A stretch of 64,000 nucleotides of DNA, from positions 64,001-128,000 of the forward strand of contig CAVQUB010000013.1 of assembly GCA_963716725.1 (NCBI GenBank), in the 5' to 3' direction. Each line of letters opens with the position of its first letter. The first letter of the stretch is position 1. The position numbers and the translations under genes are program-made. A model generated the notes under the pieces. That model was not told the origin of the DNA. It did no database searches and worked only from the letters and a program-made list of their open reading frames with translations. Below, piece by piece: positions 1 through 64,000 of the stretch. Source of the DNA: an uncultured delta proteobacterium (GTDB lineage Bacteria; Myxococcota_A; Polyangia; Polyangiales; Polyangiaceae).

Positions 1-1321
1 CGGCGCGGTCGCCGGGCTCGATCTCCCGGTGCGATGCCGTGACCAGGCAGACCGAGCTGTACTTGTTCGCTCGGAGGATGCGCAGCTCGCCGATGATCTC
101 TTCGGGGAAATCCTTCTCGTTGCCCTTGAGCGGCGTGTTTTCGAAGGTCGCGCTCTCGGGCACCTCGATTCGCATGCGCTGCCGCGCCGTACGGGTGGCG
201 GTCTTGAGCGAGCCACGCCAGGCATCGCCCTTGGCGACGATGAACAGGCGGATGCCCGCGCTGACACCGTCCTCGGTCCCACGGTCGATGAAAACGATCT
301 GATTTTGGCCGAGGATTTCGTGGGGGTAGATGCTGGTGAGCACCCGCGCCCAGCGGTTGACTCGAGACGGCTTCGGGGGGACGACGTCGATCCTCCGCCC
401 AACGTCGCCCACCAGCGCCCCACGCTCGATGACGTCGGTGGACTCTGTGATGGTGCCCCGCGCGAGCCGCTTCTTCTCGTCCCACTGATCGACGCGAACC
501 GTGCCCTTGATCGCGATGATCTCGCCGGGCGGACGCCGCGCGCCCTTCACGGCTGCGGGCTTGCGCACCTTGGTGAAGATCGTGAGCTTCTGACCCGGGA
601 CCACTTCGACGTTGGGCTTGATCTGGAGGTAGACGTGGTTGCCCTCGGACAGGAGCATCTGGTCTTCCCGCGAGCCGAGCAGCTCACCTTTCACCTGCCG
701 CCGCGGATCTTCGATGAAGCCGGCGCGTCGCAGGAAGATGGTGTCGGCCGGCACCGCGCCACGCCGATCGACGAGACCGCCTCCGTCGCCGAGGGCCGCG
801 GCGTCCCGATAGTCGCCGCCTTGCTTCATGCGCACCTGATCACCGGGGTAGATCCAATGCGGGTTCGAGATCTGGGGGTTGAAGGACCAGACCTTCGGCC
901 AGTTCCACGAGTTGCCGTAGTAGTGACCCGAGAGATCCCAGAGCGTGTCGCCGCGACGCACGGTGTGGAAGGGCGGAACCCGGAGCGCCGCGCCACGGCC
1001 GAGGATCGCAGCGGACCCTTGGTTCCCGCGGATGCTGCCCCCGCCGGCGGAGCCCCGTCCTAGATCGAAGGTGTCGCCCTTGGTCGTGTCCGACCGCGAA
1101 CGCGAACTCGAAGGCAGGTGCGCATCGGGATCAGCGGCGCCGGGCTGCGGGAATCCAAACGGTGGTGTACTTACGGTGGTGACGGTGGTCTGGGTCGGGG
1201 CCTGCCCGCCGCCTTCGGCTCCTGCGCCTCCGCCGGTGTCTTGCGCGAGCGCGTGCGGGCTCACCAGGCCCACGGCCGTGAGCATCGAGACGCACCAGAA
1301 AACCCTCGGTCCCTTGCGCAT
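1..1321 (-). CDS. Secreted LysM peptidoglycan-binding protein (TsaP-like), 3' end runs off the window
   Basis: Manual translation from ATG at 1321: signal peptide MRKGPRVFWCVSMLTAVGLVSPHALAQ and LysM motif HTVRRGDTLWDLSGHYYGNSWNWPKVWSFNPQISNPHWIYPGD. Absent from the ORF track because the stop lies outside the window. Confidence 0.8.
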   Translation of the reverse strand, partial: MRKGPRVFWCVSMLTAVGLVSPHALAQDTGGGAGAEGGGQAPTQTTVTTVSTPPFGFPQPGAADPDAHLPSSSRSRSDTTKGDTFDLGRGSAGGGSIRGNQGSAAILGRGAALRVPPFHTVRRGDTLWDLSGHYYGNSWNWPKVWSFNPQISNPHWIYPGDQVRMKQGGDYRDAAALGDGGGLVDRRGAVPADTIFLRRAGFIEDPRRQVKGELLGSREDQMLLSEGNHVYLQIKPNVEVVPGQKLTIFTKVRKPAAVKGARRPPGEIIAIKGTVRVDQWDEKKRLARGTITESTDVIERGALVGDVGRRIDVVPPKPSRVNRWARVLTSIYPHEILGQNQIVFIDRGTEDGVSAGIRLFIVAKGDAWRGSLKTATRTARQRMRIEVPESATFENTPLKGNEKDFPEEIIGELRILRANKYSSVCLVTASHREIEPGDRA

Positions 1322-1324
1322 GAT

Positions 1325-1810
1325 TCAGGTCCCCTGCGGAGCGGAGCGACGTGCACCCGCATTCTGGCCCATCGGCGCGGTCCCGGCACGTGGCGTGGGC
1401 TTCTTCATCCAGGCGGGCGTCCGCGCACCGTGGTCTTTGATCACCGGTCGCGGCCCGGATTCTTCCTCCGCGGGCTCGGGCTCCGGCTCGGCCACGGGCT
1501 CGGCGCTCGGCGCGGATTGGCCCGGCCCAAGCTTGACGACCTTCAGGGCCGGCCTGGCGACGCGGGACTCCTCAGCCTCGGCGGCCGGGGCCGCGGCCGC
1601 GGTCGGCGCGCGCGGGTGCATCGAAGTGATTTCCAACGCTTGGACCCGCTCCCCCAGTCGGTCATTGGTGTTCTGAAGCCGGGTGACCTCGTCCTGGAGA
1701 TTCGCGACGCGCTTCTCCATGGCGTCGCGGTTCGCGCCGCCACAGCCGGCGGCAAACGCCGCGCACGCGAAGAGAAAAACGAAGGCGGCTTTGGGCATGA
1801 GGCTCCGCAT
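1325..1810 (-). CDS. Small coiled-coil lipoprotein (resembles the YbgF/CpoB N-terminus)
   Basis: Lipobox-like FAAGC followed by a coiled coil (MEKRVANLQDEVTRLQNTNDRLGERVQALE). Start chosen inside ORF 1325..2287. Confidence 0.6.
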   Translation of the reverse strand: MRSLMPKAAFVFLFACAAFAAGCGGANRDAMEKRVANLQDEVTRLQNTNDRLGERVQALEITSMHPRAPTAAAAPAAEAEESRVARPALKVVKLGPGQSAPSAEPVAEPEPEPAEEESGPRPVIKDHGARTPAWMKKPTPRAGTAPMGQNAGARRSAPQGT

Positions 1811-1951
1811 CGGCCGAAGTCTAAGATTCGACGAAGCGTCGGGCCAAAAACTCAGGTGATCCGGTCGCCGATTGTCCTGGCACAGATGTTGGCTCGATGC
1901 GCCGGCACCTGATTCTGGACGGAGCAACCCGGGGCGGCTAGGTTCGTTCTC

Positions 1952-2782
1952 GTGCAGTCGAGGGTCCGCAAGGGAGGCGAACGTCGGCGCCGGATCGATC
2001 TCCGGAAGACACTGTTCATCCTTCCGAACATGATCACGATGGCGGCCGTCTTTTGCGGCTTCAACGCCATCCGGATCTGCGCCAAGCCCGGCGCGGAGAT
2101 CGAGGACTTCCACCGCGCCGCCGTGCTCTTGATGTTCGCGATGCTCTTCGACCTGCTCGACGGTCGGGTCGCGCGGTTGACCAAGACCCAGAGCGCCTTC
2201 GGGCTGCAGCTCGACTCGCTGGCGGATCTCGTCTCTTTCGGAGTGGCCCCGGCCCTGTTGGTCTACCAGTGGGTGCTGCACCGTCATCCGATCCCGGGCC
2301 TGCTCGTCGCCTTCTTGTATGTGGCCTGCGCCGCGGCTCGCCTCGCTCGATTCAACGTGCTGTCGTCCGCCCCGAGCGGCGCCCCAGTGAAGCCCGGAAA
2401 GTTCATCGTCGGGCTCCCGTCACCGCCGGCGTCGGGGGTGCTCATCTCCCTGGCAGTGGCCGACTCTGCGGTCGGCGGTGCGCTCGGCTCCGAGAAGAAC
2501 ACGCTGCTCTTCTTCGCGGTGACCGTAGTCGTGGCGCTGCTGATGGTCTCCAACGTGCGCTTCCGATCCTTCAAGGAATTGAAGCCCAACCCCGCCACCA
2601 TCCTGTTTGTACTGTTTGTCATGGGCTCGAGCCTTGCGGTCAGCCACATGCTCAAGCCGCACTTCGTGCTCATCTGGCTGCTCGGCGTCTACATCACCAT
2701 CGGCTTGGTCGAGTCGATCCGGGCGCTGGCTCAGTGGCTCATGCGCGAACGCGTGCGTGACACCACGCCGCCGGCCGAGTGA
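1952..2782 (+). CDS. pssA: CDP-diacylglycerol--serine O-phosphatidyltransferase
   Basis: LPNMIT, DLLDGRVAR..SAFGLQLDSLADLVSFGVAPA (CDP-alcohol phosphotransferase motif), ARLARFN, FIVGLPSP. Confidence 0.9.
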   Translation: MQSRVRKGGERRRRIDLRKTLFILPNMITMAAVFCGFNAIRICAKPGAEIEDFHRAAVLLMFAMLFDLLDGRVARLTKTQSAFGLQLDSLADLVSFGVAPALLVYQWVLHRHPIPGLLVAFLYVACAAARLARFNVLSSAPSGAPVKPGKFIVGLPSPPASGVLISLAVADSAVGGALGSEKNTLLFFAVTVVVALLMVSNVRFRSFKELKPNPATILFVLFVMGSSLAVSHMLKPHFVLIWLLGVYITIGLVESIRALAQWLMRERVRDTTPPAE

Positions 2783-2849
2783 AGCCTGGCCCGAGCGCCG
2801 CTCTCGGCGCACCCTCGGGATTTGCGGCGGCGCGTGCTAGAACTCGGGA

Positions 2850-3635
2850 ATGTCGCAGCGTTGGCGTGCCCTGCTTCTGCTCTTGTGTTGCCTCTCTCCG
2901 CTCGTCATGACGGTGGCGTGCAAGAACGAGCAGAACGCGCCTAGCAGTGAAGACCCCACGGGAGCGAAACCCACGAGTCAGGAGCTCCCCCCTCTCGAGG
3001 TCAAGGACGACACGCCGAAGCTGCTGCTCACCTGGATCGACGAGAAGGGAGATTTTCACGTCGTGCAGAAGGTGGCCGAAGTGCCCGAGGCGGGTCGTGC
3101 CGCTGTACGCGTGGTGAGCACCACCCGAGAGGAGGGCAGCGGCAAGCTGGTATACGTGGCCGACCTCTCGAAGAAGAACCCCGACGGCACCTATCCGGTC
3201 AAGGTCATCCCGCGCTCGGACTGGGACGAGAAGGGCGCGAGCCGCCGCAAGGCCCGCCTTGAAGCGCTGGCACCGCCGCCGAGCGCTACGGCGCCCCCGT
3301 CGGCCGTCGCCTCCGGTTCCGCTGCGCCCGGCCCCGCGCCGACCGTGCCCAAGTTCACGGGCAACAAGGTGGTCGCCATCGTCTACGGTGCCGAGTGGTG
3401 CAAGCCCTGCCACGATGCAGCTGCGTACTTGAAGCAGCGAGGCGTGACCGTGGTCGAGAAGGACGTGGACGCCGACGAAAGCGCGCAGGCCGAGATGCAG
3501 AAGAAGCTCGAGCGCGTGAAGATGCCCGGGGCGTCCATCCCCGTGATCGACGTCATGGGTCAGATCTTGGTGGGCTACAGCCCCCGAGCGCTCGAACGAG
3601 CGGTCGAGACCGCCAAGAACGCCAAGACGCTGTGA
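2850..3635 (+). CDS. Glutaredoxin-domain lipoprotein
   Basis: Signal peptide with lipobox VAC; C-terminal YGAEWCKPC...SIPVIDV glutaredoxin fold. Confidence 0.8.
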   Translation: MSQRWRALLLLLCCLSPLVMTVACKNEQNAPSSEDPTGAKPTSQELPPLEVKDDTPKLLLTWIDEKGDFHVVQKVAEVPEAGRAAVRVVSTTREEGSGKLVYVADLSKKNPDGTYPVKVIPRSDWDEKGASRRKARLEALAPPPSATAPPSAVASGSAAPGPAPTVPKFTGNKVVAIVYGAEWCKPCHDAAAYLKQRGVTVVEKDVDADESAQAEMQKKLERVKMPGASIPVIDVMGQILVGYSPRALERAVETAKNAKTL

Positions 3636-4612
3636 AGGACGACACGGCCAAGAAGCTCGAGCGGATCTGGCCCTGGATCCCCGCGTTTCGCGCCGTCGCT
3701 GAGACCGAACACCTGCCGACGGCGGCGGCGCGCCTGCACCTGAGCGCCTCCGCCCTCTCGCGCAGCGTGAAGCTCGTAGAAGAAGCCCTGGGGGAAGAGC
3801 TGTTCGTGCGCGGCTCGCGACGCATCACGCTGAACCATGCAGGACAGCGCCTGCTCGATGCCATCCGGCGCAGCGTCTCGTCGCTCGAGCACACACTGCA
3901 CGGGGTGCTCTCCCGGGACTTCACCGGCAGCTACCGCGTCGCGTCGCTGGGCGTGCTGACGGATTACTTCGTGCTGCCGGCGCTCTTGGACGTGCAGCGC
4001 GATCGCCCGCTGGTGGTGCCGTGCATGACCACGCTGTCGTCGAAGGAGGCCAATCGCCAGTTGGCGAGCGGGCAGGTCGAAGTCGCATTCTACTACGACG
4101 CCACCTCGATGCCGGGCATCGCCTGCCGGCGCATCGGGGCACTATCCAACTCCCTGTACTGCGGCAAGGCGCACCCGCTCTTCACGGAAAAGACGGTGAC
4201 GCTCGCGACCATCGCGGACCACGAGCTCAGCGTCGCGGGCATCGGGGATCGCGGCACGCCGATGGATGGTTGGCCCGTGGAGGTCCCGCGCAAGGTCGGC
4301 TTTCAGATCACGATGCTCTCGACGAATTTGCGGGTGGCGCTGTCTGGCAGGTTCGTCTGCGTGCTGCCAGACGTGGTCGCCGAGGCCGACTTCCGCGCGG
4401 GCAGGCTTCGGCGTTTGCCGCCCACGCCCGTCCCGGACACCGATGTGTTCGCCGCCTGCCGGGCCGAAGACGCGCAGTCGAGCTTCACGGCCGACGTGAT
4501 CCAGCGGGTCGAGCGCGCCTTCGCCCGAGTCCCGCGGCCGGGGCCGGCACCGGCACCGGGACCGGGACGGACAGCCGCGCGCGGCGCCCGGAAACAGCCG
4601 CGAAAACGCTGA
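3632..4612 (+). CDS. LysR-family transcriptional regulator
   Basis: FRAVAETEHLPTAAARLHLSASALSRSVKLVEEALGEELFVR HTH; GTG start overlaps the upstream stop. Confidence 0.85.
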   Translation: MKDDTAKKLERIWPWIPAFRAVAETEHLPTAAARLHLSASALSRSVKLVEEALGEELFVRGSRRITLNHAGQRLLDAIRRSVSSLEHTLHGVLSRDFTGSYRVASLGVLTDYFVLPALLDVQRDRPLVVPCMTTLSSKEANRQLASGQVEVAFYYDATSMPGIACRRIGALSNSLYCGKAHPLFTEKTVTLATIADHELSVAGIGDRGTPMDGWPVEVPRKVGFQITMLSTNLRVALSGRFVCVLPDVVAEADFRAGRLRRLPPTPVPDTDVFAACRAEDAQSSFTADVIQRVERAFARVPRPGPAPAPGPGRTAARGARKQPRKR

Positions 4613-4687
4613 TCGTTCCAGCAGACTGAACGATATGTGGCGATCATTCTGATGGTCGCGGGCCCCCGTTGGCCCCAAGCTTCGAGC

Positions 4688-5431
4688 ATGACCACCCCGA
4701 AGATCGTCACCCGCCGCGCTGCCCTCGGCGCCTTCGCCACCAGTGTCGTTGCCGTGGGCTGCGGTGGCGCGCAGGAGGCCGGTTCCAAGGGCGCCGGCGG
4801 CGGAGGCGGGAGTGCGGGCGCGGGCGGGAGCGCGGGCGCGGGCGGAAGCGCGGGCGCGGGCGCGGGTGGCAGCGGCGGCGCCTCGAGCGGCGGAGCCGGC
4901 GGCGGCCTCGCGGAGTGCAAGCTGACCGGCCCGACCCCCGGCTGCAAGGTCACGGACGACAACATCTTGGGACCATTCTACAAGGCGGACGCGCCGTTCC
5001 GCACCGACATCACCGAGGGCAGCGTCGGAACCGTGCTCCGGGTCAAGGGAAAGATCTACGGTTGCGACTGCGAGACGCCGCTGGCAGACGCGGTCGTCGA
5101 CATCTGGCAGGCCGACGATTCAGGCGCCTATGACAACACCGGCTTCGTGCTTCGAGGTCGCGTGAAGACGGACGCCGAGGGTCGCTACGAAGTACGGACG
5201 ATCATGCCGGGGCTCTACCTCAACGGGAGCACGTATCGGCCGCGCCACGTACACTACAAGGTGAGTCATCCGGACGGCGCGGCGCTGACGACACAACTCT
5301 ACTTCGAGGGAGATCCCTGGATCCCGACGGATGCCTTCGTCAAGGCGTCGCTGGTGCGGCCGCTCAGCGAGTCCGTCGGCGCCGGCGGCGCGAAGGAGTA
5401 CGACGTGAGCTTCGACGTGGTGCTCGGTTGA
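4688..5431 (+). CDS. Intradiol ring-cleavage dioxygenase-family protein, Tat/lipoprotein signal
   Basis: TRRAAL signal; ILGPFY, VDIWQADDSGAY, LRGRVKTDAEGRYEVRTIMPGLY, RPRHVHYKV. Confidence 0.85.
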   Translation: MTTPKIVTRRAALGAFATSVVAVGCGGAQEAGSKGAGGGGGSAGAGGSAGAGGSAGAGAGGSGGASSGGAGGGLAECKLTGPTPGCKVTDDNILGPFYKADAPFRTDITEGSVGTVLRVKGKIYGCDCETPLADAVVDIWQADDSGAYDNTGFVLRGRVKTDAEGRYEVRTIMPGLYLNGSTYRPRHVHYKVSHPDGAALTTQLYFEGDPWIPTDAFVKASLVRPLSESVGAGGAKEYDVSFDVVLG

Positions 5432-5432
5432 G

Positions 5433-6572
5433 TCAGAAGCCCTGCGCCCGCAGGTACTTCACCAGCTCGACGTAGAGCTCCTTGTGCTTGAACTGGTTTC
5501 CGATCCCAGGTGAATCCCCGAACAGTTGACCCACTTCGTCCAGGTGATCGGCGGGAACACACCCCAAAAAAGTGCCCCAGCGCGCGTCCTTGACGCGCAC
5601 CAACCCGTCATTGACGTCCGGCTGCCCGAGCCCACCGTCCAGGTACGCCTCGCTCGCGAAGAGCAATGCGTCGACTGGGTCGGCTTCGAGCTTCCACTTC
5701 TCGACGAAGGGCACGCTCTCGTCCGGCTTGCACTCCGACCCGCCCAGCTTGAAGTCGCTGCGACCGGTGAGTGACCAGTACCGCACCGCAGCGCGATCCG
5801 TGTACTGGGCGTTGAACGCGGCGATGCCCGCCTTCGAGAACAACTCGAGCGGCTTCCAGATCGACGTCTTCTTTCCGGCGGCGTCCCAGAGCGCGTAGCC
5901 GATCTGCTTCACCAACCAGTCCACGACGTCCTTCGCTCCAGGATCCGAGACCACGCCGACCAGCACGTCGGCGATGGGCGTGCCGCCGTGCGGCGTCGCA
6001 AACGTGGTCACGCTCGCGATCAGATCGGGACGCTCGTGCGCGACGACGCGGGCGTCGAGGCCACCCTGGGAGTGGCCGATGAGGTTCACCTTTCCGTGAC
6101 CGGTCTTGGCCAAGATCTTCTCGATCTCGGCTTCGAGCTGGGCCCCGCGATGCGTCGAGTCGTTGAAGGGGTCCACGGCTGGGGTGAACACCAGCAGCTC
6201 GCCCTTGGCGGCCAGCTCTTGCTTCACCTGGTAGAAGTAGGTGATGGCGTCGAGCCCCGCGAACTTCTCGAAGCCGAAGAACCCGTGGGCCAAGACCACC
6301 GGGTAGGGCGGGCCGAGCAGCACCGCGGAATCCGCGTCCACCCCTCCGTCCTGGTGACCGCCCACCGCTGAGTGCCCTCCGGTCGGGAGGCTGCCCCCGG
6401 CGCCCGCGGCGCCCGCCACTCCCCCCGTCGACGCGCCGCCGCCAGTCCCGGAATACCCCTCCTCCGCCGCGTCGCTCCCGCCACAGGCGCTGACCCAGAC
6501 CAGCGCGAGACCCGAGGCGATCCACATCCAGCGCATCGACGGAAGCTTCTCCGATGCCGTCATCGAGGTCAA
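5433..6572 (-). CDS. Triacylglycerol lipase (family I alpha/beta hydrolase), lipoprotein
   Basis: YPVVLAHG, KVNLIGHSQGG nucleophile elbow, TPHGGT, NDGLV, DHLDEVGQ. Exact start uncertain. Confidence 0.85.
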   Translation of the reverse strand: MTSMTASEKLPSMRWMWIASGLALVWVSACGGSDAAEEGYSGTGGGASTGGVAGAAGAGGSLPTGGHSAVGGHQDGGVDADSAVLLGPPYPVVLAHGFFGFEKFAGLDAITYFYQVKQELAAKGELLVFTPAVDPFNDSTHRGAQLEAEIEKILAKTGHGKVNLIGHSQGGLDARVVAHERPDLIASVTTFATPHGGTPIADVLVGVVSDPGAKDVVDWLVKQIGYALWDAAGKKTSIWKPLELFSKAGIAAFNAQYTDRAAVRYWSLTGRSDFKLGGSECKPDESVPFVEKWKLEADPVDALLFASEAYLDGGLGQPDVNDGLVRVKDARWGTFLGCVPADHLDEVGQLFGDSPGIGNQFKHKELYVELVKYLRAQGF

Positions 6573-6615
6573 ACCCGCTTGACGGCGGGGCCGCCGGACC
6601 TATGCGCACCACGTC

Positions 6616-7524
6616 ATGCACGGTGGGAACGGAGTTCGGCCAGGCTACTCGATCAGAGTCGCGTCTCGCCTTACTGGGCTGTCTTCCGACACGCTCCGGA
6701 TGTGGGAGCGCCGCTACGGGTTCCCGAAGCCCGATCGCAACCCGGCCGGTGTTCGGGTCTACACGCAAGAGCACGTCGAGCGATTGATGCTCGTGGCGCG
6801 GACGCTGAAGGCGGGCTACCGCGCCGGAGAAGTCGTGAGCCGGAGTCGCGACGAACTGTCCGATCTCCTGGCATCGACGGCGAACACCGGGCTCAAGACC
6901 GGCGTTCTGCCCTCTTCCGTCGAGTCGCTCTTGCGTCACCTCGAGCGCGACGACGTGCCGGCGTTGGTAGTCGAGATCCGGCAGAACCTGGCAACCCTGG
7001 GACCCAAGCGCTTCGTCGTCGAGGTCTGCTCACCGCTGGTCGAGCGCGTCGGCGAGGCCTGGGCGGTTCGCGAGCTCGAGATCCGGCACGAGCACATGCT
7101 GAGCGCCGTGCTCGCGACGCAGCTCCGCTTGATGCTCTCGACCTACGAAGGCGCGACTGCGCAACCGGTCGTGTTGCTCGCGACGCTTCCTGGCGAGCAC
7201 CACGCGCTGGGCATGGAGATGGCCGCCCTGTACCTGGCTCTCTCCGGCGCCACCCCGCGGCTGCTGGGGGTCGACTCCCCGCCGGATCAGATCGTGAGCG
7301 CTGCCCGGCATGCACGAGCGAGGGTCATTGGCATCAGCATCTCTGCGAGCGCGAAGCTCGACGCGGTGACCGAAGACCTGGAGTGGCTGCTGCGCGAGAC
7401 GGACGACGACACGCGGGTTTGGCTGGGAGGCAGGCGATCCAAGAGCGTGGCGCTGATCCATCCGCGGCTGGATCGGCTTCCAACCTGGGATGACCTCGAC
7501 GGCGCGCTGGCCCGGCTGAACTGA
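6616..7524 (+). CDS. MerR-family regulator with cobalamin-binding domain (CarH/CarA/LitR-like)
   Basis: MerR HTH (TLRMWERRYGFPKPDR), W-x9-EH motif (WAVRELEIRHEH) and GEHHALG B12-binding motif. Confidence 0.85.
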   Translation: MHGGNGVRPGYSIRVASRLTGLSSDTLRMWERRYGFPKPDRNPAGVRVYTQEHVERLMLVARTLKAGYRAGEVVSRSRDELSDLLASTANTGLKTGVLPSSVESLLRHLERDDVPALVVEIRQNLATLGPKRFVVEVCSPLVERVGEAWAVRELEIRHEHMLSAVLATQLRLMLSTYEGATAQPVVLLATLPGEHHALGMEMAALYLALSGATPRLLGVDSPPDQIVSAARHARARVIGISISASAKLDAVTEDLEWLLRETDDDTRVWLGGRRSKSVALIHPRLDRLPTWDDLDGALARLN

Positions 7525-7569
7525 CAAGGCAGGCGCGGAGGCCTCCCCGACGATGTATCGTCGGCGCCG

Positions 7570-8899
7570 ATGCTCAGCGTCTCGTGCTTCGACGGGCTCC
7601 CCGGCCCGACCCACAGCCACGCGGGGCTGTCGCCGGGCAACCTCGCGGCGGCCCAGCACGCCGGGCAGACCGGAAACCCCAAGGCCGCCGCCCACGAGAG
7701 CCTGGCCAAGATGCGCACCCTCCGGGGCCTGGGCGTCTCGCAAGGCCTGCTCCCGCCCCAGGTGCGACCTCAGGTGGTTGCCCTGCGCCGCCTGGGCTTC
7801 TCGGGCAGCGACGCCGAAGTGATCGCGCACGCCGCCCGCACCGACGACGGATACTTCTTGCGGCTCGCATCTAGCGCCTCGGCCATGTGGACCGCAAACG
7901 CGGCCACCGTCGCCCCCTCATGCGACACGCCCGACGGCCGCGTCCACCTGACCGTCGCGAATCTTGCGAGCAATTTCCATCGCAGCTTGGAGGCTCCAAC
8001 GACGTTGCGGGTCCTCAACTCGATCTTCTCGGACGCGCGCCACTTCGTCGTGCACGAACCGCTGCCCACGAACGACCTCTGGGCTGATGAAGGGGCGGCG
8101 AACCACATCCGACTGGAGACGTCGCGGTCGAGCGCTCACCTCTTCTGCTGGGGCCGGACGGCGTTGGGCACCGCCGCTGCGCCAAGCAAACACCCGACCC
8201 GGCAGACCCTGGAGGCAAGCCGCGCACTGGCCCGCCTGCACGGCATCTCGGAGGCCCAAGCGCTGTTTCCCCAGCAGGATCCCGCAGGGATCGACGCCGG
8301 AGCGTTCCACACCGACGTGCTCGCGGTCGGGCTGGACCGCTTCTTGATGCTTCACGAACGCGCTTTCGTCGAGGTCGAAGCCGTGATCGACGAACTGCGA
8401 GCCAAGCTCGGCGGCGAGCTGGTGGTGGCGCTGGCGCGGGAAGCCGACGTGCCGCTGACCGAGGCGGTGAACACCTATCTCTTCAACAGCGAACTGTGCG
8501 CCCTCGACGGCGGCCGTCTCGCGTTGGTAGCACCGCGGCAGGCCGAGCGCTCCGAGTCGACGCGGCGGTTCTTGGACCGGCTCGTCGCCGAGCCCACCCC
8601 GGTCGACCGCATCGTGTATGCGGATTCTGTCCGCCTCCATGAAGAACGGCGGTGGCCCGGCCTGCCTGCGCCTCGCGGTCCCGCTCACTCTCGAAGAGCG
8701 CGCGGCGGTCCGCGGTCGCGTGTTCCTGGACGACGGTCTCGACCGCGAGCTGATCGCGTGGGTCGACAAGCACTACCGGGACCGCCTGGCTCTGGACGAT
8801 CTCGCCGATCCCGCGCTCTACGCCGAGTGCCTGACGGCGCTCGACGAGCTGACGGCGCTCTTGGAGCTCGGCTCCGTCTACGACTTCCAGCGGGTCTGA
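7570..8899 (+). pseudogene. astB: N-succinylarginine dihydrolase with a +1 frameshift near 8625 (real or assembly error)
   Basis: FDGLPGPTH, SASAMWTANAATV, DEGAANH, YLFNS in one frame; [13 protein letters not shown]...LGSVYDFQR in the next. Removing one T in GCGGATTCTG restores the frame. Confidence 0.85.
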
Positions 8900-8903
8900 C
8901 CGC

Positions 8904-10982
8904 TCAGGGACACCAGACGAGCGCGCCCGAGGCGAGGCCCACCAGCGCTGCGCGGCGCGCTGCCCGCGCGTCGAAGGTCGCGCCGCGGACGCCCACCTGC
9001 ATCAATCGCCGCAACGAGACGCCCGGACGGGCCGCCTCGAGGGCAGCTGCCTCTTCTCGAGGCAGGGCCAGAACTCGCCCACTTTCCCACGCGAGCTGCA
9101 GCGTTCCGCCGCGCTCGACGGTCTCGATCACGTTCGCGACCTCGTCCGCCGAGTAGGCGGTGAGCAGCGCGCTGGCGATGAAGGCCAGAGGCTCGGCGAA
9201 GTGCAGCGGGTCCTCGCCGTGACGAGCGCCGCCCACGAAGGAGAGCTCGCCGACGCGGAATCGGAACAGCGCCACGAGGCGCCGCCACGCCTGCTCGCGC
9301 AACGCGGCGTCGATGCGTTCGGCAGTGCAGAGCCCGAGATTCACGAGGCGCGTCCCCAGCCTCTCTCCCCTTCGCCAGGCGCTCTCGACCGCGCCATCGA
9401 CCTGCTTTCGAGGCAGACCATCCACCTCGCCCAGTCGCGAGCCGAGCAATTCGCGCGGATCGGTCGACGACGAATACACGGGCGCGCCGTCGACGAACCA
9501 GAGTCGAACCTGCTCGCTCCCGCGACGCGCACACAGCATGCCGGTGCGCCTTCGCCGCGTGATGTCGAAGACGAGCCCCGGGGTGTGTTCCAGCCGCACG
9601 GCCCAGCGTTCGTTGGTGTGCAGCGCGATGGGCTCGTGGAAGCGGTAAGCGGGGCGAGCCAACATGCGCCCGAGCTCGACCATGGTGGGCACCGCCATGA
9701 AGGCCCCACCGCTCCGGGACACCGCGGCGTCGATCGCCAGCCGACCCGTCGCCAGCATCTCCAGCACCTCGGCCAGCGCCAGCGGGCCGAGCACCGCGCC
9801 GCCGGAACGCTGGATTCGGTAGGTCACCTCGTTCGATCGCGGAACGCTCACCGCGTGGGCGAGCAGGTCGGGCACATCGCTGTCGTTTTCGGGACACAGC
9901 TCCCGGATCGCTTCCAGAATCGACGCCGGCGGAGCCTCACTTTCGCCCGCGACCAGCGCGACGGTCTCGATGAACTCTTCGCTACGAGGTCGCCGTCTCG
10001 GCTCCATCGAGACGGGCTTCTGCCGCACGTCACTCGACAGGGCGAGGAGCCCGAGATCTTCTAGCCACTCACAGAGCACGTGGGCGCCCAGGGAAACCCC
10101 CAGCTCTGCCGCTGCGTCCTCGATGGCGTCGCTGAGCTCCGTCGCGGACTGGTAGCGCTGCTCCGGCCAGCGCGACAGACCCTTGATCACGATCTCGCGG
10201 ACCACCGGCGGGATGTGCCCGCCGTCGGTGCGGAGGCGACGCAGGTTGCCGCGCTGCAAGCTCTGCAGCACCTCCAGCTCGGAGTCGCCCGCGAAGAGCG
10301 GCTGGCACAAGAGCAACTCGGCGAGCACCACCGACAGCGAGAAGAGATCGCTCCGGCCGTCCAGCGGCATGCCGAGCGCTTGCTCCGGCGAAACGTAGCC
10401 GACCTTGCCCTTGAGCTCTCCCGGCACCGTTCGCACGTCGATCAGAGTCGATCGCACAATGCCAAAGTCACCGAGCTTCACTTGGCCCATGCGCCCGACG
10501 AGGATGTTGCTCGGCGCCACGTCGCGGTGGACGATGCCCATCGGCAGCCCGTCGTCGTCGGTGGCGCGGTGCACGTACGCGAGGGCGTGCACCACGTCGC
10601 GCACGATGGTCAATGCGGGACCGAGTTCCACCGTACGCTTGCGCGCCGCCACCCGCGCGATGAGATCGGCGCCGGACAGCCCGTCGACGTATTCAAGGGC
10701 GATGAAGGGCACGCCATCGTGCTCGCCGAAGTCGAAGACCTCCACCAAGCTCGGGTGGCTGAGCGCCGCCTGAATGCGCGCCTCGTCGCAGAACATGGCC
10801 ACTAGGCGGGGGTCGTGGGCGAGCTGCGGCAAGATGCGCTTGATAGCGACGCGCTTCTGGAAGCCATGCAGTCCCTCGCGACGCGCCACGAAGACCTCCG
10901 CCATGCCGCCCACCCCGAGCAGTCGCTCGACGACGTAGTCCCCGAACCTCTCGGGACGCGCTTCAGCAGAGACCGGACGCAT
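8904..10982 (-). CDS. Ser/Thr protein kinase with myxobacterial C-terminal accessory domains
   Basis: LGVGGMAEVF, VAIK, HRDVAPSNIL, DFG, YVSPEQ. Confidence 0.9.
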   Translation of the reverse strand: MRPVSAEARPERFGDYVVERLLGVGGMAEVFVARREGLHGFQKRVAIKRILPQLAHDPRLVAMFCDEARIQAALSHPSLVEVFDFGEHDGVPFIALEYVDGLSGADLIARVAARKRTVELGPALTIVRDVVHALAYVHRATDDDGLPMGIVHRDVAPSNILVGRMGQVKLGDFGIVRSTLIDVRTVPGELKGKVGYVSPEQALGMPLDGRSDLFSLSVVLAELLLCQPLFAGDSELEVLQSLQRGNLRRLRTDGGHIPPVVREIVIKGLSRWPEQRYQSATELSDAIEDAAAELGVSLGAHVLCEWLEDLGLLALSSDVRQKPVSMEPRRRPRSEEFIETVALVAGESEAPPASILEAIRELCPENDSDVPDLLAHAVSVPRSNEVTYRIQRSGGAVLGPLALAEVLEMLATGRLAIDAAVSRSGGAFMAVPTMVELGRMLARPAYRFHEPIALHTNERWAVRLEHTPGLVFDITRRRRTGMLCARRGSEQVRLWFVDGAPVYSSSTDPRELLGSRLGEVDGLPRKQVDGAVESAWRRGERLGTRLVNLGLCTAERIDAALREQAWRRLVALFRFRVGELSFVGGARHGEDPLHFAEPLAFIASALLTAYSADEVANVIETVERGGTLQLAWESGRVLALPREEAAALEAARPGVSLRRLMQVGVRGATFDARAARRAALVGLASGALVWCP

Positions 10983-11097
10983 GGATACCAGCTTCAGACT
11001 ACCTCAATTGCGCGCCTCATACGCGCGCTCCGTGCGTCGCCTGCCAGCGCCCCCCGAAATGAGAAGGATGAAGTGCGCGGGAGTGTGCGCTGTCCCT

Positions 11098-12099
11098 TCA
11101 GCGTGCGCTGAGTCGGCACACGTGGGGCTTGTGGTCGAAGTAAAGCGTCTCGCTGACCTGCGCGTGGGCGCCGCTCAGGCCGGCGACCCAGCAATTTCCG
11201 ACGAAAGCGTCGCTCGAGACATGGTCGATGTTGAAGAGTCCACCGTAAGTCGCCGGCGCGTCCTGCCCGACCCGGGTGACGAAGCGTTGCTTCTTCCCGG
11301 GACCCGTCTGTTCGGTCAAGAACGCCGCGCTCTCGTCGAAGTCGGCCATGCGAACCGGATCGGTGTTGAAGTCCCCGAGCACGACGTTGCGCTCGCCGTT
11401 CGCCGCGGGAGCGCCGTCGCCCATGTCGATGAATACGAGCCCGAACTGCTTCAGCCGACAGTCTTGGTCGTCCTGGGCGATCCCTGACGACCCGTGCACG
11501 TTGACCACCGTGATGCTCCCGCCGGCCTCGAGCTCGACCACGCCCCTCCCGATCCGCGAGCCTTTGCCGCAACCGGGCACCTCGGCGCCGTCGAGGCCGT
11601 CCAGGCACAGATCCGCCGCGCAGCCCTGGAAGGTCCCGGTGCTCTTGCGCACGGCCAGGCACTTGTCGGAGTGCCCTTGGTGGCAGGCGACCTGAAAACC
11701 CTGCCCGAGAATCAGCTGCGCCACGCTGGCATCCCCGGGCTTCCAGCTCTCGCAGACGAACCCGGGCTTCGCTTCATCCGGCACGGTGGCACAGTCGCCG
11801 GGGTGAAAGATCTCTTGGAAGCCGACGATGTCGACAGGGTTTGCCTCGAACCACCGCCGCGTGTCGTCGATGACCTCGAGCCACGCCAGACCGTCGCCGT
11901 AGTACTGATCGGAGATCTTCGCCTGGGCCACGCCGTAGCCGTCGTCCGGCAGCGCGTCGTGACCCATGCCCGCAGTGGTGCCGGTGTTGAAGGTCGCCAC
12001 CACGAAGGCGGGCTTGACCGGAGCATCGTCGTCGCCGGAACAACCGGCGAGCGTCAGCGCGAGCGCGATGGCAGCGCGAGCTCGCGGCCGCGGCGTCAT
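11098..12099 (-). CDS. Endonuclease/exonuclease/phosphatase-family lipoprotein
   Basis: LAGC lipobox; ATFN, DIVGFQE, VLGDFN, IDHV and FDHKP motifs. Confidence 0.75.
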
Positions 12100-13364
12100 G
12101 CCGGGAGCCCGGGAGCCGGGAAGGACTTGCACAAATCCTTGACCTCAGCCGCGATGCGCCCGAGCAACTTCTCGTCGTCGGGTGCCGCCACGACCTGGTC
12201 CATCCACGCCGCGAGCTTCAGCATCTCGTCCTTGCCCATGCCCCGCGAGGTGATGGCCGGCGTACCGATGCGCAGCCCCGACGGATCGAAGGGCTTGCGC
12301 GGGTCGAAGGGGATCGAGTTGTAGTTGCCGACGATGCCGGCCCGGTCGAGGGCCTTGGCCGCCACCTTGCCGGGCAGGTTCTTGGGCGTGAGGTCGATCA
12401 GCATCAGGTGGTTGTCGGTGCCGCCGGTGACGAGGCGAAAGCCGCGACCCGCCAGGGCCTCGGCCAGGACCTTGGCGTTGTCGACGATGTTCTGGGCGTA
12501 GCGCTTGAACTCGGGCGAAAGCGCCTCCTTCACCGCGACCGCGATGCCCGCCGTGGTGTGGTTGTGCGGTCCACCCTGCAGCCCCGGGAACACGGCTCGG
12601 TCGATGTCCTTCGCGTGCTCCGCCTTGCACATGATCATGCCGCCGCGCGGACCGCGCAGGGTCTTGTGCGTCGTGGTCGTGATCACGTCGGCGAGGCCGA
12701 CCGGCGAGGGATGCACGCCGCCAGCGACGAGACCCGCGATGTGCGCGATGTCCGCACACAACTTGGCTCCGACCTCGCCGGCGATCTCCCGGAACTCTGC
12801 GAAGGCCAGCGTGCGCGGGTAGGCGGTGGTGCCACACCAGATGATCTTCGGCTTGTGCTCCCGGGCCAGGGCGCGCACCTGGTCGAGGTCGATGCGTTGA
12901 TCGCTCTCACGGACGCCGTAGGGCACGCTCTTGAAGTACTTGCCGGTGATGCTGACGGTGTGCCCGTGGGTCAGGTGGCCGCCTGCGGGCAGGCCGAGCC
13001 CCATGATCGTGTCGTGGGGCTGACAGAACGCCAGATACACGGCCAGGTTCGCAGGGCTGCCGCTGTACGGCTGCACGTTCACGTGCTCGGCGCCGAACAG
13101 CTCCTTCGCCCGCGCGATGGCGAGCTCCTCGACGGCGTCGATGACCTGCTGTCCTTCGTAGTAGCGCTTGCCGGGGTAGCCCTCGGAGTACTTGTTGGTC
13201 AGGACCGATCCGGTCGCCTCGAGCACCGCGCGCGACACGTAGTTCTCGCTCGGGATCAGGCGCAGCGTGTCGGCCTCCCGGCGTTCCTCGTCGGCGATGA
13301 GTCGGGCGATCTCGGGGTCGGTTTGGGCGAGGGAAGGGTCGTGATGCGCAGCAGCCGCGGTCAT
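12096..13364 (-). CDS. glyA: Serine hydroxymethyltransferase
   Basis: [55 protein letters not shown]. Confidence 0.97.
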
Positions 13365-13598
13365 GGTGCCGATGGCATAAGCTCGATCCCGCCCCGCGCA
13401 AAGCCGAGCCGAACGCGGCCACCCGCCCAGGCCACCGCCCCAAGTCGTGGCAAGCACAAAGGAAATCGGCTAGGATTCGGATCTTGGCCCTGGCTCTCGA
13501 CGCGGGGATTTCGGTGAATACACTCCCGCGCTCGCGGGTTCCCTCGGGAGCCCGCAGTGATAGCGGGTCTGCACAGGATCTGAGAGGCGAGCGAAGCG

Positions 13599-16500
13599 AT
13601 GTCGAACGGCGGCGACCCGCAGGGCAAGCCCGCGTCAGCGGAGAACGGGGCGCTTCCGCGCGTCTCGACGCCGGCGGACAGTGCTCCGTCTCCCTCGGTG
13701 GAGGGCGTACCCCACGCCGCGTCGCACCTGTCGGGCAACCCGCCGCCGGTAGAGCCCGAGGCGGAAGTCGAGCACGACAGCGCGCCCCCGAGCATCCCGA
13801 GCGCGGCATCGCTCAAAGAGGGATCCATCCTCAGCGTGTCGATGCAGGAGATCACTCCGCTGGGCACACCGAGCCCGGTCTTGCCCGGCCACATCCTCGC
13901 CGATCGCTACGAGGTGATCAGCGTCCTGGGTGAAGGCGGAATGGGCATCGTCTATCGGTGCAAAGACATCGCCACTGGGCACGAGGTCGCGCTCAAGCGC
14001 GTGATCCCGCCGGAGAGCAAGCTCGCGGCCGAATACATCATGTGGTTCTACAAAGAGGCGCGCGCTCTGGCCGCCTTGGACCACCCCTGCATCGTTCGCG
14101 CGCAGGACTTCGGGCAGCTCAAGGACGGCACCCCCTTCCTCACCATGGACCTCGTCAGCGGCGTCTCGCTCCACGACCTGGCCCAGACCGCCAACCGCTT
14201 CGAGCTGATCTGGCATGCGCTCGATCAGATCCTGGGCGCCCTGGCCCACGCCCACGCGCGCGGGATCATCCACGGTGATCTCAAGCCCTCCAACGTGTTG
14301 GTCGAAGAGGTGCCTGGGCACCCGCCCAAGATCCACATCCTCGATTTTGGCCTCGCCTGGCTCAAGCAGGATCCCCACGACGAGCGCCTCGACGGCACCA
14401 AGCCCATGGAGTTCGCGCCCCACGCCGGCGCCGGCACTCCGGGCTACATGGCACCCGAGCAGATCCAGCACGAGATGCACCACGTGTGCGGCGCGACGGA
14501 CATGTACGCGCTGGGCTGCATCCTGTTCAAGCTGCTCTCGGGTCGGAGCGTGTTCGCCGGTGATCCCAAGGAGCTCTTGCGGCTGCACGCCTTCGAGAAG
14601 ATCCCGGAGCTGCGCCTGGCCATCACCGCGCCCGAGCAGGTGACGGCCTTCGTGAAGCGGCTCTTGGCCAAGCGCCCCTGGGATCGCTGGGAGTTCGCGT
14701 CGGAGGCGCGTGCCGCCTGGAGCGCGTGGCGCCCCGAGTCAGACGTCGATCCAGACGCCTACACGTTTCCGTCGCTGCCTCACAAGACCGCGAGCCCGCC
14801 GGCCCCGACCACGCGCCTGTCCGGTCCGCCCCGGGGCAGAGTCGAAGGCCTGACGCCGGCCGCACCGCAGCGCGCCCCGGGCCTGCTCAGCATTCGACCG
14901 AGCCCGCTGGTGGGGCGCGACGACGTGCGGCACGTACTGCGGGAGGTCTGCGACGAGGTGATCGAGGGCATCGGGGAGCCCCATCGCCTGGTCATCCTGG
15001 TGGGACCCGCCGGCGTCGGCAAGAGCCGCATCGTCGAGTGGCTCTGCGAGGTCGTGCACGAAGAAGGCACGATGATCCCTCTGCGCGCGCGCTACCGTCG
15101 CCTGCGCAGCCCGCTCGACGGCATGCTCGGCGGCGTCACGCACTATTTCAACTTCGAGCGCGCCGATCGCAACACCATCGAGAAGTCGCTGCTCTTGCGC
15201 TGGCGCGTCAATTCGGACGACAAGAACGGGCGCGCCTGGGTCGCGGGCGCGGCCGAGTGGGTCCGGCCGCTCTCCACCGATCAACCGGTGGGGCCCAGCG
15301 GCATTCGCTTCACCCTCGACAGCTTCGAGACGCGGCGATTGGTGATTCGTTACACGCTCCGGCGCATCGCTCGCGGCCGCCCGCTGCTCTTCTTCCTCGA
15401 CGATCTGCACAACTCGGGGCAGACGACCTTCGAGGGCCTGCTCAGGGTCCACCAAGAAGAACCCGATCAGCGCATCGTGATGGTGGCCACGGTGCGGTCG
15501 GAAGACGTGCAGCTCGGCACCCCTCAGGCCGAGCAGCTCCGCCAGCTGCGCGAGGCGATGAACGGCATCGTCATCGACGTGAAGCCCCTCGAAGCGGAGA
15601 TCACCGCGGCCCTCATCCGCGCCTCGCTCCCCCTCGACGACTCGGCGGTACAAGAGGCCGCGCGACGCAGCCGCGGCAACCCGCTCTTCGCGCTCCAGCA
15701 GCTGCATGCCTGGGCCCTCGCCGGCAACATGCAGATCCACGACGGTGTGTACCGGGTGCCGGACGAGGTCCTCACGGTGCGACCGCAGACCACCGCCGAG
15801 CTCTGGGACAGCCGGGTGAAGGTCATGCCCGAGGCCTACCGCCTGGCGGCCTACGCCGTGGCCACCCTGGGCGCCGACATCCGGCGCAACGTGCTGCACT
15901 CGCTCTTGATCAGGCTGGGGCTGGCCGCCGACGACGCCATCGTCAGCCTGCAGAACGCCGAGGTCATCTTGCCGCGGGGCGCCGGTCGCTACAACTGGCC
16001 CCACGCCCTCTTGCAAGAGCACCTGCTGGCGCAGCTCATGGAGCGGCCCGACGCCCGCGACATTTTCATAGCTGCGTCGGAGGCGCTCGGTGAGCACCCC
16101 TTGGCCAATCAGCGCCGCATCATCCGCCAGCGCGCCGCGAACATGCTGTACGCGAACGAGCCCGAGCTGGCGGCCAAGCTGATCTTCGACTGGCTCACCA
16201 CGGCCTGGAACAACGCCCGCGAGCCGCTCTCGACCCTCGGAGATCTCGAGCTGCTCAAGGGCCACCTGGAAGGCCGCAACCTCGCGCTCAAGCACCGCTG
16301 GTCGGCGGAGGCCCTGCGACACCTGGGCAAGCCAGAAGACGCGACGAACCACGCCGAGATCGCCCGGGCGGGCTTCGAGGAGATCGGCGACAGCGAGAAC
16401 CAGGCCAACTGCCTGCGCTTGCTCGGCCACCTCGCCAGCGAGAAGGGCGACAGCGTCGAAGGCGCCGAGTTGGCCACCCGCGCCCACGAGATCTTCACCG

Positions 16501-17351
16501 AGATCGGGCACGTGCTGGGCATGGCGCAGTCCGAGGCCGTGCTGGGCGAGATCTACTACCTGCTCGGCACCTACGACCGCGCGCGGGTGGTGATCCAGGC
16601 CGGCGAGCAGCACTTCGCGGAGCTCGGCCAACCCCTCGGTCGCGGCCAGTGCCTGCTCTTGCTGTCGTGGATCGATCACTCCGAGGGCCTGACCGAGCGC
16701 GCCCGCCGCCTCACGCTCGGCGCGCGAACGGAGTTCGAGACGGCGGGCTACCGCCTGGGCATCGCCCAAGCCAACGCCTCACTCTCCCACGTCGAACACC
16801 GCCTGATGAACTTCTACAGCGCCGAGCTCGGCGCCCTCGAGGCCCTCGGATCCTTCGAGGCCCTCCGCACGCCGCGCGGCCACGCCGCCTGCGAGCGCCT
16901 GCTCGCGATGATCGGCATCGACACCGACGATCTCGACATGGCCGAGATCCACGCCGACCTGTCCTGGAACGTGTACTCACAGATGCGCGACCCCTGGGGT
17001 CTGATCGAAGCCAAGCTGCTCGGCTGCCAGATCGCCCTCGCCCGCCGCGACTTGCCGGGCGCCCACGAGAAGCTGATGGAGGCCGCGGGCATCAGCGTGC
17101 AAGAGGCCGAGCCCCGCCAGCACTACCTGCTGACGCAGGCCTGGTACTACATCGAGAGCGGCGACGCCGACAAAGCCTACGAGTCCCTCGAGGCCGCCGC
17201 CGAAGTCTTCGGCGAACGCAGCCGCGCCGGAGATCACACGCCTCACTTGCTCGGGAGGTTGAGTCGTAAGCAGTGGCCCGAGCACGCGAGGAACCGGATC
17301 GATGCTTGGAGAGCGTTGCTCAATGACCGATCGCGGCGCGTTCAGGAGTGA
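13599..17351 (+). CDS. Ser/Thr kinase fused to a P-loop ATPase and TPR-like repeats
   Basis: LGEGGMGIVY, HGDLKPSNV, DFGLA, GPAGVGKS Walker A, FLDDLH Walker B, GNPLF, helical repeats. Confidence 0.9.
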   Translation: MSNGGDPQGKPASAENGALPRVSTPADSAPSPSVEGVPHAASHLSGNPPPVEPEAEVEHDSAPPSIPSAASLKEGSILSVSMQEITPLGTPSPVLPGHILADRYEVISVLGEGGMGIVYRCKDIATGHEVALKRVIPPESKLAAEYIMWFYKEARALAALDHPCIVRAQDFGQLKDGTPFLTMDLVSGVSLHDLAQTANRFELIWHALDQILGALAHAHARGIIHGDLKPSNVLVEEVPGHPPKIHILDFGLAWLKQDPHDERLDGTKPMEFAPHAGAGTPGYMAPEQIQHEMHHVCGATDMYALGCILFKLLSGRSVFAGDPKELLRLHAFEKIPELRLAITAPEQVTAFVKRLLAKRPWDRWEFASEARAAWSAWRPESDVDPDAYTFPSLPHKTASPPAPTTRLSGPPRGRVEGLTPAAPQRAPGLLSIRPSPLVGRDDVRHVLREVCDEVIEGIGEPHRLVILVGPAGVGKSRIVEWLCEVVHEEGTMIPLRARYRRLRSPLDGMLGGVTHYFNFERADRNTIEKSLLLRWRVNSDDKNGRAWVAGAAEWVRPLSTDQPVGPSGIRFTLDSFETRRLVIRYTLRRIARGRPLLFFLDDLHNSGQTTFEGLLRVHQEEPDQRIVMVATVRSEDVQLGTPQAEQLRQLREAMNGIVIDVKPLEAEITAALIRASLPLDDSAVQEAARRSRGNPLFALQQLHAWALAGNMQIHDGVYRVPDEVLTVRPQTTAELWDSRVKVMPEAYRLAAYAVATLGADIRRNVLHSLLIRLGLAADDAIVSLQNAEVILPRGAGRYNWPHALLQEHLLAQLMERPDARDIFIAASEALGEHPLANQRRIIRQRAANMLYANEPELAAKLIFDWLTTAWNNAREPLSTLGDLELLKGHLEGRNLALKHRWSAEALRHLGKPEDATNHAEIARAGFEEIGDSENQANCLRLLGHLASEKGDSVEGAELATRAHEIFTEIGHVLGMAQSEAVLGEIYYLLGTYDRARVVIQAGEQHFAELGQPLGRGQCLLLLSWIDHSEGLTERARRLTLGARTEFETAGYRLGIAQANASLSHVEHRLMNFYSAELGALEALGSFEALRTPRGHAACERLLAMIGIDTDDLDMAEIHADLSWNVYSQMRDPWGLIEAKLLGCQIALARRDLPGAHEKLMEAAGISVQEAEPRQHYLLTQAWYYIESGDADKAYESLEAAAEVFGERSRAGDHTPHLLGRLSRKQWPEHARNRIDAWRALLNDRSRRVQE

Positions 17352-17450
17352 CCGAGAGACGCAGGGACGCGGAGAACGCGGAGCACGCAGGGGGAAATTT
17401 TGGGGTTCGGAGGTGAACTGCGGCGCAGACGCGAGACCGATGACGTGCCG

Positions 17451-17816
17451 TCAGCGAGGGAGCGCTTCTCGGATGAGAGCGACGGCGACCTGCGGCGCGC
17501 GCAGAACGAGCTCGGCATCCAGCCGGAGGACGCGATACCCGAGCCGCGCGAGTTTGCGGTCGCGCGAGGCATCCGCGGTGGCGCGGGCGCGATGGCAAGC
17601 ACCGTCGACCTCGATGGCCAGTCGAGCGGCAGGCACCAAGAAGTCGACGATCGCATCCCCGAGCACCACCTGCCGACGCACTTCGACCCCGAGCCGCCGC
17701 GCGCGCAGCGCTTCCCACAGCGCGGCCTCCGACCGGGTGGCCTGCTCGCGCATCTCCGCGGCGCGCTGGGCGAGGAGTTCCTGACGACGGAGCTGAGCGC
17801 GTTGACGAGCGAGCAT
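17451..17816 (-). CDS. DUF559 / Vsr-like endonuclease-domain protein
   Basis: RAAEMREQATRSEAALWEALR..LG..RRQ..IVDFLVPAARLAIEVDGACH..DASRDRKLARLGYRVLR. Confidence 0.85.
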   Translation of the reverse strand: MLARQRAQLRRQELLAQRAAEMREQATRSEAALWEALRARRLGVEVRRQVVLGDAIVDFLVPAARLAIEVDGACHRARATADASRDRKLARLGYRVLRLDAELVLRAPQVAVALIREALPR

Positions 17817-18063
17817 GGGCACCTCCGAAGACCCGGTGTGGTGGGCGGGCCTCGCGACCCAGGGCGCACGATCTGTGACGCGCCGCTTGCGAGTGCTTCC
17901 GGGCGCGCATGCGCGTTCACTCGAGACCTCGCGTCTCAACTCGCCACGCGGCGCGGCGCGGAGCGTGCGCCGACGAGCGGGGCCCGACCGCCACGACGGG
18001 CCGAGGCGTCATGCCTCCGCTCGTCACGACCTTCGACGACGGTCCGATTTCGCAAGCACGCCC

Positions 18064-18132
18064 GTCTTCCCCATTCGGGCAAAGCCCGAATTTGGGGAAG
18101 ACCGACGCCGCGCAGCGGCGGCGAGTTGGGGC
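18064..18132 (+). repeat. Double-hairpin REP-like element, copy 1
   Basis: GTCTTCCCCATTCGGGC-AAA-GCCCGAATTTGGGGAAGAC, then CGACGCCGC-GCA-GCGGCGGCG, then AGTTGGGGC. Confidence 0.9.
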
Positions 18133-18542
18133 AGCAACGCACACGCCTCACTTGCTCGGGAGATTGAGTCGTAAGCAGTGGCCCGCTCACGCGAAGAACC
18201 GGATCGATGCGTGGAGAGCGTTGCTCAACGATCGATCGCGGCGTGTGCAGGAGTGACCGAGAGACGCAGGGACGCGGGGAACGCGGAGAACGCAGGGGGA
18301 GAATTTTGGGGTTCGGAGGTGAACTGCGACGCACGCTCGAGACCGACAGCGCGGTGTCAGCGAAGGAGCGCCTCGCGGATGAGAGCGAGGGCGACCGGCA
18401 GCGCGCGCAGAACGAGCTCGGCATCCAGGCGGAGGACGCGATACCCGAGCCGCGCGAGTTTGCGGTCGCGCGAGGCATCCGCGCCTTCGCACCCGAGGCA
18501 AGGCCGTCATCTCCACGTTGTTTCCTGGTCGTGGCAGAACCA

Positions 18543-18944
18543 ATGAGGCCCGCACTTCTCGTGCTGTTCGGAGCCGTCGCGTGCGGTGCAGTCCACATCG
18601 ATGACTCCGTGACCACCGACTCCGGCCCGGACGCGCCGGCCGACGTAGTCGACGACGCAGCATCCGCCGACAGCGACGCTCAACCCGAGGCCGATTCGCA
18701 CACCAGCGACGGAAACGAAACGGACGCGCCCGCCACTTGCACGGACGCCGGGCTCCCGGTGGCGAAGAAATGGCGCGTGAGTTGCTGCAACGGCTCGATT
18801 TGCCAGGGGACCTGCCTGTCCGGCCAGTGTGTCTGCGGAAGCGTCGCCGGCGGCTGCGAACACTTGCGCTGCTGCGACGTGGGCGGCGCCAGCGGCGAAA
18901 AGCTCGTGTGCGGAGGCGAGGGGGTTTGCTGGCCCTATCAGTAG
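18543..18944 (+). CDS. Small Cys-rich lipoprotein
   Basis: MRPALLVLFGAVAC lipobox, acidic linker, CC..C...C....C.C domain. Confidence 0.7.
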   Translation: MRPALLVLFGAVACGAVHIDDSVTTDSGPDAPADVVDDAASADSDAQPEADSHTSDGNETDAPATCTDAGLPVAKKWRVSCCNGSICQGTCLSGQCVCGSVAGGCEHLRCCDVGGASGEKLVCGGEGVCWPYQ

Positions 18945-19327
18945 GTATTCCTCGGTTCGCAGCCGCACTCACGGCGCTGCTCGGTGGCGTCGCGTGCGGT
19001 GGAGTCACCGCGCTCGGGACCGAGAGCGACGGCTCACCACCGCTCGATGGCGGCGACGCGACGACCGACGACGCGAAACTGGAACACGACGCGAGCGGCG
19101 ACGCGACGACCGACGACGCCTGTGCCACCGTTGGAGTCGGGGCCGGGGTCGAATCCTGCTGCTCGGGGAAGCTTTGCCGTGGAGAGTGCTCACCCTTCGA
19201 TGAATGCGTTTGCCACGGGTCCGGCGCAGTCGGCGGGTGCCCGGCGGGCGCCGCGTGTTGCAAAAACCCCTGGTTCAAACCGCACACGCCGACCTGCAAC
19301 GCGCCGCAAGACTGCGCTCCGGATTGA
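18926..19327 (+). CDS. Second small Cys-rich lipoprotein, paralog of the upstream gene
   Basis: GGVAC lipobox, acidic linker, SCCSGKLCRGEC..CVC..GGC..CC domain. TTG start is tentative. Confidence 0.6.
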   Translation: MLALSVGIPRFAAALTALLGGVACGGVTALGTESDGSPPLDGGDATTDDAKLEHDASGDATTDDACATVGVGAGVESCCSGKLCRGECSPFDECVCHGSGAVGGCPAGAACCKNPWFKPHTPTCNAPQDCAPD

Positions 19328-20055
19328 CGCGGCAGCCGAGTTGCTGACCACGGAGCTGAGCGCGTTGACGAGCGAGCATGGGTGCCTCCGAGGCACGACA
19401 CGCTCACTCGGTCGCGCCGAGCGAGCACAGCTGCATCAATCCCCCACGACGCCGCGTTCAAGAGTGGCGCGCGAGGGCTCGCCGACTGCGCGCCGGAGCG
19501 CTGATTGTGCGGGTCGTGCACAAGCGCCCACGAGCTGACTTCGCGTGATGCACGTACACGCCGTCGAGCACGAGAGCGTGGCCGTGGACGTTCAGTCTCA
19601 AAGCACCGTCCGTCCTCTGCACCGCGACCACGCCGCCGGTGTATGCTCTCGTGACGCTTGCGATTCCGAGCTCGCGCTTCGCGCGCCAGCGCAGCGAGCG
19701 GTCCACCTCCGCCATGAACGCGCTGACCACTTCTGCGCAGAGCTTCCGGTCGTCCCCCGTCGGGGACTTCGCAGCGTCGTAGCCGAGCAGCGCACGCAGC
19801 CCCCAGGGCAAGGAGCAAATCCAATGGCGGATCCGCACACGGGGCAGAACTCGCTCCTCCAAATGCACGGCCATGTCCGCCATGCGTCGCCCGACACAAG
19901 ATGGGCAAAAGCCGCGCTTTTTGCACGAAAACGCCACGAGGTCGGAGTAACCGCAGTCACGACACACGAGGTGCAGACAACCTCGCTCGAGCTGTCCACA
20001 CCCTAAATACTCCTCGAACTCCTTCACCACGACGCGCTGCGTGACACCCGACGGG

Positions 20056-21522
20056 CTCATGATTGATCGGATCCCATCTGGGACCGGGCAGCTCGGAAGC
20101 CGATCTCGTAGTCGAGGAGCTTCTGGTAGCCCCGTCCTAACGTTTGCCACCCGGGTGCGCCGTTGTTCTTCAGATGCCCGCCGAGTCGCGCGACAGCGAA
20201 TAGCGCTTGCTCAATGGTCTGCGGGACGGCCGGGAGGCGGAGCTTGAACTTTATGAGGAGCAACTGGGGCTCACTCAGGATCGTTGTTGCCGGTTGCTCG
20301 GGTGCGACGCGGGCTAACGAGCGCATGAGCAACAGGCGCCAGGCGATGGGCAGGAACACGGCGAGCGCGTTGCTCAGTGCCTGATACGACTCGAGCTGTC
20401 GTTTCTCGAGAGAACACCCTTGCTTGAGTGCCTTGAAGAACTCTTCGATCACCCACCGACTGCGGTAACAGTCCACGACGGTCGCGAGTTCGGCGACGGT
20501 GTCAATGGGTTCGGTAGTGAGCAGCACCCACTCGACCGACGGCTCGCCTTCTGGTGGTTGGAGTTCCCAGACTCGAACCACGTTGAGTTCGATGCTGCGC
20601 GTCTCATGTCGAGTGTTGCGGGGGCGCAGCACAGTCAAACGTTTGCCTGCCACGGCGACCTCCGCGCTCCGGGCGTTGCGAGACGGGTGCTCTTTTGCAG
20701 CATGCGCGCGACTGCTCGGTTTCCTCGATGACACCGAGATCGTGCGAAAAAACTGCGGTTCGAGCGTTGAGATTGCACTGCGCAAGCAGATGCCTATTTC
20801 CTCAGTTACTCGGTCGTGAGCCGAACGGATGACGTAGCGCGCACCGAGTTCCTGCGCCTTCGCCAGGACCTCGAAAATGTCCGCTTCGCGGTCCATCACG
20901 TGAATGAGCGCGCTGCCGGGGCAGCGTGCATGGACGGCCTCGAGCATGGCCGGCCAGCGCAGTGATTCGCGCTCGGGGTCTCTCCGACTGACAGACCGGC
21001 GGCGCCCGCGTCCACCCTTGTGTACGAGGCGGACGTGTCGCTGTAGACCCAGAACTCCGAGTGGCACTCGCTCCTCGCCGGGAAGCACGGCCAGCGCCAC
21101 GTGTGCGAGAAACCCCTGGCTGCCGCCGGACGTGACGCCCAACCCAGCTCGCCGACTGGCGCCGCCGAGCGATACTTCGGTCGTATCGTGCGCGACGATA
21201 CACAGGCCAGCGGAACTCACACGCTCCACCGTCGCCGACAGGTGCGGGTCAAGGATTTGCTCCGCGTCGAACTGCTCGTTGCGCAGGAATCGGTAGACTC
21301 CCTCAAGCTCGGACGGAGTGTCGACAGCCTGCGGAAACCCAACACCGGGCGCCGCCATCAGTTTCTCAGCGAGCCAACCGAGCCTGTCACTGCGCCGCTT
21401 ATCGCCGAGCTGAGAGCCCTCGAACTCGTCCGAAATCGACCGCCCTAACCATTCTGTTGCCGGCATTTCTCCCGTAGATCACACGCGCCGTCCGCTCGCA
21501 ATGAGATGTGTTTGATCATGAG
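20056..21522 (-). mobile_element. IS4-family insertion sequence with 8-bp target duplication CCGACGGG
   Basis: Ends CTCATGAT../..ATCATGAG; CCGACGGG at 20048-20055 and 21523-21530. Confidence 0.92.
20057..21466 (-). CDS. IS4-family (IS50-like) transposase
   Basis: LGDKRR..R, HDTT, VMDREAD, EWVLLT, YRSRWVIEEFFKALK, ARLGGH..PGWQTL. Confidence 0.93.
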   Translation of the reverse strand: MPATEWLGRSISDEFEGSQLGDKRRSDRLGWLAEKLMAAPGVGFPQAVDTPSELEGVYRFLRNEQFDAEQILDPHLSATVERVSSAGLCIVAHDTTEVSLGGASRRAGLGVTSGGSQGFLAHVALAVLPGEERVPLGVLGLQRHVRLVHKGGRGRRRSVSRRDPERESLRWPAMLEAVHARCPGSALIHVMDREADIFEVLAKAQELGARYVIRSAHDRVTEEIGICLRSAISTLEPQFFRTISVSSRKPSSRAHAAKEHPSRNARSAEVAVAGKRLTVLRPRNTRHETRSIELNVVRVWELQPPEGEPSVEWVLLTTEPIDTVAELATVVDCYRSRWVIEEFFKALKQGCSLEKRQLESYQALSNALAVFLPIAWRLLLMRSLARVAPEQPATTILSEPQLLLIKFKLRLPAVPQTIEQALFAVARLGGHLKNNGAPGWQTLGRGYQKLLDYEIGFRAARSQMGSDQS

Positions 21523-21819
21523 CCGACGGGGTGAAGCGCGGCAGGCCGCCGTGCTCTTCGGCCCTCTCCAAGAACGCCGGCCAGTGCTCCGCCACCGTCT
21601 GGTGGAGCACGGTGCTCTCCGGTCGATGGCGGGAACGCGATCGCTCGGACGGTGCAAGCGCGTGTGCGGGATGGCCCACGCCATGCGTGCATGAGCGAGT
21701 CCCGTGCCACGCGGCAGAGCCGCAAAGCCCCTGAGAATTCGTTCGCCCGCAGGCGGCGAAGTGGCGAAGTCAGGTGGCGATCGCCACCCAGGGGCGCGCG
21801 CTCTCTCCCGGCGCAGCCC

Positions 21820-22241
21820 GTCTTCCCCGCTCGGGCGAAGCCCGAGTTTGGGGAAGACCGACGCCGCGCAGCGGCGGCGAGTTGGGGCAGGAAGAGAGGC
21901 CCGGCGTGGTGGGCGGGCTTCGCGACCCAGGGCGCACGATCTGTGACGCGCCGCCCGCAGCGCTTCCTCGCGCGCAAGCGCCATCGTGATCGGCACCCTG
22001 CTTCCCGTCACCGCGCGGCGTGGCGCAGAGCGTGCGCCGGTTGAGCGCAGCCCGACCACTGCGCCGGGCCGAGGCACCACGAGCCGCGCGTGGCTCAGCG
22101 ACGACACACCAGGCTCGGAGCGACTCGTCTTCCCCGCTCGGGCAAAGCCCGAGCTTGGGGAAGACCGCAGGCGCGCACGAGCGCGAAGCGACGCGCTTCG
22201 CGATACTCGAAGGGGTGCGAGGAGCACCTGCGAGTTGGGGC
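21820..22241 (+). repeat. Double-hairpin REP-like elements, copies 2 (21820-21888) and 3 (22127-22241), separated by a copy of the DUF559 leader region
   Basis: GTCTTCCCCGCTCGGGC.AAGCCCGAG.TTGGGGAAGAC, second stem and AGTTGGGGC tail. Spacer is homologous to about 17830-18010 and 22555-22770. Confidence 0.9.
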
Positions 22242-22249
22242 AGGAAGAG

Positions 22250-22545
22250 AGCCGGAGCACCCGGTAGCCGAGCCGCCGGAGCGCGCGCTCGCGTCGGGCG
22301 TCCGCGACGCGGCGGTCGCGATGGTACCCGCCGTCAACTTCTATGACGAGCCGACAGGCGGGCACCAAGAAATCGACCACGTGCTGGCCGAGCACCACCT
22401 GACGCCGCACCGGAGCGCCGAGCTTTCCAGCGCGGAGCATTTCCCAGAGAGCTTGTTCGGAGCGGGTGGGCGTGGCGCGCATCTCGGCGGCGCGCTCGGC
22501 GAGGACTTGCTGGCGGCGAAGCTGTGCGTTGGGGCGAGCGGACAT
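22250..22545 (-). pseudogene. DUF559 endonuclease paralog, 3'-truncated at the REP-like element
   Basis: AERAAEMRATPTRSEQALWEMLR..VDFLVPACRLVIEVDGGYH..LGYRVLRL, then runs into the element. Confidence 0.8.
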
Positions 22546-22902
22546 GGTTCCTCCGAGGCCCGGCGTGGTCCCCCCCTGGGGACTTCCAAGGGTCGTGGGC
22601 GGGCTTCGCGACCCAGGGCGCAGGCTCTGTGACACGCCGCCCGCTGGCGCATCGTTCAAGAGTCAGCGTTCTTGCTCAGGACGTCGCATCAGGTCGGCAC
22701 GCGGCGTGGCACAGAGCGTGCGCCGGTTGAGCGGCGCCCGACCACTGCGCCGGGCCGAGGCACGACGAGCCGTTCGCAACGGCGCGCGACGACGCTGACT
22801 CTCACGCGCGAGCACCTTCTCGATCTCGAGCGCAAGCACCACGCTCGCGCCGTCGCCTCCGGCCTTGCAGCTGGATCGCTTCGAGCATAGACGGCACGCG
22901 CG

Positions 22903-24626
22903 CGGGAAGGAAGAATGAACTGCCAAAACCCACCGAAGCTCAGGGTACGCGCGGCGCGTTTCGAGGTCGAGGGGTGGTCGGGAGTGGTCGGAGTAGCTGG
23001 TACTGACGCTGCTCGCCGCTCCGACCCTTCAGGGCGAGGCTGAATGCGCCACCGCGGAGGGACCACCGCCTTGGCGGGGCGCTCGGCGAACCCTCACCCT
23101 CCCCCGAACCCCAGCTCCAACTGCTCGGGCACGCGCAGCTTCTCGCGCTCGAGCGGCGGCGCGCGCGGCCCGAGGCCATGCTCGGCGAGCAGCCGCGTGA
23201 TCGGAGCGCGCGTCGTGGCGACCTCGGCCCAGCGCATCGGACCCGAGCAGCGCGGGCAGGTCTCGACATCGGCCTGGAACACGACCCTGGGAAGTCCCCG
23301 ACGGGGGACATGGGCCAGCATCCATGCCCATCGTTTACGCTGCACCGGTGCGTCGTCCTTCTCGCCAAGTAGCTCGAGCTGGTCGCCGCGGGCGGGCGGC
23401 GGCTTGTTCGCGGTCGCGTCCGCTGGCGGTGTGGGCACGACGAGGCGCCGTCGAGAAGAGTGGCTCGACGACCCTTGGAAGTCCCTGAAGAGGGAGAGCA
23501 CGCCGAAGTACCGCAATAAGTGCCAGCGAGGCGGTGGCACCGCGGCCACCAGACGCGGGATGAGGTCAGCCGGCTCGAAGACCAGCGCGCGTGTGCCGCC
23601 CCCCGTCGGGGACTTCCAAGGGTCGTCGCGCCAGGGACGCTTGAAGCTCAGCTCGAGCTTGCCGTCGGCGCGGCGCGCGAGACGCTCCTGCGAGACGGAG
23701 GGCGCGTGATGTCCCCCGTCGGGGACTTCCAAGGGTCGTACTTGCAGATTCGCTCCACGCGACGGCGATCCCGTCCGTCGATGGCCTGAGCTGCGTGGAT
23801 GTTGATACCGCGCACCTCCGCGATGGGCTCGTCAATGGCGTCTGCGGCGCGCGGGCGCGCGGTCGGCTCTGGCGAGGTGAGCAGCCGCAGGGGCGGCTTT
23901 CCGGCGCGCTCGCCGCTCACGGAGACGACCCCTGGAAGTCCCCGACGGGGGATGCCCTGCGCTGCGGCGGCGTAGCAGGCGGCGAGCCCGGGCTCGTCCA
24001 GGGCGAGCTCGGGCGGGGTGTCGTCGTCGCACTCGGGGTCCAGGCTTCGGCCATGCGCACGCAGGATCTTCTCGATGCGAGCCGCGGTGCGCGAGGCGAC
24101 CTCGGCGATGTCCGCGTGAGAAGGCGCGTCGAGCTCCAGGAACTCGAGCGGAGCGCGCGGGTCGTCGTCCTGGTGCACGTACACGCCGTCGAGCACGAGC
24201 GCGTGGCAGTGAACGTTGAGTCGGAGGGCACTGTCTGTTCTCTGCACCGCAACCACGGCGCCGGTGTGACAGCTGGCGACGCTCGCGACGCCGAGCTCGC
24301 GCTTTGCGCGCCAGCGCAGTGAGCGGTCCACCTCCGCCATGAACGCGCTCACCACCTCGGCGCAGAGCTTCCGGTCGTCCCCCGCCGGGGACTTCGCAGC
24401 GTCGTAACCCAGGAGCGCGCGCAGACCCCAAGGCAAGGAGCAGATCCAATGGCGAATGCGTACGCGCGGCAGCACTCGCTCCTCCAAGTGCACGGCGATA
24501 TCCGCCATTCGGCGCCCGACACAGGAGGGGCAAAAGCCGCGCTTTTTGCAGGAAAAAGCCACCAGCTCGGAGTGCCCGCAGTCACGACACACGAGGTGTA
24601 GACAGCCGCGCTCGAGCTGCCCGCAG
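22903..24626 (-). mobile_element. IS91-like element copy B: 5'-truncated, frameshifted near 23697, carrying six 27-nt insertions
   Basis: Colinear with the intact transposase at 48652-50223; end motif GAACTGCCAAAACCCACCGA..AGGGTACGCG. Confidence 0.9.
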
Positions 24627-24677
24627 GTCAGAGGTGACGCCACCTGTGTCATCGGCGCGCGCTGTCCGTAACCTGGC

Positions 24678-25955
24678 TCAGAAGGCGAACGAGAGCGAAA
24701 GGTATCCGCCACCCGCCAACGGTCCACCGTCGACCTTCGGCTTCAGCCAGGTGGTCTTCCGTGTCGATTCGACGTCGTGGATCGACTTTCGCAGCAGTTT
24801 TCGGTTGTGCTTTTCGGCGTAGATTCGCGCGTCGTACTCCGTGAGAAGGTGATCGTTCGGCGCTCCTTCTCCGAAGACCAGTCCAAAGATGGTCAGAGGC
24901 ACTCCGGCGACGAGCAGCGTGAAGCCGCCGGTGAACGCCGCGATGGTCGGCGGATCGTTTCCCTTGAGATTCCCGAATGCCAGGCTAGCCGTTGTGAGGC
25001 CCGCACCCACGACGAGCATGGTGATCCCGCCGTACAGCTGGAACTTGGCGCGGTGGGTCTCGACGTCGTCGAGATCCTTCTCTCCCGTCGCCGCACGATA
25101 CCGACGCACGAACTCGTTCTCCGAGACGAATCCCTGTGCGTCGGAGAACGCGTAGCCGCCATACGGACTAACCCCCACCTTCATCTTCTGCGACTCGTAG
25201 ATCGCCTTCACCTGATCGCTCGCGGATGTCTCGCTGATGCCCGCTGCTTTGGCGACACCGAGCGGGCCCACGTCGTCCTTCTTCGAAGGGTCACGTGGGT
25301 GCACGCCGATGGCGAAGTAGCCGTGGACTTTCTTGCGGTGGAGGACCTTCAGGGCCACGGCGCCGGACGTGCTGCCTACAGAAACGATGTCGACCCCCGC
25401 GCTCGCGTTGGTCTCCTCGCCGGTGGCGTACTCGCCATCTCCGTAGACGATCGACTGCACGTAGCCGTAGCCGCAGGCGTTGCCGCCCTTCTCCGCGCAA
25501 CAGGCGGCGTACTCGGTCGTGTCGGCGCGGACGACCTTCTTCTGCGGGGCGAGCTTGTAGAGGAAGTGCGTCGCGTGGCTCACGTCGGCGCCGAATCCGA
25601 ACAGGCCGAGCGTCGCGCTAGCCTTCGCGCCGACCGCGAGCTCTTCCGCGTCCTCGTACGTAGCGGTCATCGCGAACGTCTTCGCCGGCTCGAGCTTGTC
25701 CGCGCATGGGTTCGGCTGGATGAGCTTCGCGATGGGCTCCCCGGCCTGCGGTGCCGATACGATGATCCTCCCCAGGATCGTATCGTCATCGCTCGGACCC
25801 GGCACGAGGACGTACTCGTCGCCGATGGGCAGCTTCGGTTCGGTCGGCGTGTTGGTCGCGGTCGATCGCGGGGTCGGCGTACTGCCGCATCCTGACGCAA
25901 ACGCGACCAGCACTACCGAGGCGATCATGGCCTGGCTCGTCTTCACCTCTCGCAC
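24678..25955 (-). CDS. Hypothetical lipoprotein with two C-terminal hydrophobic segments
   Basis: ASGC lipobox; 425-aa ORF with plausible composition; family not recognised. Confidence 0.7.
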   Translation of the reverse strand: MREVKTSQAMIASVVLVAFASGCGSTPTPRSTATNTPTEPKLPIGDEYVLVPGPSDDDTILGRIIVSAPQAGEPIAKLIQPNPCADKLEPAKTFAMTATYEDAEELAVGAKASATLGLFGFGADVSHATHFLYKLAPQKKVVRADTTEYAACCAEKGGNACGYGYVQSIVYGDGEYATGEETNASAGVDIVSVGSTSGAVALKVLHRKKVHGYFAIGVHPRDPSKKDDVGPLGVAKAAGISETSASDQVKAIYESQKMKVGVSPYGGYAFSDAQGFVSENEFVRRYRAATGEKDLDDVETHRAKFQLYGGITMLVVGAGLTTASLAFGNLKGNDPPTIAAFTGGFTLLVAGVPLTIFGLVFGEGAPNDHLLTEYDARIYAEKHNRKLLRKSIHDVESTRKTTWLKPKVDGGPLAGGGYLSLSFAF

Positions 25956-26113
25956 CCTGCACTTTCCGGCGATGATGCTACACGCGGGCGCATAGGTAGA
26001 ACAAGAGGGGGGTAGTTGCGCTTGTCAACCACCTACCGTTCGCAAACCCCGGACTGGCGTGAGGCGGCTGTCAGCCCGGCTTGTCTGACACCTTCCAGGT
26101 TGCGGAGCGCGGG

Positions 26114-28012
26114 CTATTTGAGCGGGACGAGCTTGTCGCCGAGGTGTCGGACGGCGTCGTGGCGCTCGCGGGGTGCGATGGCGTACGTGGCCTCGATGAG
26201 CCTCGCCGCGTGACGGTAGAGGCGCTCTCGATCTTCGGCAGGCTGGGCGAGGAGCGTCTCGACGATGGTGTCGAGCCAAAAGGTCCTCTCCAAGTTGCTG
26301 TCGGTCTCGGTCGCCTTCTCGACGCAGGCGAGCAGAACGCACGCGACGTCGGGCACGTCGCGGAGAGCTTCGCGCTCGACGCGGAGCGGCTCGAGAAAGC
26401 GGTCGCGCGCGTCCATGCGGTTCTTGTAGAGGAGCTCGGCAAAGAACTCGCCTTCGGTCTTCGCTGCGACGTTTTTCACGATGCCGAGCAAATAGCGCGC
26501 ATCAGCGCTGTCGGGAAGGGCGTTTGCAGAGCGTTTTGCCTGGAAGATCGTGAGGCCATCGACGATGGCGTCTTGTGGGTAGCCAGCGATGGCGACGCGG
26601 ATGTTTCGCTCGGGGTCGAGCAGCCGGAGGCGTTCGAAGTAATCGTCGAGCAGCGCGAGCACCTCGGGACGCCGGCGCGCCTCCAGCGTACGGCGCGCGC
26701 GCTCCTGGCGCTCGGCCAGGTCGCGCAGCTCGCAGCGCGCTTGCTCGATCTGCTCGGCGCTGGGAGCGTCCGCGCAGAGGTCGACACGCGAGCGGCCGTT
26801 GCGATCCTTGCGCGGGCGGTGGTTGGTCGTGCGTGCCCAGACCTGGACGACCAAGCCGAGGAAGCGGCGGGCGAGATCGTGGGCTTCGGTCCGCGTGTCG
26901 AGCTCGAGTGGAGGCAAGATCTGAGAGAACAGCCCGAAAGCGCCCTCGACGTGCGCCTTATTTTGCGGGCGCTCGATGGTCGCGCGTATCCGGATCGTGT
27001 CGCCGAGCGCCGCGTCGACCTCTGGTGAATGGTTGGACGGCTTGTTGTCGAGCAGGAGCGCGAGCGGGGTCGCGCCGGTGGTCGCTGTGCCTTGCTCGAA
27101 CGCCTCGACGACAGCGGCGCTGTCCTCCTCGTCGCGCACAGACGTGCCAACGAAAGCGCCGGTGTGTGCGTCCACGTCGAGCTCGAGATTGAAGACGAAG
27201 CGCTGTCCATCGACGACGACGGGCACTTGCATGCTGTCACCGACCCACTGCGCGCCGGGGAGGTAGGTGCGGAACGCGCCACGCAGCGCGAGCTCGTCGG
27301 GGCTACGGCCGACACGAGACGCCGGCTTGCGCCGCCCATGCACCGCGAGAATGCGCCGGACGAGGTCGCGGCCGAACGACAGGTGCAGGTCGCGCCGTAC
27401 GTGCTCGCAGAATTCGAGGAACGAGCCCTGCCAGCGCTCCCAGGCGTCGAGCACGGTCTGAATGTGCAACGTCTCCACGCTGGCCATGTCGGTGTCGGTG
27501 TCGGCACCGGCGCATGCACCCGACGTCGGCGTGCTGGCCGCGGGCACGTCGTCGCCGGCGCTCACCGGTGCGTTGCGGATCCAGTCCTTGAGGGTGCCGA
27601 GCGGGATGCGCGCCGCCTGCGCGAACGCCTCCAGCTCGAGCGAGGCGTGGGTGTGCACCAAGCCGAGCAGGAAGCGCCGAAACTCGTCGCTGTATTGCTG
27701 TCGCCTCGCCCCGCGATCCACGCAGCCGGGATGCGCCATCACGTGGTCGAGCACGCTGCGGGTCACCGCCGCTCCGGCCTCGCTCGGCGGCGTGGAGCAC
27801 TCTTTCGGCGGCCGTCCCGGCGCCCGCGCTAGCGCTGGCAAGGCGGCGGCGATCTTGCCAGCGGCCTCGTAGGCCTGGCTCTTGGAGCAGCCAGCGGCCT
27901 TCACGATCGCATCGACCGGCGGCACCGGCAGCCCGCGCTCCTCGCCGAGCGCGCGCCCGAACAGCAGCACGCCAGCGAGCCAGGCAGGACAAAGCGCGAC
28001 GGAGGCAATCAC
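26114..28012 (-). CDS. Large DDE integrase/transposase (rve-like core)
   Basis: GAQWVGD, VDAHTG, LLLDN, PQNKAHVEGAF, NHRPR. Confidence 0.75.
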   Translation of the reverse strand: MIASVALCPAWLAGVLLFGRALGEERGLPVPPVDAIVKAAGCSKSQAYEAAGKIAAALPALARAPGRPPKECSTPPSEAGAAVTRSVLDHVMAHPGCVDRGARRQQYSDEFRRFLLGLVHTHASLELEAFAQAARIPLGTLKDWIRNAPVSAGDDVPAASTPTSGACAGADTDTDMASVETLHIQTVLDAWERWQGSFLEFCEHVRRDLHLSFGRDLVRRILAVHGRRKPASRVGRSPDELALRGAFRTYLPGAQWVGDSMQVPVVVDGQRFVFNLELDVDAHTGAFVGTSVRDEEDSAAVVEAFEQGTATTGATPLALLLDNKPSNHSPEVDAALGDTIRIRATIERPQNKAHVEGAFGLFSQILPPLELDTRTEAHDLARRFLGLVVQVWARTTNHRPRKDRNGRSRVDLCADAPSAEQIEQARCELRDLAERQERARRTLEARRRPEVLALLDDYFERLRLLDPERNIRVAIAGYPQDAIVDGLTIFQAKRSANALPDSADARYLLGIVKNVAAKTEGEFFAELLYKNRMDARDRFLEPLRVEREALRDVPDVACVLLACVEKATETDSNLERTFWLDTIVETLLAQPAEDRERLYRHAARLIEATYAIAPRERHDAVRHLGDKLVPLK

Positions 28013-28070
28013 GGTGGGAGTACCGGATCTGCCTCCGTCGCTGGACGTTTGTCGATCTAGTTTCGAACGA

Positions 28071-28337
28071 CTATTGCTGTGTAGAGGCCCCGAGCAGCCT
28101 CTGCCCCAGCAGCCACACCTCGGGTACGCCGCCGCGGCTCGTCACCTTGAACAGCTCGAGGCAGCGATCGCGAAGGTCGAGCAGGTCGCTCGCGTCGCGG
28201 CCGGTGCCCGCCTCGATGCGCGCGAGCACCTCCTCGACGCGACCGTAGTAGCGGTCGGCGGGCACGAGCAGTCCGCCGAGCGCGTGGTGGGTGCGCCCGT
28301 GATTGCACCAGTGGATGTGCGCGTCGAGGCGGCGGCG
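28071..28337 (-). pseudogene. C-terminal fragment of a second integrase-core gene, cut by IS91-like copy C
   Basis: HIHWCNHGRTHHALGGLLVPADRYYG is typical of an integrase-core C-terminus. Confidence 0.65.
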
Positions 28338-29120
28338 CGTAGGAGGAACGAACTGCCAAAACCCACCGATGCTCAGGGTACGCGCGTGGCGGTCGGAGGT
28401 CGAGAGGCAGGTCGGGGTGGCTGGCTGAACAGTTGGTTGCCGCTGCTGAGCGTCACAGCGAGGCAGAACGCGCCACCGCGCACGGAGCACCGCCTTGGCG
28501 AGTCCCGCGACGAAGCCTCACCCTTCCCCGAACCCCAACACGAGCTGCTCGGGCACCCGAAGGTTCACGTGTTGACGCGGCGGCGCTCTCGCCCCGAGAC
28601 CGTGCTCGGCGAGCAGGCGGGTGATGGCAGCACGCGTCGTGGCGACCTCGGCCCAGCGCATCGGACCGGAGCAGCGGGGACAATGGTCCATGTCAGCTTG
28701 GAACACGTGGGCCAGCATCCATGCCCATCGTTTGCGCGGCACCGGCGCGTCGTCCTTCTCGCCAAGTAGCTCGAGCTGATCGCCGCGGGCTGGCGGCGGC
28801 TTGTTCGCGGTCGCGTCCGCCGGCGGTGTGGGCACGACGAGACGCCGGCGCGAGGAGTGGCTCGACGACCCTTGGAAGTCCCTGAAGAGGGAGAGCACGC
28901 CGAAGTACCTGAGGAGATGCCAGCGAGGCGGCGGCACCGCGGCGACGAGGCGCGGGATGAGGTCGGCGGGCTCGAAGACCAGCGCGCGTGTGCCGCCCCC
29001 CGTCGGGGACTTCCAAGGGTCGTCACGCCAAGCACGCTTGAAGCTGAGCTCGAGTTTGCCATCCGCGCGGCGCTCGAGGCGGTCCTGCGCGACAGGTGGG
29101 CGCGTGATGTCCCCCGTCGG
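28338..29120 (-). mobile_element. IS91-like element copy C (3' part), cut by IS4
   Basis: ITRPPVAQDRLERRADGKLELSFKRAW..; end CGTAGGAGGAACGAACTGCCAAAACCCACCGA. Confidence 0.9.
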
Positions 29121-30613
29121 CTCAGGATTGATCGCATTTCCGTATGGAATCGAGGGCCATCTGCCACCCCATGCGTAGCAGGAGCAGTTTTTCGTAGCCG
29201 CGTCCGAGGGTGAGCCAGCCCGGCGCGCCGTTGTTCTTGATGTGACCGCCCAGTCTTGCGAGCAACGCAACCGCGTCGCGGACTGTCTTTGGTTTCGGCA
29301 AGCCGCGGGCAGCTGGTGCCTGGTGGAGGAGAGCTAGCTCGGTCTCTGTGAAGACGGCACTGGCGGGCGCGCCGGAGTGGAGCCGATCCATGCTGCGAAG
29401 CCAGAGTAGCTGGCAGGCGATGGGCGCCAGGATGGCGAGTACCTTGCAGAGGGCGTCATACGATTCGACTTGTCTCCGCTCCAGGGAGCACCCGGTCTTC
29501 AATGCCTTGAAGTAGTCCTCGATCGTCCAACGCTTCCGATAGAGGTCGACGACCCGCTCAAGGTCGGTTTTTTGAGCCACTGGTTCAGAGGTAAGGAGCA
29601 CCCACTCGACAGCGGGCTCGCCCGCGGGTGGTGACTGCTCCCAGACCCGTACGACGTTGATTTCGAAGTCCGCTCCTCCCGACTTGGTGTACCGGGTTCG
29701 ACCGAGCGTGATCCTCGTCGATGCGATGCTGACGCGCGCGACCCGTGCGGACCGGTGCGGGTGCTTCCGCCTCCCGTTGGCGCCGCTCGTCTTGAAGTTC
29801 TGTTTTCGCTCGCTGAGCGCCACGTCTCGGTGGACGATTGGGACCAGATCTGCCACCACTTCCCTCAAGTGCCGCGCGTCGCCCTCGTCGTAGACGAGGC
29901 GATCGATTTGCCCAGCCCGAATGATGAATCGGGTGGACTCATCCGCCATGTGGCGCATCAGCTCGAAGAAGTCCGCTTCTGCATCCATCACGTGGATGGC
30001 ACGCGCGGAGAGTTTCGGCGTCCTGGTAGCACTCACCCCGCGCAGCCATCGCTCAGATTCTCGTGATTCCTTGTCGCGCCTGGTCGTTCGGGCTGCCTTC
30101 CGCTTCTGCCATGTCGCTCCGGTGCGCGTATATGTCTCAAGGTGACCGATCCCCAGCGGCACTCCGGTGGTGGCGCAGAGGCACAACGACATGTGTGCCA
30201 TGAATCCCTGTCGGCCCAGCGCTGTCGTGTGTAGGCCAGCCCTGCACGCGTTCCTTCACCCCGAAATTCGACCGTGGTCGTATCGTGAATGAACAGAACC
30301 TCCTTCGACGCTTCGGCTCGCTCCAAAGTTGCTCGCCGATGAGGCTCGAACAAGTCCGCCGCGTCGAACGCATCGTTGTTCAGAAACCGATAGAACGCCT
30401 CGAGCTCAGCGGGAGACTCCAACGCCCGAGGAAACCCAACGGCTGGGTCATGTTCGATAGCCTCCACCACGCGAACCAGTCGCGCGCTGCGCCTCGCATC
30501 ACCCAACTCCGCGCCGTCGAAGTCCCGAGTCAGCCGCTCAAATCGCTTAAACCTAGCCACATCGAGCTTTGATCACGCCCGATCGCTAGATGCAAGATGT
30601 GATAGATCCTGAG
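29121..30613 (-). mobile_element. Second IS4-family element, transposase frameshifted near 30220, no matching target duplication
   Basis: Ends CTCAGGAT../..ATCCTGAG. ORFs 30033..30560 (LGDARRSARL, HDTT) and 29122..30201 (VMDAEAD, YRKRWTIEDYFKALK). Confidence 0.9.
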
Positions 30614-30663
30614 CCCTGCCAGGTGCTCGCCGCGCTCCGCGCGGCTGCGCGCCCGTCTGTCCC

Positions 30664-32800
30664 GCCGAGTAGGGACCCCCGGTTGCCCGGGGGCCCCTCT
30701 CACAGAACCGGACTTGTGGGCCTCACATCCGGCTCTTCGGGACGATGGCGTTGGCGACGGCCGTGTTCTTCACGAGACCTCATGGCTCGCGAAGCCCGGG
30801 GCGGGTCCTCTTCCATCATCAGCTTGCGCCTCAGCTCATCTTCCCTGCCGCACCGGCGGCGGGAAGCCGATGTCCCAAATGCGCTCGTGGTTGCCACGCC
30901 AGTGAGCGTGCAGCGCAAAGAGGCCGCGTCGCTCGAAGTACTCGTTGTTGAGCCCCCGAGAAACGGCGCGGACCTTGCTGAGCGCCCACCAGCTCCGTCT
31001 TCGTGCATGTACATCGACGTGCACGAGTGGAGCCGGCACTCCCATTTGCTTCAATCGGTTCACGATGTGCCGCTTGCGCTTCCACTGCTTCAGCAGAAGA
31101 GCGCGCAGGCGACGGCGGAGATGACCGTCGACACGGTCCATTCGAGGGTGATGCTTCCCATCGCAGATCGCGAAGTAGCCGAGCCAACCGCGGAGATAGA
31201 CGTTCACGCGCTGGATGCACTCGTCGAACGACTGCCCCCAGTTGCGCGGCGTAAGCTCCTTCAGCCGTTGCCGAAGACGCTCCCAGGACGACTCCGCCAC
31301 CAGGACGCGGACTGGCCCAGACTTCAGCCGATGTAGCGTCAGTCCGAGAAAAGACCGCGTCTGTGGCTTCGCCACCTTGCTCTTCTCCTTGTTGACCCTG
31401 AGCCGCAAGCGCTTCGCGATGAAGCGCTCGAGACTCGCCATCACACGTTGCCCGGCAAGCTCGCTCCGTACGTAGACATTGCAATCGTCTGCGTACCTCA
31501 CGAATCGATGCCCTCTCGCTTCGAGCTCATGGTCGAGCTCGTCGAGCACGATGTTGCTGAGCAGCGGCGACAGTGGGCCCCCTTGCGGAGTCCCGCGGTC
31601 CATCGCTACCACCAGCCCATCGGGCATCACCACCTTGGCCCTGAGCATCTGTCGGATGAGCGAGAGCACGCGGCAATCCGCGATGCGCTGCTCCAGCCGC
31701 GACATCAGTCGATCGTGGTTCACTTGGTCGAAAAATTTCTCCAAATCGATGTCCACGACCCAGTCGTTGCCGGCTCCCAGATGCATCTTGGCTCGTTTGA
31801 TGGCCATGTGGGCCCCACGACCCGGGCGAAAACCGTAGCTCCAATCGTGAAAGGTCTTCTCGTACTGCGGGCTGAGCACTTGGTGCACCGCCTGCTGCAC
31901 GATCCGGTCGATCACGTTCGGGACTCCGAGTCCTCGCTGACCTCCACTCGCCTTGGGGATCCACACGCGCCGGACATCCCCGGCTCGATAACTCCCGTCC
32001 AGCAAGCTCCGCCCGAGCGCGGCCAAACAATCTTCGAGGTTCTTTCGAACTTCTCCGATCGTCTGCCGGTCGGGGCCAGGGGCTCCGCGATTTGCTGCGA
32101 CGTTCTGAAACGCCCGTCTCAGGTTTGCATCGTTGGCTATCTCCTCCATCGTCATCGGCGATAGGGCGTTGCTCGTTCCCTGCGACGACTTCGGCACCGC
32201 GAGTCGTTTCCCGCCGGGTGGGCCCGACGTTCGTGCGACCGCGGCCCCTTGCGGGGTTACGGCTGTCTCGTCGAAGAGAGCGAGCTGCTCTACCTGTTTG
32301 CTGACCGTGACCGCCTTCCCTTGCCGACCCTCGTCGGCTCGGTGCGTCTTTCGACGACCTTCCGGTACTACGCGACCATCCGACTTCTGCCGTCCCGTCA
32401 CCGCCTCGTCCTTTCGTCCTCGGCTGCTACCGTGCTCATCGCACGGAGACCGGCAAATCTCCCCGGGTAAGAAACGCAGAACTTCACACGAATCCCGTCG
32501 CCAATACACCCGACCGACCAACAGACTTCGGGCTTCGCCGCTGGAGACCGGCTCACCCACGGTACGTATGCTTTACGGCGCTTCGCTTGCGCTCGGTTCC
32601 GTGTTGCACCTACGGCTTCCACCAGACGTCCCCTCGCGGGCACACCGCGGCTCACAACCGCAAGCGTGAAGCTCGGTGCTCCGAGCCGACGCCCTTGCCT
32701 TCGGTGAGAGGTTCCCTCTGTCAGGGCCCTCAAAGGACTTGAATCAATTCTCATCGAGTACTGGTTCTCACCTTCTGTTCTGCGCCCATGCCGGGCGCGA
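30664..32800 (-). mobile_element. Group II intron (class C-like)
   Basis: 5' TCGCGCCCGGCATGGGCG; domain V GAGCCGGATGTGAGGCCCACAAGTCCGGTTC; domain VI stem ending CCCTACTCGGC. Removing it restores the C7 run seen in the intron-free site at 35750-35756. Confidence 0.88.
30836..32560 (-). CDS. ltrA: Group II intron reverse transcriptase/maturase without an endonuclease domain (true start probably near 32155)
   Basis: GAPGPD, RRVWIPK, DRIVQQA, SYGFRPGR, DIDLEKFFD, GTPQGGPLSPLLSN, RYADD, domain X LRGWLGYF. Confidence 0.93.
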   Translation of the reverse strand: MGEPVSSGEARSLLVGRVYWRRDSCEVLRFLPGEICRSPCDEHGSSRGRKDEAVTGRQKSDGRVVPEGRRKTHRADEGRQGKAVTVSKQVEQLALFDETAVTPQGAAVARTSGPPGGKRLAVPKSSQGTSNALSPMTMEEIANDANLRRAFQNVAANRGAPGPDRQTIGEVRKNLEDCLAALGRSLLDGSYRAGDVRRVWIPKASGGQRGLGVPNVIDRIVQQAVHQVLSPQYEKTFHDWSYGFRPGRGAHMAIKRAKMHLGAGNDWVVDIDLEKFFDQVNHDRLMSRLEQRIADCRVLSLIRQMLRAKVVMPDGLVVAMDRGTPQGGPLSPLLSNIVLDELDHELEARGHRFVRYADDCNVYVRSELAGQRVMASLERFIAKRLRLRVNKEKSKVAKPQTRSFLGLTLHRLKSGPVRVLVAESSWERLRQRLKELTPRNWGQSFDECIQRVNVYLRGWLGYFAICDGKHHPRMDRVDGHLRRRLRALLLKQWKRKRHIVNRLKQMGVPAPLVHVDVHARRRSWWALSKVRAVSRGLNNEYFERRGLFALHAHWRGNHERIWDIGFPPPVRQGR

Positions 32801-33204
32801 CCCCTTATCCGGTGAGCGCGGGAAGACCCGCGCCCACGCGGATGGAGGGGACGCGCCGCTCCGTGCTTGGGTGCGCGATCCTGGCGGGCAAGGCCCGCAC
32901 GGGCGGGCTTCGAGAACGGCCCGGCGGAGCGCGACGAGGCGCACGCGCGGGCCGCGGCGCTCGAAGAGGTGCTCCGGATCCTGTCGGCGCAGCTCGACCT
33001 GATCGCAGACTGGTTGCGCGCCGTTCCGTACCAACCTGCGCCGTCGTGCCATCGCCGACCAATCTCGGCATGCGACACTGTTGAGCCATCCCCGCCACGG
33101 CAATCTGGGAATCCCGAAAGTCCTGCGCCGCAGATCCGAGCGCGGTTCGGCCGGTGACACGTGTTGCTGACTGCCGATTCCGTGCCGCGATCATCGAACC
33201 ACCA

Positions 33205-33290
33205 AGCACCAGGTTTGGGAGCAGGAACGAGCCCGATCGGATCCTCGCTGATCCACCTCCCCACCGTCGGGTCGTAATCCCTCGCCCCTC
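33205..33290 (-). pseudogene. Tiny Rhs core remnant
   Basis: GARDYDPTVGRWISEDPIGLVPAPKPG matches the main Rhs core end GARDYDARVGRWTGKDPIGLVPAPKPG. Confidence 0.75.
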
Positions 33291-33351
33291 CTCGCTCGAC
33301 AGAAATTCGAGAAACGCGCGGGGTGAGGCGCATCGCTCCGTGTGCTGGCCA

Positions 33352-33873
33352 CTATCCCCACGCGCGATTTAGGAGCCACCAGGTGCCGACCCCAAACATC
33401 GCCGCAAACGCGACCCAGCTCGCACCGATGGGCGCGGCCGTCGCCACGAAGACAAAGCCACCGGCAAGTGTTGCTAGGTAGATCGACGCTCGCTTCGCGC
33501 GTCGATGTTCGCCCTGCTGACCCCGAGCCAGCATGTTGGTGATGGCGACAGCACACAGCAGCCCAAGGTGTGCCAACAGCACGGTCAACGACCCCCAGCG
33601 AATGCTGGTGGCAGCTGCGCTGGCGATGCACGACCACTGCAGCGCTAAAAGGAACCATTTCCACCACGCAGTTCCGCCGAAACGCGCTCTCGCGAACCGC
33701 AGAACGGCGAAACTCAGTACCTCCACAGTCAGTCCGACGGCCGAACTGCTCCAGCGCGCTGCATCGGCAAGCACAACCGCCGCAAACGCGACTGGCCCGA
33801 TGACCGCAGGGACTGCGCTCAACGCCCATCCGGCACCCCCCCCCTGGGCGCTACTCGGGCTGTTCGCACGCAT
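33352..33873 (-). CDS. Small multi-pass membrane protein, putative immunity partner of the orphan Rhs tip
   Basis: Overlaps the orphan Rhs stop; several hydrophobic segments. Function inferred from position only. Confidence 0.55.
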   Translation of the reverse strand: MRANSPSSAQGGGAGWALSAVPAVIGPVAFAAVVLADAARWSSSAVGLTVEVLSFAVLRFARARFGGTAWWKWFLLALQWSCIASAAATSIRWGSLTVLLAHLGLLCAVAITNMLARGQQGEHRRAKRASIYLATLAGGFVFVATAAPIGASWVAFAAMFGVGTWWLLNRAWG

Positions 33874-35709
33874 TTTTCGGCTCCGGCTTTGGGGGCTTGG
33901 GCTCGCATGCCGGCAGACCGAACGCGCCGCCAGCGAAGCAAGCAGCGACGCACGCGGCAAACGCGATTTCTCCCTTCGGAGGCGGCAGTGCCAACAGCCC
34001 CGTGCAACCGTAGGCGCACGCGAGCGTGAAAACGTTGACAAGGATTTTGCAGGTGGTCGGGTTCTCCTGGAAGAAGTTCGACAAGTCGTCCAGCGGATCT
34101 CGTCCCGTGCGGTCCATCCGATTCACGGGGTCGGACAATGAGTACCCGAAAAGGTTGGTCCCTGTGCCCTGCAGCCCGACCGGATCCTTGCTCACCCACC
34201 TCCCGACCCTGGGATCAAAGTCGCGAGCCCCAAAGCGGGTGAGCCCCGTCTCCCAATCGAACATCCCTCCCGCGAAGCCAAACGGCACGAAATCCGACGT
34301 CCCCGCGATCAGCGTCCGGTTGCCCCAGGCGTCGAAGTCCGCACGCCACGCGACGGCCCCGCTGGCGACGTCCACGAGCGCCCTCGGCGAGCCGAGGTGG
34401 TCGCTGGGCACCCGGTACGTCACGCCCCCGCGCACCATGTACTCCGGCACGTTGCTCTTCGAGCCGTACACGAACCTCCCCACGAGCGCCCCGCTCCCAT
34501 CGAGCTCCGCCACCGGGTTGAGCTGGTTCCGGTAGAGCCACGCCTTCTCGAGCACGCCGTTCTTCTTCTTGCCGACGCGGCGGCCCTGGCCGTCCACGAG
34601 GTACTGGATCACGTCGCCGCTCGGCAGGTCGACCTGGACCAAGTTCCCGCGCACATCATACGTGTAGGTCGTCGTGCCCGAAGCATCCGTCTTGGTGCGC
34701 AGCTCACCGTTGGCCGTGTACGTGAAGCTCGTCGCTCCGTAGCTCAGCAGCCGATCCTGCGCGTCGTACACCCCCACCGTCGTCCCGGTTGGCGTGGTGA
34801 GCAGCGTGCGGTTACCGTTGGCGTCGTAGTCGTAGTGCTCCCAGAGCGTGCCGTCCTTCTGCACGTCGACGAGGCGCCGGCGGAGGTCATAGGTGTAGCG
34901 CCACGTCGTGCTCGCTCCGCCGTTCGTCTCGACCCGCTGCACGATGCGCCCGAGCGCGTCGCGCGGGTTGGCCGCGGTGTCCACGACCTCGCTGAACACG
35001 TTGGTCGCTCCGACCCGTCCGGTGGTGCTCGCGAGTTCGCCGAAGACGTTGTACGTCAGCGTGTCCGTCACCACGCCGTGGGTCGAGCCCGTCACCAATC
35101 CATTCCCCGCGTTGAGCGTGATCTTCAGTGCGTCCGTGCCCGCAGGCGAGCAGGTGCTCGGCGAGGCGCAGCTCAGGAGGTCGTCGTTGTCGAAGCCGAA
35201 CGCCACCGGTGACGTCGTCGCGCCCACCGTGACGGTCTCGCTGGTGACGCGGAAGCTCGAGTCGTGGCCGAAGCTCACGCTGCCCGAAACTGCCCCCGAC
35301 CACGTCAGGCTCTTCAGCAGGAGGCCGTCGTACGCGTGATCCAGAACCACGCCGCTCGGGTCGGTGATGCGTTGCAGGCGGCCCGGCGCGCAGCCGGGGC
35401 ACGGCGTCAGCCCGAAGTAGTCGTAATCGACGTTGCCGGCCGGCGTGGTGAGGAGATTGAGCTTGCCGGCGGAGTCGTACGTCCTTCCCACCAGCAGGCC
35501 ATCAGGCCTCGTCGTCTGAGTGAGCTGCTTGTCCAAGTTGTACGCGAACAGTGTACTCGGGACGGGCACCCCCGGCACGCTCGGGGGCGTGTAGGCGCTC
35601 AGCAGGTCCACCGGCGTGAAGCTCTGGCCGTGCGCGGGCTGTCCGGGGGGCGTCACGCTGGTCAGGTTGCTGTTGCCGTCCCACGCGAAGCTCGTGAGCG
35701 CGCCGTCGG
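33851..35709 (-). pseudogene. Orphan Rhs module: duplicated 3' YD/Rhs core with a different Cys-rich C-terminal tip
   Basis: Near-identical to the main gene from 38865 downward, diverging near the core end (DRTG). Homology starts abruptly after the hairpin element. Confidence 0.88.
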
Positions 35710-36230
35710 TCTTGCTGCCCCCCCTCGTCGGCGCTGACGCGCCGCCGGTCCCCCCCTTATCCGGTGAGCGCGGGAAGACCCGCGCCCACGCGGATGGGGG
35801 GGACACGTTCTTCCGTGCTTGGGTGCACAAGCCTGGCGGGCAAGGCCCGCTGCCTCGCGGGTGGTCGAAGCACGCACGGAAGCGCGCTGCTCCACGCCGT
35901 CGCCCTTGCGCGCGTGGCGCTGCTCATGCTCGACCTGCGGGCGGGCTTCGAGAACGGGCCGGCGGAGCGCGACGAGGCGCGCGCGCGGGCCGCGGCGCTC
36001 GAAGAGGTGCTCCGGATCCTGTCCGCGCAGCTCGACATGATCGCAGACTGGTTGCGCGCCGTTCCGTACCAACCTGCGCCGTCGTGCCATCGCCGACCAA
36101 GCTCGGTATGCGACACTGTTGAGCCATCCCCGCCACGACAATGCGGGGATCCCGCGAAAGTCCTGCGACGCAGATCCGAGCGCGGTTCGGCCGGTGACAC
36201 GTGTCGCTGACTGCCGATTCCGTGCCGCGA

Positions 36231-36953
36231 TCATCGAACCACCAAGTAGCTCGACAGCGTTGCGAGCGCTGGTGGCAACATGCACACGCCGGCCCAGGCC
36301 ACCCCCAGCACAAGCGACGCGCGAACTGATTTGGGAACTCCGACGACGCGACGGAAGAACACGTACGGCGCGCGGAAGACTGCGAACGTCGCTGGCCCCA
36401 CCGCCTCGACAACCAGCCAATTCAGCACGAACGACAGCACCATCGCGACCAAGAGCGCCGCGCCGTAGAGCCCGGCCATGACGCTCAGACCCCAAACGAG
36501 CGGCGACCTGATGGTCCAGGCATATACCTCGAAGAGCTGGACAAGCAATCGACTTCGCGGCGGCCGATGTGCCCACTCCGGCACGGCCGCCGGCAGGCGT
36601 ACCATCAAGTGCGCCTGAAAGACAGCCAACCCGGAAAACACCACGCCCAAGAGCGCAAGCGATTCCGTTCGATGGCCTGTGGCCACACCGAGGGTCGCCA
36701 GCAGCGACGTCGCTGCGGTGACCGCGGGCGGCCAAACAGGGACCACCTGCCGGGGCAGGGCAGCCGTGGACCGCGTACGAATCACCCGGAGCGCAGCAGT
36801 AACGTGTACCACGAAAAACAGCGCGATGGCAGGGCACCGTAACACCCCCCACCCGTTGAGCGGAGTCAGCGAGACCAGGCAAGCTGCAGCAGTCACTCCG
36901 GTGAGCCCGAGCAGCAGCCCGAGACCCTGCGCGCGCGTGTCGCGTTCGGCCAT
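36231..36953 (-). CDS. Multi-pass membrane protein, putative immunity partner of the full-length Rhs
   Basis: Starts MAERDTRAQG just downstream of the Rhs stop; about 6 hydrophobic segments. Confidence 0.6.
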   Translation of the reverse strand: MAERDTRAQGLGLLLGLTGVTAAACLVSLTPLNGWGVLRCPAIALFFVVHVTAALRVIRTRSTAALPRQVVPVWPPAVTAATSLLATLGVATGHRTESLALLGVVFSGLAVFQAHLMVRLPAAVPEWAHRPPRSRLLVQLFEVYAWTIRSPLVWGLSVMAGLYGAALLVAMVLSFVLNWLVVEAVGPATFAVFRAPYVFFRRVVGVPKSVRASLVLGVAWAGVCMLPPALATLSSYLVVR

Positions 36954-36976
36954 GAGCCACCCACTCCCTACGACGG

Positions 36977-39900
36977 TTACGGTGGACACTTCTGCCCCCC
37001 GACTTCTGGACAAACGCTCTCCTGCGGCGGGGCGTTCGCCCCACCGCAGGTGCACGCCACAAGCACGCCGGACGGGTCCACGCAACATGCCTGCGGATCG
37101 AGGCCAGCGAGGAAGCATTGTTCCGCGAATTTCTCCTCGGCCGATTGCTCCGGCACGTGGTACGCGGGTGAGACAAAGATCTCCCAGAGCAAGTGGCCGA
37201 CGACGTGCCGAACGAGATGCACCACCCAGAGGGGAACTCGCCCCGACGGATCCGCCCGGTTGACGCTGTCGCCCCATGCGTATCCAAATGCGTTTGGAAC
37301 GGCGCTACCAGGTTTGGGAGCAGGAACGAGCCCGATCGGATCCTTCCCCGTCCACCTCCCGACCCTCGCGTCGTAGTCCCTCGCACCGAACCGCGTCAGC
37401 CCGGTCTCCGCATCGAACATCCCCCCCGCGAAGCCAAACGGCACAAAATCAGCCGTCCCCGCGATCAGCGTGCGGTTGCCCCAAGCGTCGAAGTCGGCAC
37501 GCCACGCGACGGTACCGGTGGCCACATCGACCAACGCCCTCGGCGACCCGAGGTGGTCGGAGAGCACGCGGTACGTCACGCCGCCACGCACCACGTACTC
37601 CGGCACGTTGCTCTTGGACCCGTACACGAACCTCCCTACCAGGTTCCCCGCGCCGTCGAGCTCCGCCGCCGGGTTGAGCTGGTTCCGGTAGAGCCACGCC
37701 TTCTCGAGCACGCCGTTCTTCTTCTTGCCGACGCGGCGATCCTGTCCGTCGACCAAGTACTGGATCACGTCGCCGCTCGGCAGGTCCACCTGCACCAGGT
37801 TGCCGCGCACGTCGTGGGTGTACGTCGTCGTGCCGCCCGCGTCCGTCTTCGTGCGCAGCTCGCCGTTCGCAGTGTACGTGTAGCTCGTGCTGCCGTAGCT
37901 CAGCAGCCGATCCTGCGCGTCGTACACGCCCACCGTCGTCCCGCTCGGCGTCGTCAGCAGCGTGCGGTTCCCGTTGCCGTCGTAGTCGTAGTGCTCGAAG
38001 AGCGAGCCGTCCTTCTGCACGTCGATGAGCCGCCCGCGCAGATCATACGCGTACCGCCACGTCGTGCTCGCGCCGCCATTCGTCTCGACGCGCTGCACGA
38101 TGCGCCCGAGCGCATCCCGCGGAACGGCGGTCGTGGCGACCACCTCGCTGAACACTCCTGTCACCCCGACCTTCCCCGCATAGCTCGCCAGCTCGCCGAA
38201 CGCGTTGTACGTCAGCGTGTCCGTCACCAGGCCGTGGGTGGAGCCGGTGACCAGGCCGTTGCCAGCATTCAAGGTGATCTTCAGCGCATCGGTGCCCGCG
38301 GGCGAGCAGGTGCTCGGCGATGCGCAGATCAGGAGGTCGTCGTTGTCGAGGCCGAACGCCACGCTGCTCGTGTTCGCTCCGACCGTCACCGTCTCGCTCG
38401 TGACGCGGAAGCTCGCGTCGTGGCCGAAGCTCACGGTGCCCGAAACTGCCCCCGACCACGTCAGGCTCTTCAGCAGGAGGCCGTCGTACGCGTGATCCAG
38501 AACCACGCCGCTCGGGTCGGTGATGCGTTGCAGGCGGCCCGGCGCGCAGCCGGGGCACGGCGTCAGCCCGAAGTAGTCGTAGTCCACGTTGCCCGTGGGC
38601 GTCGTGAGCAGATCGAGCTTGCCGGCGGAATCGTAGGTCCTGCCGATGAGCAGGCCGTCAGGGCGCGTCGTCTGGGTGAGCTGCTTGTCCAAGTTGTACG
38701 CGAACAGTGTGCTCGGGACGGGCACCCCCGGCACGCTCGGGGGCGTGTAGGCGCTCAGCAGGTCCACCGGCGTGAAGCTCTGGCCGTGCGCAGGCTGTCC
38801 TGGTGGCGTCACGCTGGTCAGGTTGCTGTTGCCGTCCCACGCGAAGCTCGTGAGCGCGCCGTCGGGGTCGAGCTGCTGCAGGATGCGGCCGGTGGCGTCG
38901 GGCGAGAAGCTCGTGGTCTGGCCCAGCGCGTTGGTCACCCACTGGACGTAGCCGTTGCGCGAGTCGCTGGTGTTGAAGTACGTCGTACTCCGTGTGCGCG
39001 GCCCTTGGGTCACCGTCGCGAGGCGCCCACGGGAGTCGTGGCCGACCACGATCGGGGTGATGCCGGTCACCTCGCGGCGAGTGACGCGCATCTGGGGGTC
39101 GTGGAAGGTCTTGCTGATCCGGCCTGCTGGGCTCGTGACCGTCGTGGTGAGCGTGGCCCTGTTGAACACCGTCGTCGTAGTGCGACCGTTGACGGACACC
39201 GTATCTGTCTGCCAGCTCAGGGAGAGGGGATTCAGCAAATCTGTCAGATTGATGGAGCGAGTGCGTGTCTCGTTGCGCACCAGCCCGGAGGGGGTTCGAG
39301 TGCTCGTGGAGACGACGGGAGCCATGAGGCTGAATCGTGAATCCGGCAAATTCGTGCTCGTCGACCGCGTTCCGTCGGGGGTGGTCAGCACGACCGTTCC
39401 GCCCTTGTCCCGACTTCGAACGGCAACGGTGCCGTCCGGGAAGGCGTTGGTCTGCTGCAGTACCCCGGTCGGTAGGAACTCGGTGAGGTAGCTGGACGTC
39501 CGCCCGAGTGCCGACGTCCGCGAAACCGACCAGCCGGTCGCGAGGTCAGTTCTGGCCAACGCGAACGACCCCGAAGCTGCATCGGTGTCGAGGAGGAGCC
39601 GCCCCAGTCCGTCATACAGCATGGTGCTCGTCTGCCCGCGCGCGTTGGTGAGCGATTCGAGGTTGCCGTCGATGGAGTATGTAATTGCGACGGCCTCACC
39701 GGCAGGATTGGTCACGGCCGACAAGAACCCGCTGGAGTTCACGGCGAACGAGGTCTGATGCCCGAACGGACCGCCGACCCCGGTCGGTGTTCCAGACGCG
39801 TCTCGCTGGATTGTGGTCACGTTCCCATCTCCGTCGGTCAGCGATGAGACGAACCCGGTTGCGCCGTAGGCGAAGGTGGTGCGAGCAGCACCCGTGCGCG

Positions 39901-42900
39901 CATCGAGGGTCTGGAGGTGACGACCATCCGAGTCGAACGAATAGACCTCGCTGGCTTCCTGTGAAGGGATTACGTACGATGCGGACAGCGAAGGAAGCGG
40001 GCTCTCAATGACATGCAGCCCCGTGTTCGTCCCAGCGACGTACATGCGCCCGTTCTGACCCATGGCAAGTCCGATGACGAAGAGCTGCACAGATGTGGCC
40101 GGCACGCCCGAAGCCAAACCGGAGCCCCCGCCTGCAACCCTTCGGATGATGCCGTCGGCGCCGACGGCGTGAACCGTCTGGTCGTTGTGGGTTCCAACGT
40201 ACAGCGTGTCGTCAGGCCCGATGGCTACGGCCAGCGGATTGTTGAGTTGGCGCTGGGTCGCCGGTACGCCCGAAGCATCCAGGCACGGCGTCCCCACGCA
40301 ACCGGCGACCGTCGTCACGCGCCCGGCGCGGTCCAGCCGGCGGACTCTGGAAAATCTGTTGTCAGCAAAGTACAGGTTGCCCTGCCGGTCGAAAGCAAAG
40401 TCAACTGCGCTGAGATCCGCCTGGAGAGCCTGCACGTCATCTGCCGGCAGCGGCAGGAACCCCCCGGTGCCGGTGCCGGCGATCGTCCGGATGACCCCGT
40501 CCGGGCCGACTTTGCGGATCATGGAGCCATTGCTGATGTAGAGCCCGCCATCGGGCCCATAGGCGAGCGCGATCGGGTTATAGATGCGCGCGCTTGTAGC
40601 GGGCCCGCCGTCTCCGTCATTCCCCCCGACCGGGAGTCCGCCGATGGTCGTGAAGACTCCCGCAACAGTCGTGATGATGCCATCAAGACCGACGCGCCGC
40701 ACAACGTGGTTGCCGGTGTCGGCGATGTAGACGGCACCATCGGGAGCGATCACGACATCTTGAGGCGAGCGGAGGCTCGCAGCCGTTGCGGGCCCGCCAT
40801 CGCCAGCGTAGCCCGTCAGGCCGCCTCCTGCGAAAGTCGAAATGGTCCCGTCCTTCGCCAAGCGTCGGACCACGTTTCCGTAGACATAGAGGACGGTCTC
40901 GTCCGGGTAGACCGCCAACTCGTCGATACGACCTACCGGACCTGGGACAAGAGTCTTGAAGATTGGAACGATCGAACTGGCACTTCGACGCGACCCGTCA
41001 CCTTTGAACAGCGTGCGACTCACAGGGTCGTATGCGTGGTGCACATCGAGCGACCAACCCCCAAGACCCAAGGCGGAGGCATCCCACCGTCCGATACGGC
41101 CGTTCCAGTCGCGGTCAATCGAGTACTCGCCCAGGATTGGGCCGGCGATTGGTTGGGACCCGAATTCGCCAAAAACCAGGGTAGTCGTGTAGACGACGTC
41201 GTAGATGTATCTGACCCTTGCGCGTACGCGTTGCATGCCCTGTGTCGGGCGGCCGAAGGCGTCCTTTTCCATCCCACGTGAACGTGGTGAGCTGATTGGG
41301 TGCAGGCGGAAAAACCTGAGTGAAAGTGCGTCCAGCAACCGCGACCTCCAAGAGGATCCGCTTCACTCTCGGCGGTGGCGTGGCCGTGCTCAGTTGCAGT
41401 TCAATCGTGTTGCCAGTCGCTCGCCCTGCAAGCCGATCACTCGCGTAGTGGATTGAGTGGGGAGTGCCCGGAAGGCGCACGGTCTCGCGTAGCTTCTGGG
41501 TTTGGCATGCGATCGAGGAGGCACCGTCCTGTTTGCACTGGCCGTCATCATCGTCGGGTTCCTCGGGGTCCGGTTGGTCCGGATCGGGGTCGTCCGGCTT
41601 GGGCGGCGGCGGAGGTCCATCGGTCGGGTCGGGCATCCACCCCCAATTCCAGTCCTTCGGGGAGAACTGAGTTACTGGAGTGCGCCAGACGCTCACCCCT
41701 GGAGAGTACAGACTCGCGAGCTGGTAGAGTTCAGCGTCCGACATGCTGATCGTCGCAAGCTCGGAAGGCGAGTCCGCAAGGCCGTCGCCGGTCGAGTCTA
41801 TGAGTGCCTTTCCGGCGGAGTGCCCCAACACGGCGAGCACGACGCCACTCGGCTGAGGGATCCATTGGGCAGTCGGACGGTCGTAGCTCCCGAGCGGGAC
41901 CACGGTCCCCGCGGGGAATCCCAGAAAGTTCTCCAGGTAGAACCAGACCGGCTGCGAGAATTGGATGGACGCACCCGATGCGAGGGCCTCATCAACGCTC
42001 AGTTCCGCCGCGTATGTGTACATGCTGGCGGGCGGCAGAAGCGCTGGCATCGCTTCTGGGCCGGAGGCACCAACGGTGTACTCGGTGGCCCGGACGCTCA
42101 ATTCCGTGAGTGGGAATGTACTGCCATCCGGCCGTCTCGCCGTCGCCGTGGTTCCGGCCGCGAACAGCATCGTCGCTTGCCGCGTTCCGTTGGCGTCAGC
42201 TTCTTGCACACCACGGGCAACCTGAAACGGTTGGGGCGACGAGAGGTCAATGCTTGTCACCTGCGAGGTGAGCGGCACCAGAACTACGTCCGCTGTTGAA
42301 GCGAACTCGCCCCATGGGGGTCGCGCGGATCGCTGCGCCGGCAGATACCCGGGCTTGGCGAACTCCACGACGAACTCGCCTCCGCCGTTGACCATCATGA
42401 AGTAGCGACCGTCTGCATGAGTCTGGGTTTGTCCAAACTCGGGGTGCCCCAGCACGGACACAGCGACGCCGGGGATCGGACCGCCGCTGCGAGACGAAAT
42501 GCGGCCGTATAGCACCGCTGCACGTTGGACATCGATCGCCCCAGCTGCGACGCCCGGTTGAACTGGGTTTGGACCAGCGAGAAGCCAGCTCATGGAGTCG
42601 AGCAGAGTTGTCGATACCGTTCGATCCAGCGCCGAACATCCAACATGACGTATCCCGAGCACGGGGTCGCAAAGGTCGATCGTGCAGGCGTCCCCGTCGT
42701 CCACCGGCAGCGGCGACCCGCCAAGGCACTGCCCGCTCGTGTCGCAGAGGGCGCCGATCGTGCACAAGTCGAAATTGCACATCGTGCCCGCGGGCGACGG
42801 CGAGTGGCTCACCACCCCCGTGTTCGGGTCGCACGCGTCGAGCGTGCACGCGTTGCCGTCGCTGGTCGGGATTGGCGTCCCGGACTGGCAGACTCCCGCT

Positions 42901-45536
42901 CCGTCGCAGGTCTCGCCTCCGTTGCACAGATCGGCGTCGTTACAGGCAGTGCCGGCCGCCACTGGCGTGTGGACCACACCGCCCAGCGGCGAGCACGAGT
43001 CCGCGGTGCAGGGGTTGCCGTCGTCGATGGCGACCGGCGTGCCTCCGCCACACGCTCCCGTGGAACAGCTCTCTGCAACGGTGCACGCATTGCCGTCGTC
43101 GCACGAAGCGCCGTCTGCCTTCGGCGGGTTCGAGCAGATGCCGGTGGCAGGCGCGCACGTGCCCGCGTCGTGGCACTGGTCGAGCGCGGTACACGCGACC
43201 GGACTCCCTCCGGCGCAGCTGCCGGCGTTGCACGTGTCGGTCTGCGTGCAGGCGTCGCCGTCGTCGCAGCTCGCGCCGTTTGCCTTGGGCGGGTTCGAGC
43301 AGGTGCCCGTGCTCGGGTTGCACGTGCCCGCCACGTGGCACTGGTCGGTGGCAGTGCAGACGATCGGGTTCGATCCTGCGCATGCGCCGGACTGACAGCT
43401 GTCGGTCTGCGTGCAAGCGTCGCCGTCGTCGCAGTTCGAGCCGGTCGCCTTGGCGGGGTTCGTGCACGCTCCGGTAGCGGGGTTGCATGTGCCGGCGTCG
43501 TGGCACTGATCGGAGGCCGTGCAGACCACCGGATTCGAGCCGGCACACGTCCCGGCCTGACAGGTGTCGGTCTGCGTGCAGGCGTTGCCGTCGTCGCAGG
43601 CGGAACCCGTCAGCGGGGCGTGGACCACGCCGGTCTGCGGATCGCAAGAATCCGCGGTGCAGGCGTCGCCGTCATCGACGTTCGGCGGCGTTCCGGCCTG
43701 ACAGGCTCCGCCGGCGTTGCAGGTCTCGGCGCCGTTGCAGGCGTTGCCGTCGCTGCACGAGGTGCCCGCGGCGACGGGCGTGTGAGAGACGCCACTGGTC
43801 GGGTTGCACGCATCCGTCGTGCACGGGTTGCCGTCGTCGGTGGGCAGCGCGGTCCCGGCCTGGCAGCTGCCCGCACCGTCGCAGGTCTCGGCGCCGTCGC
43901 AGACGTTGCCGTTCGAGCAGCTCGCGCCCGAGGCCAGCGGGTCGTGGTGGACTTGGCCGGTGCCCGGATCGCACGAGTCCGCTGTGCAGGGATTTCCGTC
44001 GTCGATCGGGCCCGAGCACGGCGTTGTCACGTCCTTCGTCAGCTGCACGCCTTCGCCCACCGACACGTCGCGGGCGACGAACACACCGTTAGCGACGCTG
44101 CCCTGCTTGATCCAGAGCGTTCCATTGGGTGCCAGCACCCTCGCGATCAAGGTGTTGTCGAAGCCGATGGCCGCGGCCTTTGGCGTCCCGCCGAGGTTGC
44201 CGCTCGAACCGTTGATGCCCTCGACGAACACCTGCACGTCCGGCGCGCCGAGCCCCGAGCCCGTCGCTGGCCCGAGATACGCGCCTTGCCCGGGCTCCAG
44301 TCGGTTCTTGATCCGGATCTCGCACGGCGCGGCGCACTCCACGCGGCTCTTGTCGCCGAGGTTGAGTCCGCTGAGGTTGTAGATGCCGCCGCTCAGCGTG
44401 AGCACAGTGGGATCTGCGGTGGTGCCGGCCCTCAGCAGCACGTCGCCGTAGCTGCCCGCTGCGAGCGTCAGGTCTTGCTTCTGCTCCAAGGTCACCGGCG
44501 TCGTGCCCGCGCTGAACGTCGGGAACGCGGGCACGGTGATGGCGAGCGGCAGCGCCAGCGGCGTGACCGTGGCGCCGCTGATGCTGCCGTTGTTCACGAG
44601 CGTGTTCGTGCGCACGTCGCCGTTCACCGCGCCGCCCTGCTTGATGCGCACGCGGTTCGCGCTCACCGTGCCGTTGACGGTCACGTTCTGCCCCACTACC
44701 GCTTCGGCGGAGTCGGCGAGCACCGGGCCTGGGCTCGCGTCGATGACGGCGACGGTGCCGTTCACGGTGGACGTGACCGTGCTGTGCTCCTTCAGCCAGA
44801 CGCTGTTCAGCGCCACCACCGCTTCGGCGGGCCAACTCGTGCCGGTCACCCACGTCGGATCGACGACGATCGGGTAGACCAGCCCCGTCGTGTCGAGCTT
44901 GGCGATCAGGACGGCGTCGCCGCGGGTGGTGTCGAGCGTGAGCTCGAGCGCGCGCGTCGTGCCCGCCGCGTCCACGGCGTAGGCCGGCAGCGTGCGGAGC
45001 TGCGGCCGCCCCGCGTCGTCGAGGACCTCGACGCTGCCCTTCTCGAGTCGCAGCGTTCCGTTGGCCTTCAGCCGGTAGCGCGCCGTCGCGGGGGCTTTCG
45101 CAGAGCGGAGGATGCGGAGCTCCTCGAAGCGCGCGCCGTGCGCCGCGATCAAGACGTCGGTGTCGGTGAAGGCGTCGCGGTAGATGACCTTGCCGTCGTC
45201 GATCTCTGCTTGCCGGTCGGCTGCACCCTCGGATCGCAACTCGAGGTGGATCGCGTTCGCCGACAGCTTCGTCGCGCCGTCGGCGCGCGGCGGCGCGATG
45301 GCGCTGAGCGTCGCGCGACCTTGCTTCGGTTGGTTCGAGAACCCACCGGCATTTGCGGCGAGGACGCTGCCCTGCGCAAGCGCGACGGCTTGCGCGGGCA
45401 GGGTCGATCGCGCGGCGACCGGAGCGCTGGCCGACGACGAGGGTTGCGGCTCTCGATCGCCACCGCACGCGCCAACCGCGAACACAGTAATGACCGCGCC
45501 CCAGCACAGACCACGAATGCCTCGCGCCCCAGACAT
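36977..45536 (-). CDS. Giant teneurin-like Rhs/YD-repeat protein (about 2850 aa), split by a one-base frameshift at about 41266
   Basis: Signal/lipobox VGAC, Cys-rich DDGNACT repeats, NHL repeats (YIADTGNHVVRRV), YD repeats, Rhs core FGFAGG..FGARDYD..DPSG. Removing one base from the T4 run restores TWDGKDAFGRP. Confidence 0.88.
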
Positions 45537-46111
45537 ACTCGCCGCTCCCTGCGAGGCAACCCGACGCCCCGCTCATGGACGAGTACCACCGCGCGGTTCG
45601 AGTCGGGGACGAAGAGATCTGGTACGCCGCTGAAAGGTACTACCCGCGCACACAGCGCGCGACGCTTGCCTCAGCGCGCGCCACGAGGGCGTCGTCGCAT
45701 TGACACTCATTTGCACAACCTGACCGAGCTGACGGTTGCGTGACGACGCGAAGCGTGCGCCAGCTCGAATTCTCGCGCGCGCGATCGAGCAAAGCTTACG
45801 TCGCGTCACACTTGCCGAAGGCGAGCACGTGGAATGCTGGGACTCTCGCTGGCGGCCGTCTCGCCGTGGGACAGATACGACAACGAAACACCCGCGGTCC
45901 CCGCCTTCGGCGCGAACGCGCGGGTCAAGCGGCGCGCCGCCCGCTGTAGCGACAAGAGCGGTCGCAGGCCGGAGCGATTTCCTCGTGGTGTCACGTGTCA
46001 CGCGACCGCGCCGCGCCAGAGCGCGCCCACGAGCTGCGACAGTCCGCGTCGGACCTTCACGCGCGTCGGGAGCGCCTGCCGGCCCGTGGTTCGCATTTGC
46101 CAGCTCGAGCG

Positions 46112-48471
46112 CGTAAGGCAATCGAACTGCCAAATTCCACCGAGTCGAAGGGTACGCGGCGTCGATGGTCGGGTCGAGTGCTGCCCACGAACCCCTGCGG
46201 GGCGGCCGAAAGGCGCCGTTCGGCAGAGCTTCTCCGCGTCGCGCCCGGCGCAGGACACAGCTCCGCCCTCGGCGAGGCGCTCACCGACGCCTCACCCCTC
46301 CCCGAACCCCAACATCAACTGCTCGGGCACGCGCACCTTCGCGTGCTCGACCGGTGGCGCTCGCGGCCCGAGGCCATGCTCCGCGAGCAAGCGGGTGCTC
46401 TCCGCGCGCGTCTTGGCGAGCTCGGCCCAGCGCATCGGACCCGAGCAGCGCGGGCAGGTCTCGACGTCGGCGGCGAAGACATGCGCGAGCAGCCACGCCC
46501 AGCGGTTGCGCGGCGCCGGCGCGTCGTCCCGCTCGCCGAGCAGCTCGAGCTGATCGCCGCGCGCGGGAGGGGGCTTGTTCGCGGTCGCGTCGCGCGTGGG
46601 CGTCGGGACGACGCGCCGGCGCCGCGAAGAGTGGCTCGACAAGACGCCGAAGTAGCGGAGCAAATGGAATCGTGGCGGCGGCACCGCGGCGACCAGACGC
46701 GGGATGATGTCCGCGGGCTCGAACACGAGCGCGCGCGTGCCGTCCCGCCACGCCCGCTTGAAGCCGAGCTCGAGCTTGCCGTCCGCGCGGCGCTCGAGGC
46801 GGTCCTGCGCGACGGGAGGGCGTGTAATGTACTTGCAGAGCCGCTCCACTCTCCGGCGATCCCGGCCGTCCACGACCTGCACGGCGTGGATGTTGATGCC
46901 GCGGACCTCGGCGATGGGCTGGTCGGTCGCGTCGACGATGGGCTGGTCGGTCGCGTCGACGGCGCGAGGGCGCGCGGGTGGCTCCGGCGACGCGATGAGT
47001 CGGAGCGGCGGCTGGCCGGCGCGGTCTCCGCTGACCGAGATGCCCCGGGCCGCAGCGGCGTAGCAGGCAGCGAGGCCGGGCTCGTCGAGGGCGAGGTCGG
47101 GTGGTGAGCCGTCGTCGAGCTCGGGGTCGAGGCTCCGTCCGTGCGCGCGCAGGATCTTCTCGATGCGTGTCGCCGTGCGTGACGCGACCTCCGCGATGTC
47201 GGCGTGCGATGGCGTGTCGAGCTCGGCACCGAGCATGCGCGGTAGCGCGTCGGGTATGATCTGCCACGACACCCCGAACCGATCGGTGGCGCGTAAGGCA
47301 ATCGAACTGCCAAATTCCACCGAGTCGAAGGGTACGCGGCGTCGATGGTCGGGTCGAGTGCTGCCCACGAACCCCTGCGGGGCGGCCGAAAGGCGCCGTT
47401 CGGCAGAGCTTCTCCGCGTCGCGCCCGGCGCAGGACACAGCTCCGCCCTCGGCGAGGCGCTCACCGACGCCTCACCCCTCCCCGAACCCCAACATCAACT
47501 GCTCGGGCACGCGCACCTTCGCGTGCTCGACCGGTGGCGCTCGCGGCCCGAGGCCATGCTCCGCGAGCAAGCGGGTGCTCTCCGCGCGCGTCTTGGCGAG
47601 CTCGGCCCAGCGCATCGGACCCGAGCAGCGCGGGCAGGTCTCGACGTCGGCGGCGAAGACATGCGCGAGCAGCCACGCCCAGCGGTTGCGCGGCGCCGGC
47701 GCGTCGTCCCGCTCGCCGAGCAGCTCGAGCTGATCGCCGCGCGCGGGAGGGGGCTTGTTCGCGGTCGCGTCGCGCGTGGGCGTCGGGACGACGCGCCGGC
47801 GCCGCGAAGAGTGGCTCGACAAGACGCCGAAGTAGCGGAGCAAATGGAATCGTGGCGGCGGCACCGCGGCGACCAGACGCGGGATGATGTCCGCGGGCTC
47901 GAACACGAGCGCGCGCGTGCCGTCCCGCCACGCCCGCTTGAAGCCGAGCTCGAGCTTGCCGTCCGCGCGGCGCTCGAGGCGGTCCTGCGCGACGGGAGGG
48001 CGTGTAATGTACTTGCAGAGCCGCTCCACTCTCCGGCGATCCCGGCCGTCCACGACCTGCACGGCGTGGATGTTGATGCCGCGGACCTCGGCGATGGGCT
48101 GGTCGGTCGCGTCGACGATGGGCTGGTCGGTCGCGTCGACGGCGCGAGGGCGCGCGGGTGGCTCCGGCGACGCGATGAGTCGGAGCGGCGGCTGGCCGGC
48201 GCGGTCTCCGCTGACCGAGATGCCCCGGGCCGCAGCGGCGTAGCAGGCAGCGAGGCCGGGCTCGTCGAGGGCGAGGTCGGGTGGTGAGCCGTCGTCGAGC
48301 TCGGGGTCGAGGCTCCGTCCGTGCGCGCGCAGGATCTTCTCGATGCGTGTCGCCGTGCGTGACGCGACCTCCGCGATGTCGGCGTGCGATGGCGTGTCGA
48401 GCTCGGCACCGAGCATGCGCGGTAGCGCGTCGGGTATGATCTGCCACGACACCCCGAACCGATTGGTGGCG
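46112..48471 (-). repeat. Two tandem 1180-bp units: 3' 1.1 kb of the IS91-like element plus 66 bp of foreign DNA
   Basis: Units 46112-47291 and 47292-48471 look identical except C/T at 47284/48464; a full copy follows. Confidence 0.93.
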
Positions 48472-50330
48472 CGTAAGGCAATCGAACTGCCAAATTCCAC
48501 CGAGTCGAAGGGTACGCGGCGTCGATGGTCGGGTCGAGTGCTGCCCACGAACCCCTGCGGGGCGGCCGAAAGGCGCCGTTCGGCAGAGCTTCTCCGCGTC
48601 GCGCCCGGCGCAGGACACAGCTCCGCCCTCGGCGAGGCGCTCACCGACGCCTCACCCCTCCCCGAACCCCAACATCAACTGCTCGGGCACGCGCACCTTC
48701 GCGTGCTCGACCGGTGGCGCTCGCGGCCCGAGGCCATGCTCCGCGAGCAAGCGGGTGCTCTCCGCGCGCGTCTTGGCGAGCTCGGCCCAGCGCATCGGAC
48801 CCGAGCAGCGCGGGCAGGTCTCGACGTCGGCGGCGAAGACATGCGCGAGCAGCCACGCCCAGCGGTTGCGCGGCGCCGGCGCGTCGTCCCGCTCGCCGAG
48901 CAGCTCGAGCTGATCGCCGCGCGCGGGAGGGGGCTTGTTCGCGGTCGCGTCGCGCGTGGGCGTCGGGACGACGCGCCGGCGCCGCGAAGAGTGGCTCGAC
49001 AAGACGCCGAAGTAGCGGAGCAAATGGAATCGTGGCGGCGGCACCGCGGCGACCAGACGCGGGATGATGTCCGCGGGCTCGAACACGAGCGCGCGCGTGC
49101 CGTCCCGCCACGCCCGCTTGAAGCCGAGCTCGAGCTTGCCGTCCGCGCGGCGCTCGAGGCGGTCCTGCGCGACGGGAGGGCGTGTAATGTACTTGCAGAG
49201 CCGCTCCACTCTCCGGCGATCCCGGCCGTCCACGACCTGCACGGCGTGGATGTTGATGCCGCGGACCTCGGCGATGGGCTGGTCGGTCGCGTCGACGATG
49301 GGCTGGTCGGTCGCGTCGACGGCGCGAGGGCGCGCGGGTGGCTCCGGCGACGCGATGAGTCGGAGCGGCGGCTGGCCGGCGCGGTCTCCGCTGACCGAGA
49401 TGCCCCGGGCCGCAGCGGCGTAGCAGGCAGCGAGGCCGGGCTCGTCGAGGGCGAGGTCGGGTGGTGAGCCGTCGTCGAGCTCGGGGTCGAGGCTCCGTCC
49501 GTGCGCGCGCAGGATCTTCTCGATGCGTGTCGCCGTGCGTGACGCGACCTCCGCGATGTCGGCGTGCGATGGCGTGTCGAGCTCGCGGAACTCGAGCGGA
49601 GCGCTCGGGTCGTCGTCCTGATGCACGTACACGCCGTCGAGCACGAGCGCGTGGAAGTGGACGTTGAGCCGGAGGGCGCTGTCCGCGCGCTGTACGGCCA
49701 CCACCGCGCCCGTGTGGGCGACCGCCATGCTGCCGAGGCCGAGCTCACGCTTCGCTCGCCAGCGCAGCGAGCGGTCCACCTCAGCCATGAACGCGCTCAC
49801 GACCTCGGCGCAGAGCTTGCGGTCGTAGCCGAGCAAGGCGCGCAGGCCCCACGGCAGCGAGCAGATCCAGTGACGGATGGGCACGCGCGGCAGGACGCTT
49901 TGCTCCAAGTGGACGGCGGTGTCCGCCATCCGACGACCGAGGCAAGAGGGGCAGAATCCCCTCTTCTTGCAGCTCAGCGCCACCAGCTCGGAGTACCCGC
50001 ATTTGCGGCAAACCAGATGCAGACAGCCCCGCTCCAGCCGCCCGCAGCGAAGGTACTCCTCGAACTCCTTCACCACGAAGCGCGGCAAGCCGCCGTGCTC
50101 TTCGGCGCGCTCGAGGAACTTCGGCCAGTGCGCTTCGACCGTCTGATAGAGCACGGTGCTCTCCGGCCGGTGACGGAGACGCGACCGCTCGGGCTTGGGG
50201 AAGGCGTGCGCGGGGTGGCCCACGTCACGGGCGCATCAGCGAGCGGCGTGCCAGCGGGATGAGGGCAAAAACCCGCTGGATTTGCCCCTCGCGAGGTGGC
50301 GAAGTGGCGAAGTCAGGTGGCGGTCGGCGA
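48472..50330 (-). mobile_element. IS91-like rolling-circle element, apparently complete (upstream end approximate)
   Basis: Downstream end CGTAAGGCAATCGAACTGCC; upstream motif GGCGAAGTGGCGAAGTCAGGTGGCG shared with copy A (about 21755-21779). Confidence 0.85.
48652..50223 (-). CDS. IS91-family (Y2/HUH) transposase, intact
   Basis: Zn-binding C..C / SCKKRGFCPSC, HUH motif LNVHFHALVLDG, CKYITRP, HLLRYFGVLS. Confidence 0.93.
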   Translation of the reverse strand: MGHPAHAFPKPERSRLRHRPESTVLYQTVEAHWPKFLERAEEHGGLPRFVVKEFEEYLRCGRLERGCLHLVCRKCGYSELVALSCKKRGFCPSCLGRRMADTAVHLEQSVLPRVPIRHWICSLPWGLRALLGYDRKLCAEVVSAFMAEVDRSLRWRAKRELGLGSMAVAHTGAVVAVQRADSALRLNVHFHALVLDGVYVHQDDDPSAPLEFRELDTPSHADIAEVASRTATRIEKILRAHGRSLDPELDDGSPPDLALDEPGLAACYAAAARGISVSGDRAGQPPLRLIASPEPPARPRAVDATDQPIVDATDQPIAEVRGINIHAVQVVDGRDRRRVERLCKYITRPPVAQDRLERRADGKLELGFKRAWRDGTRALVFEPADIIPRLVAAVPPPRFHLLRYFGVLSSHSSRRRRVVPTPTRDATANKPPPARGDQLELLGERDDAPAPRNRWAWLLAHVFAADVETCPRCSGPMRWAELAKTRAESTRLLAEHGLGPRAPPVEHAKVRVPEQLMLGFGEG

Positions 50331-50480
50331 CCATGGGCGCGGGGGCGCTCCTTGGAGTCGAGGTCGGCGGCTCGCCCGCCCCGACCGACCCGGTCAGTCG
50401 AGAGGCAGCCCGAAGGCACCACCATCCAGGTCGGCCTCGACGGCGAGACGTTCACGTTCACGGCGTGAGGGTGGGCGGGC

Positions 50481-50703
50481 GGAGCGTCGTGCTCTTCCCG
50501 CTCCCGTTGGCGCCCAGGAGGGCGACGGACTGCCCCGCTTCGACCTCGAAGCTGACGTCGCTGAGCGCCCAATAGAGGTCTTCGGACTCGATCTCCGCGG
50601 CGCGCCCCGGCCACATCTCGCGCAAGATGAAGGACGCCAGGTGCCGGCGACGATACGCCTTGCTGACCTCTTGGAAGCGGACGGCCAGCGTAGGTTCAGA
50701 CAT
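50481..50703 (-). pseudogene. ABC exporter ATP-binding subunit (Wzt/TagH-like), truncated just after Walker A
   Basis: WALSDVSFEVEAGQSVALLGANGSGKSTTLR followed by unrelated sequence. Confidence 0.85.
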
Positions 50704-51619
50704 GATCGGCCACGACGTGCGCGAAGCGACCGTAGACCAAGGTGCCCAAGACCAGCACGCCCACGCAGCCGCAGACTGCGGCTCCGAGCACGCTGGCGGG
50801 TGGCATTTGGCCGTTGAGCACGATGTCGCGGATGCACTGGATCAGCGAGGCCATGGGATTGAGCAGCATCAACTGGCGCGGGAGTCCTTGGAGCTTCTCC
50901 AACGGATACGCGATGGGCGTCGCCCAGAAGAGCACCACCAGGGCCGAGTTCACGATGTAGCCGACGTCCCGGTAGACCACGTTCAGGACTCCACTCGTCA
51001 GCGCGAGGCCGAGACCCAGTGCCACGAGCAACAGCACGATCAAGGGCAGGGCCAGGAGCGCGGCCGAGACCTGGAACGCTTCGGGGTAGAAGGCGATCAA
51101 GGGCAGGATGCTCAGCGCCGCGAACCCGAGGTTGATCACGTGGGACAAGACTGTGCCGAGGGCGACGATCCAGGCGGGGACGCTGGTGTGCTTGATCACC
51201 TGAGCGTGATGCAGGAAGCATGTCGTCCCGTCAGTCCAGGCGTGGGACAAGAAGTGCCAAGGCACGAGCCCCAGCATCAGGAACACCGGGTACGCCCGGA
51301 GGTCTCCGGGGAAGATCAGCCCGAAGAACACGCTCATCACGATCATCAGGATGATCGGGTTGGCCATGGGCCAAAGCAGACCCAGGGCTTGGGCGCGGTA
51401 GGCCGCCCGAAAGCGCCCGATCGTGAACGCTTCCAGTGCGTGAACGTGCTCGCGGAGCTCGATCGAGGCGTTGCGGAGCCGCGACCGCTGTCGGGCGCGA
51501 TCGCCAAAGACCGTCCCATCGGGGGTGTGGTGCCGCCACGTCGCGTCTCGGCTGGTCACCCGGCGATCCTTACCTCCCCGCGGCGTCGGCGGAAACGGGT
51601 TAGAGTCCGGAGCGCGCAT
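50696..51619 (-). CDS. ABC-2 polysaccharide exporter permease (Wzm-like); start uncertain
   Basis: YRAQALGLLW..NP, LNVVYRDVGYI, FWATPIAYP, LNPMASLIQCIR. Confidence 0.85.
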   Translation of the reverse strand: MRAPDSNPFPPTPRGGKDRRVTSRDATWRHHTPDGTVFGDRARQRSRLRNASIELREHVHALEAFTIGRFRAAYRAQALGLLWPMANPIILMIVMSVFFGLIFPGDLRAYPVFLMLGLVPWHFLSHAWTDGTTCFLHHAQVIKHTSVPAWIVALGTVLSHVINLGFAALSILPLIAFYPEAFQVSAALLALPLIVLLLVALGLGLALTSGVLNVVYRDVGYIVNSALVVLFWATPIAYPLEKLQGLPRQLMLLNPMASLIQCIRDIVLNGQMPPASVLGAAVCGCVGVLVLGTLVYGRFAHVVADHV

Positions 51620-51636
51620 CGGGCAAATGCCGGGTT

Positions 51637-52065
51637 TTAGCCAGTACGATGAGTCCGCGCTCGTGCGCCCGGTACTTCTGCACCGTTCGCTTGGCGACGT
51701 GGATGCCGAGTTTCAGGAGCTCTCCGCGGATCGGAGCGCATCGGCCGCGAGCCCGACCAGCACAGGCTGGGTCGTCGCCGCTGCACGCGCGATCGAGCGA
51801 CGCGTCGGGCGAGAAGCCCGGACCACGGCGCAGACGTCGCCGCACGCTGAAAGGAACGAGCCAACGCCGCGATGCACGAGATGCAGCGGTGCGCTCGCCG
51901 CGCGCGCCCCGACGAGCTGCGCATCGCGCCATCGCCCGATGAGCGCTCGATCTTCCGGCTTCACGCGGGGCCCGTTGACTGCGACGCCGACTTCCGCGCG
52001 AGTAGAGCCGAAACCCGTGACGGTGCCAGCGCGTGATCGTTCGGGTCGGCAAGAGCGCGTTCGCC
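51637..52065 (-). pseudogene. Degenerate integrase/transposase remnant
   Basis: TITRWHRHGFRLY and IRGELLKLGIHVAKRTVQKY resemble N-terminal motifs of integrase-core transposases. Confidence 0.6.
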
Positions 52066-52351
52066 CAGTGACGTGCGAAAGCGGCTTCGTGCACCCGGAC
52101 ATGCTCGGCGCGCTGCGCATCGAGTGGCTCCCCACCGTTGACGCAGCTCGCGCCGTGCACAAGCGCAACGCCACCGACGAGCGCGTGGTCGCAGACCAGC
52201 GCGGGCGTCGCGTGCTCACGATCTGGGCAGAGCCCCGGGGGCAGCAGGTGTTCGACCGGTCAACCGCGGAGCGGGTCTTCAGGCTCTTGCTGAGCGGCGA
52301 GGGCGCGCCGCGCGAAGACTGAGACGCGTTGCTCCGCCGTCGCAGGTCGAA

Positions 52352-53150
52352 TCACTGTGGGCGGTGCCGGTAGCGGCCGTGGGGGCGCAGGCGTCGAGCC
52401 GCGGTAGAGTCCTTGCGGAGGTTCACCCGGAAGCCCCAGCCCTCGCGGCTCTCGAGGATCCACGCCAGCTCGCCCAGCGCCGCGCGCAGGCGCAGCACCC
52501 ACAGGCGGACGCGCTCTGCTTCGGCAGGAGCCTCGGCGGGGGACAGCTCCCTGGCGATGACCTCTGCCGTGACCCACGCGCCGCGGCGCTGGAGCAACAA
52601 GAGCAGAAGCGCGTAGCCCTGTGGCGTCAGCTTTACGGGTCGATCGTCGAACCGCACCACGCGCGGCTCTGGGTCGAGCTGCACCCGGATCTCTTCGGAG
52701 GCGGGGTCGCCGGACAGGCGGCGGATCAGGCTCGCTACCTGGACCGGAAAGACCTGCGGATCGAGGGGCAGCGACAACCACAGGTGAGCGCCCCCGCGGT
52801 ATCCATCGACCACCACGCTCTTCGCCGCCGCGTGGGCAGCCACGACGATCAGGCCGAAAAACCCGCTCTGCGCGAGCTCCGCGGCCCGCACTGCGCCCCA
52901 GCGTCCGTCGCTTGCCGTCGGCGAGCAGCACCGCCTCGGCGCTGTCGCTGGCGCTCTGCCCGGCGGGCTGAAACCAGATCAAGGGCTTACCCAGCGCGCG
53001 ACCGTCTGCCGCGTGGATCTGCTCGAGTGCGAGCGCCTCGACATCGCGCGTCTCGACCACGACGAGCGGCATGCGAAGCACGCGCGTTCCCGACCCGAAC
53101 TGCGATTGCTTCACGGGCCGGAGCATACCGAGGCGCATGACACGTGTCAT
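52352..53150 (-). CDS. OmpR-type winged-helix regulator with degenerate receiver domain, probable frameshift near 52895
   Basis: C-terminal VKLTPQGYALLLLL..VT...LRLRAALG..ILESREGWGFR. The N-terminal part appears to be in another frame. Confidence 0.6.
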
Positions 53151-53242
53151 GCGACCGATGCAACGCGCGTTGCGAGCGGAGTGGTGCAAGCGCGCGAAGC
53201 TGCGTGCCGCGTGTCTCCCAAAATGAAACGCGCGTTTCATTT
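53134..53242. promoter_or_regulatory. Three perfect palindromes between divergent genes
   Basis: CGCATGACACGTGTCATGCG (53134-53153), GCAACGCGCGTTGC (53160-53173), AAATGAAACGCGCGTTTCATTT (53221-53242). Confidence 0.55.
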
Positions 53243-53324
53243 CGACGCTCGCCACGCGGATGCCATCGCAGAGTTGCTTGCGTGAAGCGTCGCCAATCGC
53301 GCAACGTGCGCTCGGAGGCAACGC

Positions 53325-55343
53325 ATGGAGACGAACCTTGCACGGAAGAAAATCGAACGCCGCCGCCGCGGACGAATCGCGGTGTGGCTCTGCTCGCTGG
53401 CGGCGCTGGGTGCCCTGGAAGGCTGTGGCCGTCACGAAGAGGCACCCGTCTCGACCAACAGCCAGCGAGTCAACGGCGTGTACATCCCCGAGGGCGGCGC
53501 CAGCGCGCCGTGGGTCTCGGCGGACTGGGTGGACCTCGACGTCCACTCACGCCTGGCACTGCCGGCGAGCTTCGGTCTGGTGATGAGCAACAACGCTGGC
53601 GAAGACGTCACGGTCGGGGTCACCCTCGAGAGCTTCGGCCTCGAAACCCGAAAGGCGTCCATCTTCCTGGGCAGCCTGGTGGTCCCCGCGCGCGCGTCGT
53701 TCACGGTGCCCATCGACCTGTCGTGGCTCCCGATCCGCTCCGTGGGCTCGGTGAGCAGCGTCCACGCCAGCCTGCAGCTCTACAAGGGGCGCGCTCAGCG
53801 CCAGCTCACCACGTCGCGCCTGGCGTACGAGTTCGAGCCGGGGCTCTCGACGATCACGCTCTGGGGCTCCACCGCCCGGCGCTTCGCTCTGTCGAACCCG
53901 CGGGACCCGCGCCAGGAGCGGATGCAGCTCGCGGCGCTGGACGCGACGCTGCTCACGCCACAAGGTGACGTCTGGAACGGCAGCAGCTTCGTGCCCGTCG
54001 CCTCGCTTCCGCCGGTGGGCGGCGCGGGCTACCAGATCCGGGGCTCTGTCGACTTCTGGGAGGCGTGGCCCGCCAGTGTGCCGGCGCCCGGCACCCCCCT
54101 CGACGGCCCACCGGGCCCAACGAAGGTGTGCGCGTCCCACACGTGGAAGTTCTACGACGCCAGCGTGGGCGAGGACTACTTCTGGATGAACGGCTTCAAC
54201 GCGGAGCCGGCGCGGTACACCGCAGCGCTGCTCGAGAACTACGACACCGGTCAAGCGGTGTGGGCAGGCTGGCTTGGGTCGTCGGGCTGCACGCCCACCA
54301 TGGATCTGCCGGCGGGCACCTACGGGTTGACTCTTGCGTCCAAGCTGCGCACTCAGACCAACAGCGGGGCGGTGACCATGGATGTCGAGACGGAGCAGAG
54401 CTTCGACTATGGCGGCGCTCCGCCCAACACGCCGGTGGTGGGCTACGCCCGCACGCTCTTCGACGTCCACCCGGGCCCGGCGCCCAGCACGGTGCAGGTC
54501 GGCGTCTACTTGACCACGGTGGCCTCGAACATCCTGGTGGTCGGGGGTAGAATGTTCGACATGCCCGATCACGGGCTGAGCCAGGGGCACATCCGAGTGA
54601 CGACGCGCGATCCGAGCTCGAACAACATCGATTGCTCGTCGGGCGGCGGCGAGCCGCCCATCTCGTGGGCGTCGACCAGTCATGCGCTGAAGGAGAGCAC
54701 GATCTGCATCGGGCGAAAGAACACCTTGGACCCCTCGGACGCGTGGAGCAAGTTCGTGGTGGGCCACGAATTCGGGCATACGGTGCAGGGCTTCGGCATG
54801 GGCAACCTGACGACCGACTACGACAACCCGACCTCGCAGCCGCTCTGCCGCTGCGATCACGTGGCTTCTTCCAACCAGTACCATTGCTTGCAGTCGCAAG
54901 AGGTCATCGGCGCGGGCGCGTCCGAGGGCTTCGCGCACCTGTACGCGAGCCGGATCTTCAATCTCCAAGAGCAGTCCGATTGCGCCTTCGGGTACTACAA
55001 GGAGTTCATGGACAGCTCGTACGCGGTGCAGCAACCCCCGGTCGCCGTGAACTGCAAGACCCCAGTGAAGTGGCTAGAAAACCAGTGCCTCACGGCGAAC
55101 CGCGGCGTGGAGTACGACTGGATGAACTTCCTGTACGACATCAACAGCGCACCGTCGTCCCAACGCACCACGCTGGCCAACCTGTGGCAGGTGTACTTGA
55201 CCGCGTGCTCGCCACCCGAGTGCGAAAGCGAGAACCTCTCGTGGTCGGCGCTCGATAACGGAGCGAAGGCGTACTACGGGGTCAGCGATCCCAAGTACGT
55301 CTGGTTGCATCAGTCCGGCAACAACTTCGGCGTCAACCACTGA
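53325..55343 (+). CDS. Secreted lipoprotein with a zincin-like HExxH motif (putative metallopeptidase)
   Basis: LEGC lipobox; VVGHEFGH and downstream SEGFAH. Confidence 0.7.
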   Translation: METNLARKKIERRRRGRIAVWLCSLAALGALEGCGRHEEAPVSTNSQRVNGVYIPEGGASAPWVSADWVDLDVHSRLALPASFGLVMSNNAGEDVTVGVTLESFGLETRKASIFLGSLVVPARASFTVPIDLSWLPIRSVGSVSSVHASLQLYKGRAQRQLTTSRLAYEFEPGLSTITLWGSTARRFALSNPRDPRQERMQLAALDATLLTPQGDVWNGSSFVPVASLPPVGGAGYQIRGSVDFWEAWPASVPAPGTPLDGPPGPTKVCASHTWKFYDASVGEDYFWMNGFNAEPARYTAALLENYDTGQAVWAGWLGSSGCTPTMDLPAGTYGLTLASKLRTQTNSGAVTMDVETEQSFDYGGAPPNTPVVGYARTLFDVHPGPAPSTVQVGVYLTTVASNILVVGGRMFDMPDHGLSQGHIRVTTRDPSSNNIDCSSGGGEPPISWASTSHALKESTICIGRKNTLDPSDAWSKFVVGHEFGHTVQGFGMGNLTTDYDNPTSQPLCRCDHVASSNQYHCLQSQEVIGAGASEGFAHLYASRIFNLQEQSDCAFGYYKEFMDSSYAVQQPPVAVNCKTPVKWLENQCLTANRGVEYDWMNFLYDINSAPSSQRTTLANLWQVYLTACSPPECESENLSWSALDNGAKAYYGVSDPKYVWLHQSGNNFGVNH

Positions 55344-55349
55344 GTCCCC

Positions 55350-56495
55350 ATGCGCAGCACCCTCGCCTGGTTGATCGCGTCGTGCCTCGCCGGCTGCTCG
55401 TGCAGCGACGGCGGCGGCAGCTCTGCAGGCGGTCAACCAGGCACCGGCGCCACCTCGAGCTCGGGCGGAAGCTCGGGCTCGGGGGGCACTGGGGGCGCGA
55501 TCACAGAGGGCGGCACCGATGCCACCACGGACGCCGACTCCGGCCCGAGCTTCGACTGCGAGCACGCGCCGGTCACCGAGGACTGCAAGTCCGGCTGGTG
55601 CCGCATCCCGGCCGGCTGCTTCGTGCTGGGCTCGCCGAAGGACGAGTGGGGCCGCGGCGCCAACACCGAGAACCAGGTGAAGGTCACGCTCACCCACCCG
55701 TTCCTGATCCAGCAGAAGGAGACCTCTCAGGCCGACTGGGTCGCCCTCGGTCTGAAGAATCCCAGCACCGCCCCGATCAAGCCCGGCAACTCGGGCGACT
55801 GCCTCGAGCCCGCTTGCCCCGTGGGCAACGTGACGTGGTTCGAGGCGGCGGGGTTTGCCAACCTGCTCTCGCAGAAGGAGGGCCTGAAGCCCTGCTACGT
55901 GCTCGAGGGTTGCACCGGACAGCTCGGCGAGGGCATGGCCTGCACCAAGATCGGCACCACAGCGCCCAGCTATTACGAGTGCGAGGGGTACCGCCTGCCC
56001 GGCGAGGCCGAGTGGGAATACGCCGCGCGGGCAGGGACCACGACGGCGTTCTACACGGGGCCGATAACGGCATTTCCGACCAACGCCCTCGCGTGCAACT
56101 CAGACCCCGCGCTCATCGCCGCTGCCTGGTATTGCGCCAACTCCGGCACCGTCACGCACCCCGGCGGACTGAGGCAGAAGAACCAGTGGGGATTGTACGA
56201 CATGCTCGGAAACTGTGTGGAGTGGACCAACGACGTCATGAAGGGTCTGGGCTACGGGACGACCCCGCTGTCTGATCCTTGGGGTCAGGTCAAGATCTCA
56301 AACGTGATCGAGGCCGTGGTTATCCGCGGAGGCGGACCCATCTTCTCCGCGTCGAGCTGTCGAGCCGCGGCGCACTTCAGCGGTGGCCGCTCCGATCGCG
56401 GCGGCGGCATCGGCTTCCGCCTCGTCCGCAGCCTGCTCACCACCCCCGACGCGTCCACCCCCGACGCCTCCCCACCCGACGCGTCCACCGACTGA
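55350..56495 (+). CDS. FGE-sulfatase (SUMF1/C-type-lectin fold) lipoprotein, copy 1
   Basis: LAGC lipobox, PVGNVTWFEA, YRLPGEAEWEYAARAG, NQWGLYDMLGNCVEW, RGG, GFRLVR. Confidence 0.9.
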   Translation: MRSTLAWLIASCLAGCSCSDGGGSSAGGQPGTGATSSSGGSSGSGGTGGAITEGGTDATTDADSGPSFDCEHAPVTEDCKSGWCRIPAGCFVLGSPKDEWGRGANTENQVKVTLTHPFLIQQKETSQADWVALGLKNPSTAPIKPGNSGDCLEPACPVGNVTWFEAAGFANLLSQKEGLKPCYVLEGCTGQLGEGMACTKIGTTAPSYYECEGYRLPGEAEWEYAARAGTTTAFYTGPITAFPTNALACNSDPALIAAAWYCANSGTVTHPGGLRQKNQWGLYDMLGNCVEWTNDVMKGLGYGTTPLSDPWGQVKISNVIEAVVIRGGGPIFSASSCRAAAHFSGGRSDRGGGIGFRLVRSLLTTPDASTPDASPPDASTD

Positions 56496-57021
56496 CCGAT
56501 GCTCATTGCATCAGCGCACGCCCCCGCCGCCGCCAAGGTCTCGCGCCACCAACGCCAGAGTCCCCCCCGGCCGCGCGCAGGGCGCGCGAGCCGCTCATCG
56601 GGCCCATCGACGGCGCGCCCGAGCACGGCCTTGGCGGGGGACCGCAGGCGCGCAGGCGCCAGCGCGCACACCGAGCCCTTCCGCACGCCCCGCGACGCGC
56701 CGAGCACCTGCGAGGCGGGGGCAACCAAAGACCCCAGTGAAGTGGCTCGAAAACCAGTGCCTCACCGCGAACCGCGGCGTGGAGTACGACTGGATGAACT
56801 TCCTCTATGACATCAACAGCGCGCCAACTGCGCAGCGCACCACGCTTGCCAACCTGTGGCAGGTGTATCTCACGGCCTGCTCCCCACCCGAGTGCGAGAG
56901 CGAGAACCTCTCGTGGCCGGCGCTCGATAATGGAGCGAAGGCGTACTACGGGCTGAGCGACGCGAGGTACACCCGGATCGTCTCGTCCGGCAGCAACTTC
57001 GGCGTCAACCACTGAGCTCCC

Positions 57022-58176
57022 ATGCGCAGCACCCTCGCCTGGTTGGTCGCCTCGTGCCTCGCCGGTTGCTCTTGCAGCGACGGCGGCGGCGGCAGCTCTG
57101 CAGCACCCGCAGGCGGCCAACCAGGCACCGGCGCCACCTCGAGCTCGGGCGGAAGCTCGGGCTCGGGGGGCACCGGGGGCGCAGCCACCGAGGCTGGCAC
57201 AGACGCCGCGGCCGACGCCGATTCCGGCCCGAGCTTCGACTGCCAGCACGTGCCAGTCACCGAGGACTGCAAGGCCGGCTGGTGCCGCATCCCAGCCGGC
57301 TGCTTCGTGATGGGCTCGCCGAAGGACGAGTGGGGCCGAGGCGCCAACGACGAGAACCAGGTGAAGGTCACGCTCACCCACCCGTTCCTGATCCAGCAGA
57401 AGGAGACCTCTCAGGCCGACTGGGTCGCCCTCGGTCTGAAGAATCCCAGCACCGCTCCGATCAAACCCGGCAACTCCGGCGACTGCCTCGAGCCCGCTTG
57501 CCCCGTCGGCAACGTGACGTGGTTCGAGGCGGCGGGGTTTGCCAACTTGCTCTCGCAGAAGGAAGGGCTGAAGCCCTGCTACGTGCTCGAGGGCTGCACC
57601 GGACAGCTCGGCGAGGGCATGGCCTGCACCCAGATCGGCACCACAGCGCCCACCTACTATGAGTGCGAGGGGTACCGCCTCCCCGGCGAGGCCGAGTGGG
57701 AATACGCCGCGCGGGCAGGGACCACGACGGCTTTCTACACGGGACCGATCACGGTTTTCCCCGGAGACATGCTCGCGTGCAACAGCGACCCGGTCCTTCT
57801 GGGAGCGGCCTGGCACTGTGCTAACTCCGGCACCGTCACGCACCCTGGAGGGCTGAAGGCGAGGAGTGCCTGGGGACTCTACGACTCGCTCGGGAACGCA
57901 CACGAGTGGACAAACGACCTCATGAAAGGGTTGGGCTACGGCTCGGGGCCGCTGGTCGACCCCTGGGGCGAACTCAAGATCCTGGCAGCCATTGAAGCAG
58001 TCGTCATCCGGGGCGGAGGGCCGATCACTCCGCCGTCGAGGTGCAGGGCCGCGGCGCACTTCAGCGGTGGCCGCTCCGATCGCGGCGGCGGCATCGGTTT
58101 CCGACTCGTCCGCAGCCTGCTCACCACCCCCGACGCGTCCACCGACGCCGCGCCACCCGACGCGTCCACCAACTGA
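57022..58176 (+). CDS. FGE-sulfatase-fold lipoprotein, copy 2
   Basis: Paralog of copy 1 with the same motifs. Confidence 0.9.
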   Translation: MRSTLAWLVASCLAGCSCSDGGGGSSAAPAGGQPGTGATSSSGGSSGSGGTGGAATEAGTDAAADADSGPSFDCQHVPVTEDCKAGWCRIPAGCFVMGSPKDEWGRGANDENQVKVTLTHPFLIQQKETSQADWVALGLKNPSTAPIKPGNSGDCLEPACPVGNVTWFEAAGFANLLSQKEGLKPCYVLEGCTGQLGEGMACTQIGTTAPTYYECEGYRLPGEAEWEYAARAGTTTAFYTGPITVFPGDMLACNSDPVLLGAAWHCANSGTVTHPGGLKARSAWGLYDSLGNAHEWTNDLMKGLGYGSGPLVDPWGELKILAAIEAVVIRGGGPITPPSRCRAAAHFSGGRSDRGGGIGFRLVRSLLTTPDASTDAAPPDASTN

Positions 58177-58795
58177 CCGATGCTCATTGCATCAGCGCAC
58201 GCCCCCGCCGCCGCCAAGCTCTCGCGCCGCCAACGCAAGAGTCCCCCCGGCCGCGCGCAGGGCGCGCCAGCCGCTCATCGCGCCCTTCGACGGCGCGCCC
58301 GAGCACGGCCTTGGCGGGGGACCGCAGGCGCGCAGGCGCCAGCGCGCGCACCGAGCCCCTCCGCGCGCACCGCGAAGCGCCGAGCACCTGCGAGGCGGGG
58401 GCAACCAAGCATCAAGAGCAGTCCGACTGCGCCTTCGGATACTACAAGGAGTTCATGGACAGCTCGTATACGGTGCAGCAACCCCCGGTCGCCGTGAACT
58501 GCAAGACCCCGGTGAAGTGGCTCGAGAACCAGTGCCTCACGGCGAACCGCGGCGTGGAGTACGACTGGATGAACTTCCTGTATGACATCAACTCGGCGCC
58601 GTCGTCCCAACGCACCACGCTGGCCAACCTGTGGCAGGTCTATCTCACGGCCTGCTCGCCACCCGAGTGCGAAAGCGAGAACCTCTCGTGGTCGGCACTG
58701 AAGGATGGCGCGAAGGCGTACTACGGGGAGTTCAACGCCCGCTATGTGAAGCTCGCCCAATCCGGCGACGACTTCGGCGTCAACCACTGAGCCCC

Positions 58796-59941
58796 ATGCG
58801 CAGCACCCTCGCCTGGTTGATCGCCTCGTGCCTCGCCGGCTGCTCGTGCAGCGACGGCGGCGGCAGCTCCGCAGCACCCGCAGGCGGTCAATCAGGCACC
58901 GGCGCCACCTCGAGCTCGGGCGGAAGCTCGGGCTCGGGGGGCACCGGGGGCGCAGCCACCGAGGCTGGCACCGACGCCACCACGGACGCCGACTCGGGCC
59001 CGACCTTCGACTGTCAGCACGCGCCGGTGGTCGAAGACTGCAAGGCCGGCTGGTGCCGCATCCCAGCCGGCTGCTTCGTGATGGGCTCGCCGAAGGACGA
59101 GTGGGGCCGCGGCGCCAACACCGAGAACCAGGTGAAGGTCACGCTCACCCACCCGTTCCTGATCCAGCAGAAGGAGACCTCTCAGGCCGACTGGGGCGCC
59201 CTCGGCCTGAAGAATCCGAGCGGTCCTCCACCAAAGCCCGACAGCATGGGCGACTGCCTCGAGCCCGCCTGCCCCGTCGGCAACGTGACGTGGTTCGAGG
59301 CGGCGGGGTTTGCCAACCTGCTCTCGCAAAAGGAGGGCTTGAAGCCCTGCTACGTGCTCGAGGGCTGCACCGGACAGCTCGGCGAGGGCATGAACTGCAC
59401 CAGCATCGGCACCTCGGCGCCCAGCTACTACGAGTGCGAGGGCTACCGCCTGCCCGGCGAGGCCGAGTGGGAGTACGCGGCCCGGGCCGGGACCACGACG
59501 GCCTTCTACACGGGTCCGATCACCAAGCTGGCGCAGACGTCTGACTGCGAGAGCGATCCCAACCTCGTGAAGGCCGCTTGGTACTGCGCCAACTCCGGGA
59601 CGCTCACGCATCCCGGTGGACAGAAGACGAAGAACGCGTGGGGCCTTCACGACGTGCTGGGGAACGCTTACGAGTGGACGAATGACGTGATGAAGGGGTT
59701 GGGCTATGGGATAGGGCCGCTCGAGGACCCGTGGGGCAAAGTCGAAATCAAGGACTCCATCGAGGGCATCGTGCTGCGCGGGGGCGGCACGATTACGCCG
59801 GCGGCCCGCTGCCGTGTCGCTGCTCACTTCGAGCTCTCCCGACCGTCGCGAGGCCCCGGCGGCGGCTTCCGCCTCGTCCGCAGCCTGCTCGCCACCCCCG
59901 ACGCTCTCCCGACGCTCCCCACCGACGCGTCCACCGACTGA
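58796..59941 (+). CDS. FGE-sulfatase-fold lipoprotein, copy 3
   Basis: Paralog of copy 1; ATG at 58796 (MRSTLAW). Confidence 0.9.
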   Translation: MRSTLAWLIASCLAGCSCSDGGGSSAAPAGGQSGTGATSSSGGSSGSGGTGGAATEAGTDATTDADSGPTFDCQHAPVVEDCKAGWCRIPAGCFVMGSPKDEWGRGANTENQVKVTLTHPFLIQQKETSQADWGALGLKNPSGPPPKPDSMGDCLEPACPVGNVTWFEAAGFANLLSQKEGLKPCYVLEGCTGQLGEGMNCTSIGTSAPSYYECEGYRLPGEAEWEYAARAGTTTAFYTGPITKLAQTSDCESDPNLVKAAWYCANSGTLTHPGGQKTKNAWGLHDVLGNAYEWTNDVMKGLGYGIGPLEDPWGKVEIKDSIEGIVLRGGGTITPAARCRVAAHFELSRPSRGPGGGFRLVRSLLATPDALPTLPTDASTD

Positions 59942-60472
59942 CCGATGCCCATCGCCTCAGCGCACGCCCCCGCCGCCGCCAGGCTTCCGCGCCGCCAACG
60001 CAAGAGTCCCCCCCGGCCGCGCGCAGGGCGCGCGAGCCGCTCATTGCGCCCATCGACGGCGCGCCCGAGCACGGCCTTGGCGGGGGACCGCAGGCGCGCA
60101 GGCGCCAGCGCGCGCACCGAGCCCTTCCGCACGCCCCGCGACGCGCCGAGCACCTGCGAGGCGGGGGCAACCAAAGACCCCAGTGAAGTGGCTACGAAAA
60201 CCAGTGCCTCACGGCAAACCGCGGCGTGGAGTACGACTGGATGAACTTCCTCTATGACATCAACAGCGCGCCAACTGCGCAGCGCACCACGCTGGCCAAC
60301 CTGTGGCAGGTGTACTTGACGGCCTGCTCGCCACCCGAGTGCGAAAGCGAGAACCTCTCGTGGTCAGCGCTCGATGACGGAGCGAACGCGTACTACGGGG
60401 GCTTTAGCGACGCCACGGTACGCTCGGCTCGTCTCGTCCGGCGACGACTTCGGCGTCAACCACTGAGCTCCC

Positions 60473-61636
60473 ATGCGCATCCCCCTCGCCTGGTTGATCG
60501 CCTCGTGCCTCGCCGGCTGCTCGTGCAGCGACGGCGGCGGCAGCTCCGCAGCACCCGCAGGCGGCCAACCAGGCACCGGCGCCACCTCGAGCTCGGGCGG
60601 AAGCTCGGGCTCGGGGGGCACCGGGGGCGCAGCCACCGAGGCTGGCACCGACGCCGCAACAGACGCGGACGCCGGCCCGAGCTTCGACTGCCAGCACGCG
60701 CCGGTCACCGAGGACTGCAAGGCCGGCTGGTGCCGCATCCCAGCCGGCTGCTTCGTGATGGGCTCGCCGAAAGACGAGTGGGGCCGCGGCGCCAACACCG
60801 AGAATCAGGTGAAGGTCACGCTCACCCACCCGTTCCTGATCCAGCAGAAGGAGACCTCTCAGGCCGACTGGGTCGCCCTGGGCCTGAAGAATCCCAGCAC
60901 CGCTCCGATCAAACCCGGCAACTCCGGCGACTGCCTCGAGCCCGCCTGCCCAGTCGGCAACGTGACGTGGTTCGAGGCGGCGGGCTTTGCCAACCTGCTC
61001 TCGCAGAAGGAGGGCCTGAAGCCCTGCTACGTGCTCGAGGGTTGCACCGGACAGCTCGGCGAGGGCATGGCCTGCACCAGCATCGGCACCACCGCGCCCA
61101 GCTACTACGAGTGCGAGGGCTACCGCCTCCCCGGCGAGGCCGAGTGGGAGTACGCCGCGCGGGCAGGGACCACGACGGCCTTCTACACCGGACCGATCAC
61201 GAAGCTCGCGCAAACCTCGGACTGCGAGCTCGACCCCAGCCTCGTGAAGGCCGCTTGGTACTGCGCCAACTCCGGCACGCTCACGCATCCCGGTGGACAG
61301 AAAACGAAAAACGCTTGGGGTCTTCACGACGTGCTCGGGAACGCGCACGAGTGGACTAATGATGTTGAGAAGGGTCTCGGGTATGGCACCGGCGCCCTTG
61401 TAGATCCTTGGGGGGAGCTGAAGCTGGCGACGCCGGAAATCGTCGTGCTGCGCGGGGGCGGCCCCATCTCACCGGGCGCTCGTTGCCGCGCTGCAGCCCA
61501 TTTCGGCGGACCGAGGCACGGCAAGGGCAGTGGGGCGGGCTTCCGCCTCGTCCGCAGCCTGCTCGCCACCCCCGACGCCTCCACCTTCGACGCCTCGCCA
61601 CCCGACGCGTCCCCACCCGACGCGTCCACCGACTGA
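60473..61636 (+). CDS. FGE-sulfatase-fold lipoprotein, copy 4
   Basis: Paralog of copy 1 with the same motifs. Confidence 0.9.
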   Translation: MRIPLAWLIASCLAGCSCSDGGGSSAAPAGGQPGTGATSSSGGSSGSGGTGGAATEAGTDAATDADAGPSFDCQHAPVTEDCKAGWCRIPAGCFVMGSPKDEWGRGANTENQVKVTLTHPFLIQQKETSQADWVALGLKNPSTAPIKPGNSGDCLEPACPVGNVTWFEAAGFANLLSQKEGLKPCYVLEGCTGQLGEGMACTSIGTTAPSYYECEGYRLPGEAEWEYAARAGTTTAFYTGPITKLAQTSDCELDPSLVKAAWYCANSGTLTHPGGQKTKNAWGLHDVLGNAHEWTNDVEKGLGYGTGALVDPWGELKLATPEIVVLRGGGPISPGARCRAAAHFGGPRHGKGSGAGFRLVRSLLATPDASTFDASPPDASPPDASTD

Positions 61637-62166
61637 CCGATGCCCATCGCCCCAGCGCACGCTCCCGCCACCGGCAAGCTGTCGCGCCACCAGCGACAGA
61701 GTCCCCCCGGCCGCGCGCAGAGCGCGCCAGCCGCTCATCGCGCCCTTCGACGGCGCGCCCGAGCACGGCCTTGGCGGGGGACCGCAGGCGCGCAGGCGCC
61801 AGCGCGCGCACCGAGCCCCTCCGCGCGCCCCGCGACGCGCCGAGCACCTGCGAGGCGGGGGCAACCAAAGACCCCAGTGAAGTGGCTCGAAAACCAGTGC
61901 CTCACCGCGAACCGCGGCGTGGAGTACGACTGGATGAACTTCCTCTACGACATCAACAGCGCACCAACCGCGCAGCGCACCACGCTGGCCAACCTGTGGC
62001 AGGTGTACTTGACGGCCTGCTCGCCACCCGAGTGCGAAAGCGAGAACCTCTCGTGGTCAGCGCTCGATGGCGCGGCGATACGCGTACTACGGGGGCTTTG
62101 GAGACCCGACGGTACGCACGGCTGCACCAATCCGGCGACGACTTCGGCGTCAACCACTGAGCTCCC

Positions 62167-62929
62167 ATGCGCATCCCCCTCGCCTGGTTGATCGCCTCGT
62201 GCCTCGCCGGCTGCTCGTGCAGCGACGGCGGCGGCAGCTCCGCAGCACCCGCAGGGGGCCAACCAGGCACCGGCGCCACCTCGAGCTCGGGCGGAAGCTC
62301 GGGCTCGGGGGGCACCGGGGGCGCAGCCACCGAGGCTGGCACAGACGCCGCAACAGACGCGGACGCCGGTCCGAGCTTCGACTGCCAGCACGCGCCGGTC
62401 ACCGAGGACTGCAAGGCCGGCTGGTGCCGCATCCCAGCCGGCTGCTTCGTGATGGGCTCGCCGAAAGACGAGTGGGGCCGCGGCGCCAACACCGAGAATC
62501 AGGTGAAGGTCACGCTCACCCACCCGTTCCTGATCCAGCAGAAGGAGACCTCTCAGGCCGACTGGGTCGCCCTCGGCCTGAAGAATCCCAGCACCGCTCC
62601 AATCAAACCCGGCAACTCCGGCGACTGCCTCGAGCCCGCCTGCCCAGTCGGCAACGTGACGTGGTTCGAGGCGGCGGGGTTTGCCAACCTGCTTTCGCAG
62701 AAGGAGGGCCTGAAGCCCTGCTACGTGCTCGAGGGCTGCACCGGCCAGCTTGGCGAGGGGATGGCCTGCACCAGCATCGGGACCACCGCGCCCAGCTACT
62801 ACGAGTGCGAGGGCTACCGCCTCCCCGGCGAGGCCGAGTGGGAGTACGCCGCGCGGGCAGGGACCACGACGGCGTTCTACACGGGACCGATCACGGTTTT
62901 CCCCGGAGACACGCTCGCGTGCAACAGCG
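62167..62929 (+). pseudogene. FGE-sulfatase-fold lipoprotein, copy 5, interrupted by an IS91-like element
   Basis: Breaks at AACAGCG|CGTAAGG, where copy 2 continues AACAGCGACCCG. Confidence 0.9.
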
Positions 62930-64000
62930 CGTAAGGCAATCGAACTGCCAAATTCCACCGAGTCGAAGGGTACGCGGCGTCGATGGTCGGGTCGAGTGCT
63001 GCCCACGAACCCCTGCGGGGCGGCCGAAAGGCGCCGTTCGGCAGAGCTTCTCCGCGTCGCGCCCGGCGCAGGACACAGCTCCGCCCTCGGCGAGGCGCTC
63101 ACCGACGCCTCACCCCTCCCCGAACCCCAACATCAACTGCTCGGGCACGCGCACCTTCGCGTGCTCGACCGGTGGCGCTCGCGGCCCGAGGCCATGCTCC
63201 GCGAGCAAGCGGGTGCTCTCCGCGCGCGTCTTGGCGAGCTCGGCCCAGCGCATCGGACCCGAGCAGCGCGGGCAGGTCTCGACGTCGGCGGCGAAGACAT
63301 GCGCGAGCAGCCACGCCCAGCGGTTGCGCGGCGCCGGCGCGTCGTCCCGCTCGCCGAGCAGCTCGAGCTGATCGCCGCGCGCGGGAGGGGGCTTGTTCGC
63401 GGTCGCGTCGCGCGTGGGCGTCGGGACGACGCGCCGGCGCCGCGAAGAGTGGCTCGACAAGACGCCGAAGTAGCGGAGCAAATGGAATCGTGGCGGCGGC
63501 ACCGCGGCGACCAGACGCGGGATGATGTCCGCGGGCTCGAACACGAGCGCGCGCGTGCCGTCCCGCCACGCCCGCTTGAAGCCGAGCTCGAGCTTGCCGT
63601 CCGCGCGGCGCTCGAGGCGGTCCTGCGCGACGGGAGGGCGTGTAATGTACTTGCAGAGCCGCTCCACTCTCCGGCGATCCCGGCCGTCCACGACCTGCAC
63701 GGCGTGGATGTTGATGCCGCGGACCTCGGCGATGGGCTGGTCGGTCGCGTCGACGATGGGCTGGTCGGTCGCGTCGACGGCGCGAGGGCGCGCGGGTGGC
63801 TCCGGCGACGCGATGAGTCGGAGCGGCGGCTGGCCGGCGCGGTCTCCGCTGACCGAGATGCCCCGGGCCGCAGCGGCGTAGCAGGCAGCGAGGCCGGGCT
63901 CGTCGAGGGCGAGGTCGGGTGGTGAGCCGTCGTCGAGCTCGGGGTCGAGGCTCCGTCCGTGCGCGCGCAGGATCTTCTCGATGCGTGTCGCCGTGCGTGA
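62930..64000 (-). mobile_element. IS91-like element copy E (runs off the window)
   Basis: Appears identical to the sequence from 48472 onward. Confidence 0.93.

Follow-up and report, generated by a model that had tools for sequence, protein, structure and literature searches.

We discovered that a family of two-hairpin repeats, here called E, has a polar 3' end at which tandem duplications are joined in three loci of a Polyangiaceae genome, and the same behaviour recurs in other genomes. It is quite possible, in our judgement a little short of probable, that this 3' end is the fixed end of copied DNA, produced by one-ended IS91-type or nick-induced copying for which we can name candidate enzymes. 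The window that was analysed is a stretch of 64,000 nt (positions 64,001-128,000 of contig CAVQUB010000013.1, assembly GCA_963716725.1) from an uncultured delta proteobacterium of the Polyangiaceae. Nine copies of E, a repeat defined by two hairpins with a GGGGCA tail, were located in the window (E1-E9, Table 1), eight of them intact and one (E5) split, in agreement with the initial annotation.

E is a large Polyangiaceae family of structured repeats of 70-170 nt, in which two covarying imperfect hairpins are followed by a G-run terminating in CA. The 5' start is GTCYYCCCC and the invariant bases are GTC...GAC-CG...CGAG. The two ends are unlike each other, with subterminal imperfect palindromes and no terminal inverted repeats. 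Compensatory changes were found in 29 of 35 stem pairs among 76 distinct sequences (12 of 27 and 14 of 35 pairs in earlier alignments), and 91-93% of the cells in the E stems were paired, compared to 35-52% when the partners were slid. Compared to shuffled sequences, E1-E4 folded with z scores of -5.3 to -7.1; E6 alone folded no better than shuffled sequence (z=0.08). An inverted doublet of E was observed at locus L029.

A covariance model, R2, that was trained on other genomes only, without the window copies, recovered all eight intact copies, with the reverse strand of E2 (E=0.056) as its sole extra match. Together with the covariation, this bears out the earlier claim that the copies form one family with one structural model. 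Similarly, a loose regular expression for the architecture matched the eight intact copies and no other position across the 64 kb. A pattern scan for E gave 122 loci, nearly all in Polyangiaceae or Myxococcales assemblies; loci outside the window carry L-numbers. At the gathering score, Rfam 15 matched no E, and its only match in the window was the group II intron RF02001. The E family was also not found described in the literature searched on such repeats and junctions.

Table 1. Copies of E in the window with the surrounding genes, units and arrays.
Feature	Position	Strand	Remarks
Kinase gene	13599-17351		First locus
Unit 1, first locus	17235..18139	+	Last 116 nt of kinase gene, DUF559 gene, DUF559 leader, E1
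DUF559 gene	17451-17939	-	First locus, unit 1
E1, short type	18064..18139	+	Stem 1 GTCTTCCCC..GGGGAAGAC, stem 2, tail GGGGCA + GCAACG; z=-7.1; R1 E=5e-21, R2 E=1e-8
E2, short type	21820..21896	+	About 22 nt past upstream (terIS-side) end of ISCR-like fragment 21533-21798
E3	22127..22249	+	Short stem 1, long-type stem 2 (CGCAGGCGCGCA..GAGCACCTGCGAG); R2 E=1e-10
DDE_Tnp_1 ORF of IS4-like element	29122-30201		
E5, remainder	30621..30668	-	Long-type stem 2 up to GAGCACCTG; IS4-like element cuts before tail
E5, 5' part (stem 1)	32801..32852	-	91% identity to E4; group II intron inserted after 32801
Rhs array	33851..41338	-	Main Rhs gene, then E4, then orphan Rhs fragment
Orphan Rhs	33851-35830	-	Core 35709-34173, different C-terminal tip reaching 33851
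E4	35710..35804	-	Separates main Rhs unit from orphan Rhs fragment
Main Rhs gene	36977-41338	-	
HExxH/FGE array	53325..62925	+	HEFGH lipoprotein gene, then five units
HEFGH lipoprotein gene	53325-55343	+	
E6, long type, enlarged loops	56560..56727	+	Behind FGE gene 1; R2 E=9e-4
E7	58241..58412	+	Behind FGE gene 2; R2 E=7e-3
E8	60006..60173	+	Behind FGE gene 3; R2 E=6e-4
E9	61701..61867	+	Behind FGE gene 4; R2 E=0.04

We define a restart as sequence after the tail that is homologous to an upstream point in the same locus, and mapped the restarts of the window by self-BLAST. All eight intact copies were followed by a restart, with an abrupt onset of homology 4-9 nt past GGGGCA and none at the 5' side, and the restart points that had been listed before (17235, the DUF559 leader and gene, 38865, 55056 and 54966) were all confirmed. 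The restart of E1 is at 18140 = 17235 (17235-17577 = 18140-18483, 91.6% identity), that of E2 at 21897 = 17829 in the DUF559 start/leader (17829-18114 = 21897-22177), that of E3 at 22250 = 17521 within DUF559 (17521-18007 = 22250-22761) and that of E4 at 35709 = 38865 in the Rhs core (34173-35709 = 37329-38865, 87.9% identity). E6, E8 and E9 restart at 56728, 60174 and 61868, each equal to 55056 in the HExxH gene, and E7, at which a duplicated block of two units is joined, at 58413 = 54966, all with 86-90% identity; this one array holds nested duplications of different lengths (restarts at 55056 and 54966). As claimed, the element-side end is fixed, the restart point varies and the junction lies at the tail only. 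The sequences up to the junction are GCAACG, GCAAGA, ACCA, ACCAAGCAT and GGAAGAG. Source copies had no obvious similarity upstream of the restart points, and a comparison of about 12 restart points gave no common motif. The junction of E6, E8 and E9 is one that was duplicated together with the units, and that of E2 was found also in loci L039/L060 and L054, so the number of distinct junction types in the window is about six. A core-end fragment of Rhs (33288-33208, minus strand) restarts without any E.

In the first locus, a DUF559-E module has been duplicated within an IS-rich stretch, and the second copy of unit 1 (18140-18483) ends at an ISCR-like remnant. In the Rhs locus, the main and orphan genes share a core with 88% identity and have unrelated tips, as in an Rhs orphan cassette array; local duplication alone cannot be the source of the different tips. 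Each HExxH/FGE unit consists of the last 96-126 codons of the HEFGH gene, an FGE-sulfatase lipoprotein gene and E, and variation between the units was seen in the final ~20 codons and over a 340-nt part of FGE. Gene fragments 4 and 5 of this array are frameshifted, and the fifth FGE gene is interrupted at 62926 by an ISCR-like element. The idea of arrays that combine alternative 3' ends with partner genes, proposed at the outset for all three loci, fits the Rhs and HExxH/FGE loci and does not fit the first one.

In other genomes, E is for the most part an intergenic repeat of a general kind, adjoining ordinary genes, and is not special to the junctions of the window. Between assemblies it is a discrete, sharply bounded unit: in 319 pairs of copies, homology ended within 10 nt of E at the 3' side in 297 and at the 5' side in 310. 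No target duplication was seen, the longest word common to the 50-nt flanks of 119 copies being no longer than in shuffled pairings. The flank after the tail had C at +2 in 73 of 86 cases (consensus NCCC), and nothing was conserved in the upstream flank. Many copies elsewhere read GGGGGCA-NCCCC and then a T-rich stretch; at the window junctions NCCC, whether part of E or of the target, is absent, as is the T run. A stop-codon complement lay within 18 nt past the tail in 38 of 86 flanks, compared to 15 of 86 in a mirror control. Gene context was examined at 70 loci, 17 of them one near-identical family, and the tail faced the stop of an opposite-strand gene in 43 of 59 copies elsewhere, whereas in the window arrays E lies behind same-strand genes. 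Additionally, in 18 pairs of copies on different contigs of JBGAID01 and JAKLKA01, upstream sequence was shared over a variable length and the sharing ended at the tail; the reverse pattern was seen in 1 pair.

The expectation that most copies genome-wide would be followed by a restart, set beforehand as a refuting test, did not hold: 38 of 52 testable copies had no restart within 2 kb. An onset within 7 nt of the tail was found for 10 of the 52; these came from 3 of 27 assemblies, in one of which, the source of 7 of the 10, U+E could be one composite repeat. The suggested comparison of tails with control positions did favour the tail, with restarts at 11 of 47 tails and 4 of 94 control points at matched range (1/47 and 3/47 at points 1 kb from the tail). 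At locus L009 the layout of the window kinase recurs around another host gene, MoxR. E is not the terminus in SXNL01, where the repeated unit extends 55-80 nt beyond the tail. Restarts and tail-ended shared upstream sequence are both present in other genomes, and the initial interpretation as a whole is partly supported.

To our knowledge, it is unsettled how orphan arrays of alternative toxin/partner modules arise. Our results suggest that one-sided copying at E builds arrays of alternative gene ends. The 3' terminus of E, a few nt past GGGGCA, acts like a precise end of copied DNA, and the 5' side remains attached to whatever sequence is upstream. We propose a strand-specific cut or strand transfer at this terminus. 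The copy would end at the tail and begin at the foot of stem 1, giving a solitary E, or alternatively, by read-through, at a variable point further upstream; it would then be joined directly behind a tail by a putative copying chemistry, and repeated rounds would lead to head-to-tail arrays, for example of gene 3' end, partner gene and E. Such a process may be similar to the one-ended rolling-circle transposition of IS91/ISCR, or to break-copying from a site-specific nick.

Candidates for the presumed enzyme are the DUF559 nuclease encoded beside E and a Y2 HUH transposase. About 14 loci, representing at least 7 assemblies, have a DUF559 gene adjoining E, mostly divergently and with ~120-160 nt in between, as at E1. 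There are four occurrences of ISCR-like Y2 transposases in the window, and such genes are also found beside E in L039/L060; the ends of the window ISCR-like element have no resemblance to E. One-ended events of IS91 end at a specific tetranucleotide, and the lack of a motif at the restart points therefore counts against a strict IS91-type reaction. In a fuller reading, E would serve as the cis-acting end of a copy-and-join system of the Polyangiaceae that is one-ended, works on single strands and is as yet undescribed. The tail would be cut by the DUF559 or Y2 HUH candidate, copies with arbitrary upstream starting points would be attached behind a tail, and the system would be a cassette-array generator distinct from integrons, producing orphan arrays of polymorphic gene pairs, Rhs among them; we put this forward tentatively and with some doubt.

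The junctions could also arise with no dedicated enzyme, if replication stalls at a stable REP-like hairpin and the nascent strand then moves to an upstream template, with E marking the joins passively. A precedent exists in Salmonella, where REP sequences lie at the join points of duplications; the stems of E are stable (z -5.3 to -7.1), and the restart points lack a motif and offer at most 2-3 nt of possible microhomology (GAG at E2, E3 and L009). However, the breakpoints are one-sided and, instead of being at the hairpin foot, are located 12-20 nt past stem 2, at the terminus where solitary copies also end. JBGAID01 units that retain only stem 2 and the tail still restart, and the effect is mostly confined to 3 of 27 assemblies though the hairpins are alike everywhere. 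We consider template switching unlikely.

It is somewhat less likely again that E is a mere terminator or 3' boundary of the cassette, in arrays made by homologous recombination and imported polymorphic-toxin cassettes (C-terminal displacement), with the tail junction as one old accident that was copied. The junction common to E6, E8 and E9 would suit a single accident, but about six junction types over three window loci, and more in other genomes, are all at the tail. The unrelated Rhs tips behind an 88%-identical core, and HExxH/FGE units that vary like polymorphic pairs, are consistent with imported cassettes, and orphan Rhs/CDI arrays are well known (cf. PMC3150448). The sequence after the tail, however, had no homology to the sequence preceding the restart points, and random breakpoints past the partner gene would, as estimated from the layout, mostly hit or precede E.

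A route through RNA, in which transcripts end at the tail, are reverse transcribed with variable 5' truncation and are placed as cDNA behind a tail in a LINE/SINE-like manner, appears very improbable. It would explain the fixed 3' and variable 5' ends in arrays and at unlinked loci, and the GGGGGCA-NCCC(C) and T-rich stretch of many genomes resembles a small terminator, which the window copies lack past the tail. The window does encode a group II intron reverse transcriptase, but this sole one seen is of the intron maturase type and inserted into an E, and the kinase unit includes an opposite-strand gene. We give hardly any credence to E as an attC-like site at which a site-specific recombinase excises and inserts circular cassettes bounded by tails, as in integrons, since the conserved structure with variable sequence, the one element at the end of each cassette and the group II intron in E5 (such introns insert into attC sites) are opposed by the lack of an integrase in 64 kb, two hairpins without R''/R' core sites, a variable tail-to-junction distance (4-13 nt), first units that begin inside genes with no preceding E, and mostly solitary copies adjoining ordinary genes.

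The E family is widespread in Polyangiaceae, strongly covarying, tight against gene ends and missing from Rfam 15. In three loci, each unit ends on the right with this one structured element, which shows the same conduct in other genomes and thereby offers a concrete, testable site for the array-building event. Should an enzyme act at the tail, the large genomes of myxobacteria would have a new means of duplicating gene ends and making them more diverse.

Compared to known systems, E resembles integron attC in being defined by its structure and in lying at the 3' end of every cassette of an array. An attC is a single hairpin with extrahelical bases and R''/R' core sites (RYYYAAC...GTTRRRY) and has an integron integrase nearby, whereas E has two hairpins, its arrays are without integrase (none in the window) or core sites (none in the E sequences by reading), its cassettes begin inside genes and its copies are mostly solitary. 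REP sequences are short single palindromes with a conserved GTAG head, and their copies flank a RAYT gene. E shares with REP, BIME and REPIN that it is a short, structured, intergenic multicopy repeat near gene ends, sometimes in inverted doublets (L029), with hairpins maintained by covariation, but it has two different hairpins and a G-run tail without the GTAG head, and a polar end with variable 5' extensions; no RAYT/Y1 transposase was present among the ORFs scanned in the window and the E loci. As in Rhs/CDI orphan toxin-immunity arrays, 3' fragments that carry alternative tips and partner genes lie behind a full-length gene, and swapping is enabled by upstream homology; E differs in that it also ends non-toxin duplications (kinase/DUF559, and MoxR in L009), and in the literature searched on these arrays no shared structured element at the cassette boundary was found described.

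Members of the IS91 family have two functionally distinct ends in place of terminal inverted repeats, and imperfect palindromes in subterminal position; they make no target duplication, their flank is conserved at the oriIS end only, and one-ended events are frequent (PMC13181058). E differs from IS91/ISCR in its size of only 70-170 nt with no transposase inside, in ends unlike those of the window ISCR-like element, in variable ends without a tetranucleotide motif, and in new copies that lie in tandem behind the donor. E is like the family in having distinct ends, subterminal imperfect palindromes, no target duplication and, if NCCC belongs to the target, a one-sided conserved flank, and in one fixed and one variable end by which adjacent DNA would be mobilised, and ISCR-like transposases are present in the window.

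Reading of the sequence located the nine copies of E (E1 to E9), the two-hairpin repeat with a GGGGCA tail, where the initial annotation had placed them, with the layout of a stem GTCYYCCCC...GGGGRRGAC, CG, a second stem, and finally CGAG followed by 1-2 nt, a run of G and CA. E had been proposed to mark tandem-duplication junctions at three loci, and self-BLAST bore out every restart that had been named, a restart being homology to an upstream point of the same locus that resumes just after the tail. At the intact window copies the homology set in abruptly, 4-9 nt past GGGGCA, and the source copies had no obvious similarity ahead of the restart point. E6, E8 and E9 have a single common junction that was carried along when units were copied, and the E2 junction is present in other genomes too, so that the window holds about six distinct junction types. 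The sole window restart without a preceding E was seen at a third, short Rhs core-end fragment (33208-33288, - strand), directly followed by a copy of 35938-36246. A group II intron (RF02001; 30669-32800, - strand) splits E5 within the 3' arm of its first stem, and an IS4-like element then cut its stem 2; insertions seem to be drawn to E. No further E was found in the 64-kb window (G+C ~68%) with a loose regular expression and the long-type covariance model R2, and positions 1-17 kb held ordinary genes and no E copy by regular expression, R2, the short-type model R1 and an ORF scan.

Positions of the E copies, their host genes and mobile elements in the window
Feature	Position	Strand	Remarks
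Ser/Thr kinase gene	13599-17351		locus 1; followed by the DUF559 gene; IS-remnant-rich stretch
DUF559 nuclease-like gene	17451-17939	opposite to kinase	locus 1
E1	18064-18139	+	
E2	21820-21896	+	
E3	22127-22249	+	
ISCR-like Y2 transposase fragments	19545-20048, 21530-21679, 23112-24682, 28521-29108		locus 1 stretch
IS4-like elements	20057-21466, 29122-30201		locus 1 stretch
RT/maturase ORF	30836-32560		of the group II intron in E5
Orphan Rhs fragment	33851-35830		locus 2
E4	35710-35804	-	
Rhs gene	36977-41338	-	locus 2
ISCR-like 1180-bp tandem units	46109-47288, 47289-48468, 48469-...		
Lipoprotein gene with HEFGH motif (HExxH)	53325-55343		locus 3; followed by five FGE-sulfatase lipoprotein genes
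E6 to E9	56560-61867	+	

The HExxH/FGE array grew through tandem duplications that are nested and differ in length: in self-BLAST the unit 55056-56727 was repeated, and a two-unit block (54966-58408) was repeated at 58413-61868. Every copy has its end at the tail of E. Identity among the units is 90-98%, except over the final ~20 codons of the HExxH fragment and over a 340-nt FGE stretch (56058-56400 and its equivalents; 57-78% identity), and HExxH fragments 4 and 5 carry frameshifts. The differences in this FGE stretch are free of adenine bias, and DGR-like mutagenesis was ruled out on this ground. The HExxH protein belongs to no family in Pfam or NCBIfam, and only 3 relatives were found in a search of 5.8 billion proteins. 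A lipoprotein-type signal sequence, with Cys after LEG or LAG, was seen on the HEFGH protein (53325-55343) and on FGE-like proteins (e.g. 55350-56495); they are possibly a polymorphic pair of lipoproteins. The fifth FGE gene contains, at 62926, an ISCR-like copy (62926-64000) that is 100% identical to the ISCR-like IS91-family element at 46108-50341 (- strand). At the end of the latter that lies downstream of its transposase gene, the outermost 1180 bp are present as three exact tandem units, which reflect either an assembly artefact or rolling-circle-type re-initiation in the recent past. At locus 2, the main Rhs gene and the orphan have unrelated tips behind a core of 88% identity; local duplication alone therefore cannot explain the Rhs locus.

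E occurs in two forms, a short one with simple hairpins (E1, E2, E4) and a long one with an invariant module, GCGCGCAG-[hairpin]-CGAGCAC, in each of its two stems. E3 has this module, which is the string the annotation had reported as shared, in stem 2 only, and E6-E9, whose loops are enlarged, carry it twice, once per stem. Long-type copies (e.g. 1993-2104 of locus L040, and E6) show fixed mismatches and a bulged A in the module, which looks like a duplicated putative binding site for some factor; a k-turn reading of GCGCAG/GAGCAC was weighed by eye and dropped. Covariation of the stems is strong. Compensatory changes were found in 12 of 27 pairs in a hand-checked alignment of 16 short copies, in 14 of 35 pairs for 22 long copies aligned likewise, and in 29 of 35 pairs in a model-fitted alignment of 76 distinct sequences, which leans towards its model. 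In each of the three alignments, paired cells came to 91-93% against 35-52% with slid partners, and none of 500 shuffles reached the observed covariation score. From a plain MAFFT alignment, RNAalifold retrieved the outer stem alone, E6 folded alone gave no signal against shuffled sequence (z=0.08), and the motif GACCGNNNGNGCG was barely enriched (10 matches, 6.6 expected). R2, made from other genomes only, found E3, E1, E2, E4, E8, E6, E7 and E9 with E values from 1e-10 to 0.04. As these are all eight intact copies, the three window loci fit one structural model; R1 does not reach E6-E9, for which R2 was needed.

With one degenerate pattern for the short architecture, at least 122 loci (L001-L122) were matched in genome contigs, L081-L122 with flanks of only 300 nt. 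The first 80 represent 34 assemblies, and R2 matched 75 of them at E<=0.001, the exceptions being L002, L017, L022, L052 and L057. Five of the matches listed look like chance: L017 (Planomonospora), L022 (Streptomyces) and L052 (Chthoniobacter), which R2 missed, and L115 and L118, judged so by eye. Record titles of the remaining listed loci are Polyangiaceae, Polyangia, Myxococcales or unclassified proteobacterial MAGs. Pfam was run on 89 of the 189 flank ORFs that had been selected (loci L001-L042); the products found include GAPDH, PNPase, leucyl-tRNA synthetase, Der, UvrC, AdoHcy hydrolase and kinases, and with such ordinary neighbours E is a general intergenic repeat.

Among the matches listed, homology between pairs from different assemblies ended within 10 nt of E in 297/319 pairs on the 3' side and 310/319 on the 5' side, and no short target duplications were found around E. 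E is polar. Upstream of GTC there was no conserved sequence; after GGGGCA, the 86 non-redundant flanks from the matches listed gave the consensus NCCC, and 73 of them have C at +2. The complement of a stop codon lay within 18 nt of the tail in 38/86 flanks compared with 15/86 in the mirror control. The nearest called ORF past the tail was on the opposite strand at 43 of the 59 listed loci having such an ORF, in a sample of 70 that includes 17 of one near-identical family and 2 chance loci. In assembly SXNL01 (e.g. L003, L010-L012, L032, L036), a larger repeat contains E, in the order tandem 62-nt units, E and ~58 nt more, and ends 3-5 nt from the neighbouring gene's stop codon, mostly TAG; contigs break just upstream of it. 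An inverted pair of E copies, tail to tail, was seen in L029 (1886-1977, +; 1993-2101, -), and close inverted pairs also in L025 and L049, reminiscent of REPIN doublets. Two tRNA-Ser genes (anticodons GGA and CGA) flank E in L045 (1865-2190), and the distance from its tail to the 3' end of one gene is 6 nt.

Restarts in other genomes were sought by comparing the 400 nt past the tail with the upstream 2 kb in the 52 listed copies with enough flank, and 14 gave a match. Four of these were set aside: L045, where two paralogous tRNA-Ser genes and no duplication account for the match, L028 (23 nt), and L029 and L072, whose matches begin far from the tail. Restarts within 7 nt of the tail were thus found in 10/52 copies and 3/27 assemblies (JBGAID01 seven, JAKLKA01 two, JBFXBK01 one), two of them (L021, L066) array-internal. 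In a matched 1-kb range, back-jumps were seen at 11/47 tails, against 1/47 and 3/47 at control points 1 kb off, two of the latter three falling within E arrays. L009, with a MoxR 3' end, a DUF559 gene on the opposite strand, E and then the MoxR 3' end once more, mirrors window locus 1 but for its host gene. In JBGAID01, copies lying on separate contigs have 0 to ~280 nt of upstream sequence in common, and homology stops 0-9 nt past GGGGCA in 28/40 pairs; JBGAID01 and JAKLKA01 together gave 18 pairs with upstream-only extension and 1 with downstream-only extension. Some array units with only stem 2 and the tail still show a restart.

A DUF559 gene was found beside E at ~14 of the listed loci from at least seven assemblies, as a raw count. 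It is usually divergent, with ~120-160 nt from gene start to the GTC end, as at E1. DUF559 was assigned with a Pfam E value of 4e-25, and among solved structures 3HRL, named 'endonuclease-like protein', comes closest; the literature searched on DUF559 contained nothing relevant. A unit of DUF559 start or leader plus E directly follows the tail at E2, L039/L060 and L054. At E2 and L039/L060, the start of an ISCR-like transposase lies 152 nt from E, on the opposite strand. The reading that E is the terIS of this element was ruled out: the ISCR has its own terminal palindrome GGTGGCGATCGCCACC, with E beyond it, and the flank past E is in common with L060, so that this is a single inherited arrangement and no proof that E is the ISCR end. 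L039 is a Phycisphaerales-binned contig and L060 a Polyangiaceae MAG; they have the same transposase and E region with identical tblastn coordinates and identity, probably from a binning error or recent transfer.

We filed E as a REP/MITE-like structured repeat with polar, one-ended duplication behaviour. No Rfam 15 family was found at E at gathering scores and no match in PLSDB plasmids. In the openly accessible literature searched on myxobacterial repeats, Rhs orphan junctions and REP join points, neither E nor any structured element marking the junctions of orphan cassettes is described, and a paper about repeats specific to single species contained nothing relevant.

Any mechanism has to explain a precise 3' terminus common to solitary copies and array junctions, breakpoints confined to the tail side with variable, motif-free left ends, the absence of target duplication, and the concentration in few genomes. 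A strand-specific cut or strand transfer at the terminus is the best fit, ahead of passive hairpin stalling, of cassette import with homologous recombination, of RNA-mediated copying and, lastly, of integron-like recombination. A site-specific nick followed by break-copying would explain the motif-free left ends equally well. With a strand-specific cut or strand transfer, the resulting copies would end at the tail, with their starts either at the stem 1 foot or farther upstream, and would be joined behind a tail. That an enzyme directs such one-ended events at the tail is, as a general claim, tentative and falls a little short of probable. In PMC13181058, the IS91 family is described as having two functionally distinct ends, subterminal imperfect palindromes and no target duplication, with the target adjoining oriIS only and termination failure mobilising adjacent DNA. 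The left ends at E differ in having no tetranucleotide motif, and a cognate enzyme is only putative, so that membership of E in this family is not established; one-ended IS91/ISCR transposition works in the way we propose for the copies of E.

Follow-up and report, generated by a model that had tools for sequence, protein, structure and literature searches.

A 27-nt REP-like hairpin repeat inserted in frame into IS91/ISCR-like transposase genes of a Polyangiaceae genome

The 64,000-nt stretch of DNA analyzed here (the window; contig CAVQUB010000013.1 of an uncultured Polyangiaceae bacterium) contains an intact IS91/ISCR-like transposase gene, three defective ones designated A, B, and C, and two DDE insertion sequences (ISs). 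The intact copy has the Y2 HUH transposase domain (Pfam Y2_Tnp, E-value 4.4e-20) and the zinc-binding N-terminal domain (Pfam Zn_Tnp_IS91, E-value 1.2e-16) of that family and scores 273 bits with the NCBIfam model ISCR clade Ia (cutoff 925) and 91.6 bits with transpos_IS91 (cutoff 125); because both NCBIfam scores lie under their cutoffs, it belongs to the IS91/ISCR family only in a broad sense. The other three genes are all dead: A is IS-split and truncated, B carries a 1-nt deletion just past the repeat copy at 23713, and an IS cuts C short.

48652-50223, minus strand: intact IS91/ISCR-like transposase, 523 aa, no 27-mer; empty-site reference
23069-24727, minus strand: pseudogene B of an IS91/ISCR-like transposase, with six 27-mers
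28486-29120, minus strand: IS91/ISCR-like transposase fragment C
19546-20055, minus strand: IS91/ISCR-like transposase fragment A, continuing at 21523-21798
20056-21522, minus strand: IS4/Tn5-like DDE IS inside the hairpin of a diverged 27-mer in A
29121-30613, minus strand: second IS4-like DDE IS, abutting a half 27-mer; 69-75% identical to the first over matching stretches

When B is aligned with the intact gene using MAFFT, it differs by six gaps of exactly 27 nt; C has two of these inserts and is devoid of the one at 23281, and A has one in common with B. Once the IS at 20056-21522 and one copy of the 8-bp duplication that surrounds it (CCCGTCGG, one copy of which lies at 20048-20055) are removed, A is longer than the intact gene by exactly 27 nt, at a site private to A. 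All inserts are copies of a single repeat unit, ACGACCCTTGGAAGTCCCCGACGGGGG (the 27-mer), and filled and empty sites in the window differ by exactly 27 nt, with a junction ambiguity of at most 1-5 nt. The copies are the following:

19754-19780, minus strand: site 1 in copy A, variant ACGACGCTGCGAAGTCCCCGACGGGGG
20031-20055, minus strand: 3' part of the diverged, IS-split 27-mer close to the N-terminal end of copy A
21523-21532, minus strand: 5' part of the same IS-split 27-mer, AC plus the other copy of the CCCGTCGG duplication
22570-22596, minus strand: 27-mer ahead of a DUF559 gene; the paralogue at 17572-18006 shows a gap of exactly 27 nt here
23281-23307, plus strand: site 6 in copy B, in antisense orientation, peptide VPRRGLPRV; site empty in copy C
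23468-23494, plus strand: site 5 in copy B, with the CCCT/AGGG hairpin variant, peptide SLFRDFQGS
23600-23626, minus strand: site 4 in copy B, peptide DPWKSPTGG
23713-23739, minus strand: site 3 in copy B, peptide DPWKSPTGD
23925-23951, plus strand: site 2 in copy B, peptide PRRGLPGVV
24379-24405, minus strand: site 1 in copy B, peptide DAAKSPAGD
28865-28891, plus strand: site 5 in copy C
28997-29023, minus strand: site 4 in copy C
29111-29120, minus strand: half 27-mer at site 3 in copy C, 10 nt left (CCGACGGGGG), hairpin cut by the second DDE IS

The window thus holds 12 copies (10 full, one half, and one diverged and IS-split) at 8 sites and in both orientations, 11 of them intragenic in IS91/ISCR-like genes; all but one sit within A, B, or C, the exception lying ahead of a DUF559 gene, and every one lies in repeated or mobile DNA. 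These numbers, the six copies in B, and the exact 27-nt gaps in A, B, and C reproduce those of a preliminary description of this DNA, whose start positions agree with ours within 1-2 nt. Its copy in the DUF559 leader was likewise recovered from the gap relative to the 17572-18006 paralogue; a second paralogue (21906-22074) is alignable only from the far edge of the 22570 copy and has no 27-mer upstream. The six insert peptides that were read contain no stop, as had been proposed for these 9-codon additions. A search with GAAGTCCCCGACGGGGG allowing up to 2 mismatches returned 7 matches for 0.01 expected, a number that none of 100 shuffles reached, and a search with the full 27-mer (up to 7 substitutions allowed) returned 10, each with 0-4 mismatches. 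The same 10 were recovered from the 64 kb by a profile built from 51 distinct copies (E-values of 1.4e-6 or below), with no further match (next best E-value 0.43); in this profile search the approximately 54 kb outside 19.7-29.1 kb contained no 27-mer, nor did the insert-free IS91-like copies (48652-50223 and partial tandem copies). Such an empty expanse is unlike a REP-rich genome, and import on mobile DNA fits it equally well as local activity.

The 27-mer consists of a 13-nt arm (ACGAC, six variable bases, and GA) followed by a hairpin, GTCCCC-loop-GGGGAC, whose last 1-2 bases come from the target DNA; together with a flanking AC, it forms a 6-bp stem closed by a 4-nt loop. The predicted DNA fold has an energy of -6.0 to -6.6 kcal/mol and is not more stable than that of shuffles of the same composition (z of -0.5 to -1.3). 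At 64 distinct sites the loop reads GACG (33), GCAG (10), GAAG (9), GGCG (4), or one of six others (8 copies), with a constant stem. When stem pairs are counted by anchoring on GAAGT....loop....AC, they are CCCC/GGGG in 127 cases, CCGC/GCGG in 29, CCCT/AGGG in two, and CCAC/GTGG and GCCC/GGGC in one each, all fully paired. Judged from its sequence, with a variable loop and paired stem variants, the hairpin is maintained. REPs are small palindromic repeats copied around bacterial genomes by tyrosine transposases, and in size and G+C-rich stem-loop the 27-mer corresponds to what defines them (a unit of 20-40 bp). The GTAG tag of classical REPs is absent from the window's family; the opposite-strand junction reads CGT/C (the slash marking the junction) at 25 of the 64 sites, those with a right flank ACG, which resembles CGTC, the terminal tetranucleotide of a second REP superfamily, but is contributed by the target. 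The termini, ACGAC... and ...GGGGG, do not form an inverted repeat.

The base immediately 3' of the unit is A at 54 of the 64 distinct sites, the first two being AC at 37 and AT at 13, which bears out the earlier proposal that an A or AC of the target completes the 6-bp stem; the base on the 5' side is G at 46 of 64. No target duplication was found in the 64 flanks beyond a 1-2-nt ambiguity. The transposase family was represented by an alignment of 111 rows, namely 107 database homologues no shorter than 440 aa together with P0084, P0105, B (in two pieces), C, and A; with row A left out, 110 rows were usable. The 9-residue inserts occupy at least 11 distinct sites in this alignment, at least 12 with the IS-split site of A near residue 49, and each is present in just 1-3 of the 111 rows (110 usable). 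Because of this confinement the inserts are derived, which answers the objection that they might be ancestral segments lost from the intact copy. Copies at shared sites diverge far less than the flanks of those sites. Even close copies differ in content: the site of the 23281 copy of B is cleanly empty in C (88% identity to B), and this presence-absence, along with the private site in A, indicates that gains or losses went on during diversification of the IS subfamily. The two different DDE ISs each inserted inside a 27-mer hairpin; at the far side of the second (29121-30613), no duplication was seen.

Among the matches listed in a scan of species genomes, the 27-mer occurs in Myxococcota, Bacillota, and other metagenome-assembled genomes (MAGs). 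All carriers of the window's own family among these matches are MAGs; the only matches from isolate genomes diverge in arm and loop and resemble chance hits, and no plasmid record carries the family. In other genomes, 42 of the 73 copies among the matches listed lie outside predicted ORFs and others within ordinary genes, candidate host ORFs having pheT-type (B3_4, tRNA_bind), LplA/B-type, TPR, and amidohydrolase domains. The 27-mer is therefore not specific to IS91-like transposons: of the transposon preference put forward previously, what stands is that the window copies are all in repeated or mobile DNA, and it does not extend to these mostly intergenic copies. Head-to-tail arrays of 2-4 units are found at loci L085, L042, L068, and L039, and sub-variants turn up repeatedly at unrelated sites. 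One MAG has copies inside the loops of other hairpins, between GGGTCTGACCG and ACAGACCC, GGGGTTGGCCG and ACAACCCC, and GGGCTGCCCG and ACAGCCCC, with a paralogous hairpin lacking the insert, GGGTCTGGCCGACAGACCC, nearby; these three may possibly represent single-stranded targets. A contig of a Phycisphaerales-labeled MAG is identical to the IS of a Polyangiaceae MAG over 1267 nt (100% identity).

A sister repeat in Gemmatimonadota (about 70 copies among the matches listed) is identical to the 27-mer at all 18 scanned positions of the pattern ACGAC-N5-GAAGTCCCC-N4-GGGG; it forms REPIN-like inverted doublets with a spacer, and GTAG abuts its hairpin. At locus L041, inverted sister copies (1001-1027, plus strand; 1551-1577, minus strand) lie on both sides of a 166-aa ORF, as in a REPtron. 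The encoded protein matches Pfam Y1_Tnp (E-value 9.8e-22) and NCBIfam transpos_IS200 (65.5 bits, cutoff 55), and many of its homologues carry the JGI name "REP element-mobilizing transposase RayT"; no myxobacterial name appears among the best 120. No Y1 transposase gene was found in the window (Pfam on 45 window ORFs; tblastn with the L041 protein) or beside copies of the window's family (Pfam on 150 of 170 candidate ORFs), and tblastn with the L041 protein over 119 loci returned L041 itself only, so that it is solely through the sister family that the 27-mer is linked to a Y1 enzyme.

Several known systems resemble the 27-mer in part. Elements of the IS200/IS605 type transpose by single-strand "peel and paste", and the 27-mer shares with them a hairpin beside the predicted cleavage site and insertion at a short specific sequence without duplication; they differ in having two distinct subterminal hairpins and a length of hundreds of bases, versus one hairpin in 27 nt. 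The presence of ..GT at both the target and the end of the 27-mer would account for the tandem arrays. MITEs such as Correia/NEMIS, which are moved by DDE transposases, are similarly small, nonautonomous, and sometimes in frame. Unlike them, the 27-mer lacks both terminal inverted repeats and a target duplication of fixed length.

The resemblance is closest in kind to the REP/REPIN-RAYT system: the 27-mer is a short, dispersed hairpin repeat with a conserved stem and a free loop, has many intergenic copies, is targeted by other ISs, and has a sister family, distinct from the window's, whose copies form inverted doublets and border a Y1 transposase gene. It departs from that system by the lack of a GTAG tag, by a long 13-nt unpaired arm, by its occurrence as singlets and head-to-tail arrays (inverted doublets being confined to the sister family), by a sequence conserved across MAGs labeled as several phyla, and by the absence of a RAYT for its own family in the window or the 119 loci. 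REPs are known IS targets (PMC1525189), and the inverted doublet, or REPIN, is described as the replicative unit, singlets being regarded as defunct REPIN remnants (PMC3116915). Intragenic REPs are also on record, as in-frame palindromic repeats in known genes, sometimes twice per gene, that add short peptides, over half of such inserts being described as dimers or groups that encode 20-30 residues (Di Nocera et al. 2013; PMC3733652). The 27-mer likewise lies in frame within genes and adds short peptides, but its single units contribute 9 residues, with up to six units per gene. The palindromic elements of Rickettsia, roughly 100-150 bp long, are found in frame in Rickettsia genes. They behave in the same way and belong to another size class and another host. 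As those families are described in the text of the same source, the 27-mer also differs in sequence and tag from GTAG-1 to GTAG-24 and CGTC-1 to CGTC-4 (PMC3733652).

We consider it somewhat probable that the 27-mer is a REP-type singlet that an HUH tyrosine transposase mobilizes in trans, in single-stranded form, and that travels on IS91-like elements. For the window's family, we infer both that transfer is single-stranded and which enzyme is responsible: a transposase of the IS200/RAYT kind (Y1), encoded elsewhere in the genome, would copy the unit and paste it directly 5' of A(C/T) without target duplication, that is, 3' of (G/A)T on the opposite strand, where the 27-mer itself likewise ends in ...TCGT. 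The unit being 27 nt long, the reading frame is preserved after insertion into a gene. Copies in IS91/ISCR-like transposase genes would be tolerated and then multiplied and spread by the IS, which would account for their pile-up in these genes and their presence in several phyla. The exact 27-nt gains in both orientations agree with the earlier view of an ultra-small, nonautonomous inserted element.

The mobilizing enzyme might instead be the IS91/ISCR-like Y2 HUH transposase, acting preferentially in cis on the 27-mer as the minimal hairpin and cleavage-site substrate of its host gene. HUH enzymes generally recognize a hairpin beside the cleavage site, and the concentration of 11 of 12 window copies in such genes, the 12 or more sites in one family, and the copy-free remainder of the window all speak for this scenario. 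It nevertheless appears quite unlikely, given that the 27-mer shares with the conserved ori-side and ter-side IS ends only words of 5-7 nt, when random window segments most often share 6, that the insert-free IS91-like copies of the window carry no 27-mer, that elsewhere, among the matches listed, copies are mostly intergenic or in unrelated genes, and that the gene flanked by the sister family is Y1, not Y2. The 27-mers may also be immobile in the source genome, now or always, having been gained in an earlier host and then carried and multiplied by IS91-like and DUF559-associated repeats, with gene conversion or hairpin selection keeping shared-site copies alike. Their restriction to repeated or mobile DNA, the death of all three host genes, the 1267 identical nt in the Phycisphaerales-labeled contig, and the low divergence of shared-site copies relative to their flanks favor such passengers, but the clean presence-absence between B and C at 23281 and the private site in A speak against them, and we regard this possibility as rather doubtful. 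Since it too requires an insertion mechanism at the origin, it complements rather than replaces a REP-type singlet.

That the 27-mers are footprints of an excised larger element, the scar suggested in the preliminary description, is very improbable: a palindromic inner part does recall some excision footprints and a variable loop is expected of junction filler, but footprints fit poorly with the head-to-tail arrays, the asymmetric 13-nt arm conserved across phyla, the sub-variants recurring at unrelated sites, and the mostly intergenic location of copies elsewhere (among the matches listed), and no longer element bearing 27-mer ends was found in the window. The kinship formerly suggested with a larger double-hairpin element (18060, 21816, and 22123) is not evident, the stem of the latter being GTCTTCCCC/GGGGAAGAC, with no further similarity by eye. 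An origin of the insertions as artifacts of assembly, adapters, or chimeras is scarcely credible. The window's family does occur only in MAG records among the matches listed, with chance-like isolate matches and no plasmid record, yet the copies, which vary in loop and arm, come from numerous independent assemblies as well as protein records, occupy exact in-frame positions in both orientations within otherwise colinear alignments, and were themselves targeted by an IS with a proper 8-bp duplication.

Returning to the REP-type singlet, a more far-reaching version, which we put forward tentatively, is that it actively renews itself as a parasite of mobile elements. In separate lineages, copies would be re-inserted or homogenized at identical targets of a few bases, which would keep them near-identical despite the 12-22% divergence between their hosts; the vehicles between phyla would be IS91-like transposons and perhaps further repeats, and selection on the peptide (D-PWKSPTG-D frame) would decide which intragenic copies survive. 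If so, one hairpin carrying a 13-nt arm, rather than a doublet, would be the minimal replicative unit of REPs.

Few repeats are as common in bacteria as REPs, yet their mode of movement is known only by inference. The boundaries of their insertions can seldom be seen because they lie in intergenic DNA, which aligns poorly; here, a well-aligned host gene family allows the 27-nt unit, the absent duplication, the A(C/T) target, and presence or absence in sister copies to be read at the level of single bases. At the sequence level, these data suggest that a single hairpin unit, and not the doublet alone, can be the inserted unit. They also reveal a REP-like sequence common to MAGs labeled as several phyla, for which IS91-like elements are a plausible vehicle, and the 27-mer with its junctions provides defined oligonucleotide substrates for the biochemistry of Y1 transposases.

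The 27-mer, a REP-like hairpin element with a 13-nt unpaired arm (ACGAC, six variable bases and GA), is inserted repeatedly in relatives of an intact transposase gene of the window. In the window as a whole, GAAGTCCCCGACGGGGG has seven matches at two mismatches or fewer against 0.01 expected, and the full 27-mer ACGACCCTTGGAAGTCCCCGACGGGGG has 10, with 0–4 mismatches each. A profile search based on 51 distinct copies recovers the same 10 (E ≤ 1.4e-6) and no further 27-mer in the window, the next match having an E-value of 0.43. Our recount agrees with the 12 copies at eight sites, in both orientations and with six in one gene, of the preliminary description. The genes concerned, and the first of two insertion sequences (IS) that interrupt them, are as follows.

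48652-50223, minus strand: intact IS91-type transposase gene, 523 aa, with Pfam domains Y2_Tnp and Zn_Tnp_IS91
19546-20055 and 21523-21798: transposase piece A, relative of the intact gene
23069-24727: transposase piece B, relative of the intact gene
28486-29120: transposase piece C, relative of the intact gene
20056-21522: IS4/Tn5-like element of 1467 bp that splits A, with the 8-bp duplication CCCGTCGG

A, B, and C are 73–78% identical in DNA to the intact gene, and in a four-way alignment B differs from it by six gaps of exactly 27 nt. C has two of these gaps, and half of a third that has been cut; its site is clean and empty where B holds the copy at 23281. One 27-nt insertion is common to A and B; at another site, removal from A of the IS and one copy of its duplication leaves exactly 27 extra bases, which are a diverged 27-mer. 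Outside the transposase genes, the copy at 22570, upstream of a DUF559 gene, corresponds to an exact 27-nt gap relative to the paralogue at 17572-18006; alignment with a second paralogue (21906-22074), which has no copy upstream, begins at the far edge of the 22570 copy. All three transposase hosts are dead: A is split by the first IS and is also truncated, B is frameshifted right after its copy at 23713, and C is truncated by the second IS. These two IS4/Tn5-like DDE elements (20056-21522 and 29121-30613) are different, with 69–75% identity in matching stretches, and each lies inside a 27-mer hairpin. The element at 29121-30613 has no duplication on its far side, which implies a later rearrangement.

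Directly beside this second element lies a group II intron (30836-32643), with a reverse transcriptase/maturase ORF (30836-32560, minus strand) and the Rfam domain group-II-D1D4-3 (32473-32643, minus strand), the only Rfam match at gathering score in the whole window. Between B and C (24678-28141), two long ORFs of 448 and 675 aa with high third-position G+C have no significant Pfam match, the sole match being a weak rve (E = 0.006). The 3′ part of the intact-type IS91-like element, 1180 bp long, forms three head-to-tail repeats of 100% identity (46109-49648) starting at 46109, 47289, and 48469, and a fourth copy begins at 62927 (62927-64000). The unit begins at about 48468, where conservation among IS copies stops, the presumed ori-side end; either an effect of the assembly or a rolling-circle by-product could account for the tandem repeat. 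A separate repeat of at least about 75 nt, which has two strong hairpins (CCCGTCTTCCCCGCTCGGGCGAAGCCCGAGTTTGGGGAAGACCG...GCGAGTTGGGGCAG), is present in three copies (18060-18160, 21816-21916, and 22123-22270), each adjoining DUF559 (Vsr-like endonuclease) genes. This repeat probably corresponds to the larger double-hairpin element to whose stem that of the 27-mer had been likened; by eye, we saw no likeness between repeat and 27-mer.

The window (68.1% G+C) is myxobacterial-looking in gene content (Ser/Thr kinases, DUF4388, RHS/teneurin-like proteins, and an FGE-sulfatase gene array), and its serine hydroxymethyltransferase shares 88–89% identity with proteins from MAGs named as Polyangiaceae and Myxococcales. 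The array (55000-63000) has five tandem units of about 1.68–1.77 kb, every one with a gene for an FGE-sulfatase-domain protein; the better-conserved stretches of the units are 86–95% identical. What looks like a polymorphic-toxin-type locus (33851-45572) comprises three large ORFs: RHS, YD-shell, and teneurin-type repeats are present in two, and the third combines Dictyostelium-type repeats with a teneurin TTR-like domain.

The 27-nt segments had been described as insertions, with the alternative that they are ancestral and were lost from the intact gene. We addressed this with an alignment of 111 rows, made of 107 homologues (at least 440 aa, from the best 120 of the intact transposase) with P0084, P0105, B (as two pieces), C, and A; the row of A, translated out of frame, is uninformative. 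Each nine-residue insert is found in just one to three rows, and this rarity identifies the inserts as gains, not losses. They follow reference residues 133, 259, 268, 275, 313, 345, 372/374, 408, 461, 478 (diverged), and 496, which, with the site of A near residue 49, makes at least 12 sites in the transposase family. Despite five inserts, L079, a locus from a Polyangiaceae MAG, retains an uninterrupted ORF of 564 aa. Its IS91-like element is 100% identical over 1267 nt to that of L098, which has the same inserts; the two contigs come from MAGs labelled Polyangiaceae and Phycisphaerales, and the identity reflects either recent transfer or a binning error.

Together with a flanking AC, the 27-mer folds into a hairpin with a stem of 6 bp and a loop of 4 nt; its folding energy as DNA, −6.0 to −6.6 kcal/mol, is no better than that of shuffled sequence of the same composition. 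Support for the hairpin is comparative: the stem is kept although the loop changes freely between copies, and the stem variants are all fully paired (CCGC/GCGG 29, CCCT/AGGG 2, CCAC/GTGG 1, and GCCC/GGGC 1). The first 3′ flanking base is A at 54 of 64 distinct sites and the first two are AC at 37 and AT at 13, which bears out the reported preference for an A or for an AC that completes the stem; the 5′ flanking base is G at 46 of the 64. A filled site is longer than its empty counterpart by exactly 27 nt, its position being ambiguous by only 1–5 nt, and hence no target is duplicated. Seen from the complementary strand, each copy has the form ..(G/A)T / CCCCC-loop-GGGGACTTCCAAGGGTCGT / (slashes marking the element's ends), so that ..GT is common to the target and to the element's own end. 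An enzyme cutting after ..GT would, we infer, give this insertion pattern, and tandem arrays would then be self-seeding. Head-to-tail arrays of two to four units are found at L085, L042, L068, and L039, and in one MAG three 27-mers lie within the loops of other hairpins, a paralogous hairpin being empty.

At sites shared between copies of the transposase gene, the 27-mers are far more alike than their flanks.

Differences between 27-mers at shared sites and divergence of their flanks
B versus C: 27-mers 0/54; flanks 13.3%
B versus A: 27-mers 1/27; flanks 14.0%
B versus L079: 27-mers 4/81; flanks 17.6%

Pooled, these pairs show 5 differences in 162 positions where about 25 would be expected (P = 3e-7). 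Other MAGs have larger paralogous repeats (78–91% identical overall) with the same pattern: four of five pairs have identical 27-mers, and in the fifth (L091/L108) the 27-mers are two bases apart. The CCCT/AGGG variant occupies the site of B's 23600 copy in L079, where B and C have the consensus, and the same variant is found in B and C at the site of the 23468 copy. Any of three processes could account for this likeness: selection on the hairpin, gene conversion, or repeated insertion at identical targets.

Same-strand intragenic copies are almost always in the D-PWKSPTG-D frame (17 sites), with one or two sites in the RPLEVPDG frame and none in TTLGSPRRG, as counted by hand with some ORFs being candidate reading frames only. 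In eight window genes, GAC trinucleotides are distributed by phase as 250:169:26, and the absence of the second phase has a probability of 0.62^18, about 2e-4 (a hand calculation in which some ORFs are likewise only candidates). The bias could come from selection on the peptide or from a longer target such as ACGAC. Mapping of the insertion sites on an AlphaFold2 model of the intact transposase (mean pLDDT 85.7) gave no evidence that structure governs or filters the choice of site, only 5 of 12 lying in loops or at element boundaries, which account for 53% of the positions overall (binomial P = 0.86). The 27-mer is free of stops in all six frames, as are 50.5% of the window's natural 27-mers; we thus rejected a "designed" freedom from stops as evidence of adaptation.

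A scan of species genomes with the pattern ACGAC-N5-GAAGTCCCC-N4-GGGG identified at least 136 matches at no fewer than 119 loci, and those listed fall into two families, that of the window and a sister family in Gemmatimonadota. Among the matches listed, members of the window's family come from MAGs labelled Polyangiaceae, Kofleriaceae, Myxococcales, Myxococcaceae, and "Deltaproteobacteria," from three Bacillota MAGs, and from single MAGs of Clostridiales, Fibrobacteres, Phycisphaerales, and Gammaproteobacteria. The assemblies JAFGSX01, JAYUKI01, CAYQQM01, and JACPQR01 are MAGs rich in copies. Matches in isolates (Amycolatopsis, Streptomyces, Arthrobacter, and Corynebacterium) diverge in arm and loop and seem fortuitous. 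Candidate ORFs, selected by third-position G+C, contain 31 of the 73 listed matches to the window's family, and the other 42 fall outside them; some of the ORFs with a copy have ordinary domains (pheT-type with B3_4 and tRNA_bind, LplA/B-type ligase, TPR, and amidohydrolase). The six bases after ACGAC form sub-variants that recur at unrelated sites (CCTTGG 32, CCTGGG 6, CCTCGG 5, CCCGGG 4, GCCGCG 4, and GCTGCG 3). The plasmid collection contained nothing matching a 56-nt stretch that includes the copy at 23600. Rfam searches of 20 loci (E ≤ 0.1) returned only a tRNA, away from any 27-mer; on this and the search of the whole window, the 27-mer is no RNA family described so far. Literature retrieved with the word GGAAGTCCCC and on REPs held no description of the element; the papers containing the word, among the matches listed, were eukaryotic, viral, or clinical studies by title.

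The 27-mer behaves like a REP. According to PMC3733652, REPs are palindromic repeats of 20–40 bp with a GTAG or CGTC tag, sometimes intragenic and even two per gene (O. terrae and R. conorii); other papers describe them as targets of specific IS (PMC1525189) and REP singlets as immobile remnants of REPIN doublets (PMC3116915). Unlike REPs, however, the 27-mer lacks a GTAG tag, has a long unpaired arm, inserts as a singlet, is present in MAGs labelled as several phyla, and accumulates in one transposase family. At 25 of 64 sites its opposite-strand junction, CGT/C, resembles the CGTC tag, through bases that the target supplies. We regard it as a REP-like variant, whose membership of a RAYT system is not proven. 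The sister family (about 70 of the matches listed, mostly from one Gemmatimonadales chromosome and Longimicrobium MAGs) is identical at all 18 fixed scan positions within a longer, REPIN-like unit of two inverted cores and a spacer, in which GTAG adjoins the hairpin. At L041 (OY969570.1, 513186-515762), on the chromosome that carries about 45 other such loci, a 166-aa ORF lies between two inverted cores, the arrangement of a REPtron (REP copies flanking a tyrosine transposase gene). In Pfam the ORF matches Y1_Tnp (E = 9.8e-22), and in NCBIfam it matches transpos_IS200 (65.5 bits, cutoff 55), but it reaches just 23.8 bits with the REP_Tyr_transpos model (cutoff 80).

Which enzyme moves the 27-mer can be considered in this light. 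The striking association with IS91-like genes speaks for the host Y2 transposase itself; however, the 27-mer and the IS ends share only words of 5–7 nt, as do random segments, which leaves this improbable reading without sequence support and led us to reject derivation of the 27-mer from IS91 ends. As for a Y1 enzyme, its gene was not found in the window or beside copies of the window's family in the loci examined; among the best 120 homologues of the L041 protein, many are named RayT by JGI, and those with a named source come from Longimicrobium, Longimicrobiaceae, and Chthonomonadaceae, none being named myxobacterial. The features of the 27-mer are consistent with its transposition as single-stranded DNA through an HUH tyrosine transposase, and the REPtron of the sister family points to an enzyme of the Y1 (IS200/RAYT) type.

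Follow-up and report, generated by a model that had tools for sequence, protein, structure and literature searches.

A polymorphic protease and FGE-fold lipoprotein module with spare cassettes in a soil myxobacterium: a putative effector/immunity-like locus

Introduction

Why would a soil myxobacterium keep a row of spare protease tails, each with a partner gene, that are shuffled among its relatives? Such a layout is that of toxin/antidote or self-recognition systems. The window analysed here, a stretch of 64,000 nt from an uncultured delta proteobacterium, contains a gene for an HExxH lipoprotein and a gene for an FGE-fold lipoprotein (F0), followed by four units, each made up of a 3′ piece of the HExxH gene that lacks a start codon (an orphan tip), one FGE gene and a spacer of 232 nt. 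Literature searches found no description of this pair of protease and FGE lipoprotein. The explanation favoured here, tentatively, is a polymorphic two-gene lipoprotein module with spare cassettes that would work like an effector/immunity locus with orphan modules, a putative function.

Layout of the Array

The array comprises the following features.

53325..55343, plus strand: full-length HExxH lipoprotein, 672 aa (ORF; motif GHEFGH at residues 480–485)
55281..55325, plus strand: hypervariable tip patch, codons 653–667, a loop and the exposed face of the last helix (656–667)
55350..56495, plus strand: F0, FGE-fold (C-type-lectin-like) lipoprotein, 381 aa (PF03781, E 4.6e-31)
56070..56411, plus strand: variable third of F0, residues 241–354, several patches between conserved fold motifs
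56496..56727, no strand assigned: spacer copy 1, non-coding, conserved
56728..57015, plus strand: orphan tip U1, codons 578–672, open frame, no start codon
57022..58176, plus strand: F1, intact orphan FGE lipoprotein, 384 aa (ORF, Pfam, alignment)
58177–58409, 59942–60173 and 61637–61867: further spacer copies
58410..58790, plus strand: orphan tip U2, long form, codons 547–672, open frame, distinct junction
58796..59941, plus strand: F2, intact orphan FGE lipoprotein, 381 aa, variable region matching the main FGE of strain L001
60174..60466, plus strand: orphan tip U3, two frameshifting 1-nt insertions
60473..61636, plus strand: F3, intact orphan FGE lipoprotein, 387 aa (ORF, Pfam, alignment)
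61868..62160, plus strand: orphan tip U4, two frameshifting 1-nt insertions
62167..62926, plus strand: F4, FGE lipoprotein, a mosaic, truncated by IS91 after ~253 codons
62927..64000, minus strand: IS91-family copy that terminates the array and cuts the last unit (F4)

The cassette array of the original prediction is real, as ORFs, self-BLAST and a repeat search confirm; the conserved non-coding spacer of every unit is an addition to that account. Self-BLAST and the repeat search delimit five direct units starting at 55056, 56728, 58503, 60174 and 61868, the third with 90 extra bases from 58413. The unit period is 1672–1775 nt and whole-unit identity is 85–90%, far above chance. Inside the units identity is a mosaic, with flanks of 87–99% against sharp patches of 24–88%. 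The conserved part of the tip (87–96%), the 5′ part of the FGE gene (90–99%) and the spacer (92–95%) are well preserved between units, whereas identity is 50–76% in the tip patch (55279–55320) and 24–88% in the FGE variable segments (56069–56412). One patch is a 15-codon stretch in the last helix of the protease; all others fall within the final, C-terminal third of the FGE protein. The FGE start lies 5–6 nt past the tip stop codon in each unit. Three of the four junctions into the protease gene within the array are identical, and across strains four different entry points are found. All three complete orphan FGE genes, together with the truncated F4, are free of frameshifts and stops, whereas two of the four orphan tips are broken, an asymmetry expected of orphan modules.

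In the spacer, substitutions fall 8/8/9 by codon position and one 1-nt indel is present, so that no reading frame is maintained. An Rfam search with the spacer gave no match and its fold z-score is −1.49. The same sequence, recognised as its translation, also sits before orphan tips of other strains.

The HExxH Protease and Its Variable Tip

The predicted model of the main protein (AF2; pLDDT 88.6, pTM 0.88) has N-terminal β-sandwich domains and a thermolysin-like zinc-peptidase domain. Foldseek matches it to thermolysin, neutral proteases (Bacillus) and aureolysin at probability 1.00 and TM (target) 0.45–0.50. The HExxH motif and a conserved downstream glutamate are shared with the M4/M36 gluzincins: across 78 relatives, H481, E482 and H485 never vary, and conservation of E534 is 90% or higher. 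However, the protein matches neither the M4 nor the M36 Pfam model, nor any other Pfam or NCBIfam family, sequence identity in the fold alignments is just 9–14%, and it differs further by the extra β-sandwich domains and by eight cysteines that are invariant or nearly so in its family. The family, 1048 representatives at E ≤ 1e-3, appears to be unnamed. Kelch propellers occur in 12 of the 32 larger relatives scanned and a fused FGE domain in none of the 32; with a family this large, a general functional link between these proteases and FGE proteins is not established. A lipobox, LEGC, was assigned by reading only. The protein carries only a signal peptide and no recognisable delivery domain, and nothing among the 39 ORFs scanned linked it to a T6SS, to CdiB or to Rhs.

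Variation in the protease is concentrated at its C-terminal end, where the last helix (656–667) was assigned by DSSP on the AF2 model. Between the window and the sister strain L001, whose protease is 97% identical, 10 of 15 residues differ in the tip patch as against 11 of 652 elsewhere. Residues Y658, S664 and G665 are fixed, positions 653–656, 659, 660, 662, 663 and 666 vary, and 13 distinct tip strings occur among 19 copies. What varies in the putative effector is a stretch of 15 residues within a conserved enzyme, unlike a toxin domain that is exchanged whole behind a demarcation motif.

All four orphan tips are without a start codon. In U1 and U2 the frame of the gene stays open, and the frameshifted U3 and U4 could not serve as they stand. 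In the conserved part of the orphan tips substitutions fall 7/1/28 by codon position (28 of 36 at the third), which, set against the 8/8/9 of the spacer, indicates that the tips diverged under protein-level constraint. The tip strings predicted earlier are present exactly as quoted, and the two variants described as frameshifted are U3 and U4, with their two insertions each.

The FGE-Fold Lipoproteins

F0 consists of a lipobox (LAGC), a Gly/Ser linker and an FGE domain. Across the array lipoproteins the FGE-sulfatase matches (PF03781) range from E 4e-28 to 5e-31. The AF2 model of F0 has pLDDT ≥ 90 in all 10-residue blocks from 71 to 360. TvpA of Treponema denticola (2y3c) is both its best PDB sequence match (E 1.3e-18) and the top Foldseek match of its model (E 3.6e-20, TM (target) 0.77), and is reportedly a lipoprotein too. 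The first cysteine of the LCHDSYC stretch of Streptomyces coelicolor FGE aligns to F332, and F0 thus keeps one of the two cysteines of the FGE catalytic pair. That protease and FGE protein are both lipoproteins fits a shared compartment.

The strings AFPTNALA, VFPGDMLA and KLAQTSD recur exactly in the FGE alignment, as do, in the form first quoted, SGGRSDRGGGI, ELSRPSRGPGG and GGPRHGKGSGA before the GFR motif. The latter segment had been taken for the variable ligand-binding region of FGE-type folds, and it does map approximately to the variable region of TvpA, a protein diversified by a diversity-generating retroelement (DGR), with the position of that region taken from the available part of PMC6328139. 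By this approximate mapping, the last variable patches of F0 appear to overlap the DGR-diversified region.

Exchange and Age of the Alleles

The patches reassort. In L001 the FGE variable region is 95–98% identical to the window orphan F2 (56132–56400, U0 coordinates) and just 52–77% identical to the window main copy, so the cassette joined to the full gene does differ between strains, as had been proposed for checking. The 3′ end of the L001 locus alternates among U2-like, U1-like and U0-like blocks; the second half of its tip is U1-like and its FGE gene U2-like. F4 is likewise a mosaic, its flank identical to U3 at 743 of 757 positions and its first patch matching U1 at 34 of 35 as against 15 of 35 for U3. 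F0 and F1 share the last patch (41 of 41 nt before GFR; 65 of 100 in the preceding patches) with different tips, while U3 and U4 have similar tips and different first FGE patches. These mismatched combinations show that tip and FGE patches reassort independently, which counts against the favoured explanation, as a strict lock-and-key pair would resist it.

Main alleles in one strain are orphans in another, and the reverse. The main tip string of the window recurs in orphan position in P0278, that of P0001 in P0273 and P0281, and that of P0002 in P0284 and P0285. Among the window orphans, U1 has a near-identical orphan string in P0280 and U2 an identical one in P0283; U2 also has His547, like the L001 and P0001 alleles, and U4 has an unbroken counterpart in another strain (P0277). 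The contigs that carry a 52%-identical protease (P0003) and a 59%-identical FGE protein (P0164) are both 10227 nt long, and those of P0002 and P0160 both 8682 nt, which suggests that the members of each pair share a contig and that the pairing is kept at greater distance. Contigs of related MAGs end inside the repeat.

The variable third of the FGE proteins has pS 0.59–0.80 against 0.15–0.27 in the N-terminal 240 codons, and dS of 1.17–2.16 or beyond correction against 0.17–0.33. For the window against L001, pS is 0.077 and pN 0.005 in the body of the protease, and pS is 0.62 and pN 0.42 in the tip patch. In all comparisons run dN/dS is below 1; it is 0.11–0.26 for deep pairs of the FGE variable third and 0.54 for the variable segment of F2 and L001, values to which the saturation of dS applies and which leave the test unable to detect positive selection. 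The original prediction, which would have counted purifying or neutral divergence in the variable segments against itself, is on this point not upheld in its stated form. As judged from sequence, the data fit patches that are old, discrete and maintained alleles rather than products of recent fast evolution.

Proposed Mechanism and Alternatives

In the favoured explanation, homologous recombination within the conserved blocks would drive exchange. A patch of an orphan unit could be copied into the expressed pair by gene conversion or, alternatively, a deletion could bring an orphan unit onto the main gene, and the array could grow and shrink by unequal crossing-over. The variable face of the FGE protein would bind the variable helix of the protease as a putative specific inhibitor or immunity protein. 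Intact orphan FGE genes may then give extra protection against the variants of neighbours, and frequency-dependent selection may hold many alleles in the population. Besides the independent reassortment, several features speak against this explanation: the shortness of the variable part of the putative effector, its want of a recognisable delivery domain, dN/dS below 1 throughout, the two broken tips, and the large protease family in which no fused FGE domain turned up among the 32 members scanned.

A different function, a lesser possibility but one with real weight, is a repertoire of receptors, in which the FGE lipoproteins, all expressed, would sense or adhere to foreign molecules such as prey, phage or kin markers, next to a conserved protease that helps in signalling or processing and whose tip is exposed or docks on each of them. 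TvpA, the nearest relative of solved structure in both sequence and fold, is a DGR-diversified ligand-binding lipoprotein whose diversified region, by the approximate mapping, overlaps the last patches here; in such folds the variable residues form binding sites exposed to solvent (PMC6328139, available part), and multicellular bacteria deploy FGS/FGE domains as hypervariable binders in their conflict systems (PMC7159879, available part). Every orphan FGE gene is intact, and independent reassortment is easier where strict pairing is not needed. A repertoire of receptors leaves unexplained, however, why every unit contains a protease 3′ fragment, why the conserved parts of these fragments show coding-type substitution and why variation in the protease peaks at the tip patch.

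Those fragments would be mere passengers if the FGE genes had been amplified for their own sake, as immunity proteins or binders, from a duplication that began by chance inside the protease gene; tip variation would then be an independent polymorphism of the protease, and the fragments would persist by carrying an FGE promoter, a 5′ leader or coupling signals. This is slightly less likely still, although one amplified duplication is expected to give the three identical junctions, the close tip–FGE spacing holds in all units, two tips and no FGE gene have decayed by frameshift, and adjacent, differing FGE-like immunity genes are commonly arrayed without effector fragments (10.1101/2021.05.21.445229, in the part available). 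Passengers would not be expected to recur elsewhere as the discrete alleles found on the main tips of other strains, to supply orphan-type sequence to the L001 main gene, to differ mainly at third positions or to enter the protease gene at four points; nor was a σ70-like promoter found on the plus strand from 52800 to 63000, a weak test in a myxobacterium.

That the array is a neutral, decaying tandem duplication or a repeat assembly artefact is very improbable. Tandem repeats arise easily, the related MAG contigs stop within the repeat and identical IS pieces lie nearby, but divergence is uneven between patches and flanks, synonymous divergence differs 5- to 10-fold, the FGE frames are open over ~4.2 kb, the same alleles occur in independent assemblies, and the 5–15% differences among units mean that they are not collapsed or duplicated reads. 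Mutagenesis by a DGR can practically be dismissed. The FGE-type lectin fold nearest TvpA and the C-terminal position of the variable stretch would suit it, but the mismatches are not at adenines (U0 vs. U2: 128 mismatches, A 23, C 46, G 32, T 27), a similar non-adenine pattern holds in 40 of 40 ordered comparisons and indels occur inside patches. The sole reverse transcriptase among the 39 ORFs scanned (30836–32560) has a group II intron maturase domain, the repeat search gave no extra copy resembling a template repeat, and identical alleles are stable across strains.

Relation to Known Systems

In the E-group DNase colicins and their Im proteins, a conserved enzyme has its immunity specificity in a small variable exosite, and in Neisseria pilE/pilS silent partial copies give short variable segments to the expressed gene by conversion between conserved blocks. 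With unrelated proteins, compartments and organisms, both may serve as analogies of principle only.

The predicted parallel with the orphan arrays of CDI (cdiA-CT/cdiI) and Rhs loci stands, with start-less fragments, conserved 5′ sequence kept and an intact partner gene next. According to the available part of PMC3150448, those loci too have start-less 3′ fragments downstream of a full gene; the fragments retain the conserved sequence before the variable part, and an intact partner gene comes after each of them; what is the main module in one strain is an orphan in another, arrays are interrupted by IS elements and a deletion can load an orphan onto the main gene. The systems also differ. Here a 15-residue helix face in a conserved catalytic domain varies, there a whole toxin domain after VENN or PxxxxDPxGL; the partner is a 381–387 aa lipoprotein with its own hypervariable region rather than a small immunity protein; the HExxH protein has no two-partner-secretion, T6SS or YD-shell delivery part; and the units add a conserved non-coding spacer, with patches that recombine piecemeal.

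[quoted passage not shown] In contrast, none of the ORFs scanned beside the array is a T6SS gene or encodes a Tse3-like effector; the FGE proteins have as partner a thermolysin-like lipoprotein encoded on their own strand, and pieces of this putative effector gene form part of the units. TvpA resembles the array proteins also in having its variability concentrated near the C-terminal end of the fold (PMC6328139, available part). It differs in that the array has no adenine-specific pattern, template repeat or DGR reverse transcriptase, and in that recombination shuffles a limited stock of old alleles in the array, whereas a DGR gives open-ended mutagenesis.

Regulator and Surrounding DNA

Upstream of the array lies one further gene.

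52352..52891, minus strand: winged-helix regulator, 179 aa, divergently transcribed (Pfam Trans_reg_C, E 3.8e-08)

This regulator accompanies the module in other genomes. Homology among the window, L001 and L002 starts at its 3′ end (window 52316 / 52352), and the DNA upstream of that start is unrelated among the three. A true Rhs locus and numerous IS elements are also present in the window, which marks it as island-like DNA. The IS91-family copy at 62927 is 100% identical, over the 300 nt compared, to copies starting at 46109, 47289 and 48469, and a complete copy (48652–50223) has the Pfam domains Y2_Tnp and Zn_Tnp_IS91. An odd feature near the array is a set of perfectly identical 1180-nt tandem IS pieces.

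Organization of the array

The locus pairs a conserved enzyme that carries a small hypervariable surface with a partner protein of a binding fold that carries a hypervariable face, and it contains spare cassettes of both. Segments recombine, and main and orphan positions exchange sequence. The window has a G+C content of about 70% and is closest to MAGs labelled Polyangiaceae and Myxococcales. The array opens with the complete gene of a putative HExxH lipoprotein (hereafter the protease) and the gene of an FGE-fold lipoprotein, F0, which starts six bases past the protease stop codon.

53325-55343, + strand: protease gene, 672 aa, signal peptide, Cys at position 34, GHEFGH at residues 480-485
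55350-56495, + strand: F0, 381 aa, canonical lipobox LAGC, Gly/Ser-rich linker, FGE-sulfatase domain PF03781 (E 4.6e-31)

Self-comparison resolves five units repeated in direct orientation, with starts at 55056, 56728, 58503, 60174 and 61868, each made of the 3'-terminal 95 codons of the HExxH gene, a gap of 5-6 nt, an FGE gene and a 232-nt spacer. The first unit (U0) is the 3' end of the full protease gene plus F0, and the orphan units U1-U4 each hold a protease 3' fragment, or tip, and an FGE gene (F1-F4). In the third unit the protease part reaches back to codon 547 (58410) and has a different junction, and the FGE gene of the fifth unit is interrupted at 62926/62927 by an IS91-family copy that is identical to three upstream copies over the 300 nt compared. 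All four orphan fragments are devoid of an in-frame start, three of them entering the 672-codon gene at codon 578 and one at codon 547; those of U1 and U2 are open in frame and those of U3 and U4 carry two 1-nt insertions each. The five consecutive FGE genes are all intact over the length present. F1-F3 (381-387 aa) are 82-88% identical to F0 overall and far less so in the patches described below, and F4 is cut by the insertion sequence; as a matter of layout, each intact orphan copy of this putative immunity gene follows a protease fragment. The original prediction had described this array from the sequence alone, and its description, including every peptide string it quoted, proved correct when open reading frames, repeats and translations were checked.

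Variable patches

Identity between units is 87-99% outside a few patches and 24-88% inside them.

Patch 1, protease codons 653-667 (55281-55325, + strand): low identity between units
Patch 2, FGE residues ~140-150: a short stretch
Further patches, FGE residues 241-354: several stretches, ending just before the conserved GFR

In the variable third of the FGE genes dS is 1.17-2.16 or beyond correction, so that synonymous sites are saturated, as compared with 0.17-0.33 over codons 1-240 of these genes. The dN/dS of this third is 0.11-0.26 and the ratio is below 1 in every comparison, in a small sample at the DNA level of five FGE genes and five tips. Saturated synonymous sites with low dN/dS imply that these patches are not recent sequences in rapid evolution under positive selection but alleles that diverged long ago; their flanks have been either kept alike or recently exchanged. 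The patches are also mosaic: the flank of U4 is identical to that of U3 at 743 of 757 positions, and its first FGE patch matches U1 at 34 of 35 positions and U3 at 15 of 35. Likewise, F0 and F1 are identical in their last patch (41/41) and agree at 65 of 100 positions in the stretch just before it. The tip patches and the FGE patches reassort independently of each other. Three observations rule out neutral decay and assembly error: divergence is patchy, the FGE frames are intact, and the alleles recur in independent assemblies.

The tip patch in related strains

A word-indexed protein search found only three full-length relatives of the protease, with 93%, 84% and 52% identity, and two related genome loci with the module (L001 and L002), on contigs that stop ~0.7-1.2 kb past the protease gene. 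The window and L001 proteases differ at 21 of 672 residues, 10 of them inside the 15-residue patch, and 6 of the 17 differences between the L002 protease and another relative, P0002, also fall there. Between the window and L001, pS is 0.077 and pN 0.005 in the gene body, and 0.62 and 0.42 in the patch. The variation is confined to residues 653-667, within the conserved peptidase domain, where 13 distinct strings occur among 19 copies. Across these copies Y658, S664 and G665 do not change and L661 hardly does, and positions 653-656, 659, 660, 662, 663 and 666 vary. The last helix of the protease model spans residues 656-667, and the spacing of the variable residues would place them on one face of it, their exposure being argued from helix periodicity alone.

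The 3' end of L001 is a mosaic of window cassettes, being 98-100% U2-like just upstream of the unit and 78-84% U1-like in the tip patch. Over most of its length, the variable third of the L001 main FGE gene is 95-98% like orphan U2 and 52-77% like the main copy of the window, so that what occupies the main position in one strain is an orphan in another. Outside the window, L001 and L002, orphan tips are seen as short predicted proteins from other assemblies, which read through the same spacer into the tip. Among them, the main tip string of the window is an orphan in P0278, the main tip of P0001 is an orphan in P0273 and P0281, and that of P0002 in P0284 and P0285. The U1 and U2 tips of the window, or near-identical ones, occur in P0280 and P0283, and P0277 is an unbroken version of the broken U4 tip. 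Metagenomes hold close relatives of the FGE genes with further combinations of patches, on contigs roughly the length of one unit (1.3-1.8 kb).

Homology among the window, L001 and L002 begins at the 3' end of a divergent regulator gene (52352-52891). The DNA upstream of it is unrelated in all three (L001 1-3580, L002 1-5806, the window upstream of 52316), indicating that a module of regulator, protease and FGE array sits in different neighbourhoods, in variable or mobile DNA. A tblastn search of a plasmid collection with the protease gave no match.

Spacer and junctions

The conserved non-coding spacer occurs between successive units at the following positions.

56496-56727
58177-58409
59942-60173
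61637-61867

Spacer identity between units is 92-95%, and the 3' half has 5 variable columns in 121 nt. The spacer translation is found again with hardly a change in the L002-like lineage, in which the gene body has a pS of 0.41 to the window, and across lineages the spacer is more conserved than synonymous sites. A coding spacer was rejected, since substitutions fall at 8/8/9 by codon position and a 1-nt indel is present. Its fold z-score of -1.49 is not distinctive, its inverted repeats are short and imperfect, and no Rfam family matched 52800-63200 at E<=1. A promoter and terminator scan of 52800-63000, which carries little weight for this organism, gave none on the + strand.

Across strains, the orphan junctions (56728, 58410, 60174 and 61868 in the window, and those of proteins P0273 and P0278-P0285) leave the spacer at the same point and enter the protease at codons 547, 578, 605 or 608. 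The constant left end fits a defined recombination or cassette boundary and does not fit random deletions. The spacer and this constant end form a separate puzzle, which could point to a specific recombination mechanism. In P0281 and P0285 an ATG just past the FGE stop shares the reading frame of the orphan tip, which yields predicted ORFs of 142-145 aa with an Arg/Pro/Ala-rich head; the translations of the orphan tips in the window have no in-frame ATG at that place.

The protease family

The putative lipobox of the protease, read by eye from the translation, is LEGC, atypical in having Glu at -2; the four closest proteins all share Cys34. Out of 1.84 billion, a profile built from four close sequences retrieved 1048 representatives (E<=1e-3), which have in common a core formed by roughly the last 200 residues. 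An alignment of 78 members shows no exception at H481, E482, H485, D598 or four of the cysteines, and conservation of 90% or more at E534 and at further cysteines. E534 lies in helix 528-545 and is presumably the third zinc ligand, by analogy with gluzincins.

The AF2 model (pLDDT 88.6, pTM 0.88) aligns with 1npc, 1esp, 1kei, 1bqb and 4ger with a probability of 1.00, a TM score (target) of 0.45-0.49 and an rmsd of 8-10 Å. Across the thermolysin-type neutral proteases matched, the TM score (target) is 0.45-0.50 and the identity 9-14%, a distant similarity. The protease shares with thermolysin-type gluzincins of clan MA(E) the HExxH motif, the conserved downstream Glu and a distant fold match to M4 peptidases. 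Unlike M4 and M36 peptidases, it is not matched by the sequence models of those families: no Pfam or NCBIfam family, including Peptidase_M4, M4_C and M36, was found at E<=0.01. A Protein Atlas search with residues 440-672 returned unnamed clusters only, with M36/M4 leads at 0.79-0.81, below the reliability line of the tool. The confident model and the distant fold match point to a distant, unnamed gluzincin-like family with predicted N-terminal beta-sandwich domains. Residues 59-133, the first beta-sandwich, match weakly a macroglobulin domain of the bacterial alpha-2-macroglobulin YfhM (E 0.005), the only result of a profile search against PDB sequences.

Among 32 larger family members scanned, 12 have Kelch N-terminal beta-propellers (P0015, P0028, P0033, P0040, P0055, P0064, P0074, P0079, P0105, P0145, P0147 and P0152) and none is a protease-FGE fusion. 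Another larger member, P0075, has a subtilase domain.

The FGE-fold lipoprotein

The best solved relative of the FGE lipoprotein is TvpA, a DGR variable lipoprotein of Treponema denticola (sequence E 1.3e-18; fold E 3.6e-20, TM 0.77), followed by PvdO, true FGEs and PorK. In the alignment with FGE from S. coelicolor, the stretch LCHDSYC, whose cysteines we take to be the catalytic pair of that enzyme, has its first cysteine opposite Phe332 and its second opposite the invariant C337; by this alignment the lipoprotein appears to keep only the second. FGE activity is described as needing two cysteines (10.1101/2021.05.21.445229). In TvpA the variable region is placed at residues 285-329, the extreme C-terminus (PMC6328139); by alignment, with an estimated offset of the PDB-chain numbering, it corresponds to about residues 312-360 of F0, that is, the last two variable patches. 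A co-fold of protease residues 56-672 with F0 residues 66-365 scored 0.00 against a mark of 0.32, was run without controls and weighs neither way.

Comparison with known systems

Like the orphan modules of CDI and Rhs loci, the start-less downstream fragments keep conserved sequence 5' of the variable part, each fragment is followed by an intact partner gene, and the main module of one strain is the orphan of another. Unlike them, the array is without a whole variable C-terminal toxin domain behind a VENN or PxxxxDPxGL motif; no RHS, YD or other toxin Pfam domain was found on the protease, and no VENN string was seen on reading its translation. With the Tsi3 immunity proteins the locus shares the FGE-sulfatase domain, which in the Tsi3 family is without the two catalytic cysteines of FGE, and the adjacent runs of differing copies. 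Neither T6SS genes nor a Tse3-like effector were found among the 39 ORFs of the window that were scanned against Pfam, which gave no VgrG, Hcp, PAAR or DUF4123. The locus resembles a CDI/Rhs orphan array and Tsi3 runs, yet falls outside the definitions of both, with no swap of toxin domains and, in the ORFs scanned, no T6SS context. PADLOC gave no match for the protease or F0. Myxobacteria are also described as having the SitA/SitI lipoprotein toxins, which move by outer-membrane exchange and have a polymorphic C-terminal toxin domain, a downstream immunity gene and TraAB-dependent transfer (PMC5562445, PMC8546572). In a full-text literature search no description of the protease/FGE pair was found, the nearest item being the Tsi3 preprint.

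Like DGR variable proteins, the FGE lipoproteins have an FGE-type C-type-lectin fold with C-terminal variability up to the residues before GFR. Unlike those, no template repeat, adenine-specific mismatches or DGR-type reverse transcriptase were found. A DGR mechanism was rejected because mismatches involve all four bases in 40 of 40 ordered comparisons, indels inside the patches count against it, the sole reverse transcriptase found among the 39 ORFs scanned carries a group II intron maturase domain, and the repeat search gave no extra template-like copy.

Possible function and mechanism

A reading in which the pair is effector/immunity-like has, in our estimate, a little less than an even chance. 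The FGE-fold protein would bind the protease specifically, either as its inhibitor or as an immunity protein, and protection would be broadened by those orphan FGE genes that are intact. Recombination in the conserved blocks would convert the patches or, alternatively, delete intervening units. An enzyme that is conserved but for a small, variable exosite bound by the immunity protein is familiar from the DNase colicins. The best precedent for the partner is Tsi3, described as an FGE-like T6SS immunity protein that acts through binding and does not cross-protect; in ~84% of its occurrences, copies that differ from one another stand side by side (10.1101/2021.05.21.445229). Patch conversion and unit deletion are described for CDI/Rhs orphans, where one deletion loaded an orphan onto the main cdiA (PMC3150448). 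The effector/immunity reading is weakened by the lack of a delivery apparatus, with no T6SS genes in the 39 ORFs scanned, by the independent reassortment of tip and FGE patches, by dN/dS below 1 everywhere, and by the two dead orphan tips.

That the array is a receptor repertoire seems doubtful. Another reading, to which we give a low probability, is a germline repertoire of lectin-fold receptors, in which myxobacteria of this lineage would maintain old binding-site alleles of a TvpA-like FGE-fold lipoprotein and shuffle them by segmental gene conversion without a retroelement. Silent or semi-silent cassettes would exchange with the expressed pair, reaching the result of a DGR through cassette recombination of the pilin type, and the terminal helix of the protease would co-vary as a docking or recognition partner. 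The conserved spacer, whose end is shared by four independent junction types, would be the recombination signal, and the pair might then act as a lock-and-key device for self/non-self recognition or antigen sensing in a multicellular bacterium. A reading in which FGE-gene amplification carried the tips along as passengers is unlikely. In the conserved parts of all tips, main and orphan, substitutions fall at 7/1/28 by codon position, a third-position bias indicating that the cassettes diverged under protein-level constraint.

If the effector/immunity reading is true, the polymorphic effector/immunity world gains a new pair, formed by an unnamed thermolysin-like lipoprotein family (~1000 clusters at 50% identity) and a TvpA-like FGE-fold lipoprotein, in Polyangiaceae, which to our knowledge have hardly been studied for kin discrimination. 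Specificity would then reside in ~15 residues of one helix and a few lectin-fold loops, which would make the system unusually tractable for swapping experiments. The fold region hypermutated by DGRs would also be diversified by keeping and shuffling old alleles, linking two fields. The interest lies in the small size of the specificity determinants and in an allele pool that is visible in public data.

Neighbouring elements

The window also holds a genuine Rhs/teneurin-like locus (33854-45572, - strand), with the following ORFs.

1485 aa, - strand: Dictyostelium-type repeats and teneurin TTR domain
1461 aa, - strand: NHL, YD-shell, RHS core
33854-35923, - strand: 690 aa, RHS repeats and RHS core

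The 690-aa ORF may be an orphan Rhs module. IS91-family copies flank the array and a transporter remnant.

46109 and 47289: partial IS91-family copies, two of 1180 nt in perfect tandem
48469-50235: complete IS91-family copy, transposase at 48652-50223
50458-51619: ABC-transporter remnant
62927-64000: fourth IS91-family copy, ending the array, identical over the 300 nt compared

The array, the regulator and the ABC-transporter remnant are bracketed by two IS91 copies that share an orientation. Rolling-circle multimers or an assembly effect could account for the perfect tandem. The reverse transcriptase lies further upstream, with transposases and IS91 fragments near it.

30836-32560, - strand: reverse transcriptase, group II intron maturase (RVT_1 E 9.6e-42, GIIM E 3.4e-15)
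20057-21466 and 29122-30201: DDE transposases
23651-24742 and 28521-29333: IS91 fragments
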